A DNA stretch of 57,456 nucleotides from positions 1 to 57,456 of the IMG/VR virus record IMGVR_UViG_3300013004_000054, one strand, 5' to 3'. Numbering within the stretch: the stretch's first letter is position 1; every line of letters begins with the position of its first letter. Shown in pieces: positions 1 through 57,456 of the stretch. Below the pieces are notes generated by a model that saw nothing but the letters and a program-made list of their open reading frames with translations, ran no database searches and was not told the DNA's origin. The position numbers were made by a program, and so were the translations under genes. The DNA comes from a virus (lineage: Duplodnaviria > Caudoviricetes).

Positions 1-1366
<1,366 letters not shown>

Positions 1367-1369
1367 TAA

Positions 1370-3661
<2,292 letters not shown>

Positions 3662-3662
3662 T

Positions 3663-4562
3663 ATGCTAGTCGCGCAGCATGGAGTATTTGACGCGGTAGA
3701 GATACCTTTTACGCCATCAACATGGGCTCAACAAACATCTTCATTTGATTCGTATGATGTTCTTGATGTCACATACGGACTAGGAACGTACATTGCAGTT
3801 GGAGGAAGCGGCTCACTAGCTTCATCACCAGACGGTCAAACATGGACAAACCAGGTTTCGTCATTTGCAACATCAAACATACAGTGCGTTTCATTTGTAA
3901 ATGGTGTGTTCCTTGCTGGCGGAAGCTCCGGAAAGATTGCATATTCTGCTGACGGGAGTACTTGGTCACAACGCACTTCGCCATTCGGTGCAAGTTCTGT
4001 TCTTGGTATTACGTATTCAACCGCACTCAGTCTTTACGTTGCGGTCGGCGGAGACGGCAAACTAGCGACATCAACTAACACAACGGCGTGGACGCTACGC
4101 ACATCATCTTTTGGGACCTCGTTCATCTATGATGTCATTGACACAGGTTCATTCTTAATAGCGGTAGGCGACTCTGGAAAACTAGCTACGTCGAGCAACG
4201 GCACAACCTGGACGCAAAGAACATCTTCCTTTGGGGCAGACAGAATCTACACCGTTGCTAAAGGCGGTGGACTCTACATGGCAGGAGGAGACGCCGGCAA
4301 GCTTGCGACGTCAACAGACGGAACAACATGGGTGCAGCAGACATCCTCGTTTAGCACAACAAGTATACGTAATATCAAGTACTTAAATGATGCGTATCTA
4401 TCCTGTGGCGCAGCAGGGAAGATTGCAACATCATTAAACGGCGTCAACTGGACGCAAAGAACATCTTCATTTGGTGTAACAAACATCAACGGGCTTGCTC
4501 TTACATCAGCTAAGGCAGTAGCAGTAGGGGACACTGGCAAAATTGCAGTGTCGGTAGGGTAA
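3663..4562 (+). CDS. Asp-box/BNR-repeat beta-propeller protein (probable virion adhesin)
   Basis: About 7 repeats of ~41 aa with (S/T)xDGxTW-xQRTSSFG and AVG..GK(L/I)A motifs. Confidence 0.75.
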   Translation: MLVAQHGVFDAVEIPFTPSTWAQQTSSFDSYDVLDVTYGLGTYIAVGGSGSLASSPDGQTWTNQVSSFATSNIQCVSFVNGVFLAGGSSGKIAYSADGSTWSQRTSPFGASSVLGITYSTALSLYVAVGGDGKLATSTNTTAWTLRTSSFGTSFIYDVIDTGSFLIAVGDSGKLATSSNGTTWTQRTSSFGADRIYTVAKGGGLYMAGGDAGKLATSTDGTTWVQQTSSFSTTSIRNIKYLNDAYLSCGAAGKIATSLNGVNWTQRTSSFGVTNINGLALTSAKAVAVGDTGKIAVSVG

Positions 4563-4567
4563 TAGAT

Positions 4568-4720
4568 ATGTATACATATGAGATAGCTGATAACCCACCA
4601 ATGTGTAAGATACTCAACGGGGAAGAAGTCATAGATCTTTCTGGCCCTTGGGAATCTGTAGAAGCAGCTGAAGGCTGGGCAATTGAGTTCACAAACAAGC
4701 TAAACAGTGAGTCGGTGTAG
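4568..4720 (+). CDS. Small hypothetical protein (50 aa, MYTYEIADNPP...GPWESVEAAEGWA...), below the ORF-track cutoff
   Basis: ATG at 4568, 5 nt after the previous stop; TAG at 4718-4720; fills the gap co-directionally. Confidence 0.6.
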   Translation: MYTYEIADNPPMCKILNGEEVIDLSGPWESVEAAEGWAIEFTNKLNSESV

Positions 4721-4778
4721 AAAGATGCAAATTACAATTAGTTCTATTAACCCAACAACAAAAGGAGTTGCGATATAA

Positions 4779-5798
4779 ATGTCAGCCATTGATTTTCCTA
4801 ACTCCCCCACCGTTGGGCAACAATTTAGCGCAGGCGGAAACGTCTGGGCATGGACAGGTACTGTTTGGCAGGTAGTTCGTGTAACTCCGACTGGTCCAAC
4901 AGGCCCAACTGGTGCTGCTGGTGCTACTGGTCCAACAGGCGCAAGTGTAACTGGTGCAACAGGTGCTACAGGCGCTACAGGCGCTACAGGTGCTACTGGT
5001 GAAACAGGTCCAACAGGCGCAAGTGTAACTGGTGCAACAGGAGCAACTGGTGCAACTGGTCCACAAGGACAGTCAACAAGCTACTACAACTACAAGGTAG
5101 ACACCAGCTTAACAAGTAGCAACCCAGACTCTGGCGATATCCGCTGGAACAATGCAGCTCAGACTAGTGCCAGTGTACTGTACATCGATCACCAGACTCA
5201 GTTGGGTGTCGACATTGATATCTTTCTTACGTTATTAAAAGCTGGAGATGTTCTTGTAATTCAAGATCAAAACAGCTCTGCAAACTTCCAAAAATGGACA
5301 GTCACTGCCGCAATAACAATTGTAGATAACGACTATGTGTCAGTCCCGGTCACACTCACAGACTCTAGTGGCACGGGAACTAGCGGTTTTGCAAACAATC
5401 ACGATGTTATTCTTGCGATTGTAAGCACAGGTATCATCGGGCCAACCGGACCAACCGGCGCGTCTGTCACTGGTCCAACTGGTGCTACAGGTTCTGCCGG
5501 TGCAACAGGTGCAACCGGCGCGACTGGTCCTCAAGGCACCGCGGTATCTATTCTTGGAGAATACGCAGACTACGCTGCACTCATCGCAGCACACCCAACC
5601 GGCAGTCCCGGTCAAGCTTACCTTGTTGAATCCGGTGACCTTTACGTGTGGTCAGCGAACACCTCATCGTGGGTAAACGTTGGTAATATAGAAGGGCCGA
5701 CAGGTCCAGCCGGTTCATCAGGTTCAGCAGGACCAACAGGTCCAACAGGAGCATCTGGCACTGGCGATCTCGCCGCTGCTTGGTGGTTAGGAGTTTAA
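4779..5798 (+). CDS. Collagen-like virion fibre protein
   Basis: Upstream AAGGAG. Shares the N-terminal [14 protein letters not shown] module and the GDLYVW module with 1370..3661. GxT tracts. Confidence 0.8.
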
Positions 5799-5799
5799 C

Positions 5800-6126
5800 A
5801 TGGCAGCAATTGAAAGACTGAACATCGTCAATCCAGCGGCAAATACAAACACCGCCGCGTTTACAAGCGACGGCGCTTTTCTTGTGTCCGTTATTGCCAC
5901 AAACAAATCTGCCACTGCAAACGCACTTATCTCAGTATGGGTAGCACCAGGTGGAACAGACACAGCAGGAGGCAGAGGCTATATTGCTTCTAATCTTCCG
6001 CTGCCGGTATCGAACACGTATGAGACAATTAGATTTGCCGCAAACAGTACGGATGTTGTGCGAGTAGAGGCAAGCACTGCTGATGTATCATTCACAGTTG
6101 TTGGCATCGACCAACCAACGGTATAA
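5800..6126 (+). CDS. Small beta-rich virion-associated protein
   Basis: GGAG RBS; tight gene packing; similar to the non-inserted part of 6141..6716. Confidence 0.65.
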   Translation: MAAIERLNIVNPAANTNTAAFTSDGAFLVSVIATNKSATANALISVWVAPGGTDTAGGRGYIASNLPLPVSNTYETIRFAANSTDVVRVEASTADVSFTVVGIDQPTV

Positions 6127-6140
6127 GTGAGGACTGAATA

Positions 6141-6716
6141 ATGCCAGGATACGCTAATCAACAAGTCTCAGACATCGGCGGAATAGTATCAACTACAACG
6201 GTACGAAACGTCGGTGATTCCGAGCAGTTACTTTATACTGCCACAAAGAAGTCCGGAGTGGTAGGTTTAATCGTTACGAACAGAACTACAGGCATTTTAC
6301 CTGTCTCGGTCTATATCAAGAAATCTGTGGCACAAAACGTCTCAAATAAAGCACTAACAAGTAACGTTGCGACAGTCACAACTTCGTCGTCTCACGGGTT
6401 CTTTTCAGGCGACAGTGTTACAGTAGCTGGCGTAGATGCAACCTTCAATGGCACCTATACCATTGCTTCAGTGCCAAGCAACACTACATTTACCTACGCT
6501 AAGACCGCGTCAAACGTAGGAAGTACCGCAGCTAGCGGCACATCTACCGTAACAGCGACCTTCTATCTTGCAAAGGATCTTCGCGTAGCCAACGGTGAGA
6601 ACACCGAATTAGTCAGCAAGCCATTTATTGTCACCGCAGCCCAAAGTATATACGCCATTTCTGGAGTCGAAAACGCTTTTGATGTGGTACTATCTACTCA
6701 GGAAGGTGCGAACTAA
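6141..6716 (+). CDS. Virion-associated protein carrying one FCCH-like beta-module
   Basis: SNKALTSNVATVTT..HGF..GDSVTVAGV...FNGTYTI...TTFTY module inside a 5800..6126-like scaffold. Confidence 0.65.
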   Translation: MPGYANQQVSDIGGIVSTTTVRNVGDSEQLLYTATKKSGVVGLIVTNRTTGILPVSVYIKKSVAQNVSNKALTSNVATVTTSSSHGFFSGDSVTVAGVDATFNGTYTIASVPSNTTFTYAKTASNVGSTAASGTSTVTATFYLAKDLRVANGENTELVSKPFIVTAAQSIYAISGVENAFDVVLSTQEGAN

Positions 6717-6955
6717 TGGCTGATGTTTTTAATGTCAATGATGTTGCCAATCAAGTGTTCTATGGCTTTAAGTTAAACCATTCAACTGGTAAACTTACCT
6801 TACACAAGATTGATGATGCCACGACACCAGTTCGTCTGCCAGACGAGCACCTTATACGCGACGATGACTACAAACAGTGGTTATGGACTCGTAGCACCTT
6901 AGTTTTTTCCTGGAATGAAAGCGACAAAACTCGCTTACTAGTGGAGGTAGTGTAA
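6716..6955 (+). CDS. Hypothetical protein (79 aa)
   Basis: TAATG stop/start overlap with the upstream gene; in operon. Confidence 0.65.
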   Translation: MADVFNVNDVANQVFYGFKLNHSTGKLTLHKIDDATTPVRLPDEHLIRDDDYKQWLWTRSTLVFSWNESDKTRLLVEVV

Positions 6956-6956
6956 T

Positions 6957-9900
6957 ATGTCACAGCTCATCGACTTGGGCAAGCTTCGGTTCTTCTGGGC
7001 TGGAGAATACAACTCAGCAACAGTATACGAGCAGAACGACGTCATCAAGTACGGCGGTAACGTTTACGTCTATACCTACACACTAGCCGAGGCTGGACAC
7101 GTACCAACCGACACTAACTATTGGGCACTGATGATCTCAGGCCTCAAGTTTGAAGGCGAATACAACGACGCAACAACTTATCAAGTAGGCGACGGAGTTG
7201 CCTACGGTGGTATCGTCTATATTGCAATCGCAGACACCACTGGTAACGAACCGCCAAACGCAACGTATTGGTCACAATTTGCAGACGGTATTCAGTACGA
7301 AGGAAGCTATTCAGGAGCTACCTCATACCAAATGAACGACATTGTCACATACGGTGGCAAGTCATACATCGCAAAGCAACTTACATCAGGAAACGTCCCA
7401 ACAAATGCTACCTACTGGGATGTTCTAACTGAAGGTATCCGCGGGCTTGGCAACTACTCCAATTCAACCGTGTACCTACCAGGTGACGTTGTTTCATACG
7501 GTGGAAACGTCTACCTGTGCACAGCAACAACAACGGCAGGAACACTTCCAACAAACGCCAGCTTCTGGTCCCTTATGGCGTCAGGCATCAAATACATCGG
7601 TGCATACAGCTCGGGAACAGCTTACAAGATCAATGAACTTGTAACATACGGCGCAAAACTTTATGTCTCTAAAGGTGCAACAACAGGCAACCTTCCAACA
7701 AACGGAACCTACTGGGATCAATTAGTTGACGGTATTGGCGCTGAAGGCGTATACAACAATGGAACAGCGTATGTTCCTGGTGACGTTGTTGCGTATGGCG
7801 CAAACCTTTACATCAACAAGCTTGAGTCAACAGGTAACATCCCAACTAATGGAACTTACTGGAACGCATTTATCAACTCTGTCCAAAGCGTTGGTTCATA
7901 CAACTCAGGTACGACTTACTACATTGGCGACATCGTTCGCTACGGTGCTTACCTGTACATCTGTAAGCTTCAATCAGTTGCAAACGTCCCAACAAACGCA
8001 ACTTACTTTGATCTTTTTGTAAACTCTATTGCAAGTGTTGGAGCATACGCTTCAGGCACAACGTACAATCTTGGCGACATCGTTCGCTATGGTGCAAACC
8101 TTTACATCAACAAGCTTGCGTCAACAGGTAACCTGCCAACTAACACGACATACTTTGATACATTCATCAACGGTGTCCAAAATGCAGGAGAATGGGCAAT
8201 TGGCACAACCTATTATCTAGGTGACATTGTCACGTACGGACCAAACCAATACGTCGCACTTCGTGAGACCGTTGGTGACGCTCCAGACGTATCAACCTCA
8301 GACTGGTCAGTATTTGCTGAAGGACTAAACCTTCGCGGTGCTTGGGCAGCATCCACAACCTACTACATCAACGACATTGTAAACCGTGGTGGAGCAACCT
8401 ACATATGTTTACTTCGTCATGCGTCAGGCTCGGTCTTCGCGACTGACCTTGCAGCAAACAAGTGGGTAAAGTTTAACAGCGGAATCAACTGGCGTGGTGA
8501 ATGGGAACCAGCAACTGCGTATCTTGTCGATGATGTTATTTACAACGGTGTAAGCTCTTACATTGCAACAGCTGATTTCACGTCAGATGCAACAGACTTT
8601 ACAAACGACACTGACTGGGATCTACTAGCTCTTGGTGCGGACTACCTTCCAAACCAAGTTGGTCAATCAGGTAAGTTCCTATCAACAAACGGTGTCGCCG
8701 CAGTATGGGCATCAAGCGGAACACTTGACACCTTAACAGTCAACGACGCCCTTGAGATAAACGGTGACACAGTCGCGCGCGGAGACCTAACAGTATCTGC
8801 ACGAACAGTCGACGTTACAAACAAGATTAAGACCAACAACGTTGTAACACTTACAACAGATGGTAACCACTACTTTGACGCCGGTGACGTCGTCGTTGTT
8901 ACAGCCGTAGACGACTACCCTGCAACAGACTTTGATGGAACTTACACAATCGTAGCAACACCATCAAACACAACATTTACGTACACCAAGAACGGCTCAA
9001 ACGTTGGATCAACTGCAGTAGTTGGTGGAACAGCAGTTGTAACCGGTGATGTAGCCGTAACAGGTAACACTCACTTCACAGGTAACATCGAGACAACTGG
9101 AACAACCACGTCAACAGGCACAGTATACGTTGGTGTAAACGCTGCCGCATTTGAGACAGCCGCAGACCTAACAAGTGCATCAGCGGTATTGCAGATCGCA
9201 AGTGACCCTGCATCATATGGTCAACTAGCACTGCACAACACGAGCAACAGCTCATCAACTGACCTCATTGCTTACGCAAACAACGGCACCGATACTGCTG
9301 GTTGGATCGATGTGGGTATCACTGGTGAAGACTTTGACTCCGCAACATTTGGTATCACTGGCGCAAACGATGGTTACATCTTCATGGAGGCACCAGCAAA
9401 ACTTGTTGCTACTGTCACTAACAAGGCGCTAACCAACAACGTTGCAACACTTACAACCAGTGCCGCACACGACTTTAAAGTTGGGCGCTCAGTACTTGTA
9501 GCTGATGTAGACGCGACCTTTAACGGTACATACACAGTTACCGCAACACCATCAAACGTAACATTCCGTTACGCAAAAACAAACGCAAACGTGGCATCAG
9601 CTGTTGCAACAGGAACAGCAACACAGGCAACCGGCGACGGTAACCTTGTTCTTGCAACCGGCGGAAACGGTGACGTTAACAAGATCGTTTTTGCGGCCGG
9701 TGGCTTTGAGTCTGGTCTATCCCAAATGGAGATCATACCTGAGACTAAGGTCGATATCACGATTTCTACAGCATCTACAGACACAACAACAGGTGCGCTT
9801 GTTGTTGAAGGTGGCGTAGGTGTCGGTGGCGCAATGCACGTTGGTGGAGATCTACACGCAACATCAACTGTAAACTTTGAGGCAGCAGACCGCCTGGTAT

Positions 9901-11546
9901 TTGGTACCGGGTCAAACGCGTTCTTTACCTCACTAACAAACCCTACAGTTGCTATCTCAGCAGACGCGGCAGACTACGCACAAGTTGCCTTCCGCAACGA
10001 TGGCGACTCGGCTGATTCATCAACTGACTTCATTGCATACGCGAACAATGGCGATGACACAAGCGGTTGGATCGACATGGGTATCACGTCAAACAACTTC
10101 TCTGACCCTGGCTTCACAATCACTGGTGCGAACGATGGATACCTCTTCATGGAGGCACCAATTGGTACAGCTGGTAAGGGCAACCTTGTTATCGCAACAG
10201 GTGCAAACGGAACAGAAAACAAGATCGTCTTTGCGGCTGGTGGACTTGACTCCAACAGTGAGCAAATGTCAATTACACCTGATCAAAACGTTCACATTGA
10301 AATTGATACACCGTCTACCTCGCCTACAACAGGCGCCTTAACAGTAGTTGGTGGCGTCGGCGTCTTAGGCGACATGAACGTTCAAGGTAACGTAGCCATT
10401 GAGGGAACAATTACCTTCGGCGGTGGTGGAACAACAGTTTCCGCTGCAAACCTTTCTGTTACAGACCCGTTCGTATTCGTTGGCGCTGCTAATCAGGCAG
10501 ACATCTCTGACCTTGGTTTCATCGCAGAACACACCGTAGCGGTTAGCGCAATCACAGCAACTGTGTCAAACAAGGCGTTGACAAATAACGTTGCAACACT
10601 TACAACAGCAGCCGCACACACATACCGTGATGGTGACGTCGTTGTGGTCAGTGGCGTAGACGCAACATTCAATGGCACATACTCAATTACGAGCGTCAAC
10701 GCTGGTGCAAACACCTTCACATACGCGAAGACAGCATCAAACGTTGGTTCAACAGCTGCTTCCGGTAGCACATCGGTATCAGCACGTCGAGTATTCGACG
10801 GTATCGCTCGTGACGCCACAGACAACGTAGTCAAGTTCTTCCAAAACGCGGTAACAAAGCCAACAACAACCGTTAACTTCTCAGAGGCTGGCTTAACATA
10901 CGCTGACATCCTTGTCAAGGGCGCAAACGTAACTGGTGACCTAACTGTAGCAACAAACAAGCTCACAGTGAACGCATCAACCGGTGCGGTTGGCATCAAC
11001 AACGCCCTAACAGTTGGTGGAACTGCTGGTATCACCGGCGTGCTTACCGCGACAGGCGCAATCAACGCGCAGAACACATTGACCGTAGCTGGCCAGACAT
11101 CACTTGGTGCAACCAACGTCACTGGCACAATGAACGTCACCGGAGACATGGTCGTCACAGGCCGCTTCGAGGTCCAGGAGATCCGCGAGTACGTTGTCGA
11201 GAGCACAATCGGTACAGTCACAGCAAACGTTCTCACAGCCGACTTTACACAAGGAAACATCTACTGGGTCAACACAAGCCCGACAGCGAACTTCACTGTC
11301 AACTTGACAAACGTTCCAACTGATAACTTGTACTCAATGTCAGTCACCGTCGTAGTAAACCAGGGTGCAACAGGATACATTCCAAACGCATTCCAAATTG
11401 CAGGTGTAGGCACAACGTTACGCTGGACAACAGGTACCGCACCAACACCTACAAGCACTGCGAACAAGCTCGACGTGTTCAGCTTCACGCTGATCCGCCG
11501 TGCATCTGCATGGATTGTTATTGGTTCATCAGTTCTAAACTTCTAA
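6957..11546 (+). CDS. Large virion fibre/adhesin with 11 CBM5/12-like repeats, 3 FCCH-like modules and beta-helical segments
   Basis: GGAGGT RBS. 11 repeats of G.Y...T.Y...D.V.YGG..Y. Duplicated SSTD(L/F)IAYANNG..GWID..ITGANDGY.FMEAP..GNLV.ATG..NKIVFAAGG unit. C-terminal ANFTVNLTNVP...DVFSF fibre tip. Confidence 0.8.
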   Translation: MSQLIDLGKLRFFWAGEYNSATVYEQNDVIKYGGNVYVYTYTLAEAGHVPTDTNYWALMISGLKFEGEYNDATTYQVGDGVAYGGIVYIAIADTTGNEPPNATYWSQFADGIQYEGSYSGATSYQMNDIVTYGGKSYIAKQLTSGNVPTNATYWDVLTEGIRGLGNYSNSTVYLPGDVVSYGGNVYLCTATTTAGTLPTNASFWSLMASGIKYIGAYSSGTAYKINELVTYGAKLYVSKGATTGNLPTNGTYWDQLVDGIGAEGVYNNGTAYVPGDVVAYGANLYINKLESTGNIPTNGTYWNAFINSVQSVGSYNSGTTYYIGDIVRYGAYLYICKLQSVANVPTNATYFDLFVNSIASVGAYASGTTYNLGDIVRYGANLYINKLASTGNLPTNTTYFDTFINGVQNAGEWAIGTTYYLGDIVTYGPNQYVALRETVGDAPDVSTSDWSVFAEGLNLRGAWAASTTYYINDIVNRGGATYICLLRHASGSVFATDLAANKWVKFNSGINWRGEWEPATAYLVDDVIYNGVSSYIATADFTSDATDFTNDTDWDLLALGADYLPNQVGQSGKFLSTNGVAAVWASSGTLDTLTVNDALEINGDTVARGDLTVSARTVDVTNKIKTNNVVTLTTDGNHYFDAGDVVVVTAVDDYPATDFDGTYTIVATPSNTTFTYTKNGSNVGSTAVVGGTAVVTGDVAVTGNTHFTGNIETTGTTTSTGTVYVGVNAAAFETAADLTSASAVLQIASDPASYGQLALHNTSNSSSTDLIAYANNGTDTAGWIDVGITGEDFDSATFGITGANDGYIFMEAPAKLVATVTNKALTNNVATLTTSAAHDFKVGRSVLVADVDATFNGTYTVTATPSNVTFRYAKTNANVASAVATGTATQATGDGNLVLATGGNGDVNKIVFAAGGFESGLSQMEIIPETKVDITISTASTDTTTGALVVEGGVGVGGAMHVGGDLHATSTVNFEAADRLVFGTGSNAFFTSLTNPTVAISADAADYAQVAFRNDGDSADSSTDFIAYANNGDDTSGWIDMGITSNNFSDPGFTITGANDGYLFMEAPIGTAGKGNLVIATGANGTENKIVFAAGGLDSNSEQMSITPDQNVHIEIDTPSTSPTTGALTVVGGVGVLGDMNVQGNVAIEGTITFGGGGTTVSAANLSVTDPFVFVGAANQADISDLGFIAEHTVAVSAITATVSNKALTNNVATLTTAAAHTYRDGDVVVVSGVDATFNGTYSITSVNAGANTFTYAKTASNVGSTAASGSTSVSARRVFDGIARDATDNVVKFFQNAVTKPTTTVNFSEAGLTYADILVKGANVTGDLTVATNKLTVNASTGAVGINNALTVGGTAGITGVLTATGAINAQNTLTVAGQTSLGATNVTGTMNVTGDMVVTGRFEVQEIREYVVESTIGTVTANVLTADFTQGNIYWVNTSPTANFTVNLTNVPTDNLYSMSVTVVVNQGATGYIPNAFQIAGVGTTLRWTTGTAPTPTSTANKLDVFSFTLIRRASAWIVIGSSVLNF

Positions 11547-11600
11547 CAAGTAACCGTGTAGCATTATCACCGTCAGGTAGCGACACAGGAGGAGACGCAA

Positions 11601-12638
11601 ATGCCATTTTTTAGCGCAAGACCTAGTGCGGTATTCGGTGTACGCTCTAAGCGTGGAATACTCCCGTTTCTTACCCGTCAGATAATCACCACAGGTTACG
11701 TCGCTGCTGGTTACAAGGACAGTGTTGCCTGGCGCAACGTGAACTCAATGAACATCACAACGGAAACGTCAACCAATCGAGGTGACCTTCTACAGGCAGC
11801 TGCAAATTACACATCAGGTGCGCACAATCGAAACAATGCGTTCATATGGGGAACAAACGGTACAGGTACTGAAGGTGTAGGCGCGTTTACAAACACGTCA
11901 GTATTTAATATGCGCAACAACACGACTCAAACAAAGACCGCGCAAATGAACACAGCTCAAACAGTTGGCGACTCGGCCACCGTGTTAGCAGCTGATCTTG
12001 ACGGTAGCTATACTTATTCCTGGCAGACAGGTAACCAAGCTGCAGCGGTGTATCAAAAGTTTAATCTCTCTACAGAGCAACATCAAAGCACACTTGCAAC
12101 CGCATTCGACCAAACTGGAACAGGTGCAGGCGCTCACTTTAGTGAGAATTTTGGCTACTTCTGGATGGACTCAGCAACAACCACAAATGGTAAAAGAAAA
12201 TTCGTTTTTGCAACTGAAACAGAGTCTACACCAGCTGCTAACATCGGTCACCACGGGCAGCAAAAGGGTATGTCATCAAAGGTCGGCAAAGGCTACGCCG
12301 GTAACGAAGGTAGCTACGGTGAAGGAACCAACTTCCGTATCACAAACTACACAACAGAGACAGTCACTGGAACAGTGGGCAAAGGTATCGCCAATGTCGG
12401 TGAAGAAAACATAGTAATGGGGCAGGACAAAGGGTTCCTTTACGGAGTCTACCAAAACCCAGGTCCAGGGCAAGTTAACAGTACAACAAGAACGACCTAC
12501 GCAACAGACGTTGGCGCACAACTTGGCGCTTCAGCTGAGCCTACTGGTACAGCTTCAGGAACTGGAGCAACAGGAACATGTTGCCCTTCAGGTCTTATCG
12601 GTGGACGTTCATCAGGACACGGGTATTGGAGAGATTAG
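11601..12638 (+). CDS. Gly/Thr-rich repeat protein (probable beta-propeller), paralog A
   Basis: AGGAGG RBS; GYVAAGY motif; alignable end to end with 12639..13673. Confidence 0.7.
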   Translation: MPFFSARPSAVFGVRSKRGILPFLTRQIITTGYVAAGYKDSVAWRNVNSMNITTETSTNRGDLLQAAANYTSGAHNRNNAFIWGTNGTGTEGVGAFTNTSVFNMRNNTTQTKTAQMNTAQTVGDSATVLAADLDGSYTYSWQTGNQAAAVYQKFNLSTEQHQSTLATAFDQTGTGAGAHFSENFGYFWMDSATTTNGKRKFVFATETESTPAANIGHHGQQKGMSSKVGKGYAGNEGSYGEGTNFRITNYTTETVTGTVGKGIANVGEENIVMGQDKGFLYGVYQNPGPGQVNSTTRTTYATDVGAQLGASAEPTGTASGTGATGTCCPSGLIGGRSSGHGYWRD

Positions 12639-13673
12639 ATGCCATTTTTTAGTGCAAGACCAAGTGCGGTATTTGGTGTACGCTCTAAGCGTGGAACACT
12701 CCCGTTTCTTACCCGTCAAGTTCTGACAACAGGTTACGTTGCCGCAGGGTATAAGGACACTGTTACATGGAGAAACGTTAACTCCATTAACAACTCAACA
12801 GACGTAACAACAAACCACGGAGACTTGCTAGGAAAAGGCGGAAGCTACATAGCAGGAATTCACGACAGAAACAACGGTTTCTTGTTTGGAACAAACGGCA
12901 CGGGTACTGAAGGCTGGGGTGCCTTCAACGGCTCATCTTGCTTTAACATGCGTAACAACACGACTTTGACAAATACTGCTGGTATGAACCCTTACTCAAC
13001 CGTGGGTTCCTCTTTCGGAATGATGAACCACAACCTTGACGGAAACGCCGACTTTGGTTGGTACACAGGAACGCACAGCAGCAACTTTATTGCTAAGTTT
13101 AGTTTTGCAACTCAGGTGCACGTAGGTCAACCATCTACCTCATATCCTAACGTTTCTGGTTCGGACACAGCAGGCGGTACTGCAGGATTTATGACAGAGT
13201 TATTTGGTGTCTGGCACAATGACGGAACGGCCAAGGTTAAGTTCACGTTTGCCACCGAGACAGAGGCAACCTACGGTGTGTTCTCCTCATTCCACTCTCA
13301 ACAGAAGGTAATGAGTTCTAAAGTAGGTTTTGCCTGGGGAGGAAACGAAGGTTCCTACAACGCTGGAAATAACTTTAGAAAGACAAATGTAACAACTGAG
13401 ACAACAACAGGAACTATGGCAAAGCCTATTGCTGACTCTGGTGAAGAAAACTTTACAATGGGTCAGGCGCACGCATACTGTCTAGGTTTCTACAACGCCT
13501 CCGGACAAAACAACCGTTCCTATAAGTGGACCTATGCCACAGACTCAGGGTTTGAAGGTGGCGCATCTATGCAACCATCAGGCACAGCCTCTGGTACTGG
13601 TGCGTCAGGAACATGTTGCCCTTCAGGCACAATCGGTGGGCGCTCATCCGGTGTTGGAATGTGGAGAGACTAA
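12639..13673 (+). CDS. Gly/Thr-rich repeat protein (probable beta-propeller), paralog B
   Basis: Starts directly after paralog A. Same N-terminus MPFFSARPSAVFGVRSKRG and C-terminal GTCCPSG.IGGRSSG...WRD. Confidence 0.7.
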   Translation: MPFFSARPSAVFGVRSKRGTLPFLTRQVLTTGYVAAGYKDTVTWRNVNSINNSTDVTTNHGDLLGKGGSYIAGIHDRNNGFLFGTNGTGTEGWGAFNGSSCFNMRNNTTLTNTAGMNPYSTVGSSFGMMNHNLDGNADFGWYTGTHSSNFIAKFSFATQVHVGQPSTSYPNVSGSDTAGGTAGFMTELFGVWHNDGTAKVKFTFATETEATYGVFSSFHSQQKVMSSKVGFAWGGNEGSYNAGNNFRKTNVTTETTTGTMAKPIADSGEENFTMGQAHAYCLGFYNASGQNNRSYKWTYATDSGFEGGASMQPSGTASGTGASGTCCPSGTIGGRSSGVGMWRD

Positions 13674-13740
13674 CCAGCAAGTAGATATTAACCATGTGTT
13701 TCTTGCAGGACTAGTAGTGTACTAATCCGAAGTAAGTGTG

Positions 13741-13746
13741 TATAAT
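13741..13746 (+). promoter_or_regulatory. Putative -10 element (TATAAT) for the 13788-20218 cassette
   Basis: Consensus TATAAT in a 114-bp intergenic gap, 42 nt before a GGAGG-preceded ATG. Confidence 0.5.
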
Positions 13747-13787
13747 AATTCATAGCGACGGTAACATCAAACAATGGAGGACACAAG

Positions 13788-14570
13788 ATGACTGATAAGC
13801 ATCTGCCTGAAACTATAGTGCCAATGCCAATGCCAATGACTGACACCTCGATGTTGTCAGAAAATGATAAGCAGCTTCTAGAACTCGCGCTTGCCACAGA
13901 TCACGGCACCCCACTGTTTAAGATTCGCCACTTCGTTGGCGACGCACAGATCACACGCTACGCAAAATACAAGCAACTAATGCTGGAATTACGTGCCCGT
14001 GAAGAAGTTATTGAGCAGACTCTCGTCACCCTTGAGAAAAACAAGGCGCACATTGATGAGGTTAAAGAAATGATTGAACTTGCACCAACACAAGCAGCCG
14101 CTAAGAAACTAAAGTGGGATCTCACTAGTCACGTCAACGACGTTGCTAAAACAGAACGACGCCTTCAAATGGCATATCGTGAGCGCGGTAACTTTCTGAA
14201 GGTTCTAAATGAGATGTACACATCTGGTGAAGCCTATCTAGAAGATGGCACAGACATGCGCAATGCTATGATAAACGAGGACTTGAACGAGCAACTAGAG
14301 GCAGAGCACTGGACGTATCGTTTAGGAAAACAAGCAGCACTAGATCTAATCGCATACGGTCACATTGGTACTGGAAACCTTGAGGCAATCTCAATGATGA
14401 GTGAATCACAAGCGGTAGTGACACTGCAGCTCGCCATGACCTATTCACACGCTGTGAAAAAACAACTTGGCATTATGGAATCAACAATTATTGAAGCCAT
14501 TGAAACTGGTCAAATCAACAGCACCACCGACATCGAGAAGCAGCAGACTCTAAAAGAACTTGAAAGATAA
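13788..14570 (+). CDS. Hypothetical coiled-coil protein
   Basis: GGAGG RBS; helical, charged heptad pattern. Confidence 0.7.
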   Translation: MTDKHLPETIVPMPMPMTDTSMLSENDKQLLELALATDHGTPLFKIRHFVGDAQITRYAKYKQLMLELRAREEVIEQTLVTLEKNKAHIDEVKEMIELAPTQAAAKKLKWDLTSHVNDVAKTERRLQMAYRERGNFLKVLNEMYTSGEAYLEDGTDMRNAMINEDLNEQLEAEHWTYRLGKQAALDLIAYGHIGTGNLEAISMMSESQAVVTLQLAMTYSHAVKKQLGIMESTIIEAIETGQINSTTDIEKQQTLKELER

Positions 14571-14572
14571 CT

Positions 14573-15262
14573 ATGCACTTGTATTACATGGCAGTGCATT
14601 TTGAAGACAAAACCCATATGGGAAGTCTTAAGGAAATTGGTTTCTGGGAGCACTACTACGTTTACGAGATAGAAGATCATGTTCTTTCACGTGTAGATCT
14701 TCTTAGAGTACGCCCTGTGATGTTTCCGTCAAAACACGTTGCGATGGGATGGTTGTTCGCTACCGCTCAAACAGACGCTATAAAAGTTCACCCTGGAACA
14801 GACGCCGGTGACTATCTAACAGAAATTGGTAATGACCGCGTAGTGCCTTACACTAAAGGCAGAATAAAGTACACGCTAAATGAGCAAGACGTGCAAAACG
14901 GAGCCGAGTTTGCTAAGTTGGTTCTACATGAAAAGGTAGATCGTGACTATGAGAACATGTGGATCTATACTAAGCCTCAGCCGTTTTCTCCTTTACTCTC
15001 TGACTACGTCACGCACATACGAGCTGCTGGGCTGCCTGTTGAGCCTGAGCTTCAACGACTCTTTGATGCGCAGGATTCTCACTACACTAGCATGAAAAAG
15101 ATAGTAGATGCAGTGTATGATACACATGTGATGATTGAACAGATTGATAGTTCGGCTGCTGCGCACGCAGTGCTTCTACATCACTTCAATCAGATAAACA
15201 ACCTTCCAACCATACTAAGAGATGCAGAGACTAACGATGTTCAGCATACCATTAAACCCTAA
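14573..15262 (+). CDS. Hypothetical protein
   Basis: 229-aa ORF tightly coupled to both neighbours. Confidence 0.65.
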   Translation: MHLYYMAVHFEDKTHMGSLKEIGFWEHYYVYEIEDHVLSRVDLLRVRPVMFPSKHVAMGWLFATAQTDAIKVHPGTDAGDYLTEIGNDRVVPYTKGRIKYTLNEQDVQNGAEFAKLVLHEKVDRDYENMWIYTKPQPFSPLLSDYVTHIRAAGLPVEPELQRLFDAQDSHYTSMKKIVDAVYDTHVMIEQIDSSAAAHAVLLHHFNQINNLPTILRDAETNDVQHTIKP

Positions 15263-16883
15263 GCTAGATGAAAAGGAACTTCAAGAGTTCCTAAAGTTTC
15301 TTGACGAGAACCGCGCCTACATCTATGACTTCTACTTTACGTGTCGCATGCCACCATTTGTGCAGGACGCGATGGGTGACGTCTTCATAGGTGGCCAAGA
15401 AGATCATGATTACTTAATTGGGTTAGCTCTTCATATACAAAAAGAACTAGGCATAACCGCATCGGCCGTGTTTAACAACACGATGGTTCGTCCGTCACAA
15501 GAAAACTTAGATCTTTTTATCCAAAACTTCCGTCAACTCTATGACGCAGGGATCCGCTCAGTAACTATTCCACACACAAGCTGGATGGCAACAGGGCAGA
15601 TCAAAGCCGAGTTCCCAGATCTATTTGTAAAAAATACCATTCTGCGTAACGTGTCAGAACCCCGCGACATTTCAAAGTTAGCTGAGGCTGGATTCGACTA
15701 CGTCAACCTTGACCGCGACCTAATGCGCGACCACGAGAAACTAAAAAGATTCAAGAAGGCAAAAGAGATGTTTGGCGTCAAGCTCTCACTTCTAGCAAAC
15801 GAAGGTTGCCTCGGTGGTTGCATCATGATGGACGAACACTATCAGTTCAACAACTCTCGCGGTGGAACTAGCCCACAGTATTTTGCCGATTCCATTAGTC
15901 GAGTGTCATGCTCTAAGTGGGATCATGAGGATCAAGCGGTTCCGCTAAAGACAGCGAACATGCCACCTTGGAGAGCAGACTGGCAAGAGTTTTTTGATGA
16001 GCTCGGAATTGACGTCATAAAGATGCATGGCCGTGAGTCTAAGTCTCGCCTAAAAGAGACAATGGACATCGTTAGGCGATACGCCGCTGGAGACGAAATT
16101 CTATTCGACGGTTTCAATGACTTCATTGAAGAGACTAACCTAGCCGACAGACCTATTGAGGTATGGCGCAACAAGATCAAGACCTGCAAGTTTGATTGCT
16201 GGGATTGTGGCTACTGCGACAAAATTATGAAAGCAAAGTATGGGGACAAGCGCAACCCACGCGTGATGACTGTCACTCAGGGGATCGTAGACGCCGTCAA
16301 TCCAAAGAAGCCACTAGATATCAATATTGAAGGACTTACCAGTCCTAGAGTGCAATCATTGCTTAATCTACTAGCAAGTAAGTCAACAACTTACTTAGAG
16401 GTAGGGTCATTCCTTGGTGCTACCGCAGCCGCCGCGTTAAGTGGCAATAAGGTAAAAGCGTATCTTGTTGACAACTGGGCTGAAAGCCTTCAACCTGCTG
16501 AGGCAGACATCGACATGCCAGAAAGCAGCAAGGAAGACTTCTTAGAGAACATTAAACCGCACATTGGTGAAAACACCGTTGAGGTTCTTGACGGCGACAT
16601 GTTTACGTTTGGTAAGGAACAAATTAGTGGTGTTGACCTATTCTTCTATGACGGACCACACGACCACGCAACGGTAAGTCATGCCGTGCAACACTTTGCG
16701 CCGTGCCTTGCACCTGGTGCTATTATTATTTTTGATGATGCTAACTGGACTGACACGCTAACTGGTGCGGATGAAGGTCTTGCCAAGGCAGGCCTTGAGG
16801 TTGCATTCTCTAGGAAGATCATCAATAGTATAGAGTCCCGCCGTGACTGGTGGAACGGACTGTACATCGTAGTAACAAAGTAA
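15237..16883 (+). CDS. Peptidase-U32-family (Fe-S hydroxylase-like) domain fused to a class I SAM methyltransferase (Methyltransf_24-like)
   Basis: N-part: LDRDLMRD, LLANEGCLGGC, SC, KMHGR, CKFDCWDCGYC. C-part: YLEVGSFLGA, DLFFYDGPH, IIFDD. Start is 15237 (MFSIP) or 15222. Confidence 0.7.
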   Translation: MFSIPLNPKLDEKELQEFLKFLDENRAYIYDFYFTCRMPPFVQDAMGDVFIGGQEDHDYLIGLALHIQKELGITASAVFNNTMVRPSQENLDLFIQNFRQLYDAGIRSVTIPHTSWMATGQIKAEFPDLFVKNTILRNVSEPRDISKLAEAGFDYVNLDRDLMRDHEKLKRFKKAKEMFGVKLSLLANEGCLGGCIMMDEHYQFNNSRGGTSPQYFADSISRVSCSKWDHEDQAVPLKTANMPPWRADWQEFFDELGIDVIKMHGRESKSRLKETMDIVRRYAAGDEILFDGFNDFIEETNLADRPIEVWRNKIKTCKFDCWDCGYCDKIMKAKYGDKRNPRVMTVTQGIVDAVNPKKPLDINIEGLTSPRVQSLLNLLASKSTTYLEVGSFLGATAAAALSGNKVKAYLVDNWAESLQPAEADIDMPESSKEDFLENIKPHIGENTVEVLDGDMFTFGKEQISGVDLFFYDGPHDHATVSHAVQHFAPCLAPGAIIIFDDANWTDTLTGADEGLAKAGLEVAFSRKIINSIESRRDWWNGLYIVVTK

Positions 16884-16908
16884 ACAAAGACATAAGGGAG
16901 AGAAGAAC

Positions 16909-17835
16909 ATGGAATGGTCAGCATCACTTATAACTGACAATCAAGTGTACCTACTGTTGCTTGCAGCAGTGATGGGGTTGTCGTTCACGGCAAAAAGAAC
17001 ACAGGTATTCGTACCGTTTTACGCGTGGATCGCATCACACGTAAAGTCAAAAAGAGCAGTGGTAGCTCTTATCTCACTACTATCCGGGCTCCTGCCTATC
17101 AGTGGTAGAGCCGCTATCTCAGCTGGAGCGCTCGACACCATTGCGCCAGACGACAAGAACAAAAAGAAAAACTATGGTGTAATTGACTACCTGTCAACGC
17201 ACCATTACTATTTCTGGTCGCCGCTAGAGGCAACCGTTATTGTGCCGATGGCAACTCTCGGAATAACATACTTAGGTTTCATGAACTACATCTGGCCTCT
17301 GTTACTTACCGCGATTATCGTAATTCTTTACCAGATCTTCTTTGTGTTAAAGGAAGAAGACATCGAAATCAACGTCATTAAGAAAAAAGAACCAGTTGCC
17401 GGATGGACAAAGGAAGAGCGCAAGCAAATAGTGTCATACGCAAAGACACTACTTTTTGTTGGTGTCATCATTATTCTTGGCAACATTGTGAAGGCAAACT
17501 ATGAGACGATTAACACATGGGTAGAAGCTGCAAGAGATCACGGGCTCCTATTGGTTGTTGCAGTCGCAGGCTTCCTTGCAAGCTTTGCTCTTGGCAGCAG
17601 CGGTAAGTTTGCTGGTTTTACCTCGCTATCAGCCAGTGTGTTTGGCCCAGCCACTCTTCCACTTTTCTTTGCGATTGACTACGCAGGCTACATGCTTTCA
17701 CCAGCACACAAGTGCCTAGTCATATCACAGAGCTATTTCGGGACACCTCTAAAACAGCAGTACAAGGCGATTCTTTCTCTAGTAGTTCCTGTAGCACTAG
17801 TCGGTATCGTTATGTACTTCGGTCTTACTACCTGA
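16909..17835 (+). CDS. Multi-pass membrane protein, ion-transporter (IT) superfamily-like
   Basis: About 9 hydrophobic segments; internal duplication with SPLE.. and LSPAH.C motifs, as in DUF401/CitMHS-like permeases. Confidence 0.6.
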   Translation: MEWSASLITDNQVYLLLLAAVMGLSFTAKRTQVFVPFYAWIASHVKSKRAVVALISLLSGLLPISGRAAISAGALDTIAPDDKNKKKNYGVIDYLSTHHYYFWSPLEATVIVPMATLGITYLGFMNYIWPLLLTAIIVILYQIFFVLKEEDIEINVIKKKEPVAGWTKEERKQIVSYAKTLLFVGVIIILGNIVKANYETINTWVEAARDHGLLLVVAVAGFLASFALGSSGKFAGFTSLSASVFGPATLPLFFAIDYAGYMLSPAHKCLVISQSYFGTPLKQQYKAILSLVVPVALVGIVMYFGLTT

Positions 17836-17843
17836 GATACACG

Positions 17844-18539
17844 ATGAAAACAATAAAGTTCATGGCGGTAACACAGGACGTTGCTGACAAGATAAAACCT
17901 CCAGCTCCGGCACGTGCGTATGTGCCGGACTGGTACCGCCAGGCTACGCGCTTCATTGGCGGAAAAATGGAATTAGGCCAGCAAGGTATAAACAAGGATC
18001 TAAAACTTTGTGTTCCGTTTCTTGACGCACTGACTAGCGGATACGTCATTGAACTTCCAGCTGACATGCTCGTACAACGCGATGCGCAAGGCGTGACTTT
18101 TTTCTGGCATGAAGAACCACAACTTCTAGAGTTTCGTTCAAAGGACATGGCAACTACCCTTCCGCGACCAGCAGGACATGACCAAGATCTTTACGCCTGG
18201 GTAACTCAATGGGCAATGATTGCTCCACCAGGTTACAGTCTTTTAGTAACGCACCCGTTAAACAGAAATGATCTGCCATTTACAACAACTTCAGGAATTA
18301 TAGATAGTGATAAGTACTCGTCTGCTGGGCAGGTTCCATTCTTCCTGCGAGCAGGATTCAGTGGCGTTATCCCTGCAGGAACTCCAATCATGCAAGTTAT
18401 ACCAATCAAGCGTGAAAACTGGAAGCACGAAGTACTGCCATATGACCGCAGCTTTATCGTTAGTGTAAAGTACAGCATTCAACGTTACATGTATGGCGGG
18501 TACAAAAAACTACTATGGCAGAAGAAAAACTACTCGTGA
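17844..18539 (+). CDS. DUF6065-like (dUTPase-fold-like) protein
   Basis: K.C.PFLDALTSGY, PPGYSLL.THP.N, GIIDSD and I.AGTPI.QVIP.KRE motifs. Probable start MKTIKF at 17844. Confidence 0.6.
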   Translation: MKTIKFMAVTQDVADKIKPPAPARAYVPDWYRQATRFIGGKMELGQQGINKDLKLCVPFLDALTSGYVIELPADMLVQRDAQGVTFFWHEEPQLLEFRSKDMATTLPRPAGHDQDLYAWVTQWAMIAPPGYSLLVTHPLNRNDLPFTTTSGIIDSDKYSSAGQVPFFLRAGFSGVIPAGTPIMQVIPIKRENWKHEVLPYDRSFIVSVKYSIQRYMYGGYKKLLWQKKNYS

Positions 18540-19114
18540 CAGAGGACTTCCCGAACTGGTTTAACACTGGAAATAGACCACAGGCATTTAAGGAACGTCT
18601 ATATCAGTACGCGGGAAGTGATGTGTCATTCCTTCAAATTGGAGCCTACACAGGCGACGCCACGTTGTGGATGCTGGAGAACATAATTTTTAACAGTGGG
18701 ACACTGACAGACGTTGATACTTGGGAAGGCTCAGACGAACCAGCGCATAAGGATATGAACTGGTCAAGTGTTGAGGACGTGTATGACAAGAGAACATCAG
18801 AAGCTCAAGACAAAGGGCATCTATTAAAGTACAAAGGAACAAGTGATGAGTTCTTTGCAGCAAACACTAAGACATACGACTTCATATACATTGACGGTGA
18901 TCATACTGCCTACGGGGTTCTAAAGGACGCTGTACATGCATACGAATGCCTAAATGTAGGAGGAATCTTAGCGTTCGACGACTACACTTGGACTGCAGGC
19001 TTAGGAGAAATAAACGAACCAAAGATGGCAATTGACGCCTTTGAAAAGATCTATCAGGATAGAATATCTCCCGTACACAAGGACTATCAAGCCTGGTATA
19101 AAAAGACACGATAG
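18515..19114 (+). CDS. Class I SAM-dependent methyltransferase (Methyltransf_24-like)
   Basis: FLQIGAYTG, DVDTW, YDFIYIDGDH, GGILAFDDY motifs. Confidence 0.8.
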   Translation: MAEEKLLVTEDFPNWFNTGNRPQAFKERLYQYAGSDVSFLQIGAYTGDATLWMLENIIFNSGTLTDVDTWEGSDEPAHKDMNWSSVEDVYDKRTSEAQDKGHLLKYKGTSDEFFAANTKTYDFIYIDGDHTAYGVLKDAVHAYECLNVGGILAFDDYTWTAGLGEINEPKMAIDAFEKIYQDRISPVHKDYQAWYKKTR

Positions 19115-19123
19115 GAGAGACGC

Positions 19124-20218
19124 ATGAAGGTAGCGATATACACAATCGCACTTAACGAGCGCCAGTTTGTAGAAAAATGGTACGAGGCAGCAAAGGACGC
19201 TGACTACTTACTTATCGCTGATACTGGCTCAACTGATGGGACCGTAGAGGCTGCACGCGATCTAGGCATCAATGTTGTCGATATTCGTGTGTCACCTTGG
19301 CGTTTTGATGATGCGCGTAACGCTGCACTCGCTGCACTTCCAGTTGACATTGACATGTGCGTATCACTTGATATGGACGAGGTAATCACACCGAATTGGC
19401 GTGAACCACTTGAGAAAGCTTGGAAGTCGGGTATAACACGTCCACGCTATAAGCACGTTTGGTCTTGGAACGAAGACGGCACACCAGGACTAGAGTTTAG
19501 CTACGACCACATTCACGCACGCAAGGGATACCGTTGGCGTCACCCAGTTCACGAGTGCCTGTACACCTACGGGATTGATGAAGTGCAAGGTTGGATAGAC
19601 GAAATTGAAACGCATCATCACCCAGACCCAACTAAGAGTCGTTCACAGTACTTACCACTTCTTGCGATGTCAGTTAAAGAAGATCCATACAACGACCGCA
19701 ATGCTTTTTACTATGGCCGCGAACTTTATTTCTATGGACAAAATGAAGCCGCAGCTAACGAACTAAAAAGGCATCTGTCGTTACCAACAGCAACGTGGGC
19801 GCCAGAGCGTGCTGCGTCAATGCGTTTTATTGCAAAGGCTGCACCACACGAAGCTGAAGGTTGGTTGCGTAAGGCAATCAAAGAAGCGCCAGGACGACGC
19901 GAACCTTGGGTTGATCTTGCAAAACTCTATTATCTTCGTCAAGACTGGGACAATTCTCTTGAGTGCGCAATTCAAGCGCTAGCCATTAAAGAAAAACCAC
20001 TTGAGTATCTTTGTGAGGCAGAGGCTTGGGGAGAAGCACCATATGACTACGCGGCTATTGCGTGCTACCGTCTTGGCCGGTACAACGAAGGTATTGAGTA
20101 TGCAACAAAGGCGATTGAGATAAACCCACTGGATGAACGCTTAAAAAAGAACTTAGAGTTTTGTATAGAAAAACTTGCAGAGCAAGCTGGAAGTCAGTCT
20201 ACTACTGAGAAGATTTAG
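19124..20218 (+). CDS. GT2 glycosyltransferase with C-terminal TPR repeats
   Basis: IALNE, DTGSTDGT, FDDARNAAL, LDMDE, PVHE motifs followed by TPR-like helices. Confidence 0.85.
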   Translation: MKVAIYTIALNERQFVEKWYEAAKDADYLLIADTGSTDGTVEAARDLGINVVDIRVSPWRFDDARNAALAALPVDIDMCVSLDMDEVITPNWREPLEKAWKSGITRPRYKHVWSWNEDGTPGLEFSYDHIHARKGYRWRHPVHECLYTYGIDEVQGWIDEIETHHHPDPTKSRSQYLPLLAMSVKEDPYNDRNAFYYGRELYFYGQNEAAANELKRHLSLPTATWAPERAASMRFIAKAAPHEAEGWLRKAIKEAPGRREPWVDLAKLYYLRQDWDNSLECAIQALAIKEKPLEYLCEAEAWGEAPYDYAAIACYRLGRYNEGIEYATKAIEINPLDERLKKNLEFCIEKLAEQAGSQSTTEKI

Positions 20219-20756
20219 CTACCTTTTTAGCAGCTGCTTTTTCTTTCTTCTTTTGTAACTTTTCCTTCTTCTTAGCTTTTTCTTTAGCTTGACGTTCAAC
20301 ACGTTCAGCTCGCTCAGCATGATAGGCGTCAACTGCATTTGCGCTAGTGCGACTACGCCATGTGAACTCACACTTGGTGCAATGAACAAGTCTCATTGTT
20401 GCCCAGCGTCCGCCACCTGGAACAGGGACAACTAGTGTTTCAAGATTGCTTGGTCGTGCAGAACAATATGGGCATTGCGGATATCGAATACGCCTAGACT
20501 CGTGTCCATTCCATGAAACACTGAGCGCGCGGCGGATTTCACCTTCATCCTTACCACCCCATATACCCCAGATCTGTCGATGTTCAAGCGCCCACTTAAG
20601 ACACTCTGCTCGCACAGGACAAGAGAAGCATAGATTCTTTGCTTGGTACTTTTCTGCTGGTTCAGTTGAGAAGAAGAAATCTCGAATATGTTTGTTTTGC
20701 GTCTCTGCGCAAACAGCTCCTTTTTGCCAGCTTAGATCTGTTTCACTTCTTGACAA
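20202..20756 (-). CDS. whiB: WhiB-family transcription factor with C-terminal Zn ribbon and Lys-rich tail
   Basis: W...AVC...FF...AK.LC.SCPVR.EC..WAL.....GIWGG; then CPYC...CTKC. Confidence 0.85.
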   Translation of the reverse strand: MSRSETDLSWQKGAVCAETQNKHIRDFFFSTEPAEKYQAKNLCFSCPVRAECLKWALEHRQIWGIWGGKDEGEIRRALSVSWNGHESRRIRYPQCPYCSARPSNLETLVVPVPGGGRWATMRLVHCTKCEFTWRSRTSANAVDAYHAERAERVERQAKEKAKKKEKLQKKKEKAAAKKVAKSSQ

Positions 20757-21092
20757 TTAGATCTCCACCCATGTAATCGGGATGATAGTCTCAACGTAGT
20801 CACCATATGCAGTTTCTCCGCTTTCGTCACAGACAGTGTAGTCGATGTCACCTTCAACTTCCCCTGCGTATCCATAAGAGTTAGTTGACGACTCAATTGC
20901 GCCAAATCCATTACCAAGCGAGACAGCAGAACCGTCCCTTTGAAGAGCCGAGGCAAGAGCCCTCCGAACTATGTCGTTGTCAAGATCTACATGTTCATTT
21001 GTATAGAACACAAGAGCCTCAGACTTAGTGACATCATAGCCCTCACCAGTCCATTCGCGCCATAGGCATTCGCCGGCTCTTGAATCTCGCAT
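20757..21092 (-). CDS. Hypothetical acidic protein
   Basis: 111-aa ORF abutting whiB, preceded by a -10-like element. Confidence 0.6.
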   Translation of the reverse strand: MRDSRAGECLWREWTGEGYDVTKSEALVFYTNEHVDLDNDIVRRALASALQRDGSAVSLGNGFGAIESSTNSYGYAGEVEGDIDYTVCDESGETAYGDYVETIIPITWVEI

Positions 21093-21107
21093 AGATACAT
21101 TGTATCT
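21093..21107 (-). promoter_or_regulatory. Palindrome AGATACA-n-TGTATCT overlapping a TACAAT -10; probable leaderless promoter/operator
   Basis: TACAAT ends 6 nt before the ATG at 21092, with no SD; 7-bp inverted arms. Confidence 0.5.
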
Positions 21108-21185
21108 TGAGTCTGTCTCTAATGCAGGGCTTTACACACGGCATTTTCCTACTTTTTTCGCCATAGACTTATATGGACGCAGGTG

Positions 21186-21216
21186 TGAAAGTGTCTCTAA
21201 TCACCTCTGAGAGCCT
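21186..21216. repeat. Dispersed 31-bp repeat, copy 1 (TGAAAGTGTCTCTAA-n5-TCTGAG.GCCT)
   Basis: 27/31 identity to 47188..47218, with the first 15 bp identical. Confidence 0.7.
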
Positions 21217-21239
21217 CGCTTTTTACCTAAAATGACGAA

Positions 21240-21767
21240 CTATGCGTCGTTATACGTTCCAAGGTACAGATTGCTATTTACGTCTGGCCAAAGGTACTGA
21301 TAGTAAGGAGGACGTGTTCCAGTATCTTCTGGCCAACCAAACTGAGAGTACCAGCCGTAATCTTTACGTAGCAGTGCAATACGGTGAGTAGATGCAACCT
21401 GCTCAAACTTGTCAGTGTCCGACATCCAGCCAGGCATAGTTAGCTTGTCTTGGACACGACCCATACTTACTGCTAGGTCATAGGTACCGTAGATCTTTGG
21501 GAGCATGGTAGACTTGAAACCACGTTTGCGCCATTCAAAGTAGGTCGCCGCAAGATACGAGACTAAAAGCTTTTCGTGACCGCGCCACATGTGCGCAACA
21601 GGATGATTAACCCAGCCTTTAGGGTCACGATGATTACCTTGCGGGTCTAGTTCTGTAAGCGCAAGCAGAACCTGCCAGCCTTCAAGAGTTTGCTTGTGTA
21701 GACGCTTGTTGTCGATCTCGTGAGCAATACGCTCGAACGAGTCAGTCTGAGGTATAAACGTTTGCAT
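21240..21767 (-). CDS. Pyrimidine-dimer DNA glycosylase (DenV/MSMEG_6728 family)
   Basis: MQTF.P, D.KRL.KQ..E..Q, NHP...MW.GHE, EW..RG and SHR..LL.KD...Y motifs. Confidence 0.8.
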   Translation of the reverse strand: MQTFIPQTDSFERIAHEIDNKRLHKQTLEGWQVLLALTELDPQGNHRDPKGWVNHPVAHMWRGHEKLLVSYLAATYFEWRKRGFKSTMLPKIYGTYDLAVSMGRVQDKLTMPGWMSDTDKFEQVASTHRIALLRKDYGWYSQFGWPEDTGTRPPYYQYLWPDVNSNLYLGTYNDA

Positions 21768-21797
21768 GTATTGTGTCCTTCGTCATTTGGTATAACA

Positions 21798-21806
21798 ATT
21801 ATATCA
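21798..21806 (-). promoter_or_regulatory. Extended -10 promoter TGATATAAT
   Basis: Perfect TGnTATAAT in the gap upstream of 21767. Confidence 0.6.
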
Positions 21807-21811
21807 GGTTA

Positions 21812-22087
21812 CTAGCCCTCTTCGTCAAATTCCTCATCGTCTTCAAGAGGTCCAGAATCAAATGAGATCTCGTCTTCATTCTTCTCAGTGAATATACCGG
21901 CAACGGTGAGTTCGCCGCAAGTGCAACACGCGTGAACAGATCCGGGAGAAAGACGCAATGGAACTGCAATGGCAATAAGTTTGGAGACAAGACTGCCGTC
22001 ATCTCCAACTGACTCTGGTTCCCACTTGCTATTCTCCGCTATGTAGCAGACTTCGCACTGTGGGTAGGCGCTTTTTTTACGGCGCAT
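21812..22087 (-). CDS. Small Cys-rich (CxxC...CCxC) hypothetical protein
   Basis: Stop/start overlap with the methyltransferase; possible Zn finger; acidic tail. Confidence 0.6.
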   Translation of the reverse strand: MRRKKSAYPQCEVCYIAENSKWEPESVGDDGSLVSKLIAIAVPLRLSPGSVHACCTCGELTVAGIFTEKNEDEISFDSGPLEDDEEFDEEG

Positions 22088-23343
22088 CAGGCTCCTTCTA
22101 CAGCATCAGAGTACCACTTTTTCTTAGCCGAGAAACGCGAGAACGATTTGTCAGCGTCAATAAGGTATTCGCGTTCGCCAATCAGTTCACCTTGCGGTCC
22201 GTTAGGCTGGCCTTCTAAGGCGGCTACAATGCCCTCTCCTAGCCATCTAGCAGCATTCACTGGTACTGCTTTGCCCCAGACTGCTTGTAGGCTTGAGTAA
22301 TCCTTTACGCTTTCAATGTCCCAATCGTCTGGCAGACCTTGCATGCGTGCAGACTCACGATGAGTGATAAGACGTGGCTCAGTTGGGTGAACCACATGAT
22401 CTAGTGCAGATCCTGTAAGAACGTTACACCAGTGATCTTCCTTCCAACGATATGGTTGTGAAAAACCAAGTTTGTATTCCTTACGTAGTACACGCGGAGC
22501 AATATCAATCCACTTTTGAGGAAACGCTCCACCGTTCATTTCTACTGCCTTTTTGATAGCTCCGCCAAGATCACCGTTGCCTGGCCAACCATCATTGCCG
22601 ATGATGTCAAACACTTCTTGAATTCTCTGCGCGTGAATGTTGTTCTTTCCAATATGACCATTCACTAGACCATTCTTGGATTTCAAGTGGCTAACCCAAC
22701 GGGACGGTTCTTCCACGTAAGGTTGCGCTTCCCACTTACGCGGAAGTTTTGCAAGATCTCCAATAATGTCCATTATTCTTGGAAGCTCTGTAGGCTGAAC
22801 AACATTGATACCAAAAGGCATACCTGATTCAACTGCAACCCAGAAGTATCGTGGGCGGAATGAGAAACCACCTAATTGAAGATTATTGTGCTTGATGTGG
22901 TATAGGTCGTACTTCTTGTTTGAGACGTCTTCGACCATCTTACGGTACTTGTTCATAACATCGCGACCTTGCGTGTACGCTTGTTGCACACACTCGAAGG
23001 CGATAATCTTAGGCGCTACTCGACCAGCATAGCGCATAAACGCGCGAGTATGCTCGTGCGCCTGTGCGTCTGGGCCTCTGTTCGCTTCACCGGACCAGAC
23101 AGACCAACCAGAGCATGGAGGGCAACCAGCAACTACATCAGCTTTTAACACTGGCCATTCACTGGAGTCTTCTGAGAAAAAGGTACTCCACGAATTGCCA
23201 AGGTAATTTCTGTTTGCTTCAGCAAGAGGATTACCAAAGTTAAGAGTTCCAGTCCGTGCAGTCATTGTCATTCCAGACTGAACAAGGCCAAGACTCATAA
23301 AGCCTGCAAGTCCATTGCAGTCAATAAAGGTAGGTTGAGACAC
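22087..23343 (-). CDS. C5-cytosine DNA methyltransferase-family protein with atypical motifs
   Basis: Motif I DCNGLAG, IV GCPPCSGWS, VI FECV, VIII RPRYF, IX RE.AR.QGLPD, X WGKAVP. GGAGG RBS before GTG. Confidence 0.8.
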   Translation of the reverse strand: MSQPTFIDCNGLAGFMSLGLVQSGMTMTARTGTLNFGNPLAEANRNYLGNSWSTFFSEDSSEWPVLKADVVAGCPPCSGWSVWSGEANRGPDAQAHEHTRAFMRYAGRVAPKIIAFECVQQAYTQGRDVMNKYRKMVEDVSNKKYDLYHIKHNNLQLGGFSFRPRYFWVAVESGMPFGINVVQPTELPRIMDIIGDLAKLPRKWEAQPYVEEPSRWVSHLKSKNGLVNGHIGKNNIHAQRIQEVFDIIGNDGWPGNGDLGGAIKKAVEMNGGAFPQKWIDIAPRVLRKEYKLGFSQPYRWKEDHWCNVLTGSALDHVVHPTEPRLITHRESARMQGLPDDWDIESVKDYSSLQAVWGKAVPVNAARWLGEGIVAALEGQPNGPQGELIGEREYLIDADKSFSRFSAKKKWYSDAVEGA

Positions 23344-23398
23344 GCGGCATATCCTCCATCATTTCGTTATGGGTATACTTTATACCGCGTTTGATGTT

Positions 23399-23698
23399 TT
23401 ATTGGGTATTCTTAGAAAGAATTTGGCCTACCTCGTAGCCACAACCTGCGTAGCCAGCGACGTCAATCCATGTGTCAGGTTGGAACCCAGACTTCGACGC
23501 GTAACGCGCAACCTTAAGCCCAACCATCATCATTGCAACATCTTCGGAAGTGATATTGGTACCTAGAATCACTCCCCAGATCTTTGCGATACGTTCAAAG
23601 TTCTCCTCTGGACCTCCGTATTGAATATCGCGGTCGCCAGCGATAATTCGTGCTGCCTCACGGAGAGCTTCTACGCGTGGTGTTACATCTTGTGTCAT
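23399..23698 (-). CDS. DUF6378-family protein
   Basis: L.EA..II.GDR...YG.PEENF.RIA..W...DVA.MM..LK.AR...D.W.D.AGYA pattern. Confidence 0.75.
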   Translation of the reverse strand: MTQDVTPRVEALREAARIIAGDRDIQYGGPEENFERIAKIWGVILGTNITSEDVAMMMVGLKVARYASKSGFQPDTWIDVAGYAGCGYEVGQILSKNTQ

Positions 23699-23898
23699 TA
23701 CTTTATCCTCACATGCGCTGTTGCTATATAGATGATTGACTCTGCATCTTCTTGCTGTACTTTAACCTCTACGTCGACAGCAGACATTGCGTCTTCTACG
23801 CTGTCTATTGACAGATAGCCGCAGACAAGCTTATGAACCTGCTCAACTATCTCCCCGTGAGTCTTTCCTTTAACCTTAAATTCCACACTTGATCTCAT
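23698..23898 (-). CDS. Hypothetical protein (66 aa)
   Basis: Stop/start overlaps on both sides. Confidence 0.65.
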   Translation of the reverse strand: MRSSVEFKVKGKTHGEIVEQVHKLVCGYLSIDSVEDAMSAVDVEVKVQQEDAESIIYIATAHVRIK

Positions 23899-24317
23899 CA
23901 GCCTACTCTTTTCTCTAACTTGTATGGAGAGTAGTGAGTGCCATCAAGCAAAGGTTCCTTGCCGTCTGTAGACTTAAAGATAATGTCTCCGTAACGAACA
24001 GCAACAACCTTACCTTTACGCCCATTGTGAATGCGACCAGTATCATCACTAAACGCATCACTAGCAACACGGACCTCGTCGCCAACGTTAATAAAGCCAG
24101 GGCGAGCTGGTTCCCATACTTCATGTTTGCTCTCGACAGTAAGAGCATGATTAAGTGCAACCTTAGAAAAGAGGTCAACCGCCTCTTTTGCTGCTGCTTC
24201 ACTTAGTTTTAGATCATTCCATGTTGAAAGAAGCTTAAGCACCGATGTGCCTACGCCTACTTTCACCTTTGCGGCTTGAAATTGTTCTCTAACCCAAGCC
24301 TCATCAACTTGCGGCAT
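23898..24317 (-). CDS. Hypothetical protein with KOW/SH3-like C-terminal region
   Basis: Probable start MPQVD at 24317 after AGGAGG; VGDEVRV...GRKGKVVAVR pattern. Confidence 0.65.
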   Translation of the reverse strand: MPQVDEAWVREQFQAAKVKVGVGTSVLKLLSTWNDLKLSEAAAKEAVDLFSKVALNHALTVESKHEVWEPARPGFINVGDEVRVASDAFSDDTGRIHNGRKGKVVAVRYGDIIFKSTDGKEPLLDGTHYSPYKLEKRVG

Positions 24318-24786
24318 TTGTTTCCTCCTTAGGTGAGCATTTTGCACACGTTCCTTCAATAACACCGGCACCGACATCGTCGATGGCTCGCGCGCATGCT
24401 ACGCACTTGACTCCAGCGTCTTTTACCTTGTATCCCTTAAGTTGACGTTGACGGTTTTTCTCCATCTTCTCAAGGTAATACTTGTTTAGTTGTTCGTCTG
24501 TTCCTCCAGCCGCAACAATAATGTTTGCGACAAAGTGCAGAACGTCAACAGCTTCTTTGATTATCTCTTCGCGGTCTGCGTATGGCTTGTCATGCTGCCA
24601 AGGCTTCCACGAGATTGCCTGGCGCATTTCTGCTAGCTCATCATCAATGGCTAGCATGTTCCAGCGCATGTACTCAACAAGACGACGAATGTTCGCGTCC
24701 TTATCCCCACTCATTTCTTCGTAGTTGATAAAGTACGTGTTTTCTTGTAGATCTTTTGTCTTATACAGCCATTTATTAAACAGCAT
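24304..24786 (-). CDS. All-alpha (dimeric dUTPase/dCTPase, MazG-like) nucleotide pyrophosphatase with C-terminal CxxC..CxxC
   Basis: DELAE....WKPW....EE..KEAVDVLHF...Y..K...N..RQ..GY signature. Confidence 0.8.
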   Translation of the reverse strand: MLFNKWLYKTKDLQENTYFINYEEMSGDKDANIRRLVEYMRWNMLAIDDELAEMRQAISWKPWQHDKPYADREEIIKEAVDVLHFVANIIVAAGGTDEQLNKYYLEKMEKNRQRQLKGYKVKDAGVKCVACARAIDDVGAGVIEGTCAKCSPKEETNAAS

Positions 24787-24787
24787 G

Positions 24788-25813
24788 CTATATTGCTCCT
24801 CTCCCTACTGCGATGCGAAGACCTAGTTGATCTTCTAGTAACGTTTTTGCTGCACTTTTAGACGGAATACTTGTTAAGTACTCTGCGGTCTGTCTTGTTG
24901 AAAGTGCGTTTCTTTCTTGGTTTGTCATTGTTTCTATTGGTGAGGCAAGCATACTCCACGAATCACCGATGCTGGAACTTTCGCGCCATTCAGTTGCAAT
25001 CGGTGTTTGCGCATTCATTGCTTGTGCATACCGGTATGTCCACCATGTTCCACCCTTGTACTGTGGTAGTAACACTCCTGACGACATTAGAATTTGGTCG
25101 TAGCATTCCTCGTCCTTCCATCCTTTGTTCCAACGGATAGGTACTATAGGAAATGACAGCGTTTTAGCAATTGACTTTGCCCAAGTAGTCGTTGGTCCTT
25201 CAGCAGCCCATCGGTTAAAGCGCACGTCAGTCTTATTTGATCTTGGCTCAATTAGATATGCATCAAGGTTTATTCCGTTAAGCACAAGCCCTTCAGGGAG
25301 TTCACGCTCAATTGAAGTAACATCGTGCCAAGGCAAAGACGGATAGATTGTTTTAGGCCATTTGCCACTCAGTAACTTATTAACAGTCTTGATAAGACGT
25401 TTAGATACGTCTGGGCTGTTGACTAGTTGGTAACCTTTGCGGTATGAGAAGAACGGCTTTGTTAGATTCTCTGGTGTAGACGATATAGCTCGAAGACTCG
25501 CAGTGATCTGCGCCGGGTGCGGTGCGTCGATAAACAAGGTAAGTTTATCACTGTTATACATCACGTCGATAATGTGAAGTGCACCATATGCCTTATTAGC
25601 ACTTAGACTGGTTAATGGCGAGACGCCAACAAGCACTGCGTCATAGTAATTGAGATTTTCAACCGTCCACGTGATGTCAGGTTCCATCATCACAACGGTG
25701 TGTCCTGCTTCAGTTAACACCTTTTCAATTGCGCCAGCAAAAGAAAGAGAGCGTTTATTGGCGGACATGGACATCTGTGGTGCAGACATTCCAGTTATAA
25801 GAACACGACTCAT
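24788..25813 (-). CDS. Putative GT-B-fold glycosyltransferase, paralog 2
   Basis: RVLITG..., L..AGH.V, YDA, PL.SL, GAL and WW..R motifs shared with 25810..27021. Confidence 0.55.
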   Translation of the reverse strand: MSRVLITGMSAPQMSMSANKRSLSFAGAIEKVLTEAGHTVVMMEPDITWTVENLNYYDAVLVGVSPLTSLSANKAYGALHIIDVMYNSDKLTLFIDAPHPAQITASLRAISSTPENLTKPFFSYRKGYQLVNSPDVSKRLIKTVNKLLSGKWPKTIYPSLPWHDVTSIERELPEGLVLNGINLDAYLIEPRSNKTDVRFNRWAAEGPTTTWAKSIAKTLSFPIVPIRWNKGWKDEECYDQILMSSGVLLPQYKGGTWWTYRYAQAMNAQTPIATEWRESSSIGDSWSMLASPIETMTNQERNALSTRQTAEYLTSIPSKSAAKTLLEDQLGLRIAVGRGAI

Positions 25814-27021
25814 GCATCAGTCCCGTCTGCATTTAGTTTAAGGCCTTTGTCTTCCTTAAGCGCGCGGGTAATAATTTTCTCAACGTGATCCTTAAAACCG
25901 TCATAGGTTCCAATGTACGGTCGTAGCGCATCAGCCTGAGCCTTTGCAGCAGCCTCTAGTTCCGCGTCAGACATCTTTTCGACGTCAGCCACGGTTAGCT
26001 TATAGGCATCACCTAACGGATCGCCCTCACCCTTGTCTGTGACAAGAATAGAGCCAATGCGTGCAGCATACAAGAAGCGTGAGCGCCACCAACCAGAACC
26101 AGCATGTGGGTACGGAGGTGACAAGATTCCCCAACGCTCGTTGTAGAAGTTTAGAACATCAAGTTCTGTGTCAAGGCGTTGTCCACCAAGTTTACGAATA
26201 AGTTTACGACTACCAATAATTTCAACTTGCCAGCCAAGATTCTTTCTTGCAAGCCATTCATCGTGAGGCATCAACGCGCCAAGTACCCATGCGCGTTTCT
26301 TTTCTGCTGCAGGTTTTGGTGTAATTGCGTTTAGCGTGTCAAATGTTACACAACTTGGATCAAGTGCCTCGATAGGGCCAACTTCACTTGGCATGCGTTT
26401 GCGAACACTAGTGCGGTCGCCCCACGCGTACATTGGACAAACTGGAACCATTCCAGCTTCCCAACGACGGTCAATCATGTCTGTTGCTGCTTGCACAAGA
26501 CGTTTTTCATAAGGCTTAATCTGTTCGTCCGTGTCCATCATGTAGTAGCGCTCAATGTAGCATTTCTTTGCAGCGTCTGGGTCTTTTTCTCTAACTCTTT
26601 CAAGTGCAGCCTCAATGTCTGCACGACTAAAGTATGTTGCGCCTTCTTCGCCGCGATGTTCAGTTCCTACAAGCAGATGTTTGTACAACATCGCAGGTTT
26701 GCGAACCATCGCGCGAGCGCCATTAAAAACTGTGTTAAACTGCCAATCGTCAAAGAATCCGACTGAAGGCAGTCCTGATGAAAGAGCGTATAGTGCACCC
26801 ATCGCGCCTTGGCGTCCGTTAAGTGAGTTTAACGGTGCAAGATTTATCCACGCGGCATCGTATGATGATAGATCTTCTCCAGGCGTGACCTTTCGCCAAT
26901 CTACATCGTGCCCTAGATCTGTTAACGCTTTTGCAATCAGTGCTGGTACATCAATCTTCTGAATAGTACGTCGCTCTGTGTTAATCTGCAGCGCTGTAAA
27001 TCCTGTCATCAAGATTTTCAT
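25810..27021 (-). CDS. Putative GT-B-fold (DNA) glycosyltransferase, paralog 1
   Basis: MKILMTG start, L..LGHDV, FFDDWQ, and C-terminal E.DV..FY....GIL.PPY...GWWRSR typical of GT-B donor-binding domains. Confidence 0.6.
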   Translation of the reverse strand: MKILMTGFTALQINTERRTIQKIDVPALIAKALTDLGHDVDWRKVTPGEDLSSYDAAWINLAPLNSLNGRQGAMGALYALSSGLPSVGFFDDWQFNTVFNGARAMVRKPAMLYKHLLVGTEHRGEEGATYFSRADIEAALERVREKDPDAAKKCYIERYYMMDTDEQIKPYEKRLVQAATDMIDRRWEAGMVPVCPMYAWGDRTSVRKRMPSEVGPIEALDPSCVTFDTLNAITPKPAAEKKRAWVLGALMPHDEWLARKNLGWQVEIIGSRKLIRKLGGQRLDTELDVLNFYNERWGILSPPYPHAGSGWWRSRFLYAARIGSILVTDKGEGDPLGDAYKLTVADVEKMSDAELEAAAKAQADALRPYIGTYDGFKDHVEKIITRALKEDKGLKLNADGTDA

Positions 27022-27036
27022 GCTTACTCCTATCTA

Positions 27037-27091
27037 AGTTGCTGGTATCATTGCCCATATTTTTGGTACAGGCAATGATACCAGAACAACT
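27037..27091 (-). terminator. Long intergenic stem-loop between ssb and the GT pair
   Basis: CTGGTATCATTGCC (27042-27055) pairs perfectly with GGCAATGATACCAG (27071-27084); extended by AGTTG/CAACT; no U-tract. Confidence 0.55.
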
Positions 27092-27096
27092 AGTTA

Positions 27097-27663
27097 TTAG
27101 AATGGCGACGCAGGTGCTGCTGGCGCTTGAGCAACAGGAGCTACTGGAGCTTCTGCCATTACAGGCGCTGGAGCTGGTGCTGGTGCCGGAGCTGGCGCTG
27201 GAGCCGGTGCTGGTGCAGGTGCTGGTGCAGCTGCTGCAGCGGTCGTTGCAGTAGCGGTTGCAATGTAGTACATCTTGATTTCGTTTTTCTTGGAACCATT
27301 CCAAGTACGTGAACCAATCTGTGCACGGAACGCGCGTCCCTTAAGTGCAGCCTCAATCTGTGCATTACTTGGGCTTGATGAGAAGTATTCACGTCCCAAA
27401 CCAAGTGCTGCCATTTTGCGGAAGAACATGCCTAATGCAGCAGGGCTGTCAGGTGTGACAACTAAGTTGTCCCAGACCAAACGCTTGTTGTGTGGTCCTC
27501 CCTGTACTTGTGCCTTAACAGCAAACATGGTCTTTCCTGATTGTGCTACCTTTGCAGTAGCTTCTAATACGAGGAGATCGTAATCTCCGTCTGGTAGTGG
27601 ATCGTAGTTTCCTCCGACGTCACCGGCGTCCTTAACAAGATCGCCCCAATTGAGTGAACTCAT
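27097..27663 (-). CDS. Single-stranded DNA-binding protein (DUF669-like)
   Basis: YDPLP.G.Y, SGK.M, WDNLV, (AP)n linker and terminal PF; lies next to Sak4. Confidence 0.75.
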   Translation of the reverse strand: MSSLNWGDLVKDAGDVGGNYDPLPDGDYDLLVLEATAKVAQSGKTMFAVKAQVQGGPHNKRLVWDNLVVTPDSPAALGMFFRKMAALGLGREYFSSSPSNAQIEAALKGRAFRAQIGSRTWNGSKKNEIKMYYIATATATTAAAAAPAPAPAPAPAPAPAPAPAPAPVMAEAPVAPVAQAPAAPASPF

Positions 27664-27702
27664 GTACCTTTACCTTTCCTTGTTGTGCGCTAACCGGATT
27701 GG

Positions 27703-28473
27703 CTAGGACGCTGCTTTTTTTGTTTTAGCTTCTGGCTTTGGGCCAAAAACCAAGTCTAACATTCGTTCAATTCCAAGATTTTCTTGTTCGACTACTTTTC
27801 CTAGTCGCCCTTGAACGCGTTCACCGGCCTCGTATGCATCAGTACGTTCGACGTACATGCGACGTACTTTGTATGGAGGTTGCAGTGGATCTGGGTTTGG
27901 CTGTGTTTCCACAGTAATCGCACCCAAAATGTCGTAAAAATACGGAGCCTGAATTGCAAGCTGACCTTGAAGGTACGGACGCACGCGCCCATCTTGTCCA
28001 GGACGAGCCATAGCAGTTAGCACAACAGCTTCTAGCGGTTGTGTTGGGTGCATTGTTAAGTCACGTAGGTCACGCAATAGCGCTCCCATGTGACGAAGCA
28101 ATTCGCCCCACTGCTGCATCTTCATTTGTTCTGTACCAGCGATGCTATCCATACACTTCACTTGAAGCTCTGAGATAGAATCAATAATCAATGACTTAAA
28201 CTGATGCTTACCAGTTTGTAACCATTGAAACGACTTCATGACTACATCGTAGTCACGAACATTCACAACCACAGTATCCCAGGTTCCATCTGCAACAGGT
28301 GGTTCCTCCCGCAATGGGTCCCAGTACTTAACATTGATGGGAAGGAATCTATGTCCACCCTCAACGTCAAGCATGAGACGGGGATAAGGTGCGGTTACCG
28401 CAAAAGTTGATTTACCAACCTTTGACTCGCCATACACCATGATTGTGAGGGAACGTTGTACTTCGTTTGACAT
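27703..28473 (-). CDS. Sak4-like AAA_24 ATPase (ssDNA annealing protein)
   Basis: YGESKVGKST Walker A, LDVEGG, IIDSISELQ Walker B. Confidence 0.8.
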   Translation of the reverse strand: MSNEVQRSLTIMVYGESKVGKSTFAVTAPYPRLMLDVEGGHRFLPINVKYWDPLREEPPVADGTWDTVVVNVRDYDVVMKSFQWLQTGKHQFKSLIIDSISELQVKCMDSIAGTEQMKMQQWGELLRHMGALLRDLRDLTMHPTQPLEAVVLTAMARPGQDGRVRPYLQGQLAIQAPYFYDILGAITVETQPNPDPLQPPYKVRRMYVERTDAYEAGERVQGRLGKVVEQENLGIERMLDLVFGPKPEAKTKKAAS

Positions 28474-28476
28474 ACG

Positions 28477-29418
28477 TCACTCACTTCCTTTCTTCTCTTC
28501 GTTGTTGTTGTAATATCCGTATGGATCTGCTGATGCATACGATTCGCTAATTGCTTGTTCGGCGGCGGAACCGTCGTCGATCAGCGGGCAAATAGCGAAA
28601 AATTGGCACTTCCACTTACAGTCACGGCTTGGACGTGGATATGCGACTAGTTGATGAGTAACTCCCTCATCTAAAGCTTTACGGACGTTTAGCAAGTCGC
28701 TAATTGTTCCGTGGACGCGCTGCCAAAAGGCACGCAGTGTAAAGATGTTGTGACGAACTTCCATCTGCTCATAGAAAGGTGGCTTTGCATTTGCAGTGCG
28801 CTTTACCTTCTTCAACATCGTGAAGATGCCGCCTTCTGAACGTTCGCCTTCCTTATTTTGTGCAGTCTCGAGCATCATGTATGTAAGAATCTGCTCATTC
28901 ATATGCGCCATTGACGCGAAGTCTGTAAAGGAACCACCGACTGTCTTAAAGTCACGGAACATACGAACACCGTCAGCCTTGCGACGAACGCGCATGTCAA
29001 TCTTGCCTTGCAAGATTACCTTATTGTCGAACAACGGCATTTCAATAATCTCTTCAGTAGAAATCATCTCTAACTCTGCGTCGATACCTTGGTCTTCTAC
29101 CCAGTCAAGGTAACCTTCAAGCATGATGCGACCAAGCTCTGCCTCAGAGTCAAGATCAGAAGTATCGCGAAACGAATTGGCAAGAATTAACTTATCTTTT
29201 TCTACAAGTGCTGCGTGCGCCTCAATTAAAGGAATGTCCTTTGAGTAGTAGTCATCAAGCGCTTGGTGGATACGTGAACCAAGAGCAAGTGCGCCTGTTT
29301 TTGATTCCATTCTAGGTTGCAGTCTACGATAGTAGCTAAGCCACCACTTTCGTCTGCAGTCCTTAAACGTTTGCAGCTCTGAGTTAGAGATGCGTAGTGG
29401 ACCAGTAAGTTCACTCAT
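28477..29418 (-). CDS. PD-(D/E)XK RecB/Cas4-like exonuclease
   Basis: IS.S.L..F..C.RKW, LG...H, GKID, DFKT, QI..Y and C.W.C.F...C motifs. Confidence 0.85.
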   Translation of the reverse strand: MSELTGPLRISNSELQTFKDCRRKWWLSYYRRLQPRMESKTGALALGSRIHQALDDYYSKDIPLIEAHAALVEKDKLILANSFRDTSDLDSEAELGRIMLEGYLDWVEDQGIDAELEMISTEEIIEMPLFDNKVILQGKIDMRVRRKADGVRMFRDFKTVGGSFTDFASMAHMNEQILTYMMLETAQNKEGERSEGGIFTMLKKVKRTANAKPPFYEQMEVRHNIFTLRAFWQRVHGTISDLLNVRKALDEGVTHQLVAYPRPSRDCKWKCQFFAICPLIDDGSAAEQAISESYASADPYGYYNNNEEKKGSE

Positions 29419-31220
29419 AGTTTTCCCGCCTTATCATCTTTAAGAAGCGATAACAGTTGAGCCTTATCGCGAACGATTTGTTCAAAGTTATCTGCCTTTG
29501 TTTCTAGTACTTGAATTACGCGTTCCTCGATAGTTCCTTCAGTGACGTAATCAGTGATTACCACTGAGTCGTGAATCTCTGAACCAATACGGTGAATACG
29601 GTCAAGTGCTTGCTTGTGGTCAACAAGTGACCAAGGACGCTGTAGCATGACAAGACGTCTTGCCGCAGTTAGTGTAATTCCGACACCACCAGCCTGTGCT
29701 GTAAAAAGTATCCACTTGATCTTGCCAGCCTGAAAATCATCAACTGCTTGTTGACGTTCATCTTCATCCTGAGCACCAGTGATGAGACCATGTGGAATTT
29801 TTTCCTTAGTTAGTTCTGCACTAAGTAAATCTATAAGTTGTCGTGATACAGCGCATACTGCAACTGAGTCGTCACCAAAGTCGCCGCTCTTGATGTCGTC
29901 CATAAGCGCATCAACCTTGCACGAAGGACCGATAAGTTTAACTTCAGTCTCGCCTGTAGATTCATCAACTGTTACTTCTGCAAATGAACTTGCAAACTGC
30001 AGAAGACGAATTGTCTGAGTTAGTGCGCTTGGCGCAGTTAATGAATCTCCACCTTCAAGCTCTGCAATCATAAGATCACGCATCTGGTCGTAAGCTTTCT
30101 TTTGCTTAGTTGACATTTCAACGTCCTTGCGTTCAAACATCATTTCTGGCAGCCAAGGAAGTACTTTTTTCTTAAGCATACGACGCATACGAGGATTGAC
30201 GGCAGCATAGAACTCTTCTTCCATGTGAGGCTTTACACCAAGAACCATCATTCCGCCAAATGCGTTAAGCATAATGTTAATCATTCGGTCAATCCAGCGA
30301 GTCTTGCTTGGCCATTCCTCAGGTGACAACCAGTGAAGAATCGACCATAGATCTAAAACGTTGTTTGCAATAGGTGTTCCAGTGAGTGCAAAACGAATGT
30401 CAGCGTTCCCAGTAGCAGCCCACAGCGCACGTGTCTGTTTTGACTTAGGCTCTTTTGAGCGGTGAATCTCATCAGCAACTACTGACTTAAAGTCGATTGC
30501 GTTTAATTCACGACGATGTACCTCGCAACGATTTTCACTTACTTTTTCATCGTGGCCGCCGCAGTCCTTGCATTTTGCAAGAGCAATTGATCCATATCCT
30601 GCAAGTCTAGAGTGTGTCCTCAAGGACTCCCAGTTAATAACGAATACATCAGCGTCGTTCTCAAAGATCTTCCTACGTTGCGTTGCGGATCCTTTGATTA
30701 CCTCAACGTCAATGCCTGGCCACCAGCGCTCAAACTCACGCTTCCAGTTTTTCTTAAGAGTATTAGGGCAGACGATAAGAGCTGGGAACACATCGTTACC
30801 TTGTGCTTGTAATTCCTTTAGCGCACGGATTGCTTGGGCTGTTTTTCCTAAGCCAGGTTCATCAGCAAGTAGCGCCCGTCGTGCTGTAGCAAGAAACTTT
30901 ACGCCTGCTCGTTGGTGGGGAAATAGGTCCTCGTTAGAGGCGTCCTCAAGGGTCTCTAGGTCACGAAGAGCGTTGGCTGGGGTAATACGCGTGGCTAGCT
31001 CATTTGATGCCCAGAGCGACAATTTAGGGCCAATTATTAGGTCGTCACGAAAGGTTGAGCGTAAGGCAAGACAGGTTGCCCACGATGCAGGAACTCTCCA
31101 CTGCTGCGCACCGGCATCCCATTTTGATCCAGGAATACTTTTGCAAAGCTCTTTAAAGCGCCACTCAGTATGGATAATTATATTAGCGCTTGAATCATCA
31201 AGCTCTACATTTACTGGCAC
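29415..31220 (-). CDS. SNF2-family helicase
   Basis: LADEPGLGKT, DEIH, LTGTP, GGVGITLT and QA.DRIHRIG motifs; inserted CxxC...CxxH. Confidence 0.9.
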   Translation of the reverse strand: MPVNVELDDSSANIIIHTEWRFKELCKSIPGSKWDAGAQQWRVPASWATCLALRSTFRDDLIIGPKLSLWASNELATRITPANALRDLETLEDASNEDLFPHQRAGVKFLATARRALLADEPGLGKTAQAIRALKELQAQGNDVFPALIVCPNTLKKNWKREFERWWPGIDVEVIKGSATQRRKIFENDADVFVINWESLRTHSRLAGYGSIALAKCKDCGGHDEKVSENRCEVHRRELNAIDFKSVVADEIHRSKEPKSKQTRALWAATGNADIRFALTGTPIANNVLDLWSILHWLSPEEWPSKTRWIDRMINIMLNAFGGMMVLGVKPHMEEEFYAAVNPRMRRMLKKKVLPWLPEMMFERKDVEMSTKQKKAYDQMRDLMIAELEGGDSLTAPSALTQTIRLLQFASSFAEVTVDESTGETEVKLIGPSCKVDALMDDIKSGDFGDDSVAVCAVSRQLIDLLSAELTKEKIPHGLITGAQDEDERQQAVDDFQAGKIKWILFTAQAGGVGITLTAARRLVMLQRPWSLVDHKQALDRIHRIGSEIHDSVVITDYVTEGTIEERVIQVLETKADNFEQIVRDKAQLLSLLKDDKAGKL

Positions 31221-31250
31221 TGTGCTTAGTCCTCTCGTCGTTACGTAATC

Positions 31251-31259
31251 ATACTATCA
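31251..31259 (-). promoter_or_regulatory. Extended -10 promoter TGATAGTAT
   Basis: TGn-TAnnnT in the gap upstream of the helicase. Confidence 0.45.
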
Positions 31260-31307
31260 GGATTTTTAGAAAAGCAAACACTTTTCTGCTTAGTATCTAC
31301 TTTTTTA

Positions 31308-31760
31308 TTATTGTAGCAATCTTGTGGGTTTCCATCCTGTTTTTACCAGTCTAAGCAGCCCATGTCGAATAGCGTCAAGCGCGTGACCTTCCCCACCTTT
31401 ATGCCAGTATTCAAGTTTCTTAAGTTTAGGGTTATCAAACATTGCCTTTGCGTCCGCGGGAGACTGAAAATAAATGTCGTCAGGTTTTCTCCCTGCGTCC
31501 ATAAGACACTGCTTAAGGATACCAATTTGCTCAAGTGAGTAAGGTGCCTGCGAGTTACGAACAGTCTGAGCGTTGATGGTAAATCTTTCACACACTACTT
31601 CAACATCAGGGTACATCCGCAATGTTTCACGAATCGGTTGAGCGTATTCTTCCTGTTGGTACTCACCCGACCACACAAGAACGGGTTCAGCATCAGCCTC
31701 CCTGGTGAAAAGAGCCATACCAGTTGCCTTACCTGGGTCTACTGAAAGTATTACCTTCAT
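31308..31760 (-). CDS. RuvC-like Holliday junction resolvase
   Basis: ILSVDPG..TG, VVCE, H..DA motifs. Probable start MKVIL at 31760 (ATGA overlap). Confidence 0.75.
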   Translation of the reverse strand: MKVILSVDPGKATGMALFTREADAEPVLVWSGEYQQEEYAQPIRETLRMYPDVEVVCERFTINAQTVRNSQAPYSLEQIGILKQCLMDAGRKPDDIYFQSPADAKAMFDNPKLKKLEYWHKGGEGHALDAIRHGLLRLVKTGWKPTRLLQ

Positions 31761-32077
31761 GTCCACACCACCTGGGCTACGCCCAACCTTTCCAAATAAC
31801 TTTGACATTTCTTGCACGGCTTCGAATACGCAGGTGAACCATCAGCCGCAAGTCTTGCAACATAAACCAACGCGCCCTTGGCACGAGTCCCAGCAGCAAG
31901 AACGGCAGCAGCCTCAGCATGAATATGTGATCTACGCCAATGCGTTGTTGGGTCCGCTATTTTTTTGTTTGTTGCAGTTGCAATAATTCTCCCCCTAGAT
32001 ACCACGATACATCCGTGCCTGTATCGACACTTACTTTTTTGTGCAACCTCAAGAGCCATCTCAAGGTACCTGTTCAT
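31757..32077 (-). CDS. Minimal Zn-dependent cytidine/dCMP deaminase-fold protein
   Basis: HAE and SKPCKKC motifs; 106 aa. Confidence 0.8.
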   Translation of the reverse strand: MNRYLEMALEVAQKSKCRYRHGCIVVSRGRIIATATNKKIADPTTHWRRSHIHAEAAAVLAAGTRAKGALVYVARLAADGSPAYSKPCKKCQSYLERLGVAQVVWT

Positions 32078-33897
32078 TAGTACTTATCTCCCCATGTTTC
32101 AAGTGGACCGTCGATACCTGATGTAAGCGGGACGTCCCAACCTTCACGAGTTGTCATGCACTCTTTGACTATCTGCATAATCTCTTGAGCGTCCTTGCGC
32201 GGTGCATTAAGAACAATTTCGTCGTGCACTGGAACGATGAGAAGCTCGGTTAGATCTGCTTGGTCAAGTTTAACAAGGTTAGACTTGAAAACTTCAGCCG
32301 CGCCTCCTTGAATTAGATAGTTAACAAGAGTGTAAGCGCGGTCATCATCACATGGGAGACGTCGTCCTGTCCAAGTATAAACGTAACCTTGCCCTTCTGC
32401 CTTTAGACGACGCATACCGGCATCTTCTATTTGGCGTTGGAACAGTGCCATTCCAGGATAGCGTGTGTCAAACGCATCGGACACTTGACGCATCTGCATT
32501 TCTGGAACTCCAGCAGTTAAAGCTTGTTTTGAGACGCCTGCTCCGTAGAGACGACCATAGACAGTTCCCTTAATAAGATTACGACGTTTGTCTGACCGTT
32601 GCATCGTTGGGTCATTGTAGATTTCACGACCAATTTCCGTGAACGGATCCGACCCCGTTGCGTCCGCACGATTGAATAGTGTGATGAGGTTTGGATCTTT
32701 AGAGAGTGATGCGAACATTCTGAATTCAACCTGGTCAAGGTCTGAGGTGATGATGACGTGATCTTCGTCCTTTGGGATAAACGCGGTACGAACAGTAGCA
32801 TCACCTTTAGGCAAAGTCTGTAGCGCTGGATTCTGAATAGACATGCGTGATGTGCGTGCGCCAAGTGTCTTTACTGATGGATGAACAAAGCCGTTGACGT
32901 TATCGTTAAGAAAGTTTGCAAAGTACGTGTTTGCAAGTTTATCTGCCTTGCGCTGCTTTAGAACTGTATCCGCTAGATTCTTTACCTCGGCGTTTCCTTC
33001 AATTGAAAGAAGCTGTAGTTGATCCTTATCTGCAGACTTCTGACCTGACGGAGTAAGCGCTGTGATCTCAGCGCCAAGGCTCTCGAATAGTCTTACCAGT
33101 TGTATGTTACTTGTGATTGATACACCGTTGTATGTTTGTGCTGCCCAGGTCTTTACAGACTCGGCATAGGACGTTAGCTCGTCAAACTTTTTCTTAGAGT
33201 AGTCAAGGTCGATACGCGCGCCATTGATTTCCATACGAGTGACGATCTTACGTGCAGCCATTTCTAATTCGTAGGCACGATGGTACGGTTGCCCTGGACC
33301 ACATTTCTCCCAGAACTGTTCCCACAAGCGCATAGTTAACACAGTATCCAACGCGCCATAAGCCCAGTAAGGTTGGAAGTTAGTTGGAACAGTTCCCCAT
33401 GTCCAACCATTTGTTACAAGTGATACATCTAATGTTTCCTGCATTGCTGCAGCACGACTATCAACATACAAAGATGAAAGACGCTTTAGCGCACCGGAAC
33501 CAAGTGGATCAATGATGTGAGCCATAATCATTGTGTCATGTGAACGTCCCCAGGGCATCTGCCATGTTGAGTGAACATCAAACCAACGAGCCTCAAACGC
33601 AATGTTGTGACAAACTATAGGTCCATCAAACTTGTCCATTGCCTCATAAAACACGCCGGCCCATTCCTTCCAGGGAATTGCCCAGCCAGTCATGCCATCA
33701 CCAACTTGCACTAGGCGCAGTTGCCCGTGCCAAGGTGAAAGAGCGTCCTTACGTTCGCCACCAGGATTCTCACCTGTTTCAGTATCTATTGCAATCGCGT
33801 TGTGTGGACGGCGTTCTCCAAGCCAAGATATAAACTGATGTGCAGTTTCTACGTTGTCTACGAGATGCAGTTTAACGTCACTTAGTCCTTCAGTCAT
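32077..33897 (-). CDS. polA: DNA polymerase family A with 3'-5' exonuclease
   Basis: DTET ExoI, HNIAFE ExoII, Y...D ExoIII, SDLDQVEFR motif A, R...K...YG..YG motif B, VHDE motif C. Confidence 0.92.
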   Translation of the reverse strand: MTEGLSDVKLHLVDNVETAHQFISWLGERRPHNAIAIDTETGENPGGERKDALSPWHGQLRLVQVGDGMTGWAIPWKEWAGVFYEAMDKFDGPIVCHNIAFEARWFDVHSTWQMPWGRSHDTMIMAHIIDPLGSGALKRLSSLYVDSRAAAMQETLDVSLVTNGWTWGTVPTNFQPYWAYGALDTVLTMRLWEQFWEKCGPGQPYHRAYELEMAARKIVTRMEINGARIDLDYSKKKFDELTSYAESVKTWAAQTYNGVSITSNIQLVRLFESLGAEITALTPSGQKSADKDQLQLLSIEGNAEVKNLADTVLKQRKADKLANTYFANFLNDNVNGFVHPSVKTLGARTSRMSIQNPALQTLPKGDATVRTAFIPKDEDHVIITSDLDQVEFRMFASLSKDPNLITLFNRADATGSDPFTEIGREIYNDPTMQRSDKRRNLIKGTVYGRLYGAGVSKQALTAGVPEMQMRQVSDAFDTRYPGMALFQRQIEDAGMRRLKAEGQGYVYTWTGRRLPCDDDRAYTLVNYLIQGGAAEVFKSNLVKLDQADLTELLIVPVHDEIVLNAPRKDAQEIMQIVKECMTTREGWDVPLTSGIDGPLETWGDKY

Positions 33898-34360
33898 TTA
33901 GAATCGTCACCTCAATGTTACAGTTTTTAAGATACTCAATTGTTGCTTCCGGCTTACGGTGCGCGGCGGTACTACTGACACGCATAACAACTCGATGTAC
34001 TCCTGAGTTTGACACAAGCTTTGCACACTGCATACACGCAACATCAGTGATGTATATTGTTCCGCCTTCAATACGAGAACGGTCAACATACATGAGTGCA
34101 TTAGCCTCAGCATGAATGGACGGGCAAGCGTCATAAACGTTGTCCAATGGAGCAACACCTTGTGCCCGTGGACACCAGCTAATACAATCACCTTCAACCT
34201 CAAGTGTTGCTGCTGGTCCGTTATAACCGGTAGAGGCTATTCGTTGATTAGCTGAAACGATAACCGCGCCAATTTGCGCACGAGAACAGCGTGAACGACA
34301 TGCAATAGTGTCTGCAATAGTCATCCACGTTGTATCCCAAGATGGCCTAATCTGTGCCAT
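33890..34360 (-). CDS. dCMP deaminase
   Basis: RS.C.R.Q.GA, TGYNG, HAE.NA, C..C motifs. Confidence 0.88.
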   Translation of the reverse strand: MAQIRPSWDTTWMTIADTIACRSRCSRAQIGAVIVSANQRIASTGYNGPAATLEVEGDCISWCPRAQGVAPLDNVYDACPSIHAEANALMYVDRSRIEGGTIYITDVACMQCAKLVSNSGVHRVVMRVSSTAAHRKPEATIEYLKNCNIEVTILND

Positions 34361-34368
34361 TTGCTTGC

Positions 34369-35247
34369 CTACTTTTCTTCAGCTTCTTGCTTTTCAGCTG
34401 CTTTTCTTTTATTACTTTCAATAGATGAAACCATTGCGCGAGTGTACCATTCTTCGTCACCTGTAAGTCTCATTGTTGCAGTTAGATCAGTCACCGCGTC
34501 GAGTGCAAGAAGAGCAGACGACTGAACCTCGCGCCAAGAGCGTCCAGTAATGTAAGGAATTGGTTCCATCTCCTTCGCGTACTTAAGAGTATTCGCTGCC
34601 TCATAGTTATTTTCATAGATGTGCAATGAACCAACGTGGTGAGCGTATGTTCCAGGCTCGATACCAAGAACTGATGCCACCGCAAGTTGAACGCGGGTAA
34701 ACTGGAAGAAGTCATAAGCAGCACCAAGCCAAACATCGTTTGAGCGCATGTACACGCTCATGTTAAGCTTATTATTGCGAATTCTAAACTGATGAAGAAT
34801 CGTGCACGGATAGTCGCGCTTTCCAGGTTGCAGATCAAACTGTGGGTTCCAAATAGTAACAACAGCCTGTCGCGTGTCTGGGTCTTTCTTTAGGCGACCA
34901 ATTACTGTGTCAAACTGATTAGCTGTGCGAAGACCGTATGCACCGTGAAACAAACCGTTGTCCTCGGCGTAGTTAGCAAACTGCGGTCCAATTGCAACCA
35001 CAAGCCCTGGGTAACTTGTACCAGACAGAAGCTGGCAAGCCTCAACCGCACCAATACCAGGCACAGCTCCACGACCTACGCCTAACGGTAAGGTGTCATA
35101 GATATTATCTATATGAATTACCGCGTCCTCAATCTCAAGTGTCTTAAGACCGCGTGGAGCGACCTCTACACCGTTGTTTAAGACGTGCTTTACAAGATCA
35201 ACGTAACCGTTAACCCCGTCCTTTAGCTCGATTACCGAAGCGCCCAT
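34369..35247 (-). CDS. Thymidylate synthase homolog, probable dCMP hydroxymethylase/methylase
   Basis: AYG.R, D..TRQAV, DYPC, MRSND..LG..YD (Asp at the substrate-specificity site), GSLHIY. Confidence 0.8.
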   Translation of the reverse strand: MGASVIELKDGVNGYVDLVKHVLNNGVEVAPRGLKTLEIEDAVIHIDNIYDTLPLGVGRGAVPGIGAVEACQLLSGTSYPGLVVAIGPQFANYAEDNGLFHGAYGLRTANQFDTVIGRLKKDPDTRQAVVTIWNPQFDLQPGKRDYPCTILHQFRIRNNKLNMSVYMRSNDVWLGAAYDFFQFTRVQLAVASVLGIEPGTYAHHVGSLHIYENNYEAANTLKYAKEMEPIPYITGRSWREVQSSALLALDAVTDLTATMRLTGDEEWYTRAMVSSIESNKRKAAEKQEAEEK

Positions 35248-36233
35248 TTGTCCTCCTTGTTTGGGTTTGTTGTATTTCTTTTAATTGCCTCGCCATACTC
35301 TGTCTTATCGCGATTGTGAAATCTGCGAACGTACTGTGGGTGAGGCAAAACTACGTCCGGTGTTACTCCTTGTGATTCCATTCCTTTTGCCGCAAGGCGA
35401 CCAAGAGCTATGGTTGTCGGTGAGTTAAGCGCAGTGTGAAGGGCGCTAAATGAACCATTCATGTCGTTGACGTTTACTATACCGACTGTCTTCCAAAACT
35501 CTGAAGGTAAGGCCGTAAGCAAGAACTCGCCAGAGTTACCATCAACCGGCATGAAAGGTAGATGGGTTTCTACGCCATACTTCTTTACGATGTTTCTGCA
35601 ATCACCAACAAGTAGAACCTCTGGCTCAAGTGAACCGATGTACTCTGGGAAAGAAACAAGTTTCTTGACTCTTTCGGAATTTAACGAGGCTGTATCAACA
35701 ACGCGCCTTGCAAGATCTGTTATGCCATCAAGACTATCGGCCTCTGGTTTAAGAATATCAGTAAGATTTGACACAACAGCGGCAGCGTTATACTGGTCAA
35801 GTATCTCACTAAGTTCGTTAACGTTGACAAAGTCGTCGCCGCGACTTGATAGACGAGACTGAATAACATCGAGAGGTTGATACAACCAAAATTGAGATAT
35901 ACCACGTGATTTCATGAAGAGCTCTGTCCATCGCCAGCCAGCTCTACCTAGTAAACCGTACCCATCATTATTCGTGTGAGGGCGTTTTAACGGTGCATAC
36001 GTAATCTCACCCCAGTGCCAACGATCTGATAGCGCGTTATTACGCGTCCAATCAACGGACTCAATTGACGTAACATAGTCGTTTAACACCCAACGACGAG
36101 TTTCCTCGCCTGGGCGACCTTTATGGAACTTCTGCAGATCACTTGACGGGTAGCGAGATCTAATCTCAGCATCAATAGCCTCGATTAGAGACGTTTTTCC
36201 AGAAGCGTCTGTACCTTCAATAACTATAAACAT
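35232..36233 (-). CDS. dNMP (thymidylate-like) kinase fused to a UDG-superfamily-like domain
   Basis: IEGTDASGKT P-loop, DRW, RL..RGD. C-terminal VLLVGD, PF...SG.FL, IALGR.A, LPHPQY. Confidence 0.75.
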   Translation of the reverse strand: MFIVIEGTDASGKTSLIEAIDAEIRSRYPSSDLQKFHKGRPGEETRRWVLNDYVTSIESVDWTRNNALSDRWHWGEITYAPLKRPHTNNDGYGLLGRAGWRWTELFMKSRGISQFWLYQPLDVIQSRLSSRGDDFVNVNELSEILDQYNAAAVVSNLTDILKPEADSLDGITDLARRVVDTASLNSERVKKLVSFPEYIGSLEPEVLLVGDCRNIVKKYGVETHLPFMPVDGNSGEFLLTALPSEFWKTVGIVNVNDMNGSFSALHTALNSPTTIALGRLAAKGMESQGVTPDVVLPHPQYVRRFHNRDKTEYGEAIKRNTTNPNKEDKWALR

Positions 36234-36260
36234 TGCGTCCTTTGTCCTTAAGTAAATGTA

Positions 36261-36269
36261 ATTATAACA
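36261..36269 (-). promoter_or_regulatory. Extended -10 promoter TGTTATAAT for the nucleotide-metabolism/replication operon
   Basis: Perfect TGnTATAAT about 28 nt upstream of ATG 36233. Confidence 0.6.
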
Positions 36270-36281
36270 CGTAAAGTATCT

Positions 36282-36761
36282 TTATGGAATAACCTCAACA
36301 CTATAGATTTTCTGGATTCCTTTGTCAATTGGAGCAGCTTGCTCGAGTAATCTCTCTGCAACCTTTGTCAGATAGCGAGCGCCACCTTGGTCATATTTAT
36401 AGAGAGCCTCGAGTACGGCATCGGGCTCTTCAGATACCTGTGCCCAATAACGATTAGTCTCAGGAAACGCAACCGGAAGATCCGCTGGATCATCAGGTGG
36501 TCTGCACGTATCGCAAGGCAGTGCGTCATCAACAATGTCTGTCGAAGGGACTTCACGAAGTCCGTATCGTTTCACAAGAGGACAAGCAGCAGTGTGGTAG
36601 ATAAGTGATACGCCTACGCGTGAAAGAATATATGAGCCGTTCTCTGTTCGGTATAGCTCAAATTCAATCCAGCGCGTAGACCCTGCTCGCCAAGATGATG
36701 ACTTCGCAAGAAGTTTACCGTTGAACTGAAGTACTCGTGTTCCGTCCTTTACCTCAAACAC
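36282..36761 (-). CDS. Hypothetical phage protein
   Basis: 159-aa ORF with GGAG RBS; RW.E..LYRT..G.Y pattern. Confidence 0.65.
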   Translation of the reverse strand: MFEVKDGTRVLQFNGKLLAKSSSWRAGSTRWIEFELYRTENGSYILSRVGVSLIYHTAACPLVKRYGLREVPSTDIVDDALPCDTCRPPDDPADLPVAFPETNRYWAQVSEEPDAVLEALYKYDQGGARYLTKVAERLLEQAAPIDKGIQKIYSVEVIP

Positions 36762-36966
36762 TTTGTTCTCCGTCCGTTGTAAATCTAACTACGTCTAATT
36801 CCCTACTATTATTATTTTCGGCGTCTTCTTGCTGAAGCTCAGTTAGTCTGGCCATCGCGTATGGCCATTGAATGTCTAGCAGTGTTTCAACTATATCCCC
36901 AGTAGACGTGTCAATCACGCGAAAATTAAACTTTGGTCTAAGCTCAATTGGTATTTCCTCACCCAT
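36754..36966 (-). CDS. Hypothetical protein (70 aa)
   Basis: Tightly packed between the tail fibre gene and 36761. Confidence 0.6.
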   Translation of the reverse strand: MGEEIPIELRPKFNFRVIDTSTGDIVETLLDIQWPYAMARLTELQQEDAENNNSRELDVVRFTTDGEQSV

Positions 36967-36969
36967 AAT

Positions 36970-39159
36970 TTATCCTTCCATCTCTTGTATACGTGCCTCT
37001 AGCGAGACAACCTTTTCTGATAGTTCCTGTATTGCCTTTACTATGGGAGAGATAAACTCTGTGTAACGCAAAAATTGACTAGAATCCGGGTCACTTGGGT
37101 CAGCGATAACCCACCCACCAAAGTCGTCAACAAACCTTGGGTACGTTTCCTTGATCTCCTGAGCGATGAACCCGTAGTGCGGACGTGTTCCAGGTACAGA
37201 AGTATAAGTTTGCTCGCCGTTCTCATCGACAATCGCTGAACCATCCTCATTAACGTGCGGGACGTTATGGGAAAGAGTTCTTCTAAACTTAACTGGTCGA
37301 AGTGCGTTAACAAACTCTAAACCTAGAGGTGAAAGTTCAATGTCAGTTTTTCCACGAGCGTCAGAGGTGTTGATTGTTGTGTCTTGCGCATATACAGAAT
37401 TCCACGGTCTACTTGACTGACCAACACTTAGAGAGTTTGCAACGTTAGGGCTCCAGTTGGATGTAACGCCATAACCAGCAGAGATTGATACCGTGCTGCC
37501 AATTGAAAGAACGCTAACGCTAAGTGTTCCACCAGAGTGTGAATCACTCACGTTCGAGCGCAAGTAACCGCCAGCACCAATACTGCCAAGAAACGAAGCA
37601 GAGTTTGCGGTGGCAACCGTACCGGTAATTGTTCCAGACACTGACAGGTTTCCACCAACCACTGCGCTACCACCACAGCGAAGTTGTCCAGTGGCGTTTA
37701 CCGAGCCACCAACTTCAACGGCGTATGTGCTATTGTTTGTGTCAATCTGAAAACGGTTCGTTGGATCTGTAAGGTTAATTCTCGTTGAAATAGCGTTATT
37801 TTGATACCTCATGCGCAAACCGTTGATTGCGGTAAGTTCTACAAGGTCGTTTAGAGAGTCTTTCATTCTAAAGAAAGGAGAAGAGCTAGCATTAACTTCA
37901 AGATCAAGACCATATACGCTGGAACCAGCGGAGTACAGGTTTCTTGCAGTGATGTTTCCAGCTGTAAGGTTATCAGCGTTTAGACTTGTAACAGAAATCA
38001 CCGCAGCGTTGATGGAACCAGCGTTGATCTTGTCCGCGCTAAGATCAGAGATCTTTGCGTTTGTAATCGCGCCGTTTTCAATCTTTGCGTTCGTGACAGA
38101 GTTTGATGCAAGATCATTCGCGTCAACAAGTCCGGTTGCAGTAAACGATGTAGCTGTAACTGTTCCTGAAAATGATGCTGTCCCGTCAGTGTTAATCGAC
38201 ACCGTAGTTGTGCCGCCACTGTCAATAGCACGAAGCCCGCTAGTGTTCAGAACTACCTTGCTTGTGCCACCAGCGCTTGTTTGAACTGTCGCACCGGTAA
38301 TCGTCTTACCATCAACTGAATCAGCCGAAAGTTTTACGCCAGTGATAGTTCCAGCAGTGATAACACTTGCGTTAATTGTATTAGCTGAAAAACGATCTGT
38401 TGTAATAGTTCCAGCAGTAATCTTCGCCGCATCAAGAGAGTTAGCTTGAATTCGATCCGCGGCAAGAAAACCAGTTGAGATCTTTCCAGCATCAAGGTTT
38501 GCAATCGCCGCGTTACCTAAACCGTACTGAGCCCACGTAGAACCATCCCAGCGGGAAATACGGTTATCGTTTGCAGTATCAAACCAAAGATCACCAACAG
38601 CAAAACCACCAGTAGGCGCTGTCGGTTGCGTGCCTTGACGATAAACCTTATTCTTACCATCAGCCGTGCTTTGTGCTGCAATCGCTGCCGCGTTAGCTGT
38701 TGCAGCCGCGTTAATACCAGCGTTAGCTGCAGCTTGCGCAACGGCGATAGTTGCATCACGCACTGAGGTCCATGCTGTACCGTCATACTGGTACATCTTG
38801 TTGCTATCATCAGTGTCAAACCAAACGTCACCAGTATTTGGGCTTACTGGTTGCCCGTTTTGACGATACGAGGTACTTCCGCCGATGTCACCAGCGGCAA
38901 AGTTAATTTCATTCGTTGTAACAGAGCCGGGTTGAATCTGAATAGTACCAACCGCGTTCTCAGCAATTGTTATCTCTGTGACCGCGTTATCAGCAATCTT
39001 TGCTGTGGTTACCGTTTTAGCGTAAAGCTTCTCGGTTGTAACAGCACGCGGCTTAAGACGAGTTTTTGATGTTCTCTTCTCAACATAGCGAAGACGCTTC
39101 TGAAGTTGATCAACTGTCTTATTTAGCGTTTTACGCGCACGGAATCTTCTACTGGCCAA
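36970..39159 (-). CDS. Tail fibre/spike with C-terminal intramolecular chaperone (peptidase S74)
   Basis: TSDAR.K..I, L.PV.F, GFIAQE, Y......VKAIQEL. Also two GD.WFDT...DG..W modules and A.KI.AG.I repeats. Confidence 0.85.
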   Translation of the reverse strand: MASRRFRARKTLNKTVDQLQKRLRYVEKRTSKTRLKPRAVTTEKLYAKTVTTAKIADNAVTEITIAENAVGTIQIQPGSVTTNEINFAAGDIGGSTSYRQNGQPVSPNTGDVWFDTDDSNKMYQYDGTAWTSVRDATIAVAQAAANAGINAAATANAAAIAAQSTADGKNKVYRQGTQPTAPTGGFAVGDLWFDTANDNRISRWDGSTWAQYGLGNAAIANLDAGKISTGFLAADRIQANSLDAAKITAGTITTDRFSANTINASVITAGTITGVKLSADSVDGKTITGATVQTSAGGTSKVVLNTSGLRAIDSGGTTTVSINTDGTASFSGTVTATSFTATGLVDANDLASNSVTNAKIENGAITNAKISDLSADKINAGSINAAVISVTSLNADNLTAGNITARNLYSAGSSVYGLDLEVNASSSPFFRMKDSLNDLVELTAINGLRMRYQNNAISTRINLTDPTNRFQIDTNNSTYAVEVGGSVNATGQLRCGGSAVVGGNLSVSGTITGTVATANSASFLGSIGAGGYLRSNVSDSHSGGTLSVSVLSIGSTVSISAGYGVTSNWSPNVANSLSVGQSSRPWNSVYAQDTTINTSDARGKTDIELSPLGLEFVNALRPVKFRRTLSHNVPHVNEDGSAIVDENGEQTYTSVPGTRPHYGFIAQEIKETYPRFVDDFGGWVIADPSDPDSSQFLRYTEFISPIVKAIQELSEKVVSLEARIQEMEG

Positions 39160-41131
39160 CTTTATCCACCAACCATTCTGCCACTAGATCAAGAGTTACC
39201 TTTTCAGGGAACGAAGGAGCGTCAGGCACTGACACCTTTATCTTGTCGATCTTACGAACAATAACTGTGTCACGAGGCTCAAGATCAGACGCTAAACGCA
39301 TACGAACGAACTCATCATCAACGATAATTGAGCACCAGTCACCAGGTGCATATGTGCCAACAACTGGTTGAAGGCTTCCGTTAACATCTACCTTGATGTC
39401 CGCGATAGGTGGACGGTGTTCTTCAAGATAACGCTTAGCCTGCGCGTAAAGAAGTTCTTCATCCTCAATGTCAGAGCGAGTTTCTTCCTGGTCGATGATA
39501 GGCCAGCCTGCTTGCAGTAGTTCAGTTGCAGCAGCAGCTGCGTAAGGTTCACTTGCATCCTCGCCTAGACCAGGTAGCTTTCCAACTACCCAGAAGCGTG
39601 TTGCAGCCTCGTCTGATGATTCATCAATTGTGACATCAGTAATGTTTCCCGGATACTCGAACACGAGCTGATCCGCGCCAAAACGACTAATCGGTGAAAC
39701 CTGTCCAGGCGCTGGAGGGTTTGGGAAGTCAATAGGAATCAAAACAAACTGACGAGAGAATGATGAAGTCTCAGCATCGTAGTAGCAGTCAACACGATAC
39801 TCAAAACCTTCTAACGCATCAGAGTATTCATCAAGCTCTTCACCAGCGTTACGTAACTCAAAGCCGCGATACAGCTTGTTAGCAACGTTCACTCCGCTGT
39901 AGTCCTCAGTGGAATACTCAATCTGTATGTCAGAGTTTGCGGGGAATGGTCCATACGTGCTAGAGATCACTACAGGTATAACCTGCGCAGTTGCACCAGC
40001 GGGAGCCGCAGTAACAGCTACATCTTCTCCAGCCACCGCAAAACTAAATGTATTTGCAGTTACTGAAGTGATTACCTGCGTACCATCAAAAATATACGAC
40101 GTGCCAGCAGGGTCGTCTACTCCAGAAATAACAGCAGCTTGGCCAACCGAGAAACCGTGCGCAGCGCTTGTAGTAAGAGTTGCAGTATAGACTTCAATCT
40201 TCTTCTGTGTAACAGTTCTTACCGGACTTGACACCGCTGTTGATGCTACGTTTGAGCCGGTAGTTTCGTACCTAAAGGTACTAGTCGTAGGAGTACTTGT
40301 GATAATAAAACTTCCGTCAAACGGGGACCCAAGATTGTCAATTGTAACTACTTGACCAGCAGAAAGATCGTGCGTCGTGTTTGTTGTAATTGTTGCAATG
40401 TTGTTTGATAAAGCCTTGTTTGAGATTTGCACGCCAACTGAAAGACCTGGTTCAATTTCATCGTTTGGAAAAGCAATTCCAGTAAAGTCGATAAGAATAT
40501 CATCAAGTAACTGACGAATGTAGTCATAGGTGTCAGTTCGCACCGTGATTGTTGTCAGTACATAAGTGCCATTCGGAATACCAACTGAGAATCTAAAAGT
40601 AGAATCTGTAGGAGCAGGGCTAGCCAAAATCGTGTAGTACCCATTGTAAGTAAAATTGTCAACCTCATAGAACTCTACAAGAACTGAAGAACCAGCAGAG
40701 AAAGGAAACGTGTAACCATTATCAAGTGTTGCAGTGGCAACTCCGCCAGAGACAACTACCGTTGCACCATAATCATGCGTCCATGTTTTCCAGATGTTGC
40801 GATGGTGGAAATAGCTTGTGAATTCGTTTGCGCCGATGCTTAATGAGCGCTCTTTAACGTTATATGAGCGTGACCAGATAATTCCGCCCCACACGCACTC
40901 GCCGTCACGAACAACGTAAAGACCTGTTCTGCCTGGCATAGTGTTGTCGTATAAATCCATGCTGTTTGTGTTAGGTATCACTGGAATAGTTCCACCAAAC
41001 GCGCCTGCGCCTTTAATGGCTCTTTCATACGATACACCTGTGAATGGGATCTCAGCAAGAAGAGTGTTTGTTAAAAGATCAGTCGTAAAATACCGATAGG
41101 TAGGTACAAGTGTGTCAACTACAATTGCCAT
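39149..41131 (-). CDS. Minor tail (hub/ReqiPepy6 gp37-like) protein with three FCCH-like insertions
   Basis: Position after Dit; RDG..VWGGIIW.R, FEYPGNI and Y.PGD motifs. Confidence 0.75.
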   Translation of the reverse strand: MAIVVDTLVPTYRYFTTDLLTNTLLAEIPFTGVSYERAIKGAGAFGGTIPVIPNTNSMDLYDNTMPGRTGLYVVRDGECVWGGIIWSRSYNVKERSLSIGANEFTSYFHHRNIWKTWTHDYGATVVVSGGVATATLDNGYTFPFSAGSSVLVEFYEVDNFTYNGYYTILASPAPTDSTFRFSVGIPNGTYVLTTITVRTDTYDYIRQLLDDILIDFTGIAFPNDEIEPGLSVGVQISNKALSNNIATITTNTTHDLSAGQVVTIDNLGSPFDGSFIITSTPTTSTFRYETTGSNVASTAVSSPVRTVTQKKIEVYTATLTTSAAHGFSVGQAAVISGVDDPAGTSYIFDGTQVITSVTANTFSFAVAGEDVAVTAAPAGATAQVIPVVISSTYGPFPANSDIQIEYSTEDYSGVNVANKLYRGFELRNAGEELDEYSDALEGFEYRVDCYYDAETSSFSRQFVLIPIDFPNPPAPGQVSPISRFGADQLVFEYPGNITDVTIDESSDEAATRFWVVGKLPGLGEDASEPYAAAAATELLQAGWPIIDQEETRSDIEDEELLYAQAKRYLEEHRPPIADIKVDVNGSLQPVVGTYAPGDWCSIIVDDEFVRMRLASDLEPRDTVIVRKIDKIKVSVPDAPSFPEKVTLDLVAEWLVDKVGQ

Positions 41132-41172
41132 GTCATTTAACCCTATGTCTAGTCGTCAACGTCGTTGGTAAC

Positions 41173-41181
41173 ATTGTATCA
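41173..41181 (-). promoter_or_regulatory. Extended -10 promoter TGATACAAT
   Basis: TGn-TACAAT in the gap upstream of 41131. Confidence 0.5.
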
Positions 41182-42108
41182 CTAACCGATCCAACCTGAC
41201 CGATAATAAACACGTAAAATTGCAGTTGAGTTTACTGCACCTTCGTCAATTAAGGATATGGTGTTTACGCCTGGTGCAAGTTTAATCCAGTCAGCAAGCG
41301 TGTCTATAATAGAACGCGTGCCAGTAGTATCACCGTCAAGTGCAACCTCACGGTCGTAGGTGTCAATTTCAAGATAGCTTCCACCAGGGATTGCATCAAT
41401 AACAAGTAGTAATTCATTTGTTGTAAGATTCTGCAGTGTAGCAGGACCAACAATTGGACCTTGGATCTCAAAAACAGCGGTAACCTCTGTGTTACCAATG
41501 TTATTTACAGAGCCAGAGCCAGTAGCTCCTGTCCCTAAGTTACGACAAGGGATCTCAACAATACTGTAGCCTTCAGGGTCTGCATCGTCCCACTCATACT
41601 TAATAGGATCAGCAGCGCGTAAGCCAATAGAGAACTCCGTGCGTCCGCGCGCGTTTACCGTTTCGATATCTGGGCGACCACTTAAGCGCACGTAGGAAGC
41701 CTTTGGAGGGTCCTCAAAGGTACGCAACCAGGCGCCTGTATAAACTAAACTAGTCGCACGAATAAGTGCATCTCTTGCTGCTGGAACAAATGAAGGGTCC
41801 GGTGGAAGGAACACTCCTTCAAGTGTGAGTTGGCGAGCTTGCCAACGACCTTTAACGTCGTATGAACCGTCACCCCACCCGCGTGTCAGCTCAGGCATTT
41901 CAGGGTCAGGCTGTCCCCACCAACCTTGAATGTTAGTACAAACCCACACAACGTTGTTGTTGTCAATAGTGTTAAGAACAAGATCACCAAGAATGATGTC
42001 AGCGTCCAACTTCATTCCCGTAATGTACGGAGGTGGAAGTGGAGTAAGCGATATGTTTACCGCTTGGTTTTCTTCTGCCTGTAAGATCGGATCTACATAC
42101 TCTGGCAT
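41182..42108 (-). CDS. Distal tail protein (Dit)
   Basis: Follows the tape measure gene; A.DP.KY, N.GN, L.PG.N motifs. Confidence 0.75.
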   Translation of the reverse strand: MPEYVDPILQAEENQAVNISLTPLPPPYITGMKLDADIILGDLVLNTIDNNNVVWVCTNIQGWWGQPDPEMPELTRGWGDGSYDVKGRWQARQLTLEGVFLPPDPSFVPAARDALIRATSLVYTGAWLRTFEDPPKASYVRLSGRPDIETVNARGRTEFSIGLRAADPIKYEWDDADPEGYSIVEIPCRNLGTGATGSGSVNNIGNTEVTAVFEIQGPIVGPATLQNLTTNELLLVIDAIPGGSYLEIDTYDREVALDGDTTGTRSIIDTLADWIKLAPGVNTISLIDEGAVNSTAILRVYYRSGWIG

Positions 42109-45100
42109 TATGCTGCACCCCTACGTGTTTGGAAGGCGATCTGTCGTGAAATCAACGCTGCAAGTTCAACCTCGTCCATTCCTGCTGAAGGATAGACATT
42201 AAATGTTGCGCCTGCTGTTCCGCCCTTAGTTAGCAAGTTAATCATTGCCTTGTCACGCTTTGACAAGCCATCTGGGTCAAGAGGTTCAACACGCTCTGGA
42301 CGACCAGCTTCAGCGATAGTTGCTACTGTTCCGCCGGACGATGGCATAACGATACCACCGGCAGCGAGCTGCACAGGAGAGATCTCACTAAGATTAAAAC
42401 CAATTGCTGGAGTTCTTAGTGGTCCGATACCAATCGACGGGATCTTGATCTTGTTTATTGCTCGAATGATGAAGTTGATACCACTGATAATTGTGTTAAT
42501 TACACCTTGCAGACCAGACTTAAGCCCGTCCCACATTCCACTAGCAGCATTTTTAATCTTTCCACCAATGCCACCAATGAACGCAATGATAGTGTCCCAG
42601 ACACCTTTAATTTTGCCCCAAACGATGTCAAGGCCAGTCTTAAGAACATCCCATACGAACTTTATTGCGCCGGTTACAAGACCAATATAGATCTTGACGC
42701 CCGCAACAATGATGTCCCAGACAAGTTTAATTCCAGCCCAGATAGTTTCAAGCCCAGTCTTAAGAACATCCCAGACAAACTTGATGACTGTTACAAGGGC
42801 ATCAATGTAGAGCTTAACGCCAGTCTTGATAAGTTCCCAAACAAACTTGATACCTTCCCAGACAGCTTCAAGTCCGGTCTTTAGAACGTCCCACACAAAC
42901 GAGTACACGGCGATAAGAGTGTCGATGTATAGTTTGACGCCTGCAACTATTGCGTCCCATACAAACTTAATAGCACCCCAGACAGCTTCAAGTCCAGCTT
43001 TAATTCCGTCCCACATTGTGGAGAATAGGTTGACAAGGAAGTCAACCACGCCGCCAATAATTTCCTTGATCTTTGCCCAAGCCTCTTGAACAAAGTTACG
43101 GAACGCCTCATTCTTGTTGTAAAGAAGAATGAACGCGCCAACAAGAAGAGTGATTGCTAGAAGAATCATACCAAACGGGTTAGTCACAAAAGCTACCTTT
43201 AAGAACTTCATCGCCGTTATCACGCCGCCTATCGCGGTTCTTAGCATGCCAAACATCTTAACGACCGTGTTGTAAGTAATAATTCGTGTGCCAAGCAGGA
43301 TGAGCTGGAACGTCTTCCAGCCAGTCCACATAAGACCAAGGGCAAGGGTTACACCGTGGATATAACCAGAGATCTTTAATAGGAACTGAACAAATTCATT
43401 TTCAAGAATCTTCTTCATTACTTCAGCAACCTTATTTAGAATCTCAAAGAATATCTTAGGACCACTAGAATCAGCAAGCGCAGCGATGATACCAATTATG
43501 TTGGCAACAAGCTCACCAAAGATAGGACCAGTTTCTAAACCAGCTTTTAGAATCTTACCAAAATCAGGTGCTGCTTTTTTAAGCGCGTCCCAGAAACCTT
43601 TAAGATTTGGGTCAGCGCCTAGCTTTAGAAGTTCCTTAACAAATGCGCCAACTGAGCTTAAAATCGACATTGAGTTGGTCGCGGTCCCTGCGAAGTAATC
43701 CTTTAACGCGGCTTGACCAGTGCCGGATCCAGAGAATGCCTCGAACGCTCCAGTGATGTCTCTAAAGTAGTCAAGTAGCATCTGTCCACCGGTGCCAGGA
43801 CCAGTGTTTGCCTTAATGATGTTTCCAAGACCAGACGCGATGTTTCCAATGATTGTTCCAATTTCACCAGCAACGCGACCAGCCTCGTTAAAGAAGTCTG
43901 TAAGTTTTTGTTTATTAGCGTCTTCGTCAAGCCACGCTTCCCACTTGCCGGTGATCTTGTTCAACCAGTCAAGGAACTTCTGAATTAAAGGATCAGCTGC
44001 GACAAGAACACCAAGGAACACACCCCAAAGGTTTCCGGCGATCTCACCGATCTTGCGAATACCTGTTGCAGCATTCTCAAATACCTTACCGAGATCCTCA
44101 AGGTTACCAGCGTCTACGATTGAGTTCGCGATACTTAGTGACGCATCACCAAGTGCGCCTGCCACCTGTTCAATACCAAGTTTAATTGTTGCAAAAGGAA
44201 CAGGACCAAAGATCTTAGCAATAGCCTCTTGAAGTTTAGGCAAGAATGCACCTGCCGCGGCTTCCTTTAGCTCATCAATCTGTGGTTTAAGACTAGAAAT
44301 AAATAGAGCAAACTTTTTCTGTGACTCAGTTAAACCTTCAAGAGGATCAGCCCCGCCGGCAGCGTCTTTCTTTGCAAGGTCTTGTTTAGCTCTTGCTAAC
44401 TCACGGTCAGCATCCTCTTCACGCTCGGCAGCGTCAAGTACAGCTTTATTAGAATCCTTTACTGCCTCTTGAACGCCAACTTCAGCATCAGCGACCTTTT
44501 GGCGAGCATCAATTACAGAGTCAAGACCTTCAACGCCTTCCTTTGCAAGACGGTCCTGCTCCTTGCGAAGATCAGAGTTACGGTCCTTCGCACGACGAAG
44601 ATTAAGATCAGCTTCCTTATACGCAAGTTCAGCTTCGCGACGAGCACGAGAGTTAGGTGGAAGATCCTGAACGCGAGCAAGAGTCTTACGAGCATCTTCA
44701 AGCTCATTAGCTGCGCGTTGTTCAGCAAGTGCTGCATCTTCCGCGTCAAAGTTTATCTGCTGAAGTTCCTCAGCGCCTTCCTTAAGCGCACGGTTAAGAT
44801 CTTTCTGAGCAGTCGTAAGATCTTTCTGAGAATCCTCAAGGTTTTTACTTGCTCGGGCAAGAGCTTCAATGTTATCCGCTTGTACTCTTGCAAGATTACG
44901 TGTTGCGTCTTCAACGCGGCGCTTTGCTGCCGTGTCATCTGTTGCAGCCTTTGTTTGCTGCTTGTTAAGCGCTGCTACAGCTTTTCCAACTCCGCCCAGA
45001 GCAAGTTTAGCTACTGCAGCACCAATACCTACATAGACCAGAGCTCCGCCAAGCGCCATAGCAGAAGGAGTGGCGGACAATAGTGCAGCCCCAAGTGATA

Positions 45101-45410
45101 CAAGACCACTTACGAGTGCGCCAATGGTACCACCGAGGACACCGAGAGAAGTCTGCAGAACATAACCTGCACGAGAAAGACTAGCATACGCCTTTTGCGC
45201 AGATACAGCTTTCTTTAGTTGCTCGTTAGTATACTTGCCAGCACCACTGGGACCAAATGCTTGTCCAAACGCGCCTGCGTAAACCTTTCCAGCTCGTCGT
45301 CCTGCTGTTCTTGCAGTTCCATCTAGTCTTTTAAGATCGCGCGCTACGGCGCCTTCGAAGCCCGCCGTAATTGGACGAACGATTACAAATGCCTCGCCTA
45401 ATACTGCCAC
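42108..45410 (-). CDS. Tape measure protein
   Basis: 1100 aa; coiled-coil region, Trp-periodic 11/22-aa repeats, LA.GGI...AEAG.PE C-terminal motif. Confidence 0.9.
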   Translation of the reverse strand: MAVLGEAFVIVRPITAGFEGAVARDLKRLDGTARTAGRRAGKVYAGAFGQAFGPSGAGKYTNEQLKKAVSAQKAYASLSRAGYVLQTSLGVLGGTIGALVSGLVSLGAALLSATPSAMALGGALVYVGIGAAVAKLALGGVGKAVAALNKQQTKAATDDTAAKRRVEDATRNLARVQADNIEALARASKNLEDSQKDLTTAQKDLNRALKEGAEELQQINFDAEDAALAEQRAANELEDARKTLARVQDLPPNSRARREAELAYKEADLNLRRAKDRNSDLRKEQDRLAKEGVEGLDSVIDARQKVADAEVGVQEAVKDSNKAVLDAAEREEDADRELARAKQDLAKKDAAGGADPLEGLTESQKKFALFISSLKPQIDELKEAAAGAFLPKLQEAIAKIFGPVPFATIKLGIEQVAGALGDASLSIANSIVDAGNLEDLGKVFENAATGIRKIGEIAGNLWGVFLGVLVAADPLIQKFLDWLNKITGKWEAWLDEDANKQKLTDFFNEAGRVAGEIGTIIGNIASGLGNIIKANTGPGTGGQMLLDYFRDITGAFEAFSGSGTGQAALKDYFAGTATNSMSILSSVGAFVKELLKLGADPNLKGFWDALKKAAPDFGKILKAGLETGPIFGELVANIIGIIAALADSSGPKIFFEILNKVAEVMKKILENEFVQFLLKISGYIHGVTLALGLMWTGWKTFQLILLGTRIITYNTVVKMFGMLRTAIGGVITAMKFLKVAFVTNPFGMILLAITLLVGAFILLYNKNEAFRNFVQEAWAKIKEIIGGVVDFLVNLFSTMWDGIKAGLEAVWGAIKFVWDAIVAGVKLYIDTLIAVYSFVWDVLKTGLEAVWEGIKFVWELIKTGVKLYIDALVTVIKFVWDVLKTGLETIWAGIKLVWDIIVAGVKIYIGLVTGAIKFVWDVLKTGLDIVWGKIKGVWDTIIAFIGGIGGKIKNAASGMWDGLKSGLQGVINTIISGINFIIRAINKIKIPSIGIGPLRTPAIGFNLSEISPVQLAAGGIVMPSSGGTVATIAEAGRPERVEPLDPDGLSKRDKAMINLLTKGGTAGATFNVYPSAGMDEVELAALISRQIAFQTRRGAA

Positions 45411-45447
45411 GGTGTCACCTCCTTTCTACTATTACGTTAGAAATATG

Positions 45448-45870
45448 TTAGCGCTCGAAAGGAGCGTCTAACACACTTCCAAATGGTCGTTGTGAATCCG
45501 GATTTAGCTGTGTTGGAGCTACATACGGTTTCGTTCTTATTGCTGGGTTGAATGGTTCGATTGGCGCTTCTTGCGGAGTGTCAATGTCTTCAGTTTCAGA
45601 GAAGTCACGCGTTGTGCCACCAGATCTACCGTACTTATACGACCTATTGTATAGGTTTTGGTATACTGACGACCTAGTCTTATCACGCGCTTCAGCTTGC
45701 TCTGCAGTGCTGAAATCCATATCATCTTCGAAGAAGTAGTGAAGAACGTCTAACATGTCATCAAATTCCATGCTTGCGAGTTGAAGTCCATTCACTAGTG
45801 CTCTTCCATTCACATACGGCCAGAGGTCAATCCCCCACTCTAGGAGACTTCTGGCCCCTCCGTAGGGCGG
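45448..45870 (-). CDS. Tail assembly chaperone extension (gpGT-like), probably reached by -1 frameshift
   Basis: The -1 frame is open across the TAC stop (PYGGARSLLEWGIDLWPYVNGR...); no clear RBS at 45813; lies just before the tape measure gene. Confidence 0.6.
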   Translation of the reverse strand, partial: PPYGGARSLLEWGIDLWPYVNGRALVNGLQLASMEFDDMLDVLHYFFEDDMDFSTAEQAEARDKTRSSVYQNLYNRSYKYGRSGGTTRDFSETEDIDTPQEAPIEPFNPAIRTKPYVAPTQLNPDSQRPFGSVLDAPFER

Positions 45871-46187
45871 CCTGAGTATTCCTCAACTAACCATGCTGTT
45901 ATCTCTGCGAGAGTCTCAACTGTGACAATACGGTTTTTATCTGTAAGAAGCTCTTGAAAGCGGTCGTAGTCTTCATCTAGGACTACTTGCTTAAAGAACG
46001 TGGTAACGACTCCAGCTGCTTTAACTGGGTCATCTGCTGATGAATCGGCAACAAGGTCAAGCATAAGCTTTCCTTGCACCTGTGGCACACAGCGATATTC
46101 CTCGCCGTATAGCTTAAACGACAATGGTTCCTTTGAAGCGTCGCTACCGCTTCCGGTTCCAAAGTCCTTGAATCTAGGATTGGTCAT
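45840..46187 (-). CDS. Tail assembly chaperone (gpG-like)
   Basis: Position; ends WLVEEYSGRPT, typical of actinophage TACs. Confidence 0.75.
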   Translation of the reverse strand: MTNPRFKDFGTGSGSDASKEPLSFKLYGEEYRCVPQVQGKLMLDLVADSSADDPVKAAGVVTTFFKQVVLDEDYDRFQELLTDKNRIVTVETLAEITAWLVEEYSGRPTEGPEVS

Positions 46188-46210
46188 ATTCTCTTTCCTC
46201 TTTTGTCATT

Positions 46211-46251
46211 GAGACGTGCGTCTCGTTGTTGTTGTTGTTGCTATCCTATCA
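46211..46251 (-). promoter_or_regulatory. Extended -10 (TGATAGGAT), followed by (CAA)5 and a GAGAC/GTCTC hairpin in the TAC leader
   Basis: Direct reading: 46243-46251, 46225-46240 and 46211-46224. Confidence 0.4.
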
Positions 46252-46638
46252 AAGTACCGCAATATAGAGGTTATCTGTGAGGTACTTATTAGGTCTTGTT
46301 CCAGGATGTTTCACTGCCCTTGTGTAGACAACTCGACCTCCTGATGTAAACCGCAGAACTTGCGCTCTGTTGGCTACAATTAGATGTGGTTTTGTTCCTT
46401 CATGATGAATACGTGCATAGTTAAGGTTAGAACCAACTTTTATGTACTGTCCGAGCATGTCACGTGAATGTCTCATGTGAATTGACGCCTTAAGTCTTCC
46501 AGTGCTAACACCGACCTGCGCCTTAGATGCTACGACAATCATGCGACCGCGACTAGCTAGGTGACGTCCGACCATGCCTGCTGGATTATTAAGTACATAA
46601 TCCATGACTGGTGCATTTGGAACAAACTTGACTACCAT
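46249..46638 (-). CDS. HK97 gp10-like neck/tail-completion protein
   Basis: V.TGRL..SI, YA...HEGT.PH, V.HPGT motifs. Confidence 0.7.
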   Translation of the reverse strand: MVVKFVPNAPVMDYVLNNPAGMVGRHLASRGRMIVVASKAQVGVSTGRLKASIHMRHSRDMLGQYIKVGSNLNYARIHHEGTKPHLIVANRAQVLRFTSGGRVVYTRAVKHPGTRPNKYLTDNLYIAVL

Positions 46639-47141
46639 TATGGAACCACCATTGTGATGTTCATGTTGATTACCTGAAAACCACCTTCAGCAGTAGGAGC
46701 ATCAATCGTTGCGATAACACCCATACCTAAACTTGTCTCATCCCATACATCAAGAGTTTTCATTGCGTCCATAAGTACCCATGCATCAACCGCCGAGATG
46801 TATGAACCTTCTTGAATCTTTTCATCTGCAGGAGGACGACCATTTTGTCCAACTGTAGGAATAGGGCGAGCAAGGGAGATCTGAAGAACAGCGGATTTTG
46901 GCATATTGCAACGTTGTGGCTGTGACGCTTGGTCACCAGGAGTTCCAAGGTACATCTGAATAAAGGACACGACGAGTTGCTCGCAGTCAATTACAGGATT
47001 TCCCATTGTCCAATACTGACGAGAAGGAAGTGGAACACTATATGAGGTAAATACTGAGACAACTCGTTCGAGGACGCCGTCCATCATATCTTTAAGGTTT
47101 AGCGCATCGGAGGTAACATTATCAATGCTAGTTATTGGCAC
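46638..47141 (-). CDS. Putative tail terminator
   Basis: GGAGG RBS; position in the neck module; DCEQL.V motif. Confidence 0.55.
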   Translation of the reverse strand: MPITSIDNVTSDALNLKDMMDGVLERVVSVFTSYSVPLPSRQYWTMGNPVIDCEQLVVSFIQMYLGTPGDQASQPQRCNMPKSAVLQISLARPIPTVGQNGRPPADEKIQEGSYISAVDAWVLMDAMKTLDVWDETSLGMGVIATIDAPTAEGGFQVINMNITMVVP

Positions 47142-47229
47142 TGGAGACCTCCTCTAAAGCTCCTATGGAATTAGCCATTGGTGCTCCTGAAAGTGTCTCT
47201 AAGCCCTTCTGAGTGCCTGTGTCTACCAT
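47128..47229 (-). CDS. Possible 33-aa small ORF (MVDTGTQKGLETLSGAPMANSIGALEEVSSANN)
   Basis: AAGGAG 7 nt before the ATG; fills an intergenic gap and overlaps the next start; no recognisable motif. Confidence 0.3.
   Translation of the reverse strand: MVDTGTQKGLETLSGAPMANSIGALEEVSSANN
47188..47218. repeat. Dispersed 31-bp repeat, copy 2
   Basis: 27/31 identity to 21186..21216. Confidence 0.7.
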
Positions 47230-47253
47230 CGTTTTGCTCCTTTTGTCGTTGTT

Positions 47254-48393
47254 TTATTCAGAACCAATGGTAAACGCGGTAACACTTGAACGTCCAAGGT
47301 TTACCGACAAATTGCCATCACATACAAAAACTGTCTCTGTTTGTCCCGGGTTAATTGGGCTTGGCCGTGAGGCGTATAGATCCCATGACCCAGGGTCAAC
47401 CATTCCAAGAATCGCAAGTGTACTTGCGTAGTCTACACTAAATGTAATCTTTTCAGTGGCGGTGATTACATTGACACCATCATCAATAACCTTTGATTTT
47501 GTTTCGCCATAGTTGCGAATAGTCAGCTCAGTTGTCCACCCGTTATCTAAAAGGAAGTCAGCGTTTAGATACTCGAGTGTCACAGTAGTTACACCTGTTC
47601 CACCTGCTGGAACGCTAATGTCTAGCGCACTTGTCCCAACCTTAGGCGTCTTAGTTGTGTAACGACGAGCACGAGGAACATCTGGTGAGAATACACGTGA
47701 ACGTGCACGAGCCTTGTCTGGGTTTACAGACTTAAGGAATAGGTCTACCGCATAGATACCGGTCTTCAGCTCTTCGATGAAGTCCTGGCTGTCTAGAAGT
47801 GTGTATGAGACACCTTGACGTGAAATCGATGTGACACGTTGAGGTAATGCACAATCATCATCTCCGGACCACAACTTAGCAAACTCAATTGCTAACGTGC
47901 GAGCTGCCATCTTTCCAGATGTTGGCGGGTAGTTACCGTATGAGTACGTAATCTCGATGTTGCACGGAGTCCAAGGGACGCCTGCCGCAGCTTGAATTGT
48001 TGAGTGATCTACAAGATAATAAGATGAAGGGTCAACGATGTCGCCGCTACGTGTACGTATAGTATGAATCTTTGTTACTGGGCGACCACGAAGTTTAATG
48101 CGTGAGTTAGGGGACATTCCATCAGAAACAATGTCTGAGAAGTCGTCAAATTCCTCGGTAGGAATGTTGTAAATATCACCGTTAAGAATCGCAGGTTGAT
48201 ACGTCTTGCTCGAGGCGCCAAGTCGGTAAGATCTTTGGGCGCAAACATAGCGTTCAGTTACTGTTGTTACTCCGCTGAACTTTCTTCCAGACATAGCCCA
48301 TAGAAGATTAGAGGCTGTCTTGCAAGCTTCGTAAGCAAACTCTGAATCGGCATAACTGCCTAATTCTTCAGGTGTAATCCATAGATTGCTCAA
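47254..48393 (-). CDS. Head-to-tail adaptor with C-terminal extra beta domain
   Basis: AS..LWA.SGR.F, LA.E.AK...C.LP.RVTSI.RQGVS, TG...VD.F motifs. Confidence 0.8.
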   Translation of the reverse strand: MSNLWITPEELGSYADSEFAYEACKTASNLLWAMSGRKFSGVTTVTERYVCAQRSYRLGASSKTYQPAILNGDIYNIPTEEFDDFSDIVSDGMSPNSRIKLRGRPVTKIHTIRTRSGDIVDPSSYYLVDHSTIQAAAGVPWTPCNIEITYSYGNYPPTSGKMAARTLAIEFAKLWSGDDDCALPQRVTSISRQGVSYTLLDSQDFIEELKTGIYAVDLFLKSVNPDKARARSRVFSPDVPRARRYTTKTPKVGTSALDISVPAGGTGVTTVTLEYLNADFLLDNGWTTELTIRNYGETKSKVIDDGVNVITATEKITFSVDYASTLAILGMVDPGSWDLYASRPSPINPGQTETVFVCDGNLSVNLGRSSVTAFTIGSE

Positions 48394-48428
48394 TTGTCGT
48401 CCTTCACTAAGCTACTTGTCCTATTAGT

Positions 48429-48480
48429 AAAACGAGCGGTGTACCTGTGTACGTATATTTACACATCGGCACACCGCCCG
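48429..48480 (-). terminator. Intrinsic terminator after the major tail gene
   Basis: On the - strand, a 13-bp stem (2 G-U pairs) plus a 6-bp upper stem, followed by UUUU. Confidence 0.75.
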
Positions 48481-48490
48481 TACTACTTAA

Positions 48491-49537
48491 CTACGCTGTT
48501 GGGTCCTCAGTTGACGCGATGATGAAGTCAACGTCGTCATCTGCGTTGTACGCAACGTTACCTGGAACGTTGTACTCGCTTGTTGAGCCTTGTGATGTAA
48601 AGTCAGTGACTTGACGTCCGTTGGCAGAAACAAGAGCTGTTCCACTGTCTGCTGTAGAGGCAATGGTTCCAGTCGTTGTAGTTGTGTAGGTAAACGTTGT
48701 TGTTGTTGGCACTGCAGTAATGGTATGTGTACCATTGAGAGCAGTGTTAGTTAGACCTGAAACTACTACAGTATCGCCAGCTTCAAATGTGTGAGCTGTT
48801 GACGTAGTAACTGTTGCAGTCGTGCTCGTGCGAGCAACGTTTGAAACAGTCTTTGTAATGTCTCCGTGCCACTTGTAGAATCCTTCGCGACCAGTCGGTG
48901 CCCATGTTGAACGTGCATATGAGTATGGACGCTCTGTAGCAACTGGGAATTCCCAGCGCTCATCTAGGCCGATATTGAATAGCGAGTTTCCTAGGCCGTA
49001 ACCTTCGAAGGTGTTAGCAAGAAGACCGTTTTCAATAACGCGGTCACCTGACTGACGAACCTTGACGTATGGGAATACCCAGTGGAAGTAAGGAAGAGTT
49101 GCGCTCTTTTTTCCATCCTTGATTGCATGTGACCAAACTTCAATAGCAACACCTGTTGCTGCAGGATCGTCACCAACTGCTGGTGAAGACCAACCGATTG
49201 ACTTACGGTTTGGTGCTGCATACGATCCGAGGTTCTTGCGAAGCAAGAGACCACCAGAAAGAAGCTGTGTAAGTTCTGGATCTGGCTCGCAAATTGCGAG
49301 TTCCATTGTGATACGCTTTAGCGTATCTGGAGACTTGTAAACCACACAAATAACGCCATTAGCGTTCTTTTCTGTGATCTCATCTCCTTCTTCGTATTCA
49401 GGCGTGAACGACACGCGGATGAAAGCTGATGTTGTGTAGCTGTCACCTGGTTCATTCAGAAGATTACCGGCCGCATCGAGGCGAGTAACCCGAATGGACA
49501 CGCCTTGAATACTTGCGGCGTAATCTTGAGTTGCCAT
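48491..49537 (-). CDS. Major tail (tube) protein with an FCCH-like C-terminal module
   Basis: RVTRLD..G, EYE.G.EI..KNANG..C, C..DP motifs of actinophage major tail proteins; AAGGAG RBS. Confidence 0.85.
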   Translation of the reverse strand: MATQDYAASIQGVSIRVTRLDAAGNLLNEPGDSYTTSAFIRVSFTPEYEEGDEITEKNANGVICVVYKSPDTLKRITMELAICEPDPELTQLLSGGLLLRKNLGSYAAPNRKSIGWSSPAVGDDPAATGVAIEVWSHAIKDGKKSATLPYFHWVFPYVKVRQSGDRVIENGLLANTFEGYGLGNSLFNIGLDERWEFPVATERPYSYARSTWAPTGREGFYKWHGDITKTVSNVARTSTTATVTTSTAHTFEAGDTVVVSGLTNTALNGTHTITAVPTTTTFTYTTTTTGTIASTADSGTALVSANGRQVTDFTSQGSTSEYNVPGNVAYNADDDVDFIIASTEDPTA

Positions 49538-49584
49538 GTCTACTTTTCTCCTTGTTTATTTATTTGCTAGCGGTATAGGTAATA

Positions 49585-50454
49585 CTACGCCGTTAGATCG
49601 ACTCTGACTGCGATATGAACAGATGAATCAAAGTAAACCGCCGCTGGGCGAATTGCCTTGATACGCATATCGTTTTGATTGCCTGATACATCGTAGCCCT
49701 GTGCTAGAGTGTCAGTTACGACATCGATGTCGCCAAGAAATGTCTTGACTGAACCGGTGCCGTACATCCATTTGTTTGTTGCTGACGCTGTTGCGCCTGT
49801 CACCTCGTCTGGGCCTGCTCCAGAATAACCTGAACCAATGATAATCTTGGTCCCGCTGATTGTCTGAAGGTGACCTGACTCACTGTGAAAAATCATGTAG
49901 TTAGCTGCAAGAAGACCTGCAGCGTCTTTTGTCATGTGAATGACGCCATTTTCTCCGCAAGGGGAGGTATCTGCTAGCTCAAAATCTAAAAGTGCAAGTG
50001 CACGTTGGACAGATAGCGCAGTTGTGCCATTGATAAGTGTGGTGTTTGCATCACTAAGCGCTTTATTATCGTGGCTCTCACCTTTTCTAATCGCGCCGTC
50101 CCAGAGCTCGCGCTCCATCGCCTTCTGCGTTACTCCTTCAAGTTGGCGCTTAACTCTTGCTACATAATCAAAACTAGTAAAGCCTAATGTTGAGCGATAA
50201 TCTTCAGCTTCAATAAAAAATGGTTTAACTTCAACGTATCGGTATCGTCCAGGTACCGCGTCTCCGGCAACAACTGCAGATGTAGTATCTGTGTCATCCC
50301 AGTTCTTTGCAGAGAAGATGTCAGTGTCCCACTCTTGCGAGAATCCTCGGGTCCATTGATCTTCGTTTGGACGAGTGTTAGGCTTTGCTACGGTGAATAG
50401 ACCGAACTCTGAAGGCATAATTTTCGGTGCTTCAAAGACTCCTGTAAACGCCAT
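49585..50454 (-). CDS. Second capsid protein (probable major capsid pentamer protein)
   Basis: Lies between the large capsid gene and the major tail gene; GLF, PF..., E..LW.G, G.IH, G.GY, W.Y.TG.V pattern as in cluster-B-like phages. Confidence 0.6.
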   Translation of the reverse strand: MAFTGVFEAPKIMPSEFGLFTVAKPNTRPNEDQWTRGFSQEWDTDIFSAKNWDDTDTTSAVVAGDAVPGRYRYVEVKPFFIEAEDYRSTLGFTSFDYVARVKRQLEGVTQKAMERELWDGAIRKGESHDNKALSDANTTLINGTTALSVQRALALLDFELADTSPCGENGVIHMTKDAAGLLAANYMIFHSESGHLQTISGTKIIIGSGYSGAGPDEVTGATASATNKWMYGTGSVKTFLGDIDVVTDTLAQGYDVSGNQNDMRIKAIRPAAVYFDSSVHIAVRVDLTA

Positions 50455-50497
50455 GTTTTCCTTTTCCTAACCTGTTATCTCGTTACCTATTCGTATC

Positions 50498-50523
50498 GGG
50501 GGAGCCCGTTTCCAGGCTCCCCC
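50498..50523 (-). terminator. GC-rich stem-loop between the two capsid genes
   Basis: GGGGGAGCC / GGCTCCCCC 9-bp stem, 8-nt loop, no U-tract. Confidence 0.55.
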
Positions 50524-50543
50524 TCAACGACTGTTCTATCGGC

Positions 50544-52574
50544 TTAGTACTCGATTGCCGCTGCGGTTGCGCCACCAGTTGTGTCGCGGAGGGCTGCTGC
50601 CACACCGTTAACATTGATGGTTGATGTAACCTTAAGTGACTCGATACCAACCTTTGCAACACCTTCGAAGGTCTCAACGAACATCTTGTAGTCGTTGGTT
50701 CCAACAAGGGTAGAGTCGCGGATAACACCGAGGTCCAAAGTTCCACCGTCAAGGAACAAGAATGTTCCTTCAGCGAAGATGTACCATACGAATGTGTCAC
50801 CGAACTCGTTCATTGCACCAGAACCTTGTGAATCATCGAAACCGTCGATGTGCCACGTCATGTTGATGCCACGAGATGCAATGTAACCTTCGATCTCTGC
50901 ATATGCGTTCAAGGTGTTGTCACCAGGAGCTGCAATTGCAAGATCTGCTGCCATAGCGTCGCGAACCCATGCAGGTGCGATAACGCGTAGTGGAGCATCA
51001 GCCTCTAGACGATGACGTCCGCGGTAGTTAGCAGCTGCACGGCCTAGTTGAACTAGGTAGTCGCGGCCCATACCGATAAGGCTTGTTGATGTTACTGCTG
51101 TTGATAATGCTGTCAAGCGAGTAAGGATTTGGCCCTCAGCTTCGCGTGCGTGCTGGACCAGGCCAAGCTCGTTGTGACGAGCAATAAGTTCTGGGTAAGC
51201 ACGTGACATAAGGTTACCGAACTGCATTTGAAGTGTAACAGCGTCAGTTGCGACGGTTGTTTCACTTGCTGCGGTTACAGTAAGGCTTGATTTTGTTCCA
51301 GGTGTTTCTGCTGAATCGTTTGCAGCAGTCCACACGCCCACAGCGTTTCCGTATGCGGAAAGTGCTGGTGGAGTAATGAAGCGAATACCACCACGGTCAG
51401 CTTGGAACTTAGGAAGTGCGTCACGTACTGGACGTGCTGTTGTTCCCAATCCGAAGATGTCGTACTTGGTGGTGAATGGTGCTTGGTGTCCACCGGAAGC
51501 AACAAGTGCTTCAGGGCCTGTTACAGCTTGGACTTTAGCCCAGTTTCCTTCAGCATCCTGTGTAAGGATGCGTGATTCTGGATATTGAGTTGAGACGGAT
51601 GCAACGATGTGTTGTTCTCCATCTCCACCGTTTACACGGCGTAGACCATGAAGACGCTTTGCCATAAGTTCGGCAACTTCCTTCATGTCGTTTACTGAAC
51701 TACCGGCGGTGTAACCAGGGATGTCAGCGCCTGCCGTGATTGCCACGGTGGCTACTGAAGCCTGAGCTACTGGGCGACGGTCAGCTGGAGCCTCAAAGGA
51801 CTCCTCTGATGATACGGCGGCGGTCACTGGTGCCTCCTGCTCTTTCTGCTCTGTTTGAGCTGTTTCTTGAGTTGTTGATGATGCTTCTGCATCGACTTCA
51901 ACTACCACTGCAGCATCTGCTGTAACTTCGGCTGGTGCCTCGACTACTGCGGCCTCAGCTGGTGCTGATTCCTCTGGTGCTACTTCTGGAGTTGCTTCTG
52001 GCATTACTTCACCTTCGGCTGAAGCTGTAACTGCAGGTGCTTCTTCAGCAACTGCAACTGCTTCTTCCTTAGGCTCTTCTACTGAAAATTCTGCAGGTGC
52101 AGCTTCCTCAGTTGTAATTGTTGTTTCTACTGTTGCTGTTGGTTCTGTGTCGGTTGACAATTCGGATCCTTCAATCGCAGCAGCTGATGCTTCCATCGGC
52201 TTCTTTTTTGCATCTTCTTCTTCTGCAGTAGGTGCTTTTTCAGGAGCAGCAGGTTCTTCTGCTGGGTCCATAGCATCTTCTGCTGGAGTTTCTGCATCTT
52301 CAGCCTTTGGCATATCTTCAGCTGCACCCTTAACGCGTGTTGCGGCTTCGGCTGCACGTGCAGCAAGCTCTTCAGCTTGTGCTTCACGGCGGCTTACTTC
52401 ACCACGAACGGTGTCAAGCATGTCAGCAAGAGATGTCATTGCATCTACTGTCTGCGGAGTTGGTTCTTCTTTTTCAACCGTTTCGAACTCAGCAACAATA
52501 GCGCTCTGTAGCTCGGCGAGAGATTTCTCGTCTAGCTCAGATAGCATATCTAGCTGTTCTTTGATACGATCCAC
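50544..52574 (-). CDS. Major capsid protein (probable hexamer protein) with N-terminal scaffold-like acidic region
   Basis: Probable GTG start at 52574 after GGAGGAGG. Helical N-terminus plus A/E/P-rich linker; ALVASGG, LP.F...RGGI, LDLGV.RDS.L...ND...F.E motifs. Confidence 0.8.
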   Translation of the reverse strand: MDRIKEQLDMLSELDEKSLAELQSAIVAEFETVEKEEPTPQTVDAMTSLADMLDTVRGEVSRREAQAEELAARAAEAATRVKGAAEDMPKAEDAETPAEDAMDPAEEPAAPEKAPTAEEEDAKKKPMEASAAAIEGSELSTDTEPTATVETTITTEEAAPAEFSVEEPKEEAVAVAEEAPAVTASAEGEVMPEATPEVAPEESAPAEAAVVEAPAEVTADAAVVVEVDAEASSTTQETAQTEQKEQEAPVTAAVSSEESFEAPADRRPVAQASVATVAITAGADIPGYTAGSSVNDMKEVAELMAKRLHGLRRVNGGDGEQHIVASVSTQYPESRILTQDAEGNWAKVQAVTGPEALVASGGHQAPFTTKYDIFGLGTTARPVRDALPKFQADRGGIRFITPPALSAYGNAVGVWTAANDSAETPGTKSSLTVTAASETTVATDAVTLQMQFGNLMSRAYPELIARHNELGLVQHAREAEGQILTRLTALSTAVTSTSLIGMGRDYLVQLGRAAANYRGRHRLEADAPLRVIAPAWVRDAMAADLAIAAPGDNTLNAYAEIEGYIASRGINMTWHIDGFDDSQGSGAMNEFGDTFVWYIFAEGTFLFLDGGTLDLGVIRDSTLVGTNDYKMFVETFEGVAKVGIESLKVTSTINVNGVAAALRDTTGGATAAAIEY

Positions 52575-52693
52575 TGCTGTCCCTCCTCCGGGCCAGTCAT
52601 GATGAACGAGTTTGTTCATTCGCTTATCAGTCCAAGGCCGAGGGACTCCGCTGGGATTCCAGCGTGGAGGCACTCCACCCGAATTGAATAATA
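52575..52693 (-). promoter_or_regulatory. Putative -10 (TATTAT) and structured 5' leader of the major capsid gene
   Basis: Four hairpins plus a long-range pairing over the SD (see findings). Confidence 0.55.
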
Positions 52694-52720
52694 CATTGTT
52701 TTCATAGGGTATTACTTTTA

Positions 52721-55700
52721 TTAGGTTAGCAATCGAAGCAATTTACTCATTTCAGAGGACACTTGTCCTTGATTGAAGTAATCGCCTCCTGCCATGTAGT
52801 CGCGTAGTCCCTTTGTGGCGACGTCCGCGTCTTCCTGACCGATCTTATCTTCCACTCTAACAATCATGTCTTTTACAAGATCCTTTAGAGCTGGAGGTAG
52901 ATCACTGAATCTCACCTTCTCGGCATCCTTACCGAAAGGTAAAGGTAGATTGGCGATTACCTCACCAAGCTGCCTTGCTGATTCACGCACATTAGTTAGA
53001 GCCTCTGGATTAAGGGCTCCCGAGTCAATACGGTCAACTATTCCAATAAGATCTACGGCTGAACGTGCAGCCTCAAGATAATTACCGGCACTGTCTAGTT
53101 TCTCGGTTTCCTCGATCTTGTCTACAACATCCTGTAAGCTACTATCGCCAAGATCCTGCTTTATACGAGCTAGAACTTGACGAAACTTACCTTTGTCATC
53201 ACGCGGCTGAGTTACGCCAGGAAGGTACTTACCTGCCTGAACCTTTGTTACTTCTCCAAACTCAGCCGCTGATGCTTTTCCCAAGTCAGACCAGCGAACC
53301 TTTTCTGCAGGTTCTACAACTGCTTCCGCAGATGCGGTAATTGATGGAATACGTGAACGAAGTCCCTCAACACTGAAACCAATTTCCTCAGAGGACATTG
53401 CTTTCCAGTTTTCAGGGATTAGGTCAGCCTTATCAAGTTGACGTGCTCTCTTCATAATGTGGCGTCGAACTGCCGCACGTTTTCCTGGCTTAGAACGACC
53501 ATAAGCTTGAATAGAATCTTTAAGTGAATCTACGTTTGTGATTGGGTATGAGCCATCTGGCAGCGCAAGCCCTTTCTTTGCAAGTTTCTGGCGAGTCTCT
53601 CTTGAGATATAACCGAAACTGTCATCAAAGTCATCTGTAACTCGAACTCGAGAGCTGAGCTCTGTCATGCGAGCTGTAAGTTCTGCCTTCCTAGCTTCGA
53701 TAATTGGTGCAAACTTAGAACGAACATCATCAGCCTTGGCTGATAGCTCTGCAAGTTCTAACTGCTCCAATTTTGCAACTCTAGCGGCAAGTTCTGCTAC
53801 AGGGTCACCTTTCATGCGTGCAAGAGTCTGAGCGCCAGCGGCAACAAGTGCCATAACCTGGCCAGACGCAACGCGCGCTCTAGCAATCGGGAATCCAGGC
53901 ACATTCACCTGGCAAACCGCAACCAGTTCAAGGCTTCCCTTAATTGGGCGCCAATCACCGGAAGGGGCAGATGCGCGAAGTGCGCGGATCTGCTCTGGAG
54001 TGGTGCCTGGGCGAAGTGCGCCCGCAACCCAGATGCCGTGAGCATCTTCTCCAGCATGGACATCCGCTATGGCAGAGGCAGTGTCATCGTAATGACGTGC
54101 AGCATCGACTGCACTTGCCTCAAGCGGAGCATGTCCTCCTGCAAGTGTAAGTTGACCAACAGGAACATCAGCTCCTGCGTCAGTGCGAACTACGCCAGTA
54201 TGGAAGTAAGCATACTTGCTCTTACTCCGTGGCGCGCGAGTTCCAAAGGCCATACCAATATGATCTATATGCCAAGCAGCAATATGACCAAATACGTGAC
54301 CTTCATCTGTAATCGTGAGAGGCGTAGCCTTCTCAAGCTTTGGGTTTTCGAACCACTCGTTTGGTGGAACAACTGGAATTGCACCAGCAACGAATCCACA
54401 AGCGACTAACGCTGCAGCCTCCACTGGGTCCACTTCTTCCACATAGACTCCATCAGGAATCACGTTATCCTCCTGCTCGTTGTTTTCCTCGACGAGGAAA
54501 ATCCTACATTCTTGGAACGCAGGCTTAGGTACAATTGTAACTCCCATTACTCTAGCCTGAGTAATGTTTAACTTACCGTTTGTGACCTTGTCCTCTGCTC
54601 CGTTTTCAGTTTCAGCTGATTCTTCCTGCGCTTCAAACTTATCCATGTCTGCTGAAACACCACGGATAAAACCTTCACGAACTAGACGTTCGGCTTCCTT
54701 GCCAAATTCTCCACTATCAAAAACGCCTGTAGCGTTACCAATACCTTCATCGGTGCGTTCCATATGGTCGATGCGACCAACAACAACTGAGCCCATGTGC
54801 CCGTCAGCTGTCTTGATTTGCCACATCAGAGGCAACGGCAGCTCACGTAGTTCAATAGCGCCCTTCTCAAACTTGCGGCCATCACCAGACTCAAGACCCT
54901 CTGGGATTACCAAAGGAATCGTGAACTTGGCACCAGTCTCAACCCACTCGCCGCTGGCAGTCAACTGCATGCGAACTCGGGCATCATTTGAGCGAGCGTG
55001 TAATGACGCAATCTCAAGTACTTTTTCCATAGAATTAACTACCTCTGTGCTAAACACATTACGACCCTTACGACCATAAAGTTGTGCGTGACGCTTATCG
55101 CCTGTCCACATGCCAGTCATCTCATGATGACGAAGTGCACAATATCCTTTAGAGCGAGGACCCATGTACTTGGATAGATAACGAACACAGCGTGTCCAGT
55201 CTCCACCCGTCCCCCAACGGATCTTCATTCCACCCTTGCCAATTGTCCAATAACGACGTAAACGCTCAGCATTACCGCGATTGCGATCTGCGCCACCAGC
55301 TGCAACAAGTGCATAGTTCATCATGTCTTCGTTTGGTCCCCATAGAACCATCAATAGATGATTTACACCAGCTGACGCTACCTTAGGAGCCTCAGTTCGT
55401 GGCGTAGCGTTGTCTTGCTCTACAAGACCACCATCAACTTGCTCTAATACGTTGTAGTAGGTCTCGCCGTCAAGCGGAACAACAGGTGGAGGTGTAGCAG
55501 AGTTTAGATCTGCAAGAATTCCTTCGTCCTTAACCCAGTTTTTATTAGATCTCTTAAATGTTACTGCAGATGTTCGTTTTGTGCTTGCTGGGACAATAGC
55601 TACAAGCTCCAATACCGCACGAGGGTCATCTGGTGATACCAGGGCGACAAACAACGGCGTAACATCTGACGTATCTGGTGTCAGCTCAACATCTTTTTCA

Positions 55701-57454
55701 TTATTTTCGCCAGCAGCGGTAATCTCTCGCAGATTGCTTGTTACAGGCTGATACCAAAGACGATTTGGATGAGATACCTCACCGGTCTTCTTATCCTTGA
55801 CACTCTTGTTCAACCAATCCTTAAGGTTTGGATCCTTGTATGCATCAAGTGTGATTTTTGCGCCTACAGATTTCATGAAGTTAAGCATGTTGTCTGAGAT
55901 TGTGATCTTCTTGCTTTGGAAAGGTGTTTTTGCGTCAGGAGTTACATCAGAAGTTGAAATTGGATCACTCGGAGAGCTAGTAGGCGCAGTTCCTGTTGGT
56001 GCTTTTAGATTTGCACCAGGTGCTGTGCTTGTTGGCGCAGAAGTGCCAGTCTCAAGAGGCTTAAATGCATCGCGCTGCTCTTTGATCCATGCAGGCCAAT
56101 TATAAAGAACCTTTTGAAGATCGCCTGGTGTCAGAGCTGGAAGAGTTCCAGGGATCTTTGCGTTTGGACGGTCAACTGGAACGCGTGGTTCACCAAGAAT
56201 ACCTGAAACATCGAGTGGTGGAACGTCCGCGGTGTCATAAGTCATAGAAGGCAAGAAGTTTGATGCCTTTTCAGTTGTATTGGCTGGTACATCTACGAGG
56301 TTGCCGCTGTCAAGCAGCACAGAAACACTTTGAGTGTCTGGGTTGATAGCACGAATGTAGCCAATTCCATTTTGAAGGTCTCCACCGATAACTACACGTG
56401 AACCTTGTGCCGCAAACTTTCCGTTTGCATCACGTACTTGCCGCGCCGCGTTCTTTGAACGCTCTTCAGGAGTGTATTGCCCATCAGCAGCGGGTGCGCC
56501 AGTTTCTCCAGCACCAGTTCCGCCACCGGATGTTTCACCAGCAGCAGTAATAGCATAGTCAACTGCCTGCCAGTCAATCTCGCCGACAGCTTCATTAAAC
56601 ATTTGAGCTTCTACCGCATCAATTTCATTGATGTGAATTGGCGCAAGTGGTTTCTGCTGCATTATCGCTGAGATAACTATTGCAGACTCAGGGTCGATTG
56701 TTATGTGTTCCTTTTGGATCATGTCATAAGGGCCATCAAGTGACTTATCGTATGTGTAGATATCGTTCTCGATGTTACCGAGATCGTCCCAACCTGATCC
56801 GTCCCACACGTAGACGTTTCCATTCATGTCAATCTTGTATAGACGGTCAATTCCTGAGCCGTCAAGACGCACGCGTGCGACAAACTCTGGTCCCTTCACT
56901 GACTCTAGCTCATAGGCTTCTTTGAAAGCATCAACGTCTGATCCATAGCCATTTTCAGTGCGATAGTCATTAAAATCTGGTTCATAGCTAGGAGATGCGT
57001 ATCCGTCTGATGTTAAACCTTTTTTATTTTCGCGTTCTACGATTGCTTGCGCCCAGCGCCATCCCGAGTCTCCGCCCCAGAGAGCCCACGCAATGCGCCC
57101 GCGAGAAGGAAAGCCCTTCTCACCCGGTTCCCACCCCTCCGCCTTCTTGTCAATCTCATGACGAGGAAAATACTTAGCAATATGACGAACTTTTTGAAGT
57201 CCAATTTGACCACCCTTAGCAAGCGTGTATGCAGTGTTGAGACCTACAGGTGTTCCACCGCGGTCGTGTTCTTTGCGCCATTCAAGCGCTTTCTTTGCCT
57301 CGGCCTGCACACCCTTTGGGATCGTGTATAGACGACCAGCAGAAGCAACAATTTTAATGTCAAGGCTAGTTAGAGCACCAGCAGCAAGATCAGTGATAGA
57401 TGATGAAAATACCTCATTGGTAGTCTCCCATCTGCGAGAACTAATAAGGTGATC
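52721..57454 (-). CDS. Multi-domain head morphogenesis/capsid maturation protease polyprotein; 5'-truncated by the window
   Basis: Frame is open to the window end. GRIAWALWGGD domain, RD..GKF motifs, L.RYW..G.G..KIRWG domain, protease-like domain (GDGR, GH, RGVSAD), second GH.A.W/SGDWR domain, DUF6582-like PDGSYPI domain. Confidence 0.8.
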   Translation of the reverse strand, partial: DHLISSRRWETTNEVFSSSITDLAAGALTSLDIKIVASAGRLYTIPKGVQAEAKKALEWRKEHDRGGTPVGLNTAYTLAKGGQIGLQKVRHIAKYFPRHEIDKKAEGWEPGEKGFPSRGRIAWALWGGDSGWRWAQAIVERENKKGLTSDGYASPSYEPDFNDYRTENGYGSDVDAFKEAYELESVKGPEFVARVRLDGSGIDRLYKIDMNGNVYVWDGSGWDDLGNIENDIYTYDKSLDGPYDMIQKEHITIDPESAIVISAIMQQKPLAPIHINEIDAVEAQMFNEAVGEIDWQAVDYAITAAGETSGGGTGAGETGAPAADGQYTPEERSKNAARQVRDANGKFAAQGSRVVIGGDLQNGIGYIRAINPDTQSVSVLLDSGNLVDVPANTTEKASNFLPSMTYDTADVPPLDVSGILGEPRVPVDRPNAKIPGTLPALTPGDLQKVLYNWPAWIKEQRDAFKPLETGTSAPTSTAPGANLKAPTGTAPTSSPSDPISTSDVTPDAKTPFQSKKITISDNMLNFMKSVGAKITLDAYKDPNLKDWLNKSVKDKKTGEVSHPNRLWYQPVTSNLREITAAGENNEKDVELTPDTSDVTPLFVALVSPDDPRAVLELVAIVPASTKRTSAVTFKRSNKNWVKDEGILADLNSATPPPVVPLDGETYYNVLEQVDGGLVEQDNATPRTEAPKVASAGVNHLLMVLWGPNEDMMNYALVAAGGADRNRGNAERLRRYWTIGKGGMKIRWGTGGDWTRCVRYLSKYMGPRSKGYCALRHHEMTGMWTGDKRHAQLYGRKGRNVFSTEVVNSMEKVLEIASLHARSNDARVRMQLTASGEWVETGAKFTIPLVIPEGLESGDGRKFEKGAIELRELPLPLMWQIKTADGHMGSVVVGRIDHMERTDEGIGNATGVFDSGEFGKEAERLVREGFIRGVSADMDKFEAQEESAETENGAEDKVTNGKLNITQARVMGVTIVPKPAFQECRIFLVEENNEQEDNVIPDGVYVEEVDPVEAAALVACGFVAGAIPVVPPNEWFENPKLEKATPLTITDEGHVFGHIAAWHIDHIGMAFGTRAPRSKSKYAYFHTGVVRTDAGADVPVGQLTLAGGHAPLEASAVDAARHYDDTASAIADVHAGEDAHGIWVAGALRPGTTPEQIRALRASAPSGDWRPIKGSLELVAVCQVNVPGFPIARARVASGQVMALVAAGAQTLARMKGDPVAELAARVAKLEQLELAELSAKADDVRSKFAPIIEARKAELTARMTELSSRVRVTDDFDDSFGYISRETRQKLAKKGLALPDGSYPITNVDSLKDSIQAYGRSKPGKRAAVRRHIMKRARQLDKADLIPENWKAMSSEEIGFSVEGLRSRIPSITASAEAVVEPAEKVRWSDLGKASAAEFGEVTKVQAGKYLPGVTQPRDDKGKFRQVLARIKQDLGDSSLQDVVDKIEETEKLDSAGNYLEAARSAVDLIGIVDRIDSGALNPEALTNVRESARQLGEVIANLPLPFGKDAEKVRFSDLPPALKDLVKDMIVRVEDKIGQEDADVATKGLRDYMAGGDYFNQGQVSSEMSKLLRLLT

Positions 57455-57456
57455 AA

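Follow-up and report, generated by a model that had tools for sequence, protein, structure and literature searches.

Does the replication arm of this phage encode a T4-style route, in which cytosine is modified before replication and glycosylated afterwards? The window, as we call the whole analyzed stretch of 57,456 nucleotides, comes from a lake-water phage with an actinobacterial host, and its replication arm holds counterparts, partly non-homologous, of the T4 cytosine-replacement genes (Table 1). The same module is present in cultured Gordonia phages. An earlier note had proposed such a route for a "PolA-type actinophage"; WhiB and PolA are both present, in keeping with that label, and each gene listed there is a minus-strand open frame that starts where the note placed it. 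All computational tests that we ran favor the core of the proposal, which is based on the residues of a thymidylate synthase (TS) homolog, a gp56-like dCTPase, a nucleotide kinase, and a pair of T4 BGT-like GT-B paralogs in a cassette-swapping slot; the link to DUF6378 and a "Lys-type" nucleophile are not supported. With slightly better than even confidence, we read the arm as a T4-style route carried out by partly non-orthologous proteins.

Table 1. Features of the replication arm, with positions in the window
Feature	Coordinates	Strand	Evidence
WhiB	20202-20756		supports actinophage label
C5 DNA methyltransferase homolog, 418 aa	22087-23343	-	Pfam DNA_methylase, 3.8e-17
DUF6378 protein, 99 aa	23399-23698	-	Pfam DUF6378, 8.9e-29
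All-alpha NTP pyrophosphatase, 160 aa, predicted dCTPase/dUTPase	24304-24786	-	Pfam dUTPase_2, 1.6e-12
GT-B protein, 341 aa, candidate DNA glycosyltransferase	24788-25813	-	AF2 model, pLDDT 95.9
Paralog of the 341-aa protein, 403 aa, candidate DNA glycosyltransferase	25810-27021	-	sequence homology to the 341-aa family
Second zinc deaminase, 106 aa, accessory	31757-32077	-	Pfam PF00383, 4e-13
Family-A DNA polymerase with 3'-5' exonuclease domain, 606 aa	32077-33897	-	Pfam DNA_pol_A, 1.4e-54; DNA_pol_A_exo1
[quoted passage not shown]
TS homolog, 292 aa, predicted 5-hydroxymethyl-dCMP synthase	34369-35247	-	Pfam PF00303 Thymidylat_synt, 2.3e-27
Nucleotide kinase and UDG-fold fusion, 333 aa, predicted hm-dCMP kinase	35232-36233	-	PHROG 761 and AF2 fold

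Predicted precursor and DNA-modifying enzymes

The TS homolog carries Cys148, Asp145 (E. coli position L143), Asp171 (position D169), and Asp179 (position N177), a signature common to 80/80 metagenomic relatives from IMG/VR. By the residue rules for TS-family products at positions L143, D169, and N177 described in PMC13326640, this signature is that of a predicted 5-hydroxymethyl-dCMP (hm-dCMP) synthase and not of a synthase of dTMP, 5-methyl-dCMP, 5-hydroxy-dCMP, or hm-dUMP. The position that governs the choice between dCMP and dUMP is Asp in five of six aligned proteins (window, DSL-LC01, Sixama, AXL3, and T4 gp42) and Asn in the SPO1-type dUMP hydroxymethylase. Three residues ahead of the catalytic Cys, Asp is again found in five of the six, including the hydroxymethylases T4 gp42 and SPO1-type gp29, and a separate alignment places it in MilA too; the residue is Asn in the 5mC-forming Xp12 enzyme and Leu in ordinary TS. 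This L143-position residue is a correlate from few characterized enzymes and no proven determinant. Position D169 stays Asp, where 5-hydroxy-dCMP synthases have Asn, and position H147 is Thr; Asp at N177 with a replaced His147 is associated with C-modified contigs in the data described in PMC8670742. Overall identity is 32% to the SPO1-type hydroxymethylase, 28% to T4 gp42, and 24% to the Xp12 enzyme. Exactly one PF00303 match per genome occurs in the five relatives examined, of which four are 90% complete or better, and neither DHFR nor ThyX was found in any of the five.

The 333-aa protein is a fusion present in 78/80 relative loci. The thymidylate-kinase PHROG 761 covers aa 1 to 151, and in the AF2 model (pLDDT 92.6) aa 1 to 192 adopt the YorR/dTMP-kinase fold (2axp, Z 17.6) with a Tmk-type P-loop, followed at about aa 189 to 325 by a UDG fold (1l9g, 2d3y, and 6ail; Z 10.5 to 10.6, 126 to 127 residues aligned). 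The extra UDG-fold domain of which the earlier note spoke is thus real, as seen in the predicted structure. The 160-aa pyrophosphatase matches both T4 gp56 (BLASTP 2e-10, 28% over 134 columns) and, in the PDB, dimeric dUTPases (5.5e-6). The 156-aa deaminase has HAE at 83 and C109xxC112, and its gene occurs in 79/80 relative loci. The second deaminase named in that note is also a real gene, with HAE53 and PC87KKC (a PCxxC motif), but it is accessory only, being present in 12/80 relative loci and missing from DSL-LC01. The polymerase is 83% identical to DSL-LC01 PolI.

The 418-aa methyltransferase keeps the PPC, RxR, and RE..R.QG.PD motifs, with ECV in place of ENV and GK in place of GN. The latter site is what we take to be motif X, where Lys replaces Asn while the catalytic Pro-Cys is intact, so that the former name "Lys-type transferase" is misleading. 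The gene lies within the conserved gene order and is present in four of five relatives, and the Gordonia phage Sixama has a "DNA methylase" at the matching relative position. A conserved C5 methyltransferase is hard to reconcile with DNA in which every C already carries a C5 substituent, and this counts against the proposed route. Palindrome counts speak weakly and indirectly in its favor: among 6-bp palindromes, those made of A/T only are depleted (16 observed versus 52.6 expected), those containing G/C far more mildly (669 versus 778.7), and A/T-only non-palindromes show no depletion (500 versus 495.2). For the DUF6378 protein, our search returned no solved relatives and no evidence linking it to the pathway; the mentions found in the literature come from work on Faecalibacterium, Klebsiella, and Brucella phages.

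The GT-B paralogs and their slot

Neither the 341-aa nor the 403-aa protein matches a Pfam family, yet they are true paralogs (BLASTP 3e-13; hhalign 99.7%). The fold evidence comes from the 341-aa model, the 403-aa protein being placed by paralogy. T4 BGT ranks first for this model in two independent aligners: Foldseek gives 1j39 as the best match (E 5.6e-6), and VIA gives 1c3j (Z 16.6, 281 aa, 3.6 Å), with PimA at 15.5 and T4 AGT at 15.2. At the sequence level, hhalign finds no link between this family and T4 BGT (probability 1.5%). Atlas look-alikes of the 403-aa protein fall in virus-only clusters, one of which has PF09198 T4-Gluco-transf in 100% of its members (score 0.96), a lead only; the protein is 31% identical to a DSL-LC01 "glycosyltransferase." The two paralog genes share a 4-base overlap, and the 341-aa gene stops one base short of the dCTPase gene. 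The 341-aa family comprises 292 representatives (E<=0.001), and among 50,697 phage records it occurs in only 14 (9 phages), which are exactly the 14 best records for the TS homolog. Common descent may explain this co-occurrence, since PMC10611076 describes an overall relationship among these phages.

In all 40 eligible loci, some of which duplicate each other, one or more predicted glycosyltransferases occupy the slot that follows the DUF669 gene. Both paralogs are present in 33/40. An AGT-look-alike with an APH-like kinase and a HAD hydrolase occupies the slot in 4/40, the "AGT-like" label being based on language-model features only; against T4 AGT itself, BLASTP of the look-alike is not significant, and Pfam gives no match. 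Single loci (1/40 each) have a GLF mutase (UDP-galactopyranose mutase) between the paralogs, the AGT-look-alike with the 341-aa type, or the 341-aa type alone, and DSL-LC01 carries the GLF variant too. The slot swaps glycosyltransferase cassettes among sister phages. In Pootjesviridae, PMC13326640 describes a phage NDP-sugar mutase adjoining DNA glycosyltransferases.

Alternative readings of the module

hmC might be made and incorporated while the GT-B paralogs use a different acceptor, for instance virion proteins, a small molecule, or a glycan of the cell wall; in that case the DNA would bear bare hmC or another decoration. Virion proteins are glycosylated in some mycobacteriophages, and by sequence the paralogs belong to no family of DNA glycosyltransferases. 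Since GT-B is a very widespread fold and enzymes that do not act on DNA reach equal Z scores, with PimA within about 1 Z of BGT, the acceptor could be other than DNA. Further, a separate GT2-TPR and methyltransferase cluster lies near the fiber genes in the window, so glycan work on non-DNA targets occurs in this phage. We nevertheless consider a non-DNA acceptor unlikely: the paralogs sit within a replication and nucleotide operon, next to the dCTPase gene; their slot alternates among cassettes of BGT-like, AGT-look-alike, and GLF-containing type; the best structural matches are the two DNA glucosyltransferases of T4; and the family's distribution coincides exactly with the TS clade. A scheme like that of the Xanthomonas phage Xp12, whose DNA contains 5-methylcytosine, seems improbable. 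Here the TS homolog would convert dCMP to 5-methyl-dCMP, 5mC would replace C, and the deaminase would turn some 5-methyl-dC nucleotides into thymidine nucleotides, which would explain the single TS homolog. As in Xp12, a lone Asp-type TS homolog adjoins a dCMP deaminase, with no other TS or ThyX, and such deaminases can prefer 5mC according to an NEB preprint, which also reports an in vivo screen in which 7/90 deaminases were active on a 5hmdC substrate, all seven adjoining predicted 5mdCMP-forming TS homologs. The window enzyme, however, has the Asp of three characterized hydroxymethylases ahead of the catalytic Cys and is closer to the SPO1-type hydroxymethylase than to the Xp12 enzyme. DHFR, which Xp12 encodes two genes from its methylase, just beyond the dCMP deaminase, is missing from all five relatives, and the scheme leaves the glycosyltransferases without a hydroxyl to act on; none are annotated within the 38.8-kb Xp12 stretch examined.

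We give little credence to ordinary nucleotide supply, in which the TS homolog makes dTMP alongside a thymidylate kinase and a dUTPase in a phage whose DNA, C5 methylation aside, is canonical. This reading matches the annotation of DSL-LC01, AXL3, and the Gordonia phages; against it stand the Asp and Thr at N177 and H147, and the Stenotrophomonas phage AXL3, which has a separate ThyX and, as PMC7504290 reports, DNA that resists 35/37 restriction enzymes. A route like that of RB69 and DLP3 is just as improbable; in it the TS homolog would be a flavin-dependent synthase of 5-hydroxy-dCMP, and the glycosyltransferases would form O-glycosides directly on 5-hydroxycytosine. The Asp at N177 and the acidic L143-position residue are common to such synthases, and RB69, DLP3, and RL38JI, with glycosylated 5-hydroxycytosine, likewise encode multiple DNA glycosyltransferases alongside their TS homolog and dNMP kinase. 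Relatives of RL38JI also have an NDP-sugar mutase, comparable to the GLF variant found beside sister-phage glycosyltransferases. Their diagnostic D169N (PMC13326640) is missing here, Asp171 being retained in the window and in 80/80 relatives.

The proposed T4-style route and related systems

The analysis shows the genes with their homologies, folds, diagnostic residues, and conserved neighborhood; from these we infer every catalytic activity, that C is fully replaced, and which sugar and acceptor are involved. The gp56-like pyrophosphatase would hydrolyze dCTP (and dUTP) to the monophosphate, keeping plain C and U from the DNA and supplying dCMP to the TS homolog, which would combine it with methylene-tetrahydrofolate and water to give hm-dCMP. 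The Tmk-like domain of the fusion may then phosphorylate hm-dCMP, host NDP kinase completing hm-dCTP, and with dCTP depleted the phage PolA would insert hmC instead of C. The dCMP deaminase would send some dCMP to dUMP for the host thymidylate synthase, the five relatives examined encoding no second TS. Finally, the GT-B paralogs would move sugars from host NDP-sugars onto DNA hydroxymethyl groups, either dividing the work by site or anomer in the manner of T4 AGT and BGT, or acting sequentially to yield a disaccharide.

These are the logical parts of the T4 glucosyl-hmC pathway (gp56 dCTPase, gp42 dCMP hydroxymethylase, gp1 dNMP kinase, cd deaminase, and alpha- and beta-glucosyltransferases). 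The dCTPase is homologous to gp56 by sequence, the TS homolog has the Cys148, the Asp179, and the acidic residue ahead of Cys of gp42, and the 341-aa protein shares the BGT fold. Unlike in T4, the TS homolog is closer to SPO1-type enzymes than to gp42, the kinase is of Tmk/YorR type fused to a UDG-fold domain, the glycosyltransferases form a separate sequence family, and the phage is a PolA-replicating siphovirus of Actinobacteria whose lineage lacks a phage TS for dTMP and has a C5 methyltransferase. Fusions of UDG to PolA in SP15-like phages with T-modified DNA, described in PMC13697223, likewise join a UDG fold to a precursor or replication enzyme in a pyrimidine-modifying phage, and the phiLo polymerase UDG domain matches that of the window (Z 9.2); here, though, the partner is a nucleotide kinase and the predicted domain is short (about 137 aa).

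MetaGPA links the TS, dCMP deaminase, and PolA neighborhood to experimentally selected C-modified metavirome contigs, with deaminase genes adjoining TS on 104/149 modified versus 17/277 unmodified contigs (10.1101/2024.12.05.627091). These contigs share the window's neighborhood and TS residues (N177D, His147 replaced), but derive from sewage and coastal viromes, and the accounts cited follow carbamoyltransferases and 5mC-selective deaminases (PMC8670742; 10.1101/2024.12.05.627091). AXL3 has a kinase-UDG fusion whose homology extends along the whole protein (hhalign 96%), an Asp-type TS with Asp ahead of Cys, a dCMP deaminase, and an NTP pyrophosphatase; it differs in lacking a 341-aa family member, in having ThyX and another methyltransferase, and in its proteobacterial host. 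According to PMC7504290, the 2/37 enzymes that cut AXL3 DNA both have A/T-only sites, and those with G/C in their sites are resisted. If the T4-style route is true, G/C-containing sites in the DNA of this phage would be shielded from restriction.

Gene layout and relatives of the phage

The window has an estimated completeness of 43% and a G+C content of about 47%. It carries a WhiB regulator, a family-A polymerase, a siphovirus tail module, and collagen-like fibre genes, so the label "PolA-type actinophage" in the earlier note is a fair one. Every gene named there is an open minus-strand frame at the position given, and the family assignments hold. Packing is tight: the kinase gene shares 16 bases with the TS gene, 8 bases separate the TS gene from the deaminase gene, and the latter overlaps polA by 8 bases; the genes for the 403- and 341-aa proteins have 4 bases in common, and the dCTPase-like gene begins one base later. 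The 169-aa frame that follows the second deaminase has its true start near residue 20 and corresponds to the RuvC-like resolvase of DSL-LC01.

Features of the window and of two IMG/VR relative loci (L005, from phage AXL3, and L044)
Feature	Sequence	Coordinates	Strand	Length (aa)
Collagen-repeat proteins (three) and a 1529-aa protein with three CBM_5_12 carbohydrate-binding modules	window	83-5798, 6957-11546	+	
Cluster adjoining the collagen-like fibre genes, with several family-less proteins	window	11601-20218	+	
Two Methyltransf_24 proteins in this cluster	window	15222-16883, 18515-19114	+	
GT2 with TPR repeats in this cluster	window	19124-20218	+	
Pyrimidine-dimer DNA glycosylase (Pyr_excise, T4 endonuclease V type)	window	21240-21767	-	
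C5 methyltransferase homolog	window	22087-23343	-	418
DUF6378 protein	window	23399-23698	-	99
dCTPase-like protein	window	24304-24786	-	160
GT-B paralog	window	24788-25813	-	341
GT-B paralog	window	25810-27021	-	403
Second deaminase	window	31757-32077	-	106
PolA	window	32077-33897	-	
dCMP deaminase	window	33890-34360	-	156
TS homolog	window	34369-35247	-	292
Kinase-UDG fusion	window	35232-36233	-	333
Protein without family	window	36282-36761	-	159
Frame at the start of the structural arm	window	52721-57310	-	1529
Kinase-UDG fusion and TS homolog of AXL3	L005	4046-5819		
Alternative glycosyltransferase-slot cassette	L044	18147-20676		

The closest named phage is Actinomycetia phage DSL-LC01, a 129-kb metagenome-assembled genome from a lake. 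The entire replication arm is syntenic with it; the replication proteins share about 80% identity, and the two glycosyltransferase candidates only 31 to 37%. Of the 24 lake or freshwater metagenome runs listed, 20 contain near-identical sequence; they represent 16 studies, among them possibly the window's own source. The family-less 159-aa protein encoded directly upstream of the kinase gene is kept in 76 of 80 relative loci and also occurs in DSL-LC01 (66% identity).

Several other features lie outside this arm. The plus-strand cluster with the GT2 protein may modify a virion or host-surface glycan, separately from the DNA pathway, and the collagen-repeat and CBM_5_12 proteins are presumably fibres or receptor-binding proteins. 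The Pyr_excise gene, between the methyltransferase and WhiB genes, is kept in DSL-LC01 and fits a phage of sunlit surface water. The 1529-aa frame of the structural arm has no Pfam family; in DSL-LC01, large genes annotated as "capsid maturation protease" head the structural module, upstream of the major capsid protein.

Enzymes of the predicted precursor pathway

The TS homolog matches PF00303 at 96.2 bits (cut-off, 24.3), and its catalytic cysteine, Cys148 (E. coli C146), is invariant in both alignments. Asp179, Asp145, and Asp171 occupy the positions of E. coli N177, L143, and D169. The N177 column (T4 gp42 Asp179) holds Asp in the window, DSL-LC01, Gordonia phage Sixama, Stenotrophomonas phage AXL3, and T4 gp42, and Asn in the SPO1-type enzyme. 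The four signature residues are shared by 80 of 80 IMG/VR relatives. In the accessible text of Lee et al. (PMC13326640), N177D gives a dCMP substrate, enzymes that form a methyl product have a bulky residue at the L143 position where hydroxymethylases have Asp or Glu, and D169N marks the flavin-dependent 5-hydroxy-dCMP synthases. The L143 rule was tried on enzymes whose products are known, giving Asp in T4 gp42, SPO1-type gp29, and MilA, Asn in the Xp12 dCMP methylase, and Leu in an ordinary TS. The His147 position is Thr in the window, and replacement of this residue was linked to C-modified contigs in the MetaGPA study (PMC8670742, available sections). The homolog thus carries the residues expected of a 5-hydroxymethyl-dCMP synthase of the T4 gp42 type, and it is predicted to form 5hm-dCMP from dCMP.

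Other products were weighed against the same residues. Thymidine hypermodification by the hmU route (SPO1 and M6 type) was the first suspicion: SPO1-type dUMP hydroxymethylases rank among the closest phage matches, and the long "kinase" was a conceivable 5-hmdU DNA kinase. We rejected this route on three grounds: Asp179 stands where the SPO1-type enzyme has Asn, the kinase has a Tmk/YorR fold, and the 52 window ORFs scanned gave no Pfam match to the 5-HMUDK or aGPT-Pplase families. A 5-hydroxy-dCMP synthase of the RB69 gp48 type would need Asn at D169, where the window keeps Asp171, and a dCMP methylase of the Xp12 type would need a non-acidic residue at L143, where the window has Asp145 and Xp12 has Asn. 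Exactly one TS homolog is encoded in each of five relatives (completeness of at least 90% in four), and neither ThyX nor DHFR was found in these five. In Xp12, a DHFR gene lies two genes from the methylase, just past the dCMP deaminase. A hydroxymethylase leaves its folate unoxidised, so the absence of DHFR fits hydroxymethylation, though weakly.

The 160-aa protein is homologous to T4 gp56 dCTPase/dUTPase (BLASTP, 2e-10; 28% over 134 columns) and matches PF08761 (dUTPase_2) at 48.4 bits (cut-off, 22.9), being homologous to dimeric dUTPases as well; it appears to be an all-alpha NTP pyrophosphatase of the T4 gp56 type, with dCTP hydrolysis predicted. In the model of the 333-aa kinase (pLDDT, 92.6), residues 1 to 192 resemble SPbeta YorR (2axp; Z, 17.6) and dTMP kinase (Tmk) structures (Z, 12.8 to 13.7). 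The protein also matches PHROG 761 (2.3e-12), and its TIGR00041 match is confined to the P-loop and below cut-off. Going by the model, the kinase domain is of the Tmk/YorR type and not of the T4 gp1 type.

Both deaminases carry the H-A-E and C-x-x-C zinc motifs of PF00383, and the second deaminase proposed earlier is real and keeps both its HAE and its PCxxC motif. In the window, the TS gene is followed by those for the dCMP deaminase and PolA, and a MazG-like enzyme is encoded nearby; NEB's experimentally selected C-modified metavirome contigs show this neighbourhood (preprint 10.1101/2024.12.05.627091). The preprint places 104 of 149 deaminase genes from modified contigs, and 17 of 277 from unmodified contigs, within 3 kb of a TS gene, and it reports an in vivo screen in which only 7 of 90 deaminases acted on a 5hmdC substrate, all 7 beside TS homologs predicted to form 5mdCMP. 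Because 5hmdC-active deaminases are so few and have such neighbours, the window enzyme is more likely an ordinary dCMP deaminase that supplies the host thymidylate synthase.

The earlier note's extra UDG-fold domain also proved real. Residues 189 to 325 of the kinase model resemble family-4/5 UDGs and UdgX (1l9g, Z of 10.6; 2d3y, 10.5; 6ail, 10.5; rmsd of 3.0 to 3.1 A over 126 to 127 aligned residues). At the sequence level, the match to Pfam UDG is below cut-off (12.7 versus 24.3 bits; E, 0.14), and phmmer with the domain alone found no match in the PDB. Gly210-Asp211, Phe227, Asn233, and His298-Pro299-Gln300 are invariant among 33 homologs, suggesting a working pyrimidine pocket. A four-Cys iron-sulfur cluster is typical of UDG families 4 and 5; residues 189 to 333 contain only one Cys, and the domain therefore lacks the family-4 cluster. 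[quoted passage not shown] It matches the phiLo UDG domain with a Z of 9.2.

An experimental anchor comes from phage AXL3, which has the same cassette as the window: a 327-aa kinase homologous over its full length, UDG-like motifs included (hhalign, 96%), an Asp/Asp-type TS, a dCMP deaminase, and an NTP pyrophosphatase. Its genes annotated as "thymidylate kinase" and "thymidylate synthase" are in fact the kinase-UDG fusion and the Asp/Asp-type TS homolog. According to the available text of PMC7504290, AXL3 encodes a separate ThyX, and its DNA withstood 35 of 37 restriction enzymes; the two that cut it have A/T-only sites. This restriction resistance shows that the kinase-UDG/TS cassette goes with G/C-base modification. 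With the same fusion and TS homolog as the window, AXL3 is predicted to carry a base derived from 5-hydroxymethylcytosine. The fusion common to both phages goes with Asp-type TS cassettes and is an architecture not described before.

Shielding of G/C-containing sites would leave only A/T-only sites exposed, and depletion of A/T-only palindromes would then be expected. With word counts expected from a maximal-order Markov model, A/T-only 6-bp palindromes in the window (1-57456) number 16 against 52.6 expected (ratio, 0.30), A/T-only non-palindromes 500 against 495.2 (1.01), and G/C-containing 6-bp palindromes 669 against 778.7 (0.86, a mild depletion). AAATTT and ATTAAT do not occur in the window, and TTTAAA has 3 copies where 12.9 are expected. 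The direction is the same in all six IMG/VR relatives tested, and the T4 control lacks such a contrast; A/T-only words in DSL-LC01 and Xp12 are too few for a judgment. The depletion is a weak hint of such shielding and may have other causes.

Glycosyltransferase candidates and their variable slot

The 341- and 403-aa proteins have no match in Pfam, NCBIfam, or PDB sequence families and are paralogs of each other (BLASTP, 3e-13; hhalign, 99.7%). The 341-aa family has 292 representatives at an E value of 0.001 or less. An AF2 model of the 341-aa protein from a 71-sequence alignment (pLDDT, 95.9) has the two-domain GT-B fold, and its best Foldseek match is T4 beta-glucosyltransferase (BGT; 1j39; E, 5.6e-6; TM, 0.53). 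A Foldseek-independent aligner placed T4 BGT first (1c3j; Z, 16.6; 281 aa; rmsd, 3.6 A), followed by PimA (15.5) and T4 alpha-glucosyltransferase (AGT; 15.2), values that are near ties for a common fold. Profile comparison of the family with T4 BGT by hhalign gave a probability of 1.5%, hence no sequence relationship, and there is no PF09198 membership. The paralogs thus form a new sequence family of GT-B enzymes outside the T4 families, and hmC in DNA is their predicted acceptor. If this is true, they represent a new DNA glycosyltransferase family and a potential tool for hmC labelling.

Members of the 341-aa family are confined to 14 of 50,697 GenBank phage records, which belong to DSL-LC01 and eight Gordonia phages; the 14 records that match the TS homolog best are precisely this set. 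As these phages are related overall, the co-occurrence could stem from shared ancestry. Gordonia phage Sixama matches the window in the order glycosyltransferase, glycosyltransferase-family protein, MazG-like protein, DNA methylase, WhiB, with its TS gene about 22 kb away. Two distant family members (P0264 and P0259) had no match when searched against IMG/VR.

To compare the slot among relatives, we used the 40 of 80 loci, some of them duplicates of one another, that have a DUF669 gene and at least 2.6 kb downstream. A predicted glycosyltransferase occupies the slot in 40 of 40. Both paralogs are present in 33 loci, and four have an unrelated 415-aa protein with an APH-like kinase and a HAD hydrolase. 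The other three have, one each, a GLF (UDP-galactopyranose mutase) gene between the paralogs (as does DSL-LC01), the 415-aa type with the 341-aa type, and the 341-aa type alone. The alternative cassette, found in L044 and likewise in relative loci L017, L036, and L043, encodes the 415-aa protein, an APH-like phosphotransferase (253 aa), and a HAD hydrolase (172 to 176 aa), and may yield a different, possibly phosphorylated, decoration. By language-model features only (0.99), the 415-aa protein resembles clusters named DNA alpha-glucosyltransferase. BLASTP against T4 AGT was insignificant and Pfam and PDB phmmer searches returned nothing useful, so this identity is a lead. Such swapping of cassettes in a slot flanked by conserved replication genes and the dCTPase gene recalls T-even phages, which vary in their glucosyl- and arabinosyl-transferases. 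In the Pootjesviridae, according to PMC13326640, DNA glycosyltransferase genes have a phage NDP-sugar mutase gene next to them.

Extent of the predicted modification and its significance

The C5 methyltransferase homolog matches PF00145 at 63.2 bits (cut-off, 22). It keeps PPC (with the Pro-Cys nucleophile) and most motifs, with ENV changed to ECV and the motif X GN to GK. It is found in four of five relatives and at the same relative position in Sixama. A C5 methyltransferase would have no obvious substrate if every cytosine were substituted at C5, so either cytosine replacement is partial or the homolog has another target or chemistry. Searches of five relatives with the PF12851 (TET/JBP) profile gave no match, and the control matched nowhere either. 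DUF6378 has no solved structural relative, with literature mentions only in unrelated phages; any role for it in the pathway is conjectural, as is one for the second deaminase and for two proteins of 138 and 66 aa.

The modified-cytosine pathway of the earlier note thus stands as to its genes, and the proposed route, from hm-dCMP to the triphosphate, incorporation, and glycosylation, is the best-supported reading. Pre-replicative modification of cytosine at C5 is in our judgment probable, and the full glycosyl-hmC scheme is slightly favoured. The scheme would follow T4 logic but differ in its TS clade, in the fusion of the kinase to a UDG domain, in the new GT-B family that occupies a swappable slot, and in a host phylum for which our literature searches gave no report of hmC DNA. 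It seems improbable, taken whole, that these lake and soil-Gordonia actinophages, a cosmopolitan lineage, replace all cytosine with a hypermodified base beyond plain glucosyl-hmC. In that event, the C5 methyltransferase homolog would act on hmC, attacking C6 so that the C5 substituent is exchanged or extended, and the kinase-fused UDG domain would be an active glycosylase that removes uracil or unmodified cytosine and so couples precursor supply to genome policing. The slot variants (BGT-like pair; AGT look-alike with kinase and phosphatase; galactofuranose variant) would then give sister phages different DNA glycans.

T4-type modified-cytosine DNA is documented mainly in phages of Proteobacteria. 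A literature search on hydroxymethylcytosine in actinobacteriophages, judged by titles, found no report of hmC DNA, and the accessible part of PMC4524720 holds no experimental data on the DNA of Gordonia phage GMA2. Cultured Gordonia phages with the same module, among them Sixama, GodonK, Phendrix, and GMA2, open the question to LC-MS at the bench. If the glycosyl-hmC scheme is true, an abundant group of freshwater phages carries glycosylated hmC, and such DNA would affect both the recovery of these phages by sequencing and their encounters with host restriction, CRISPR, and modification-dependent nucleases.
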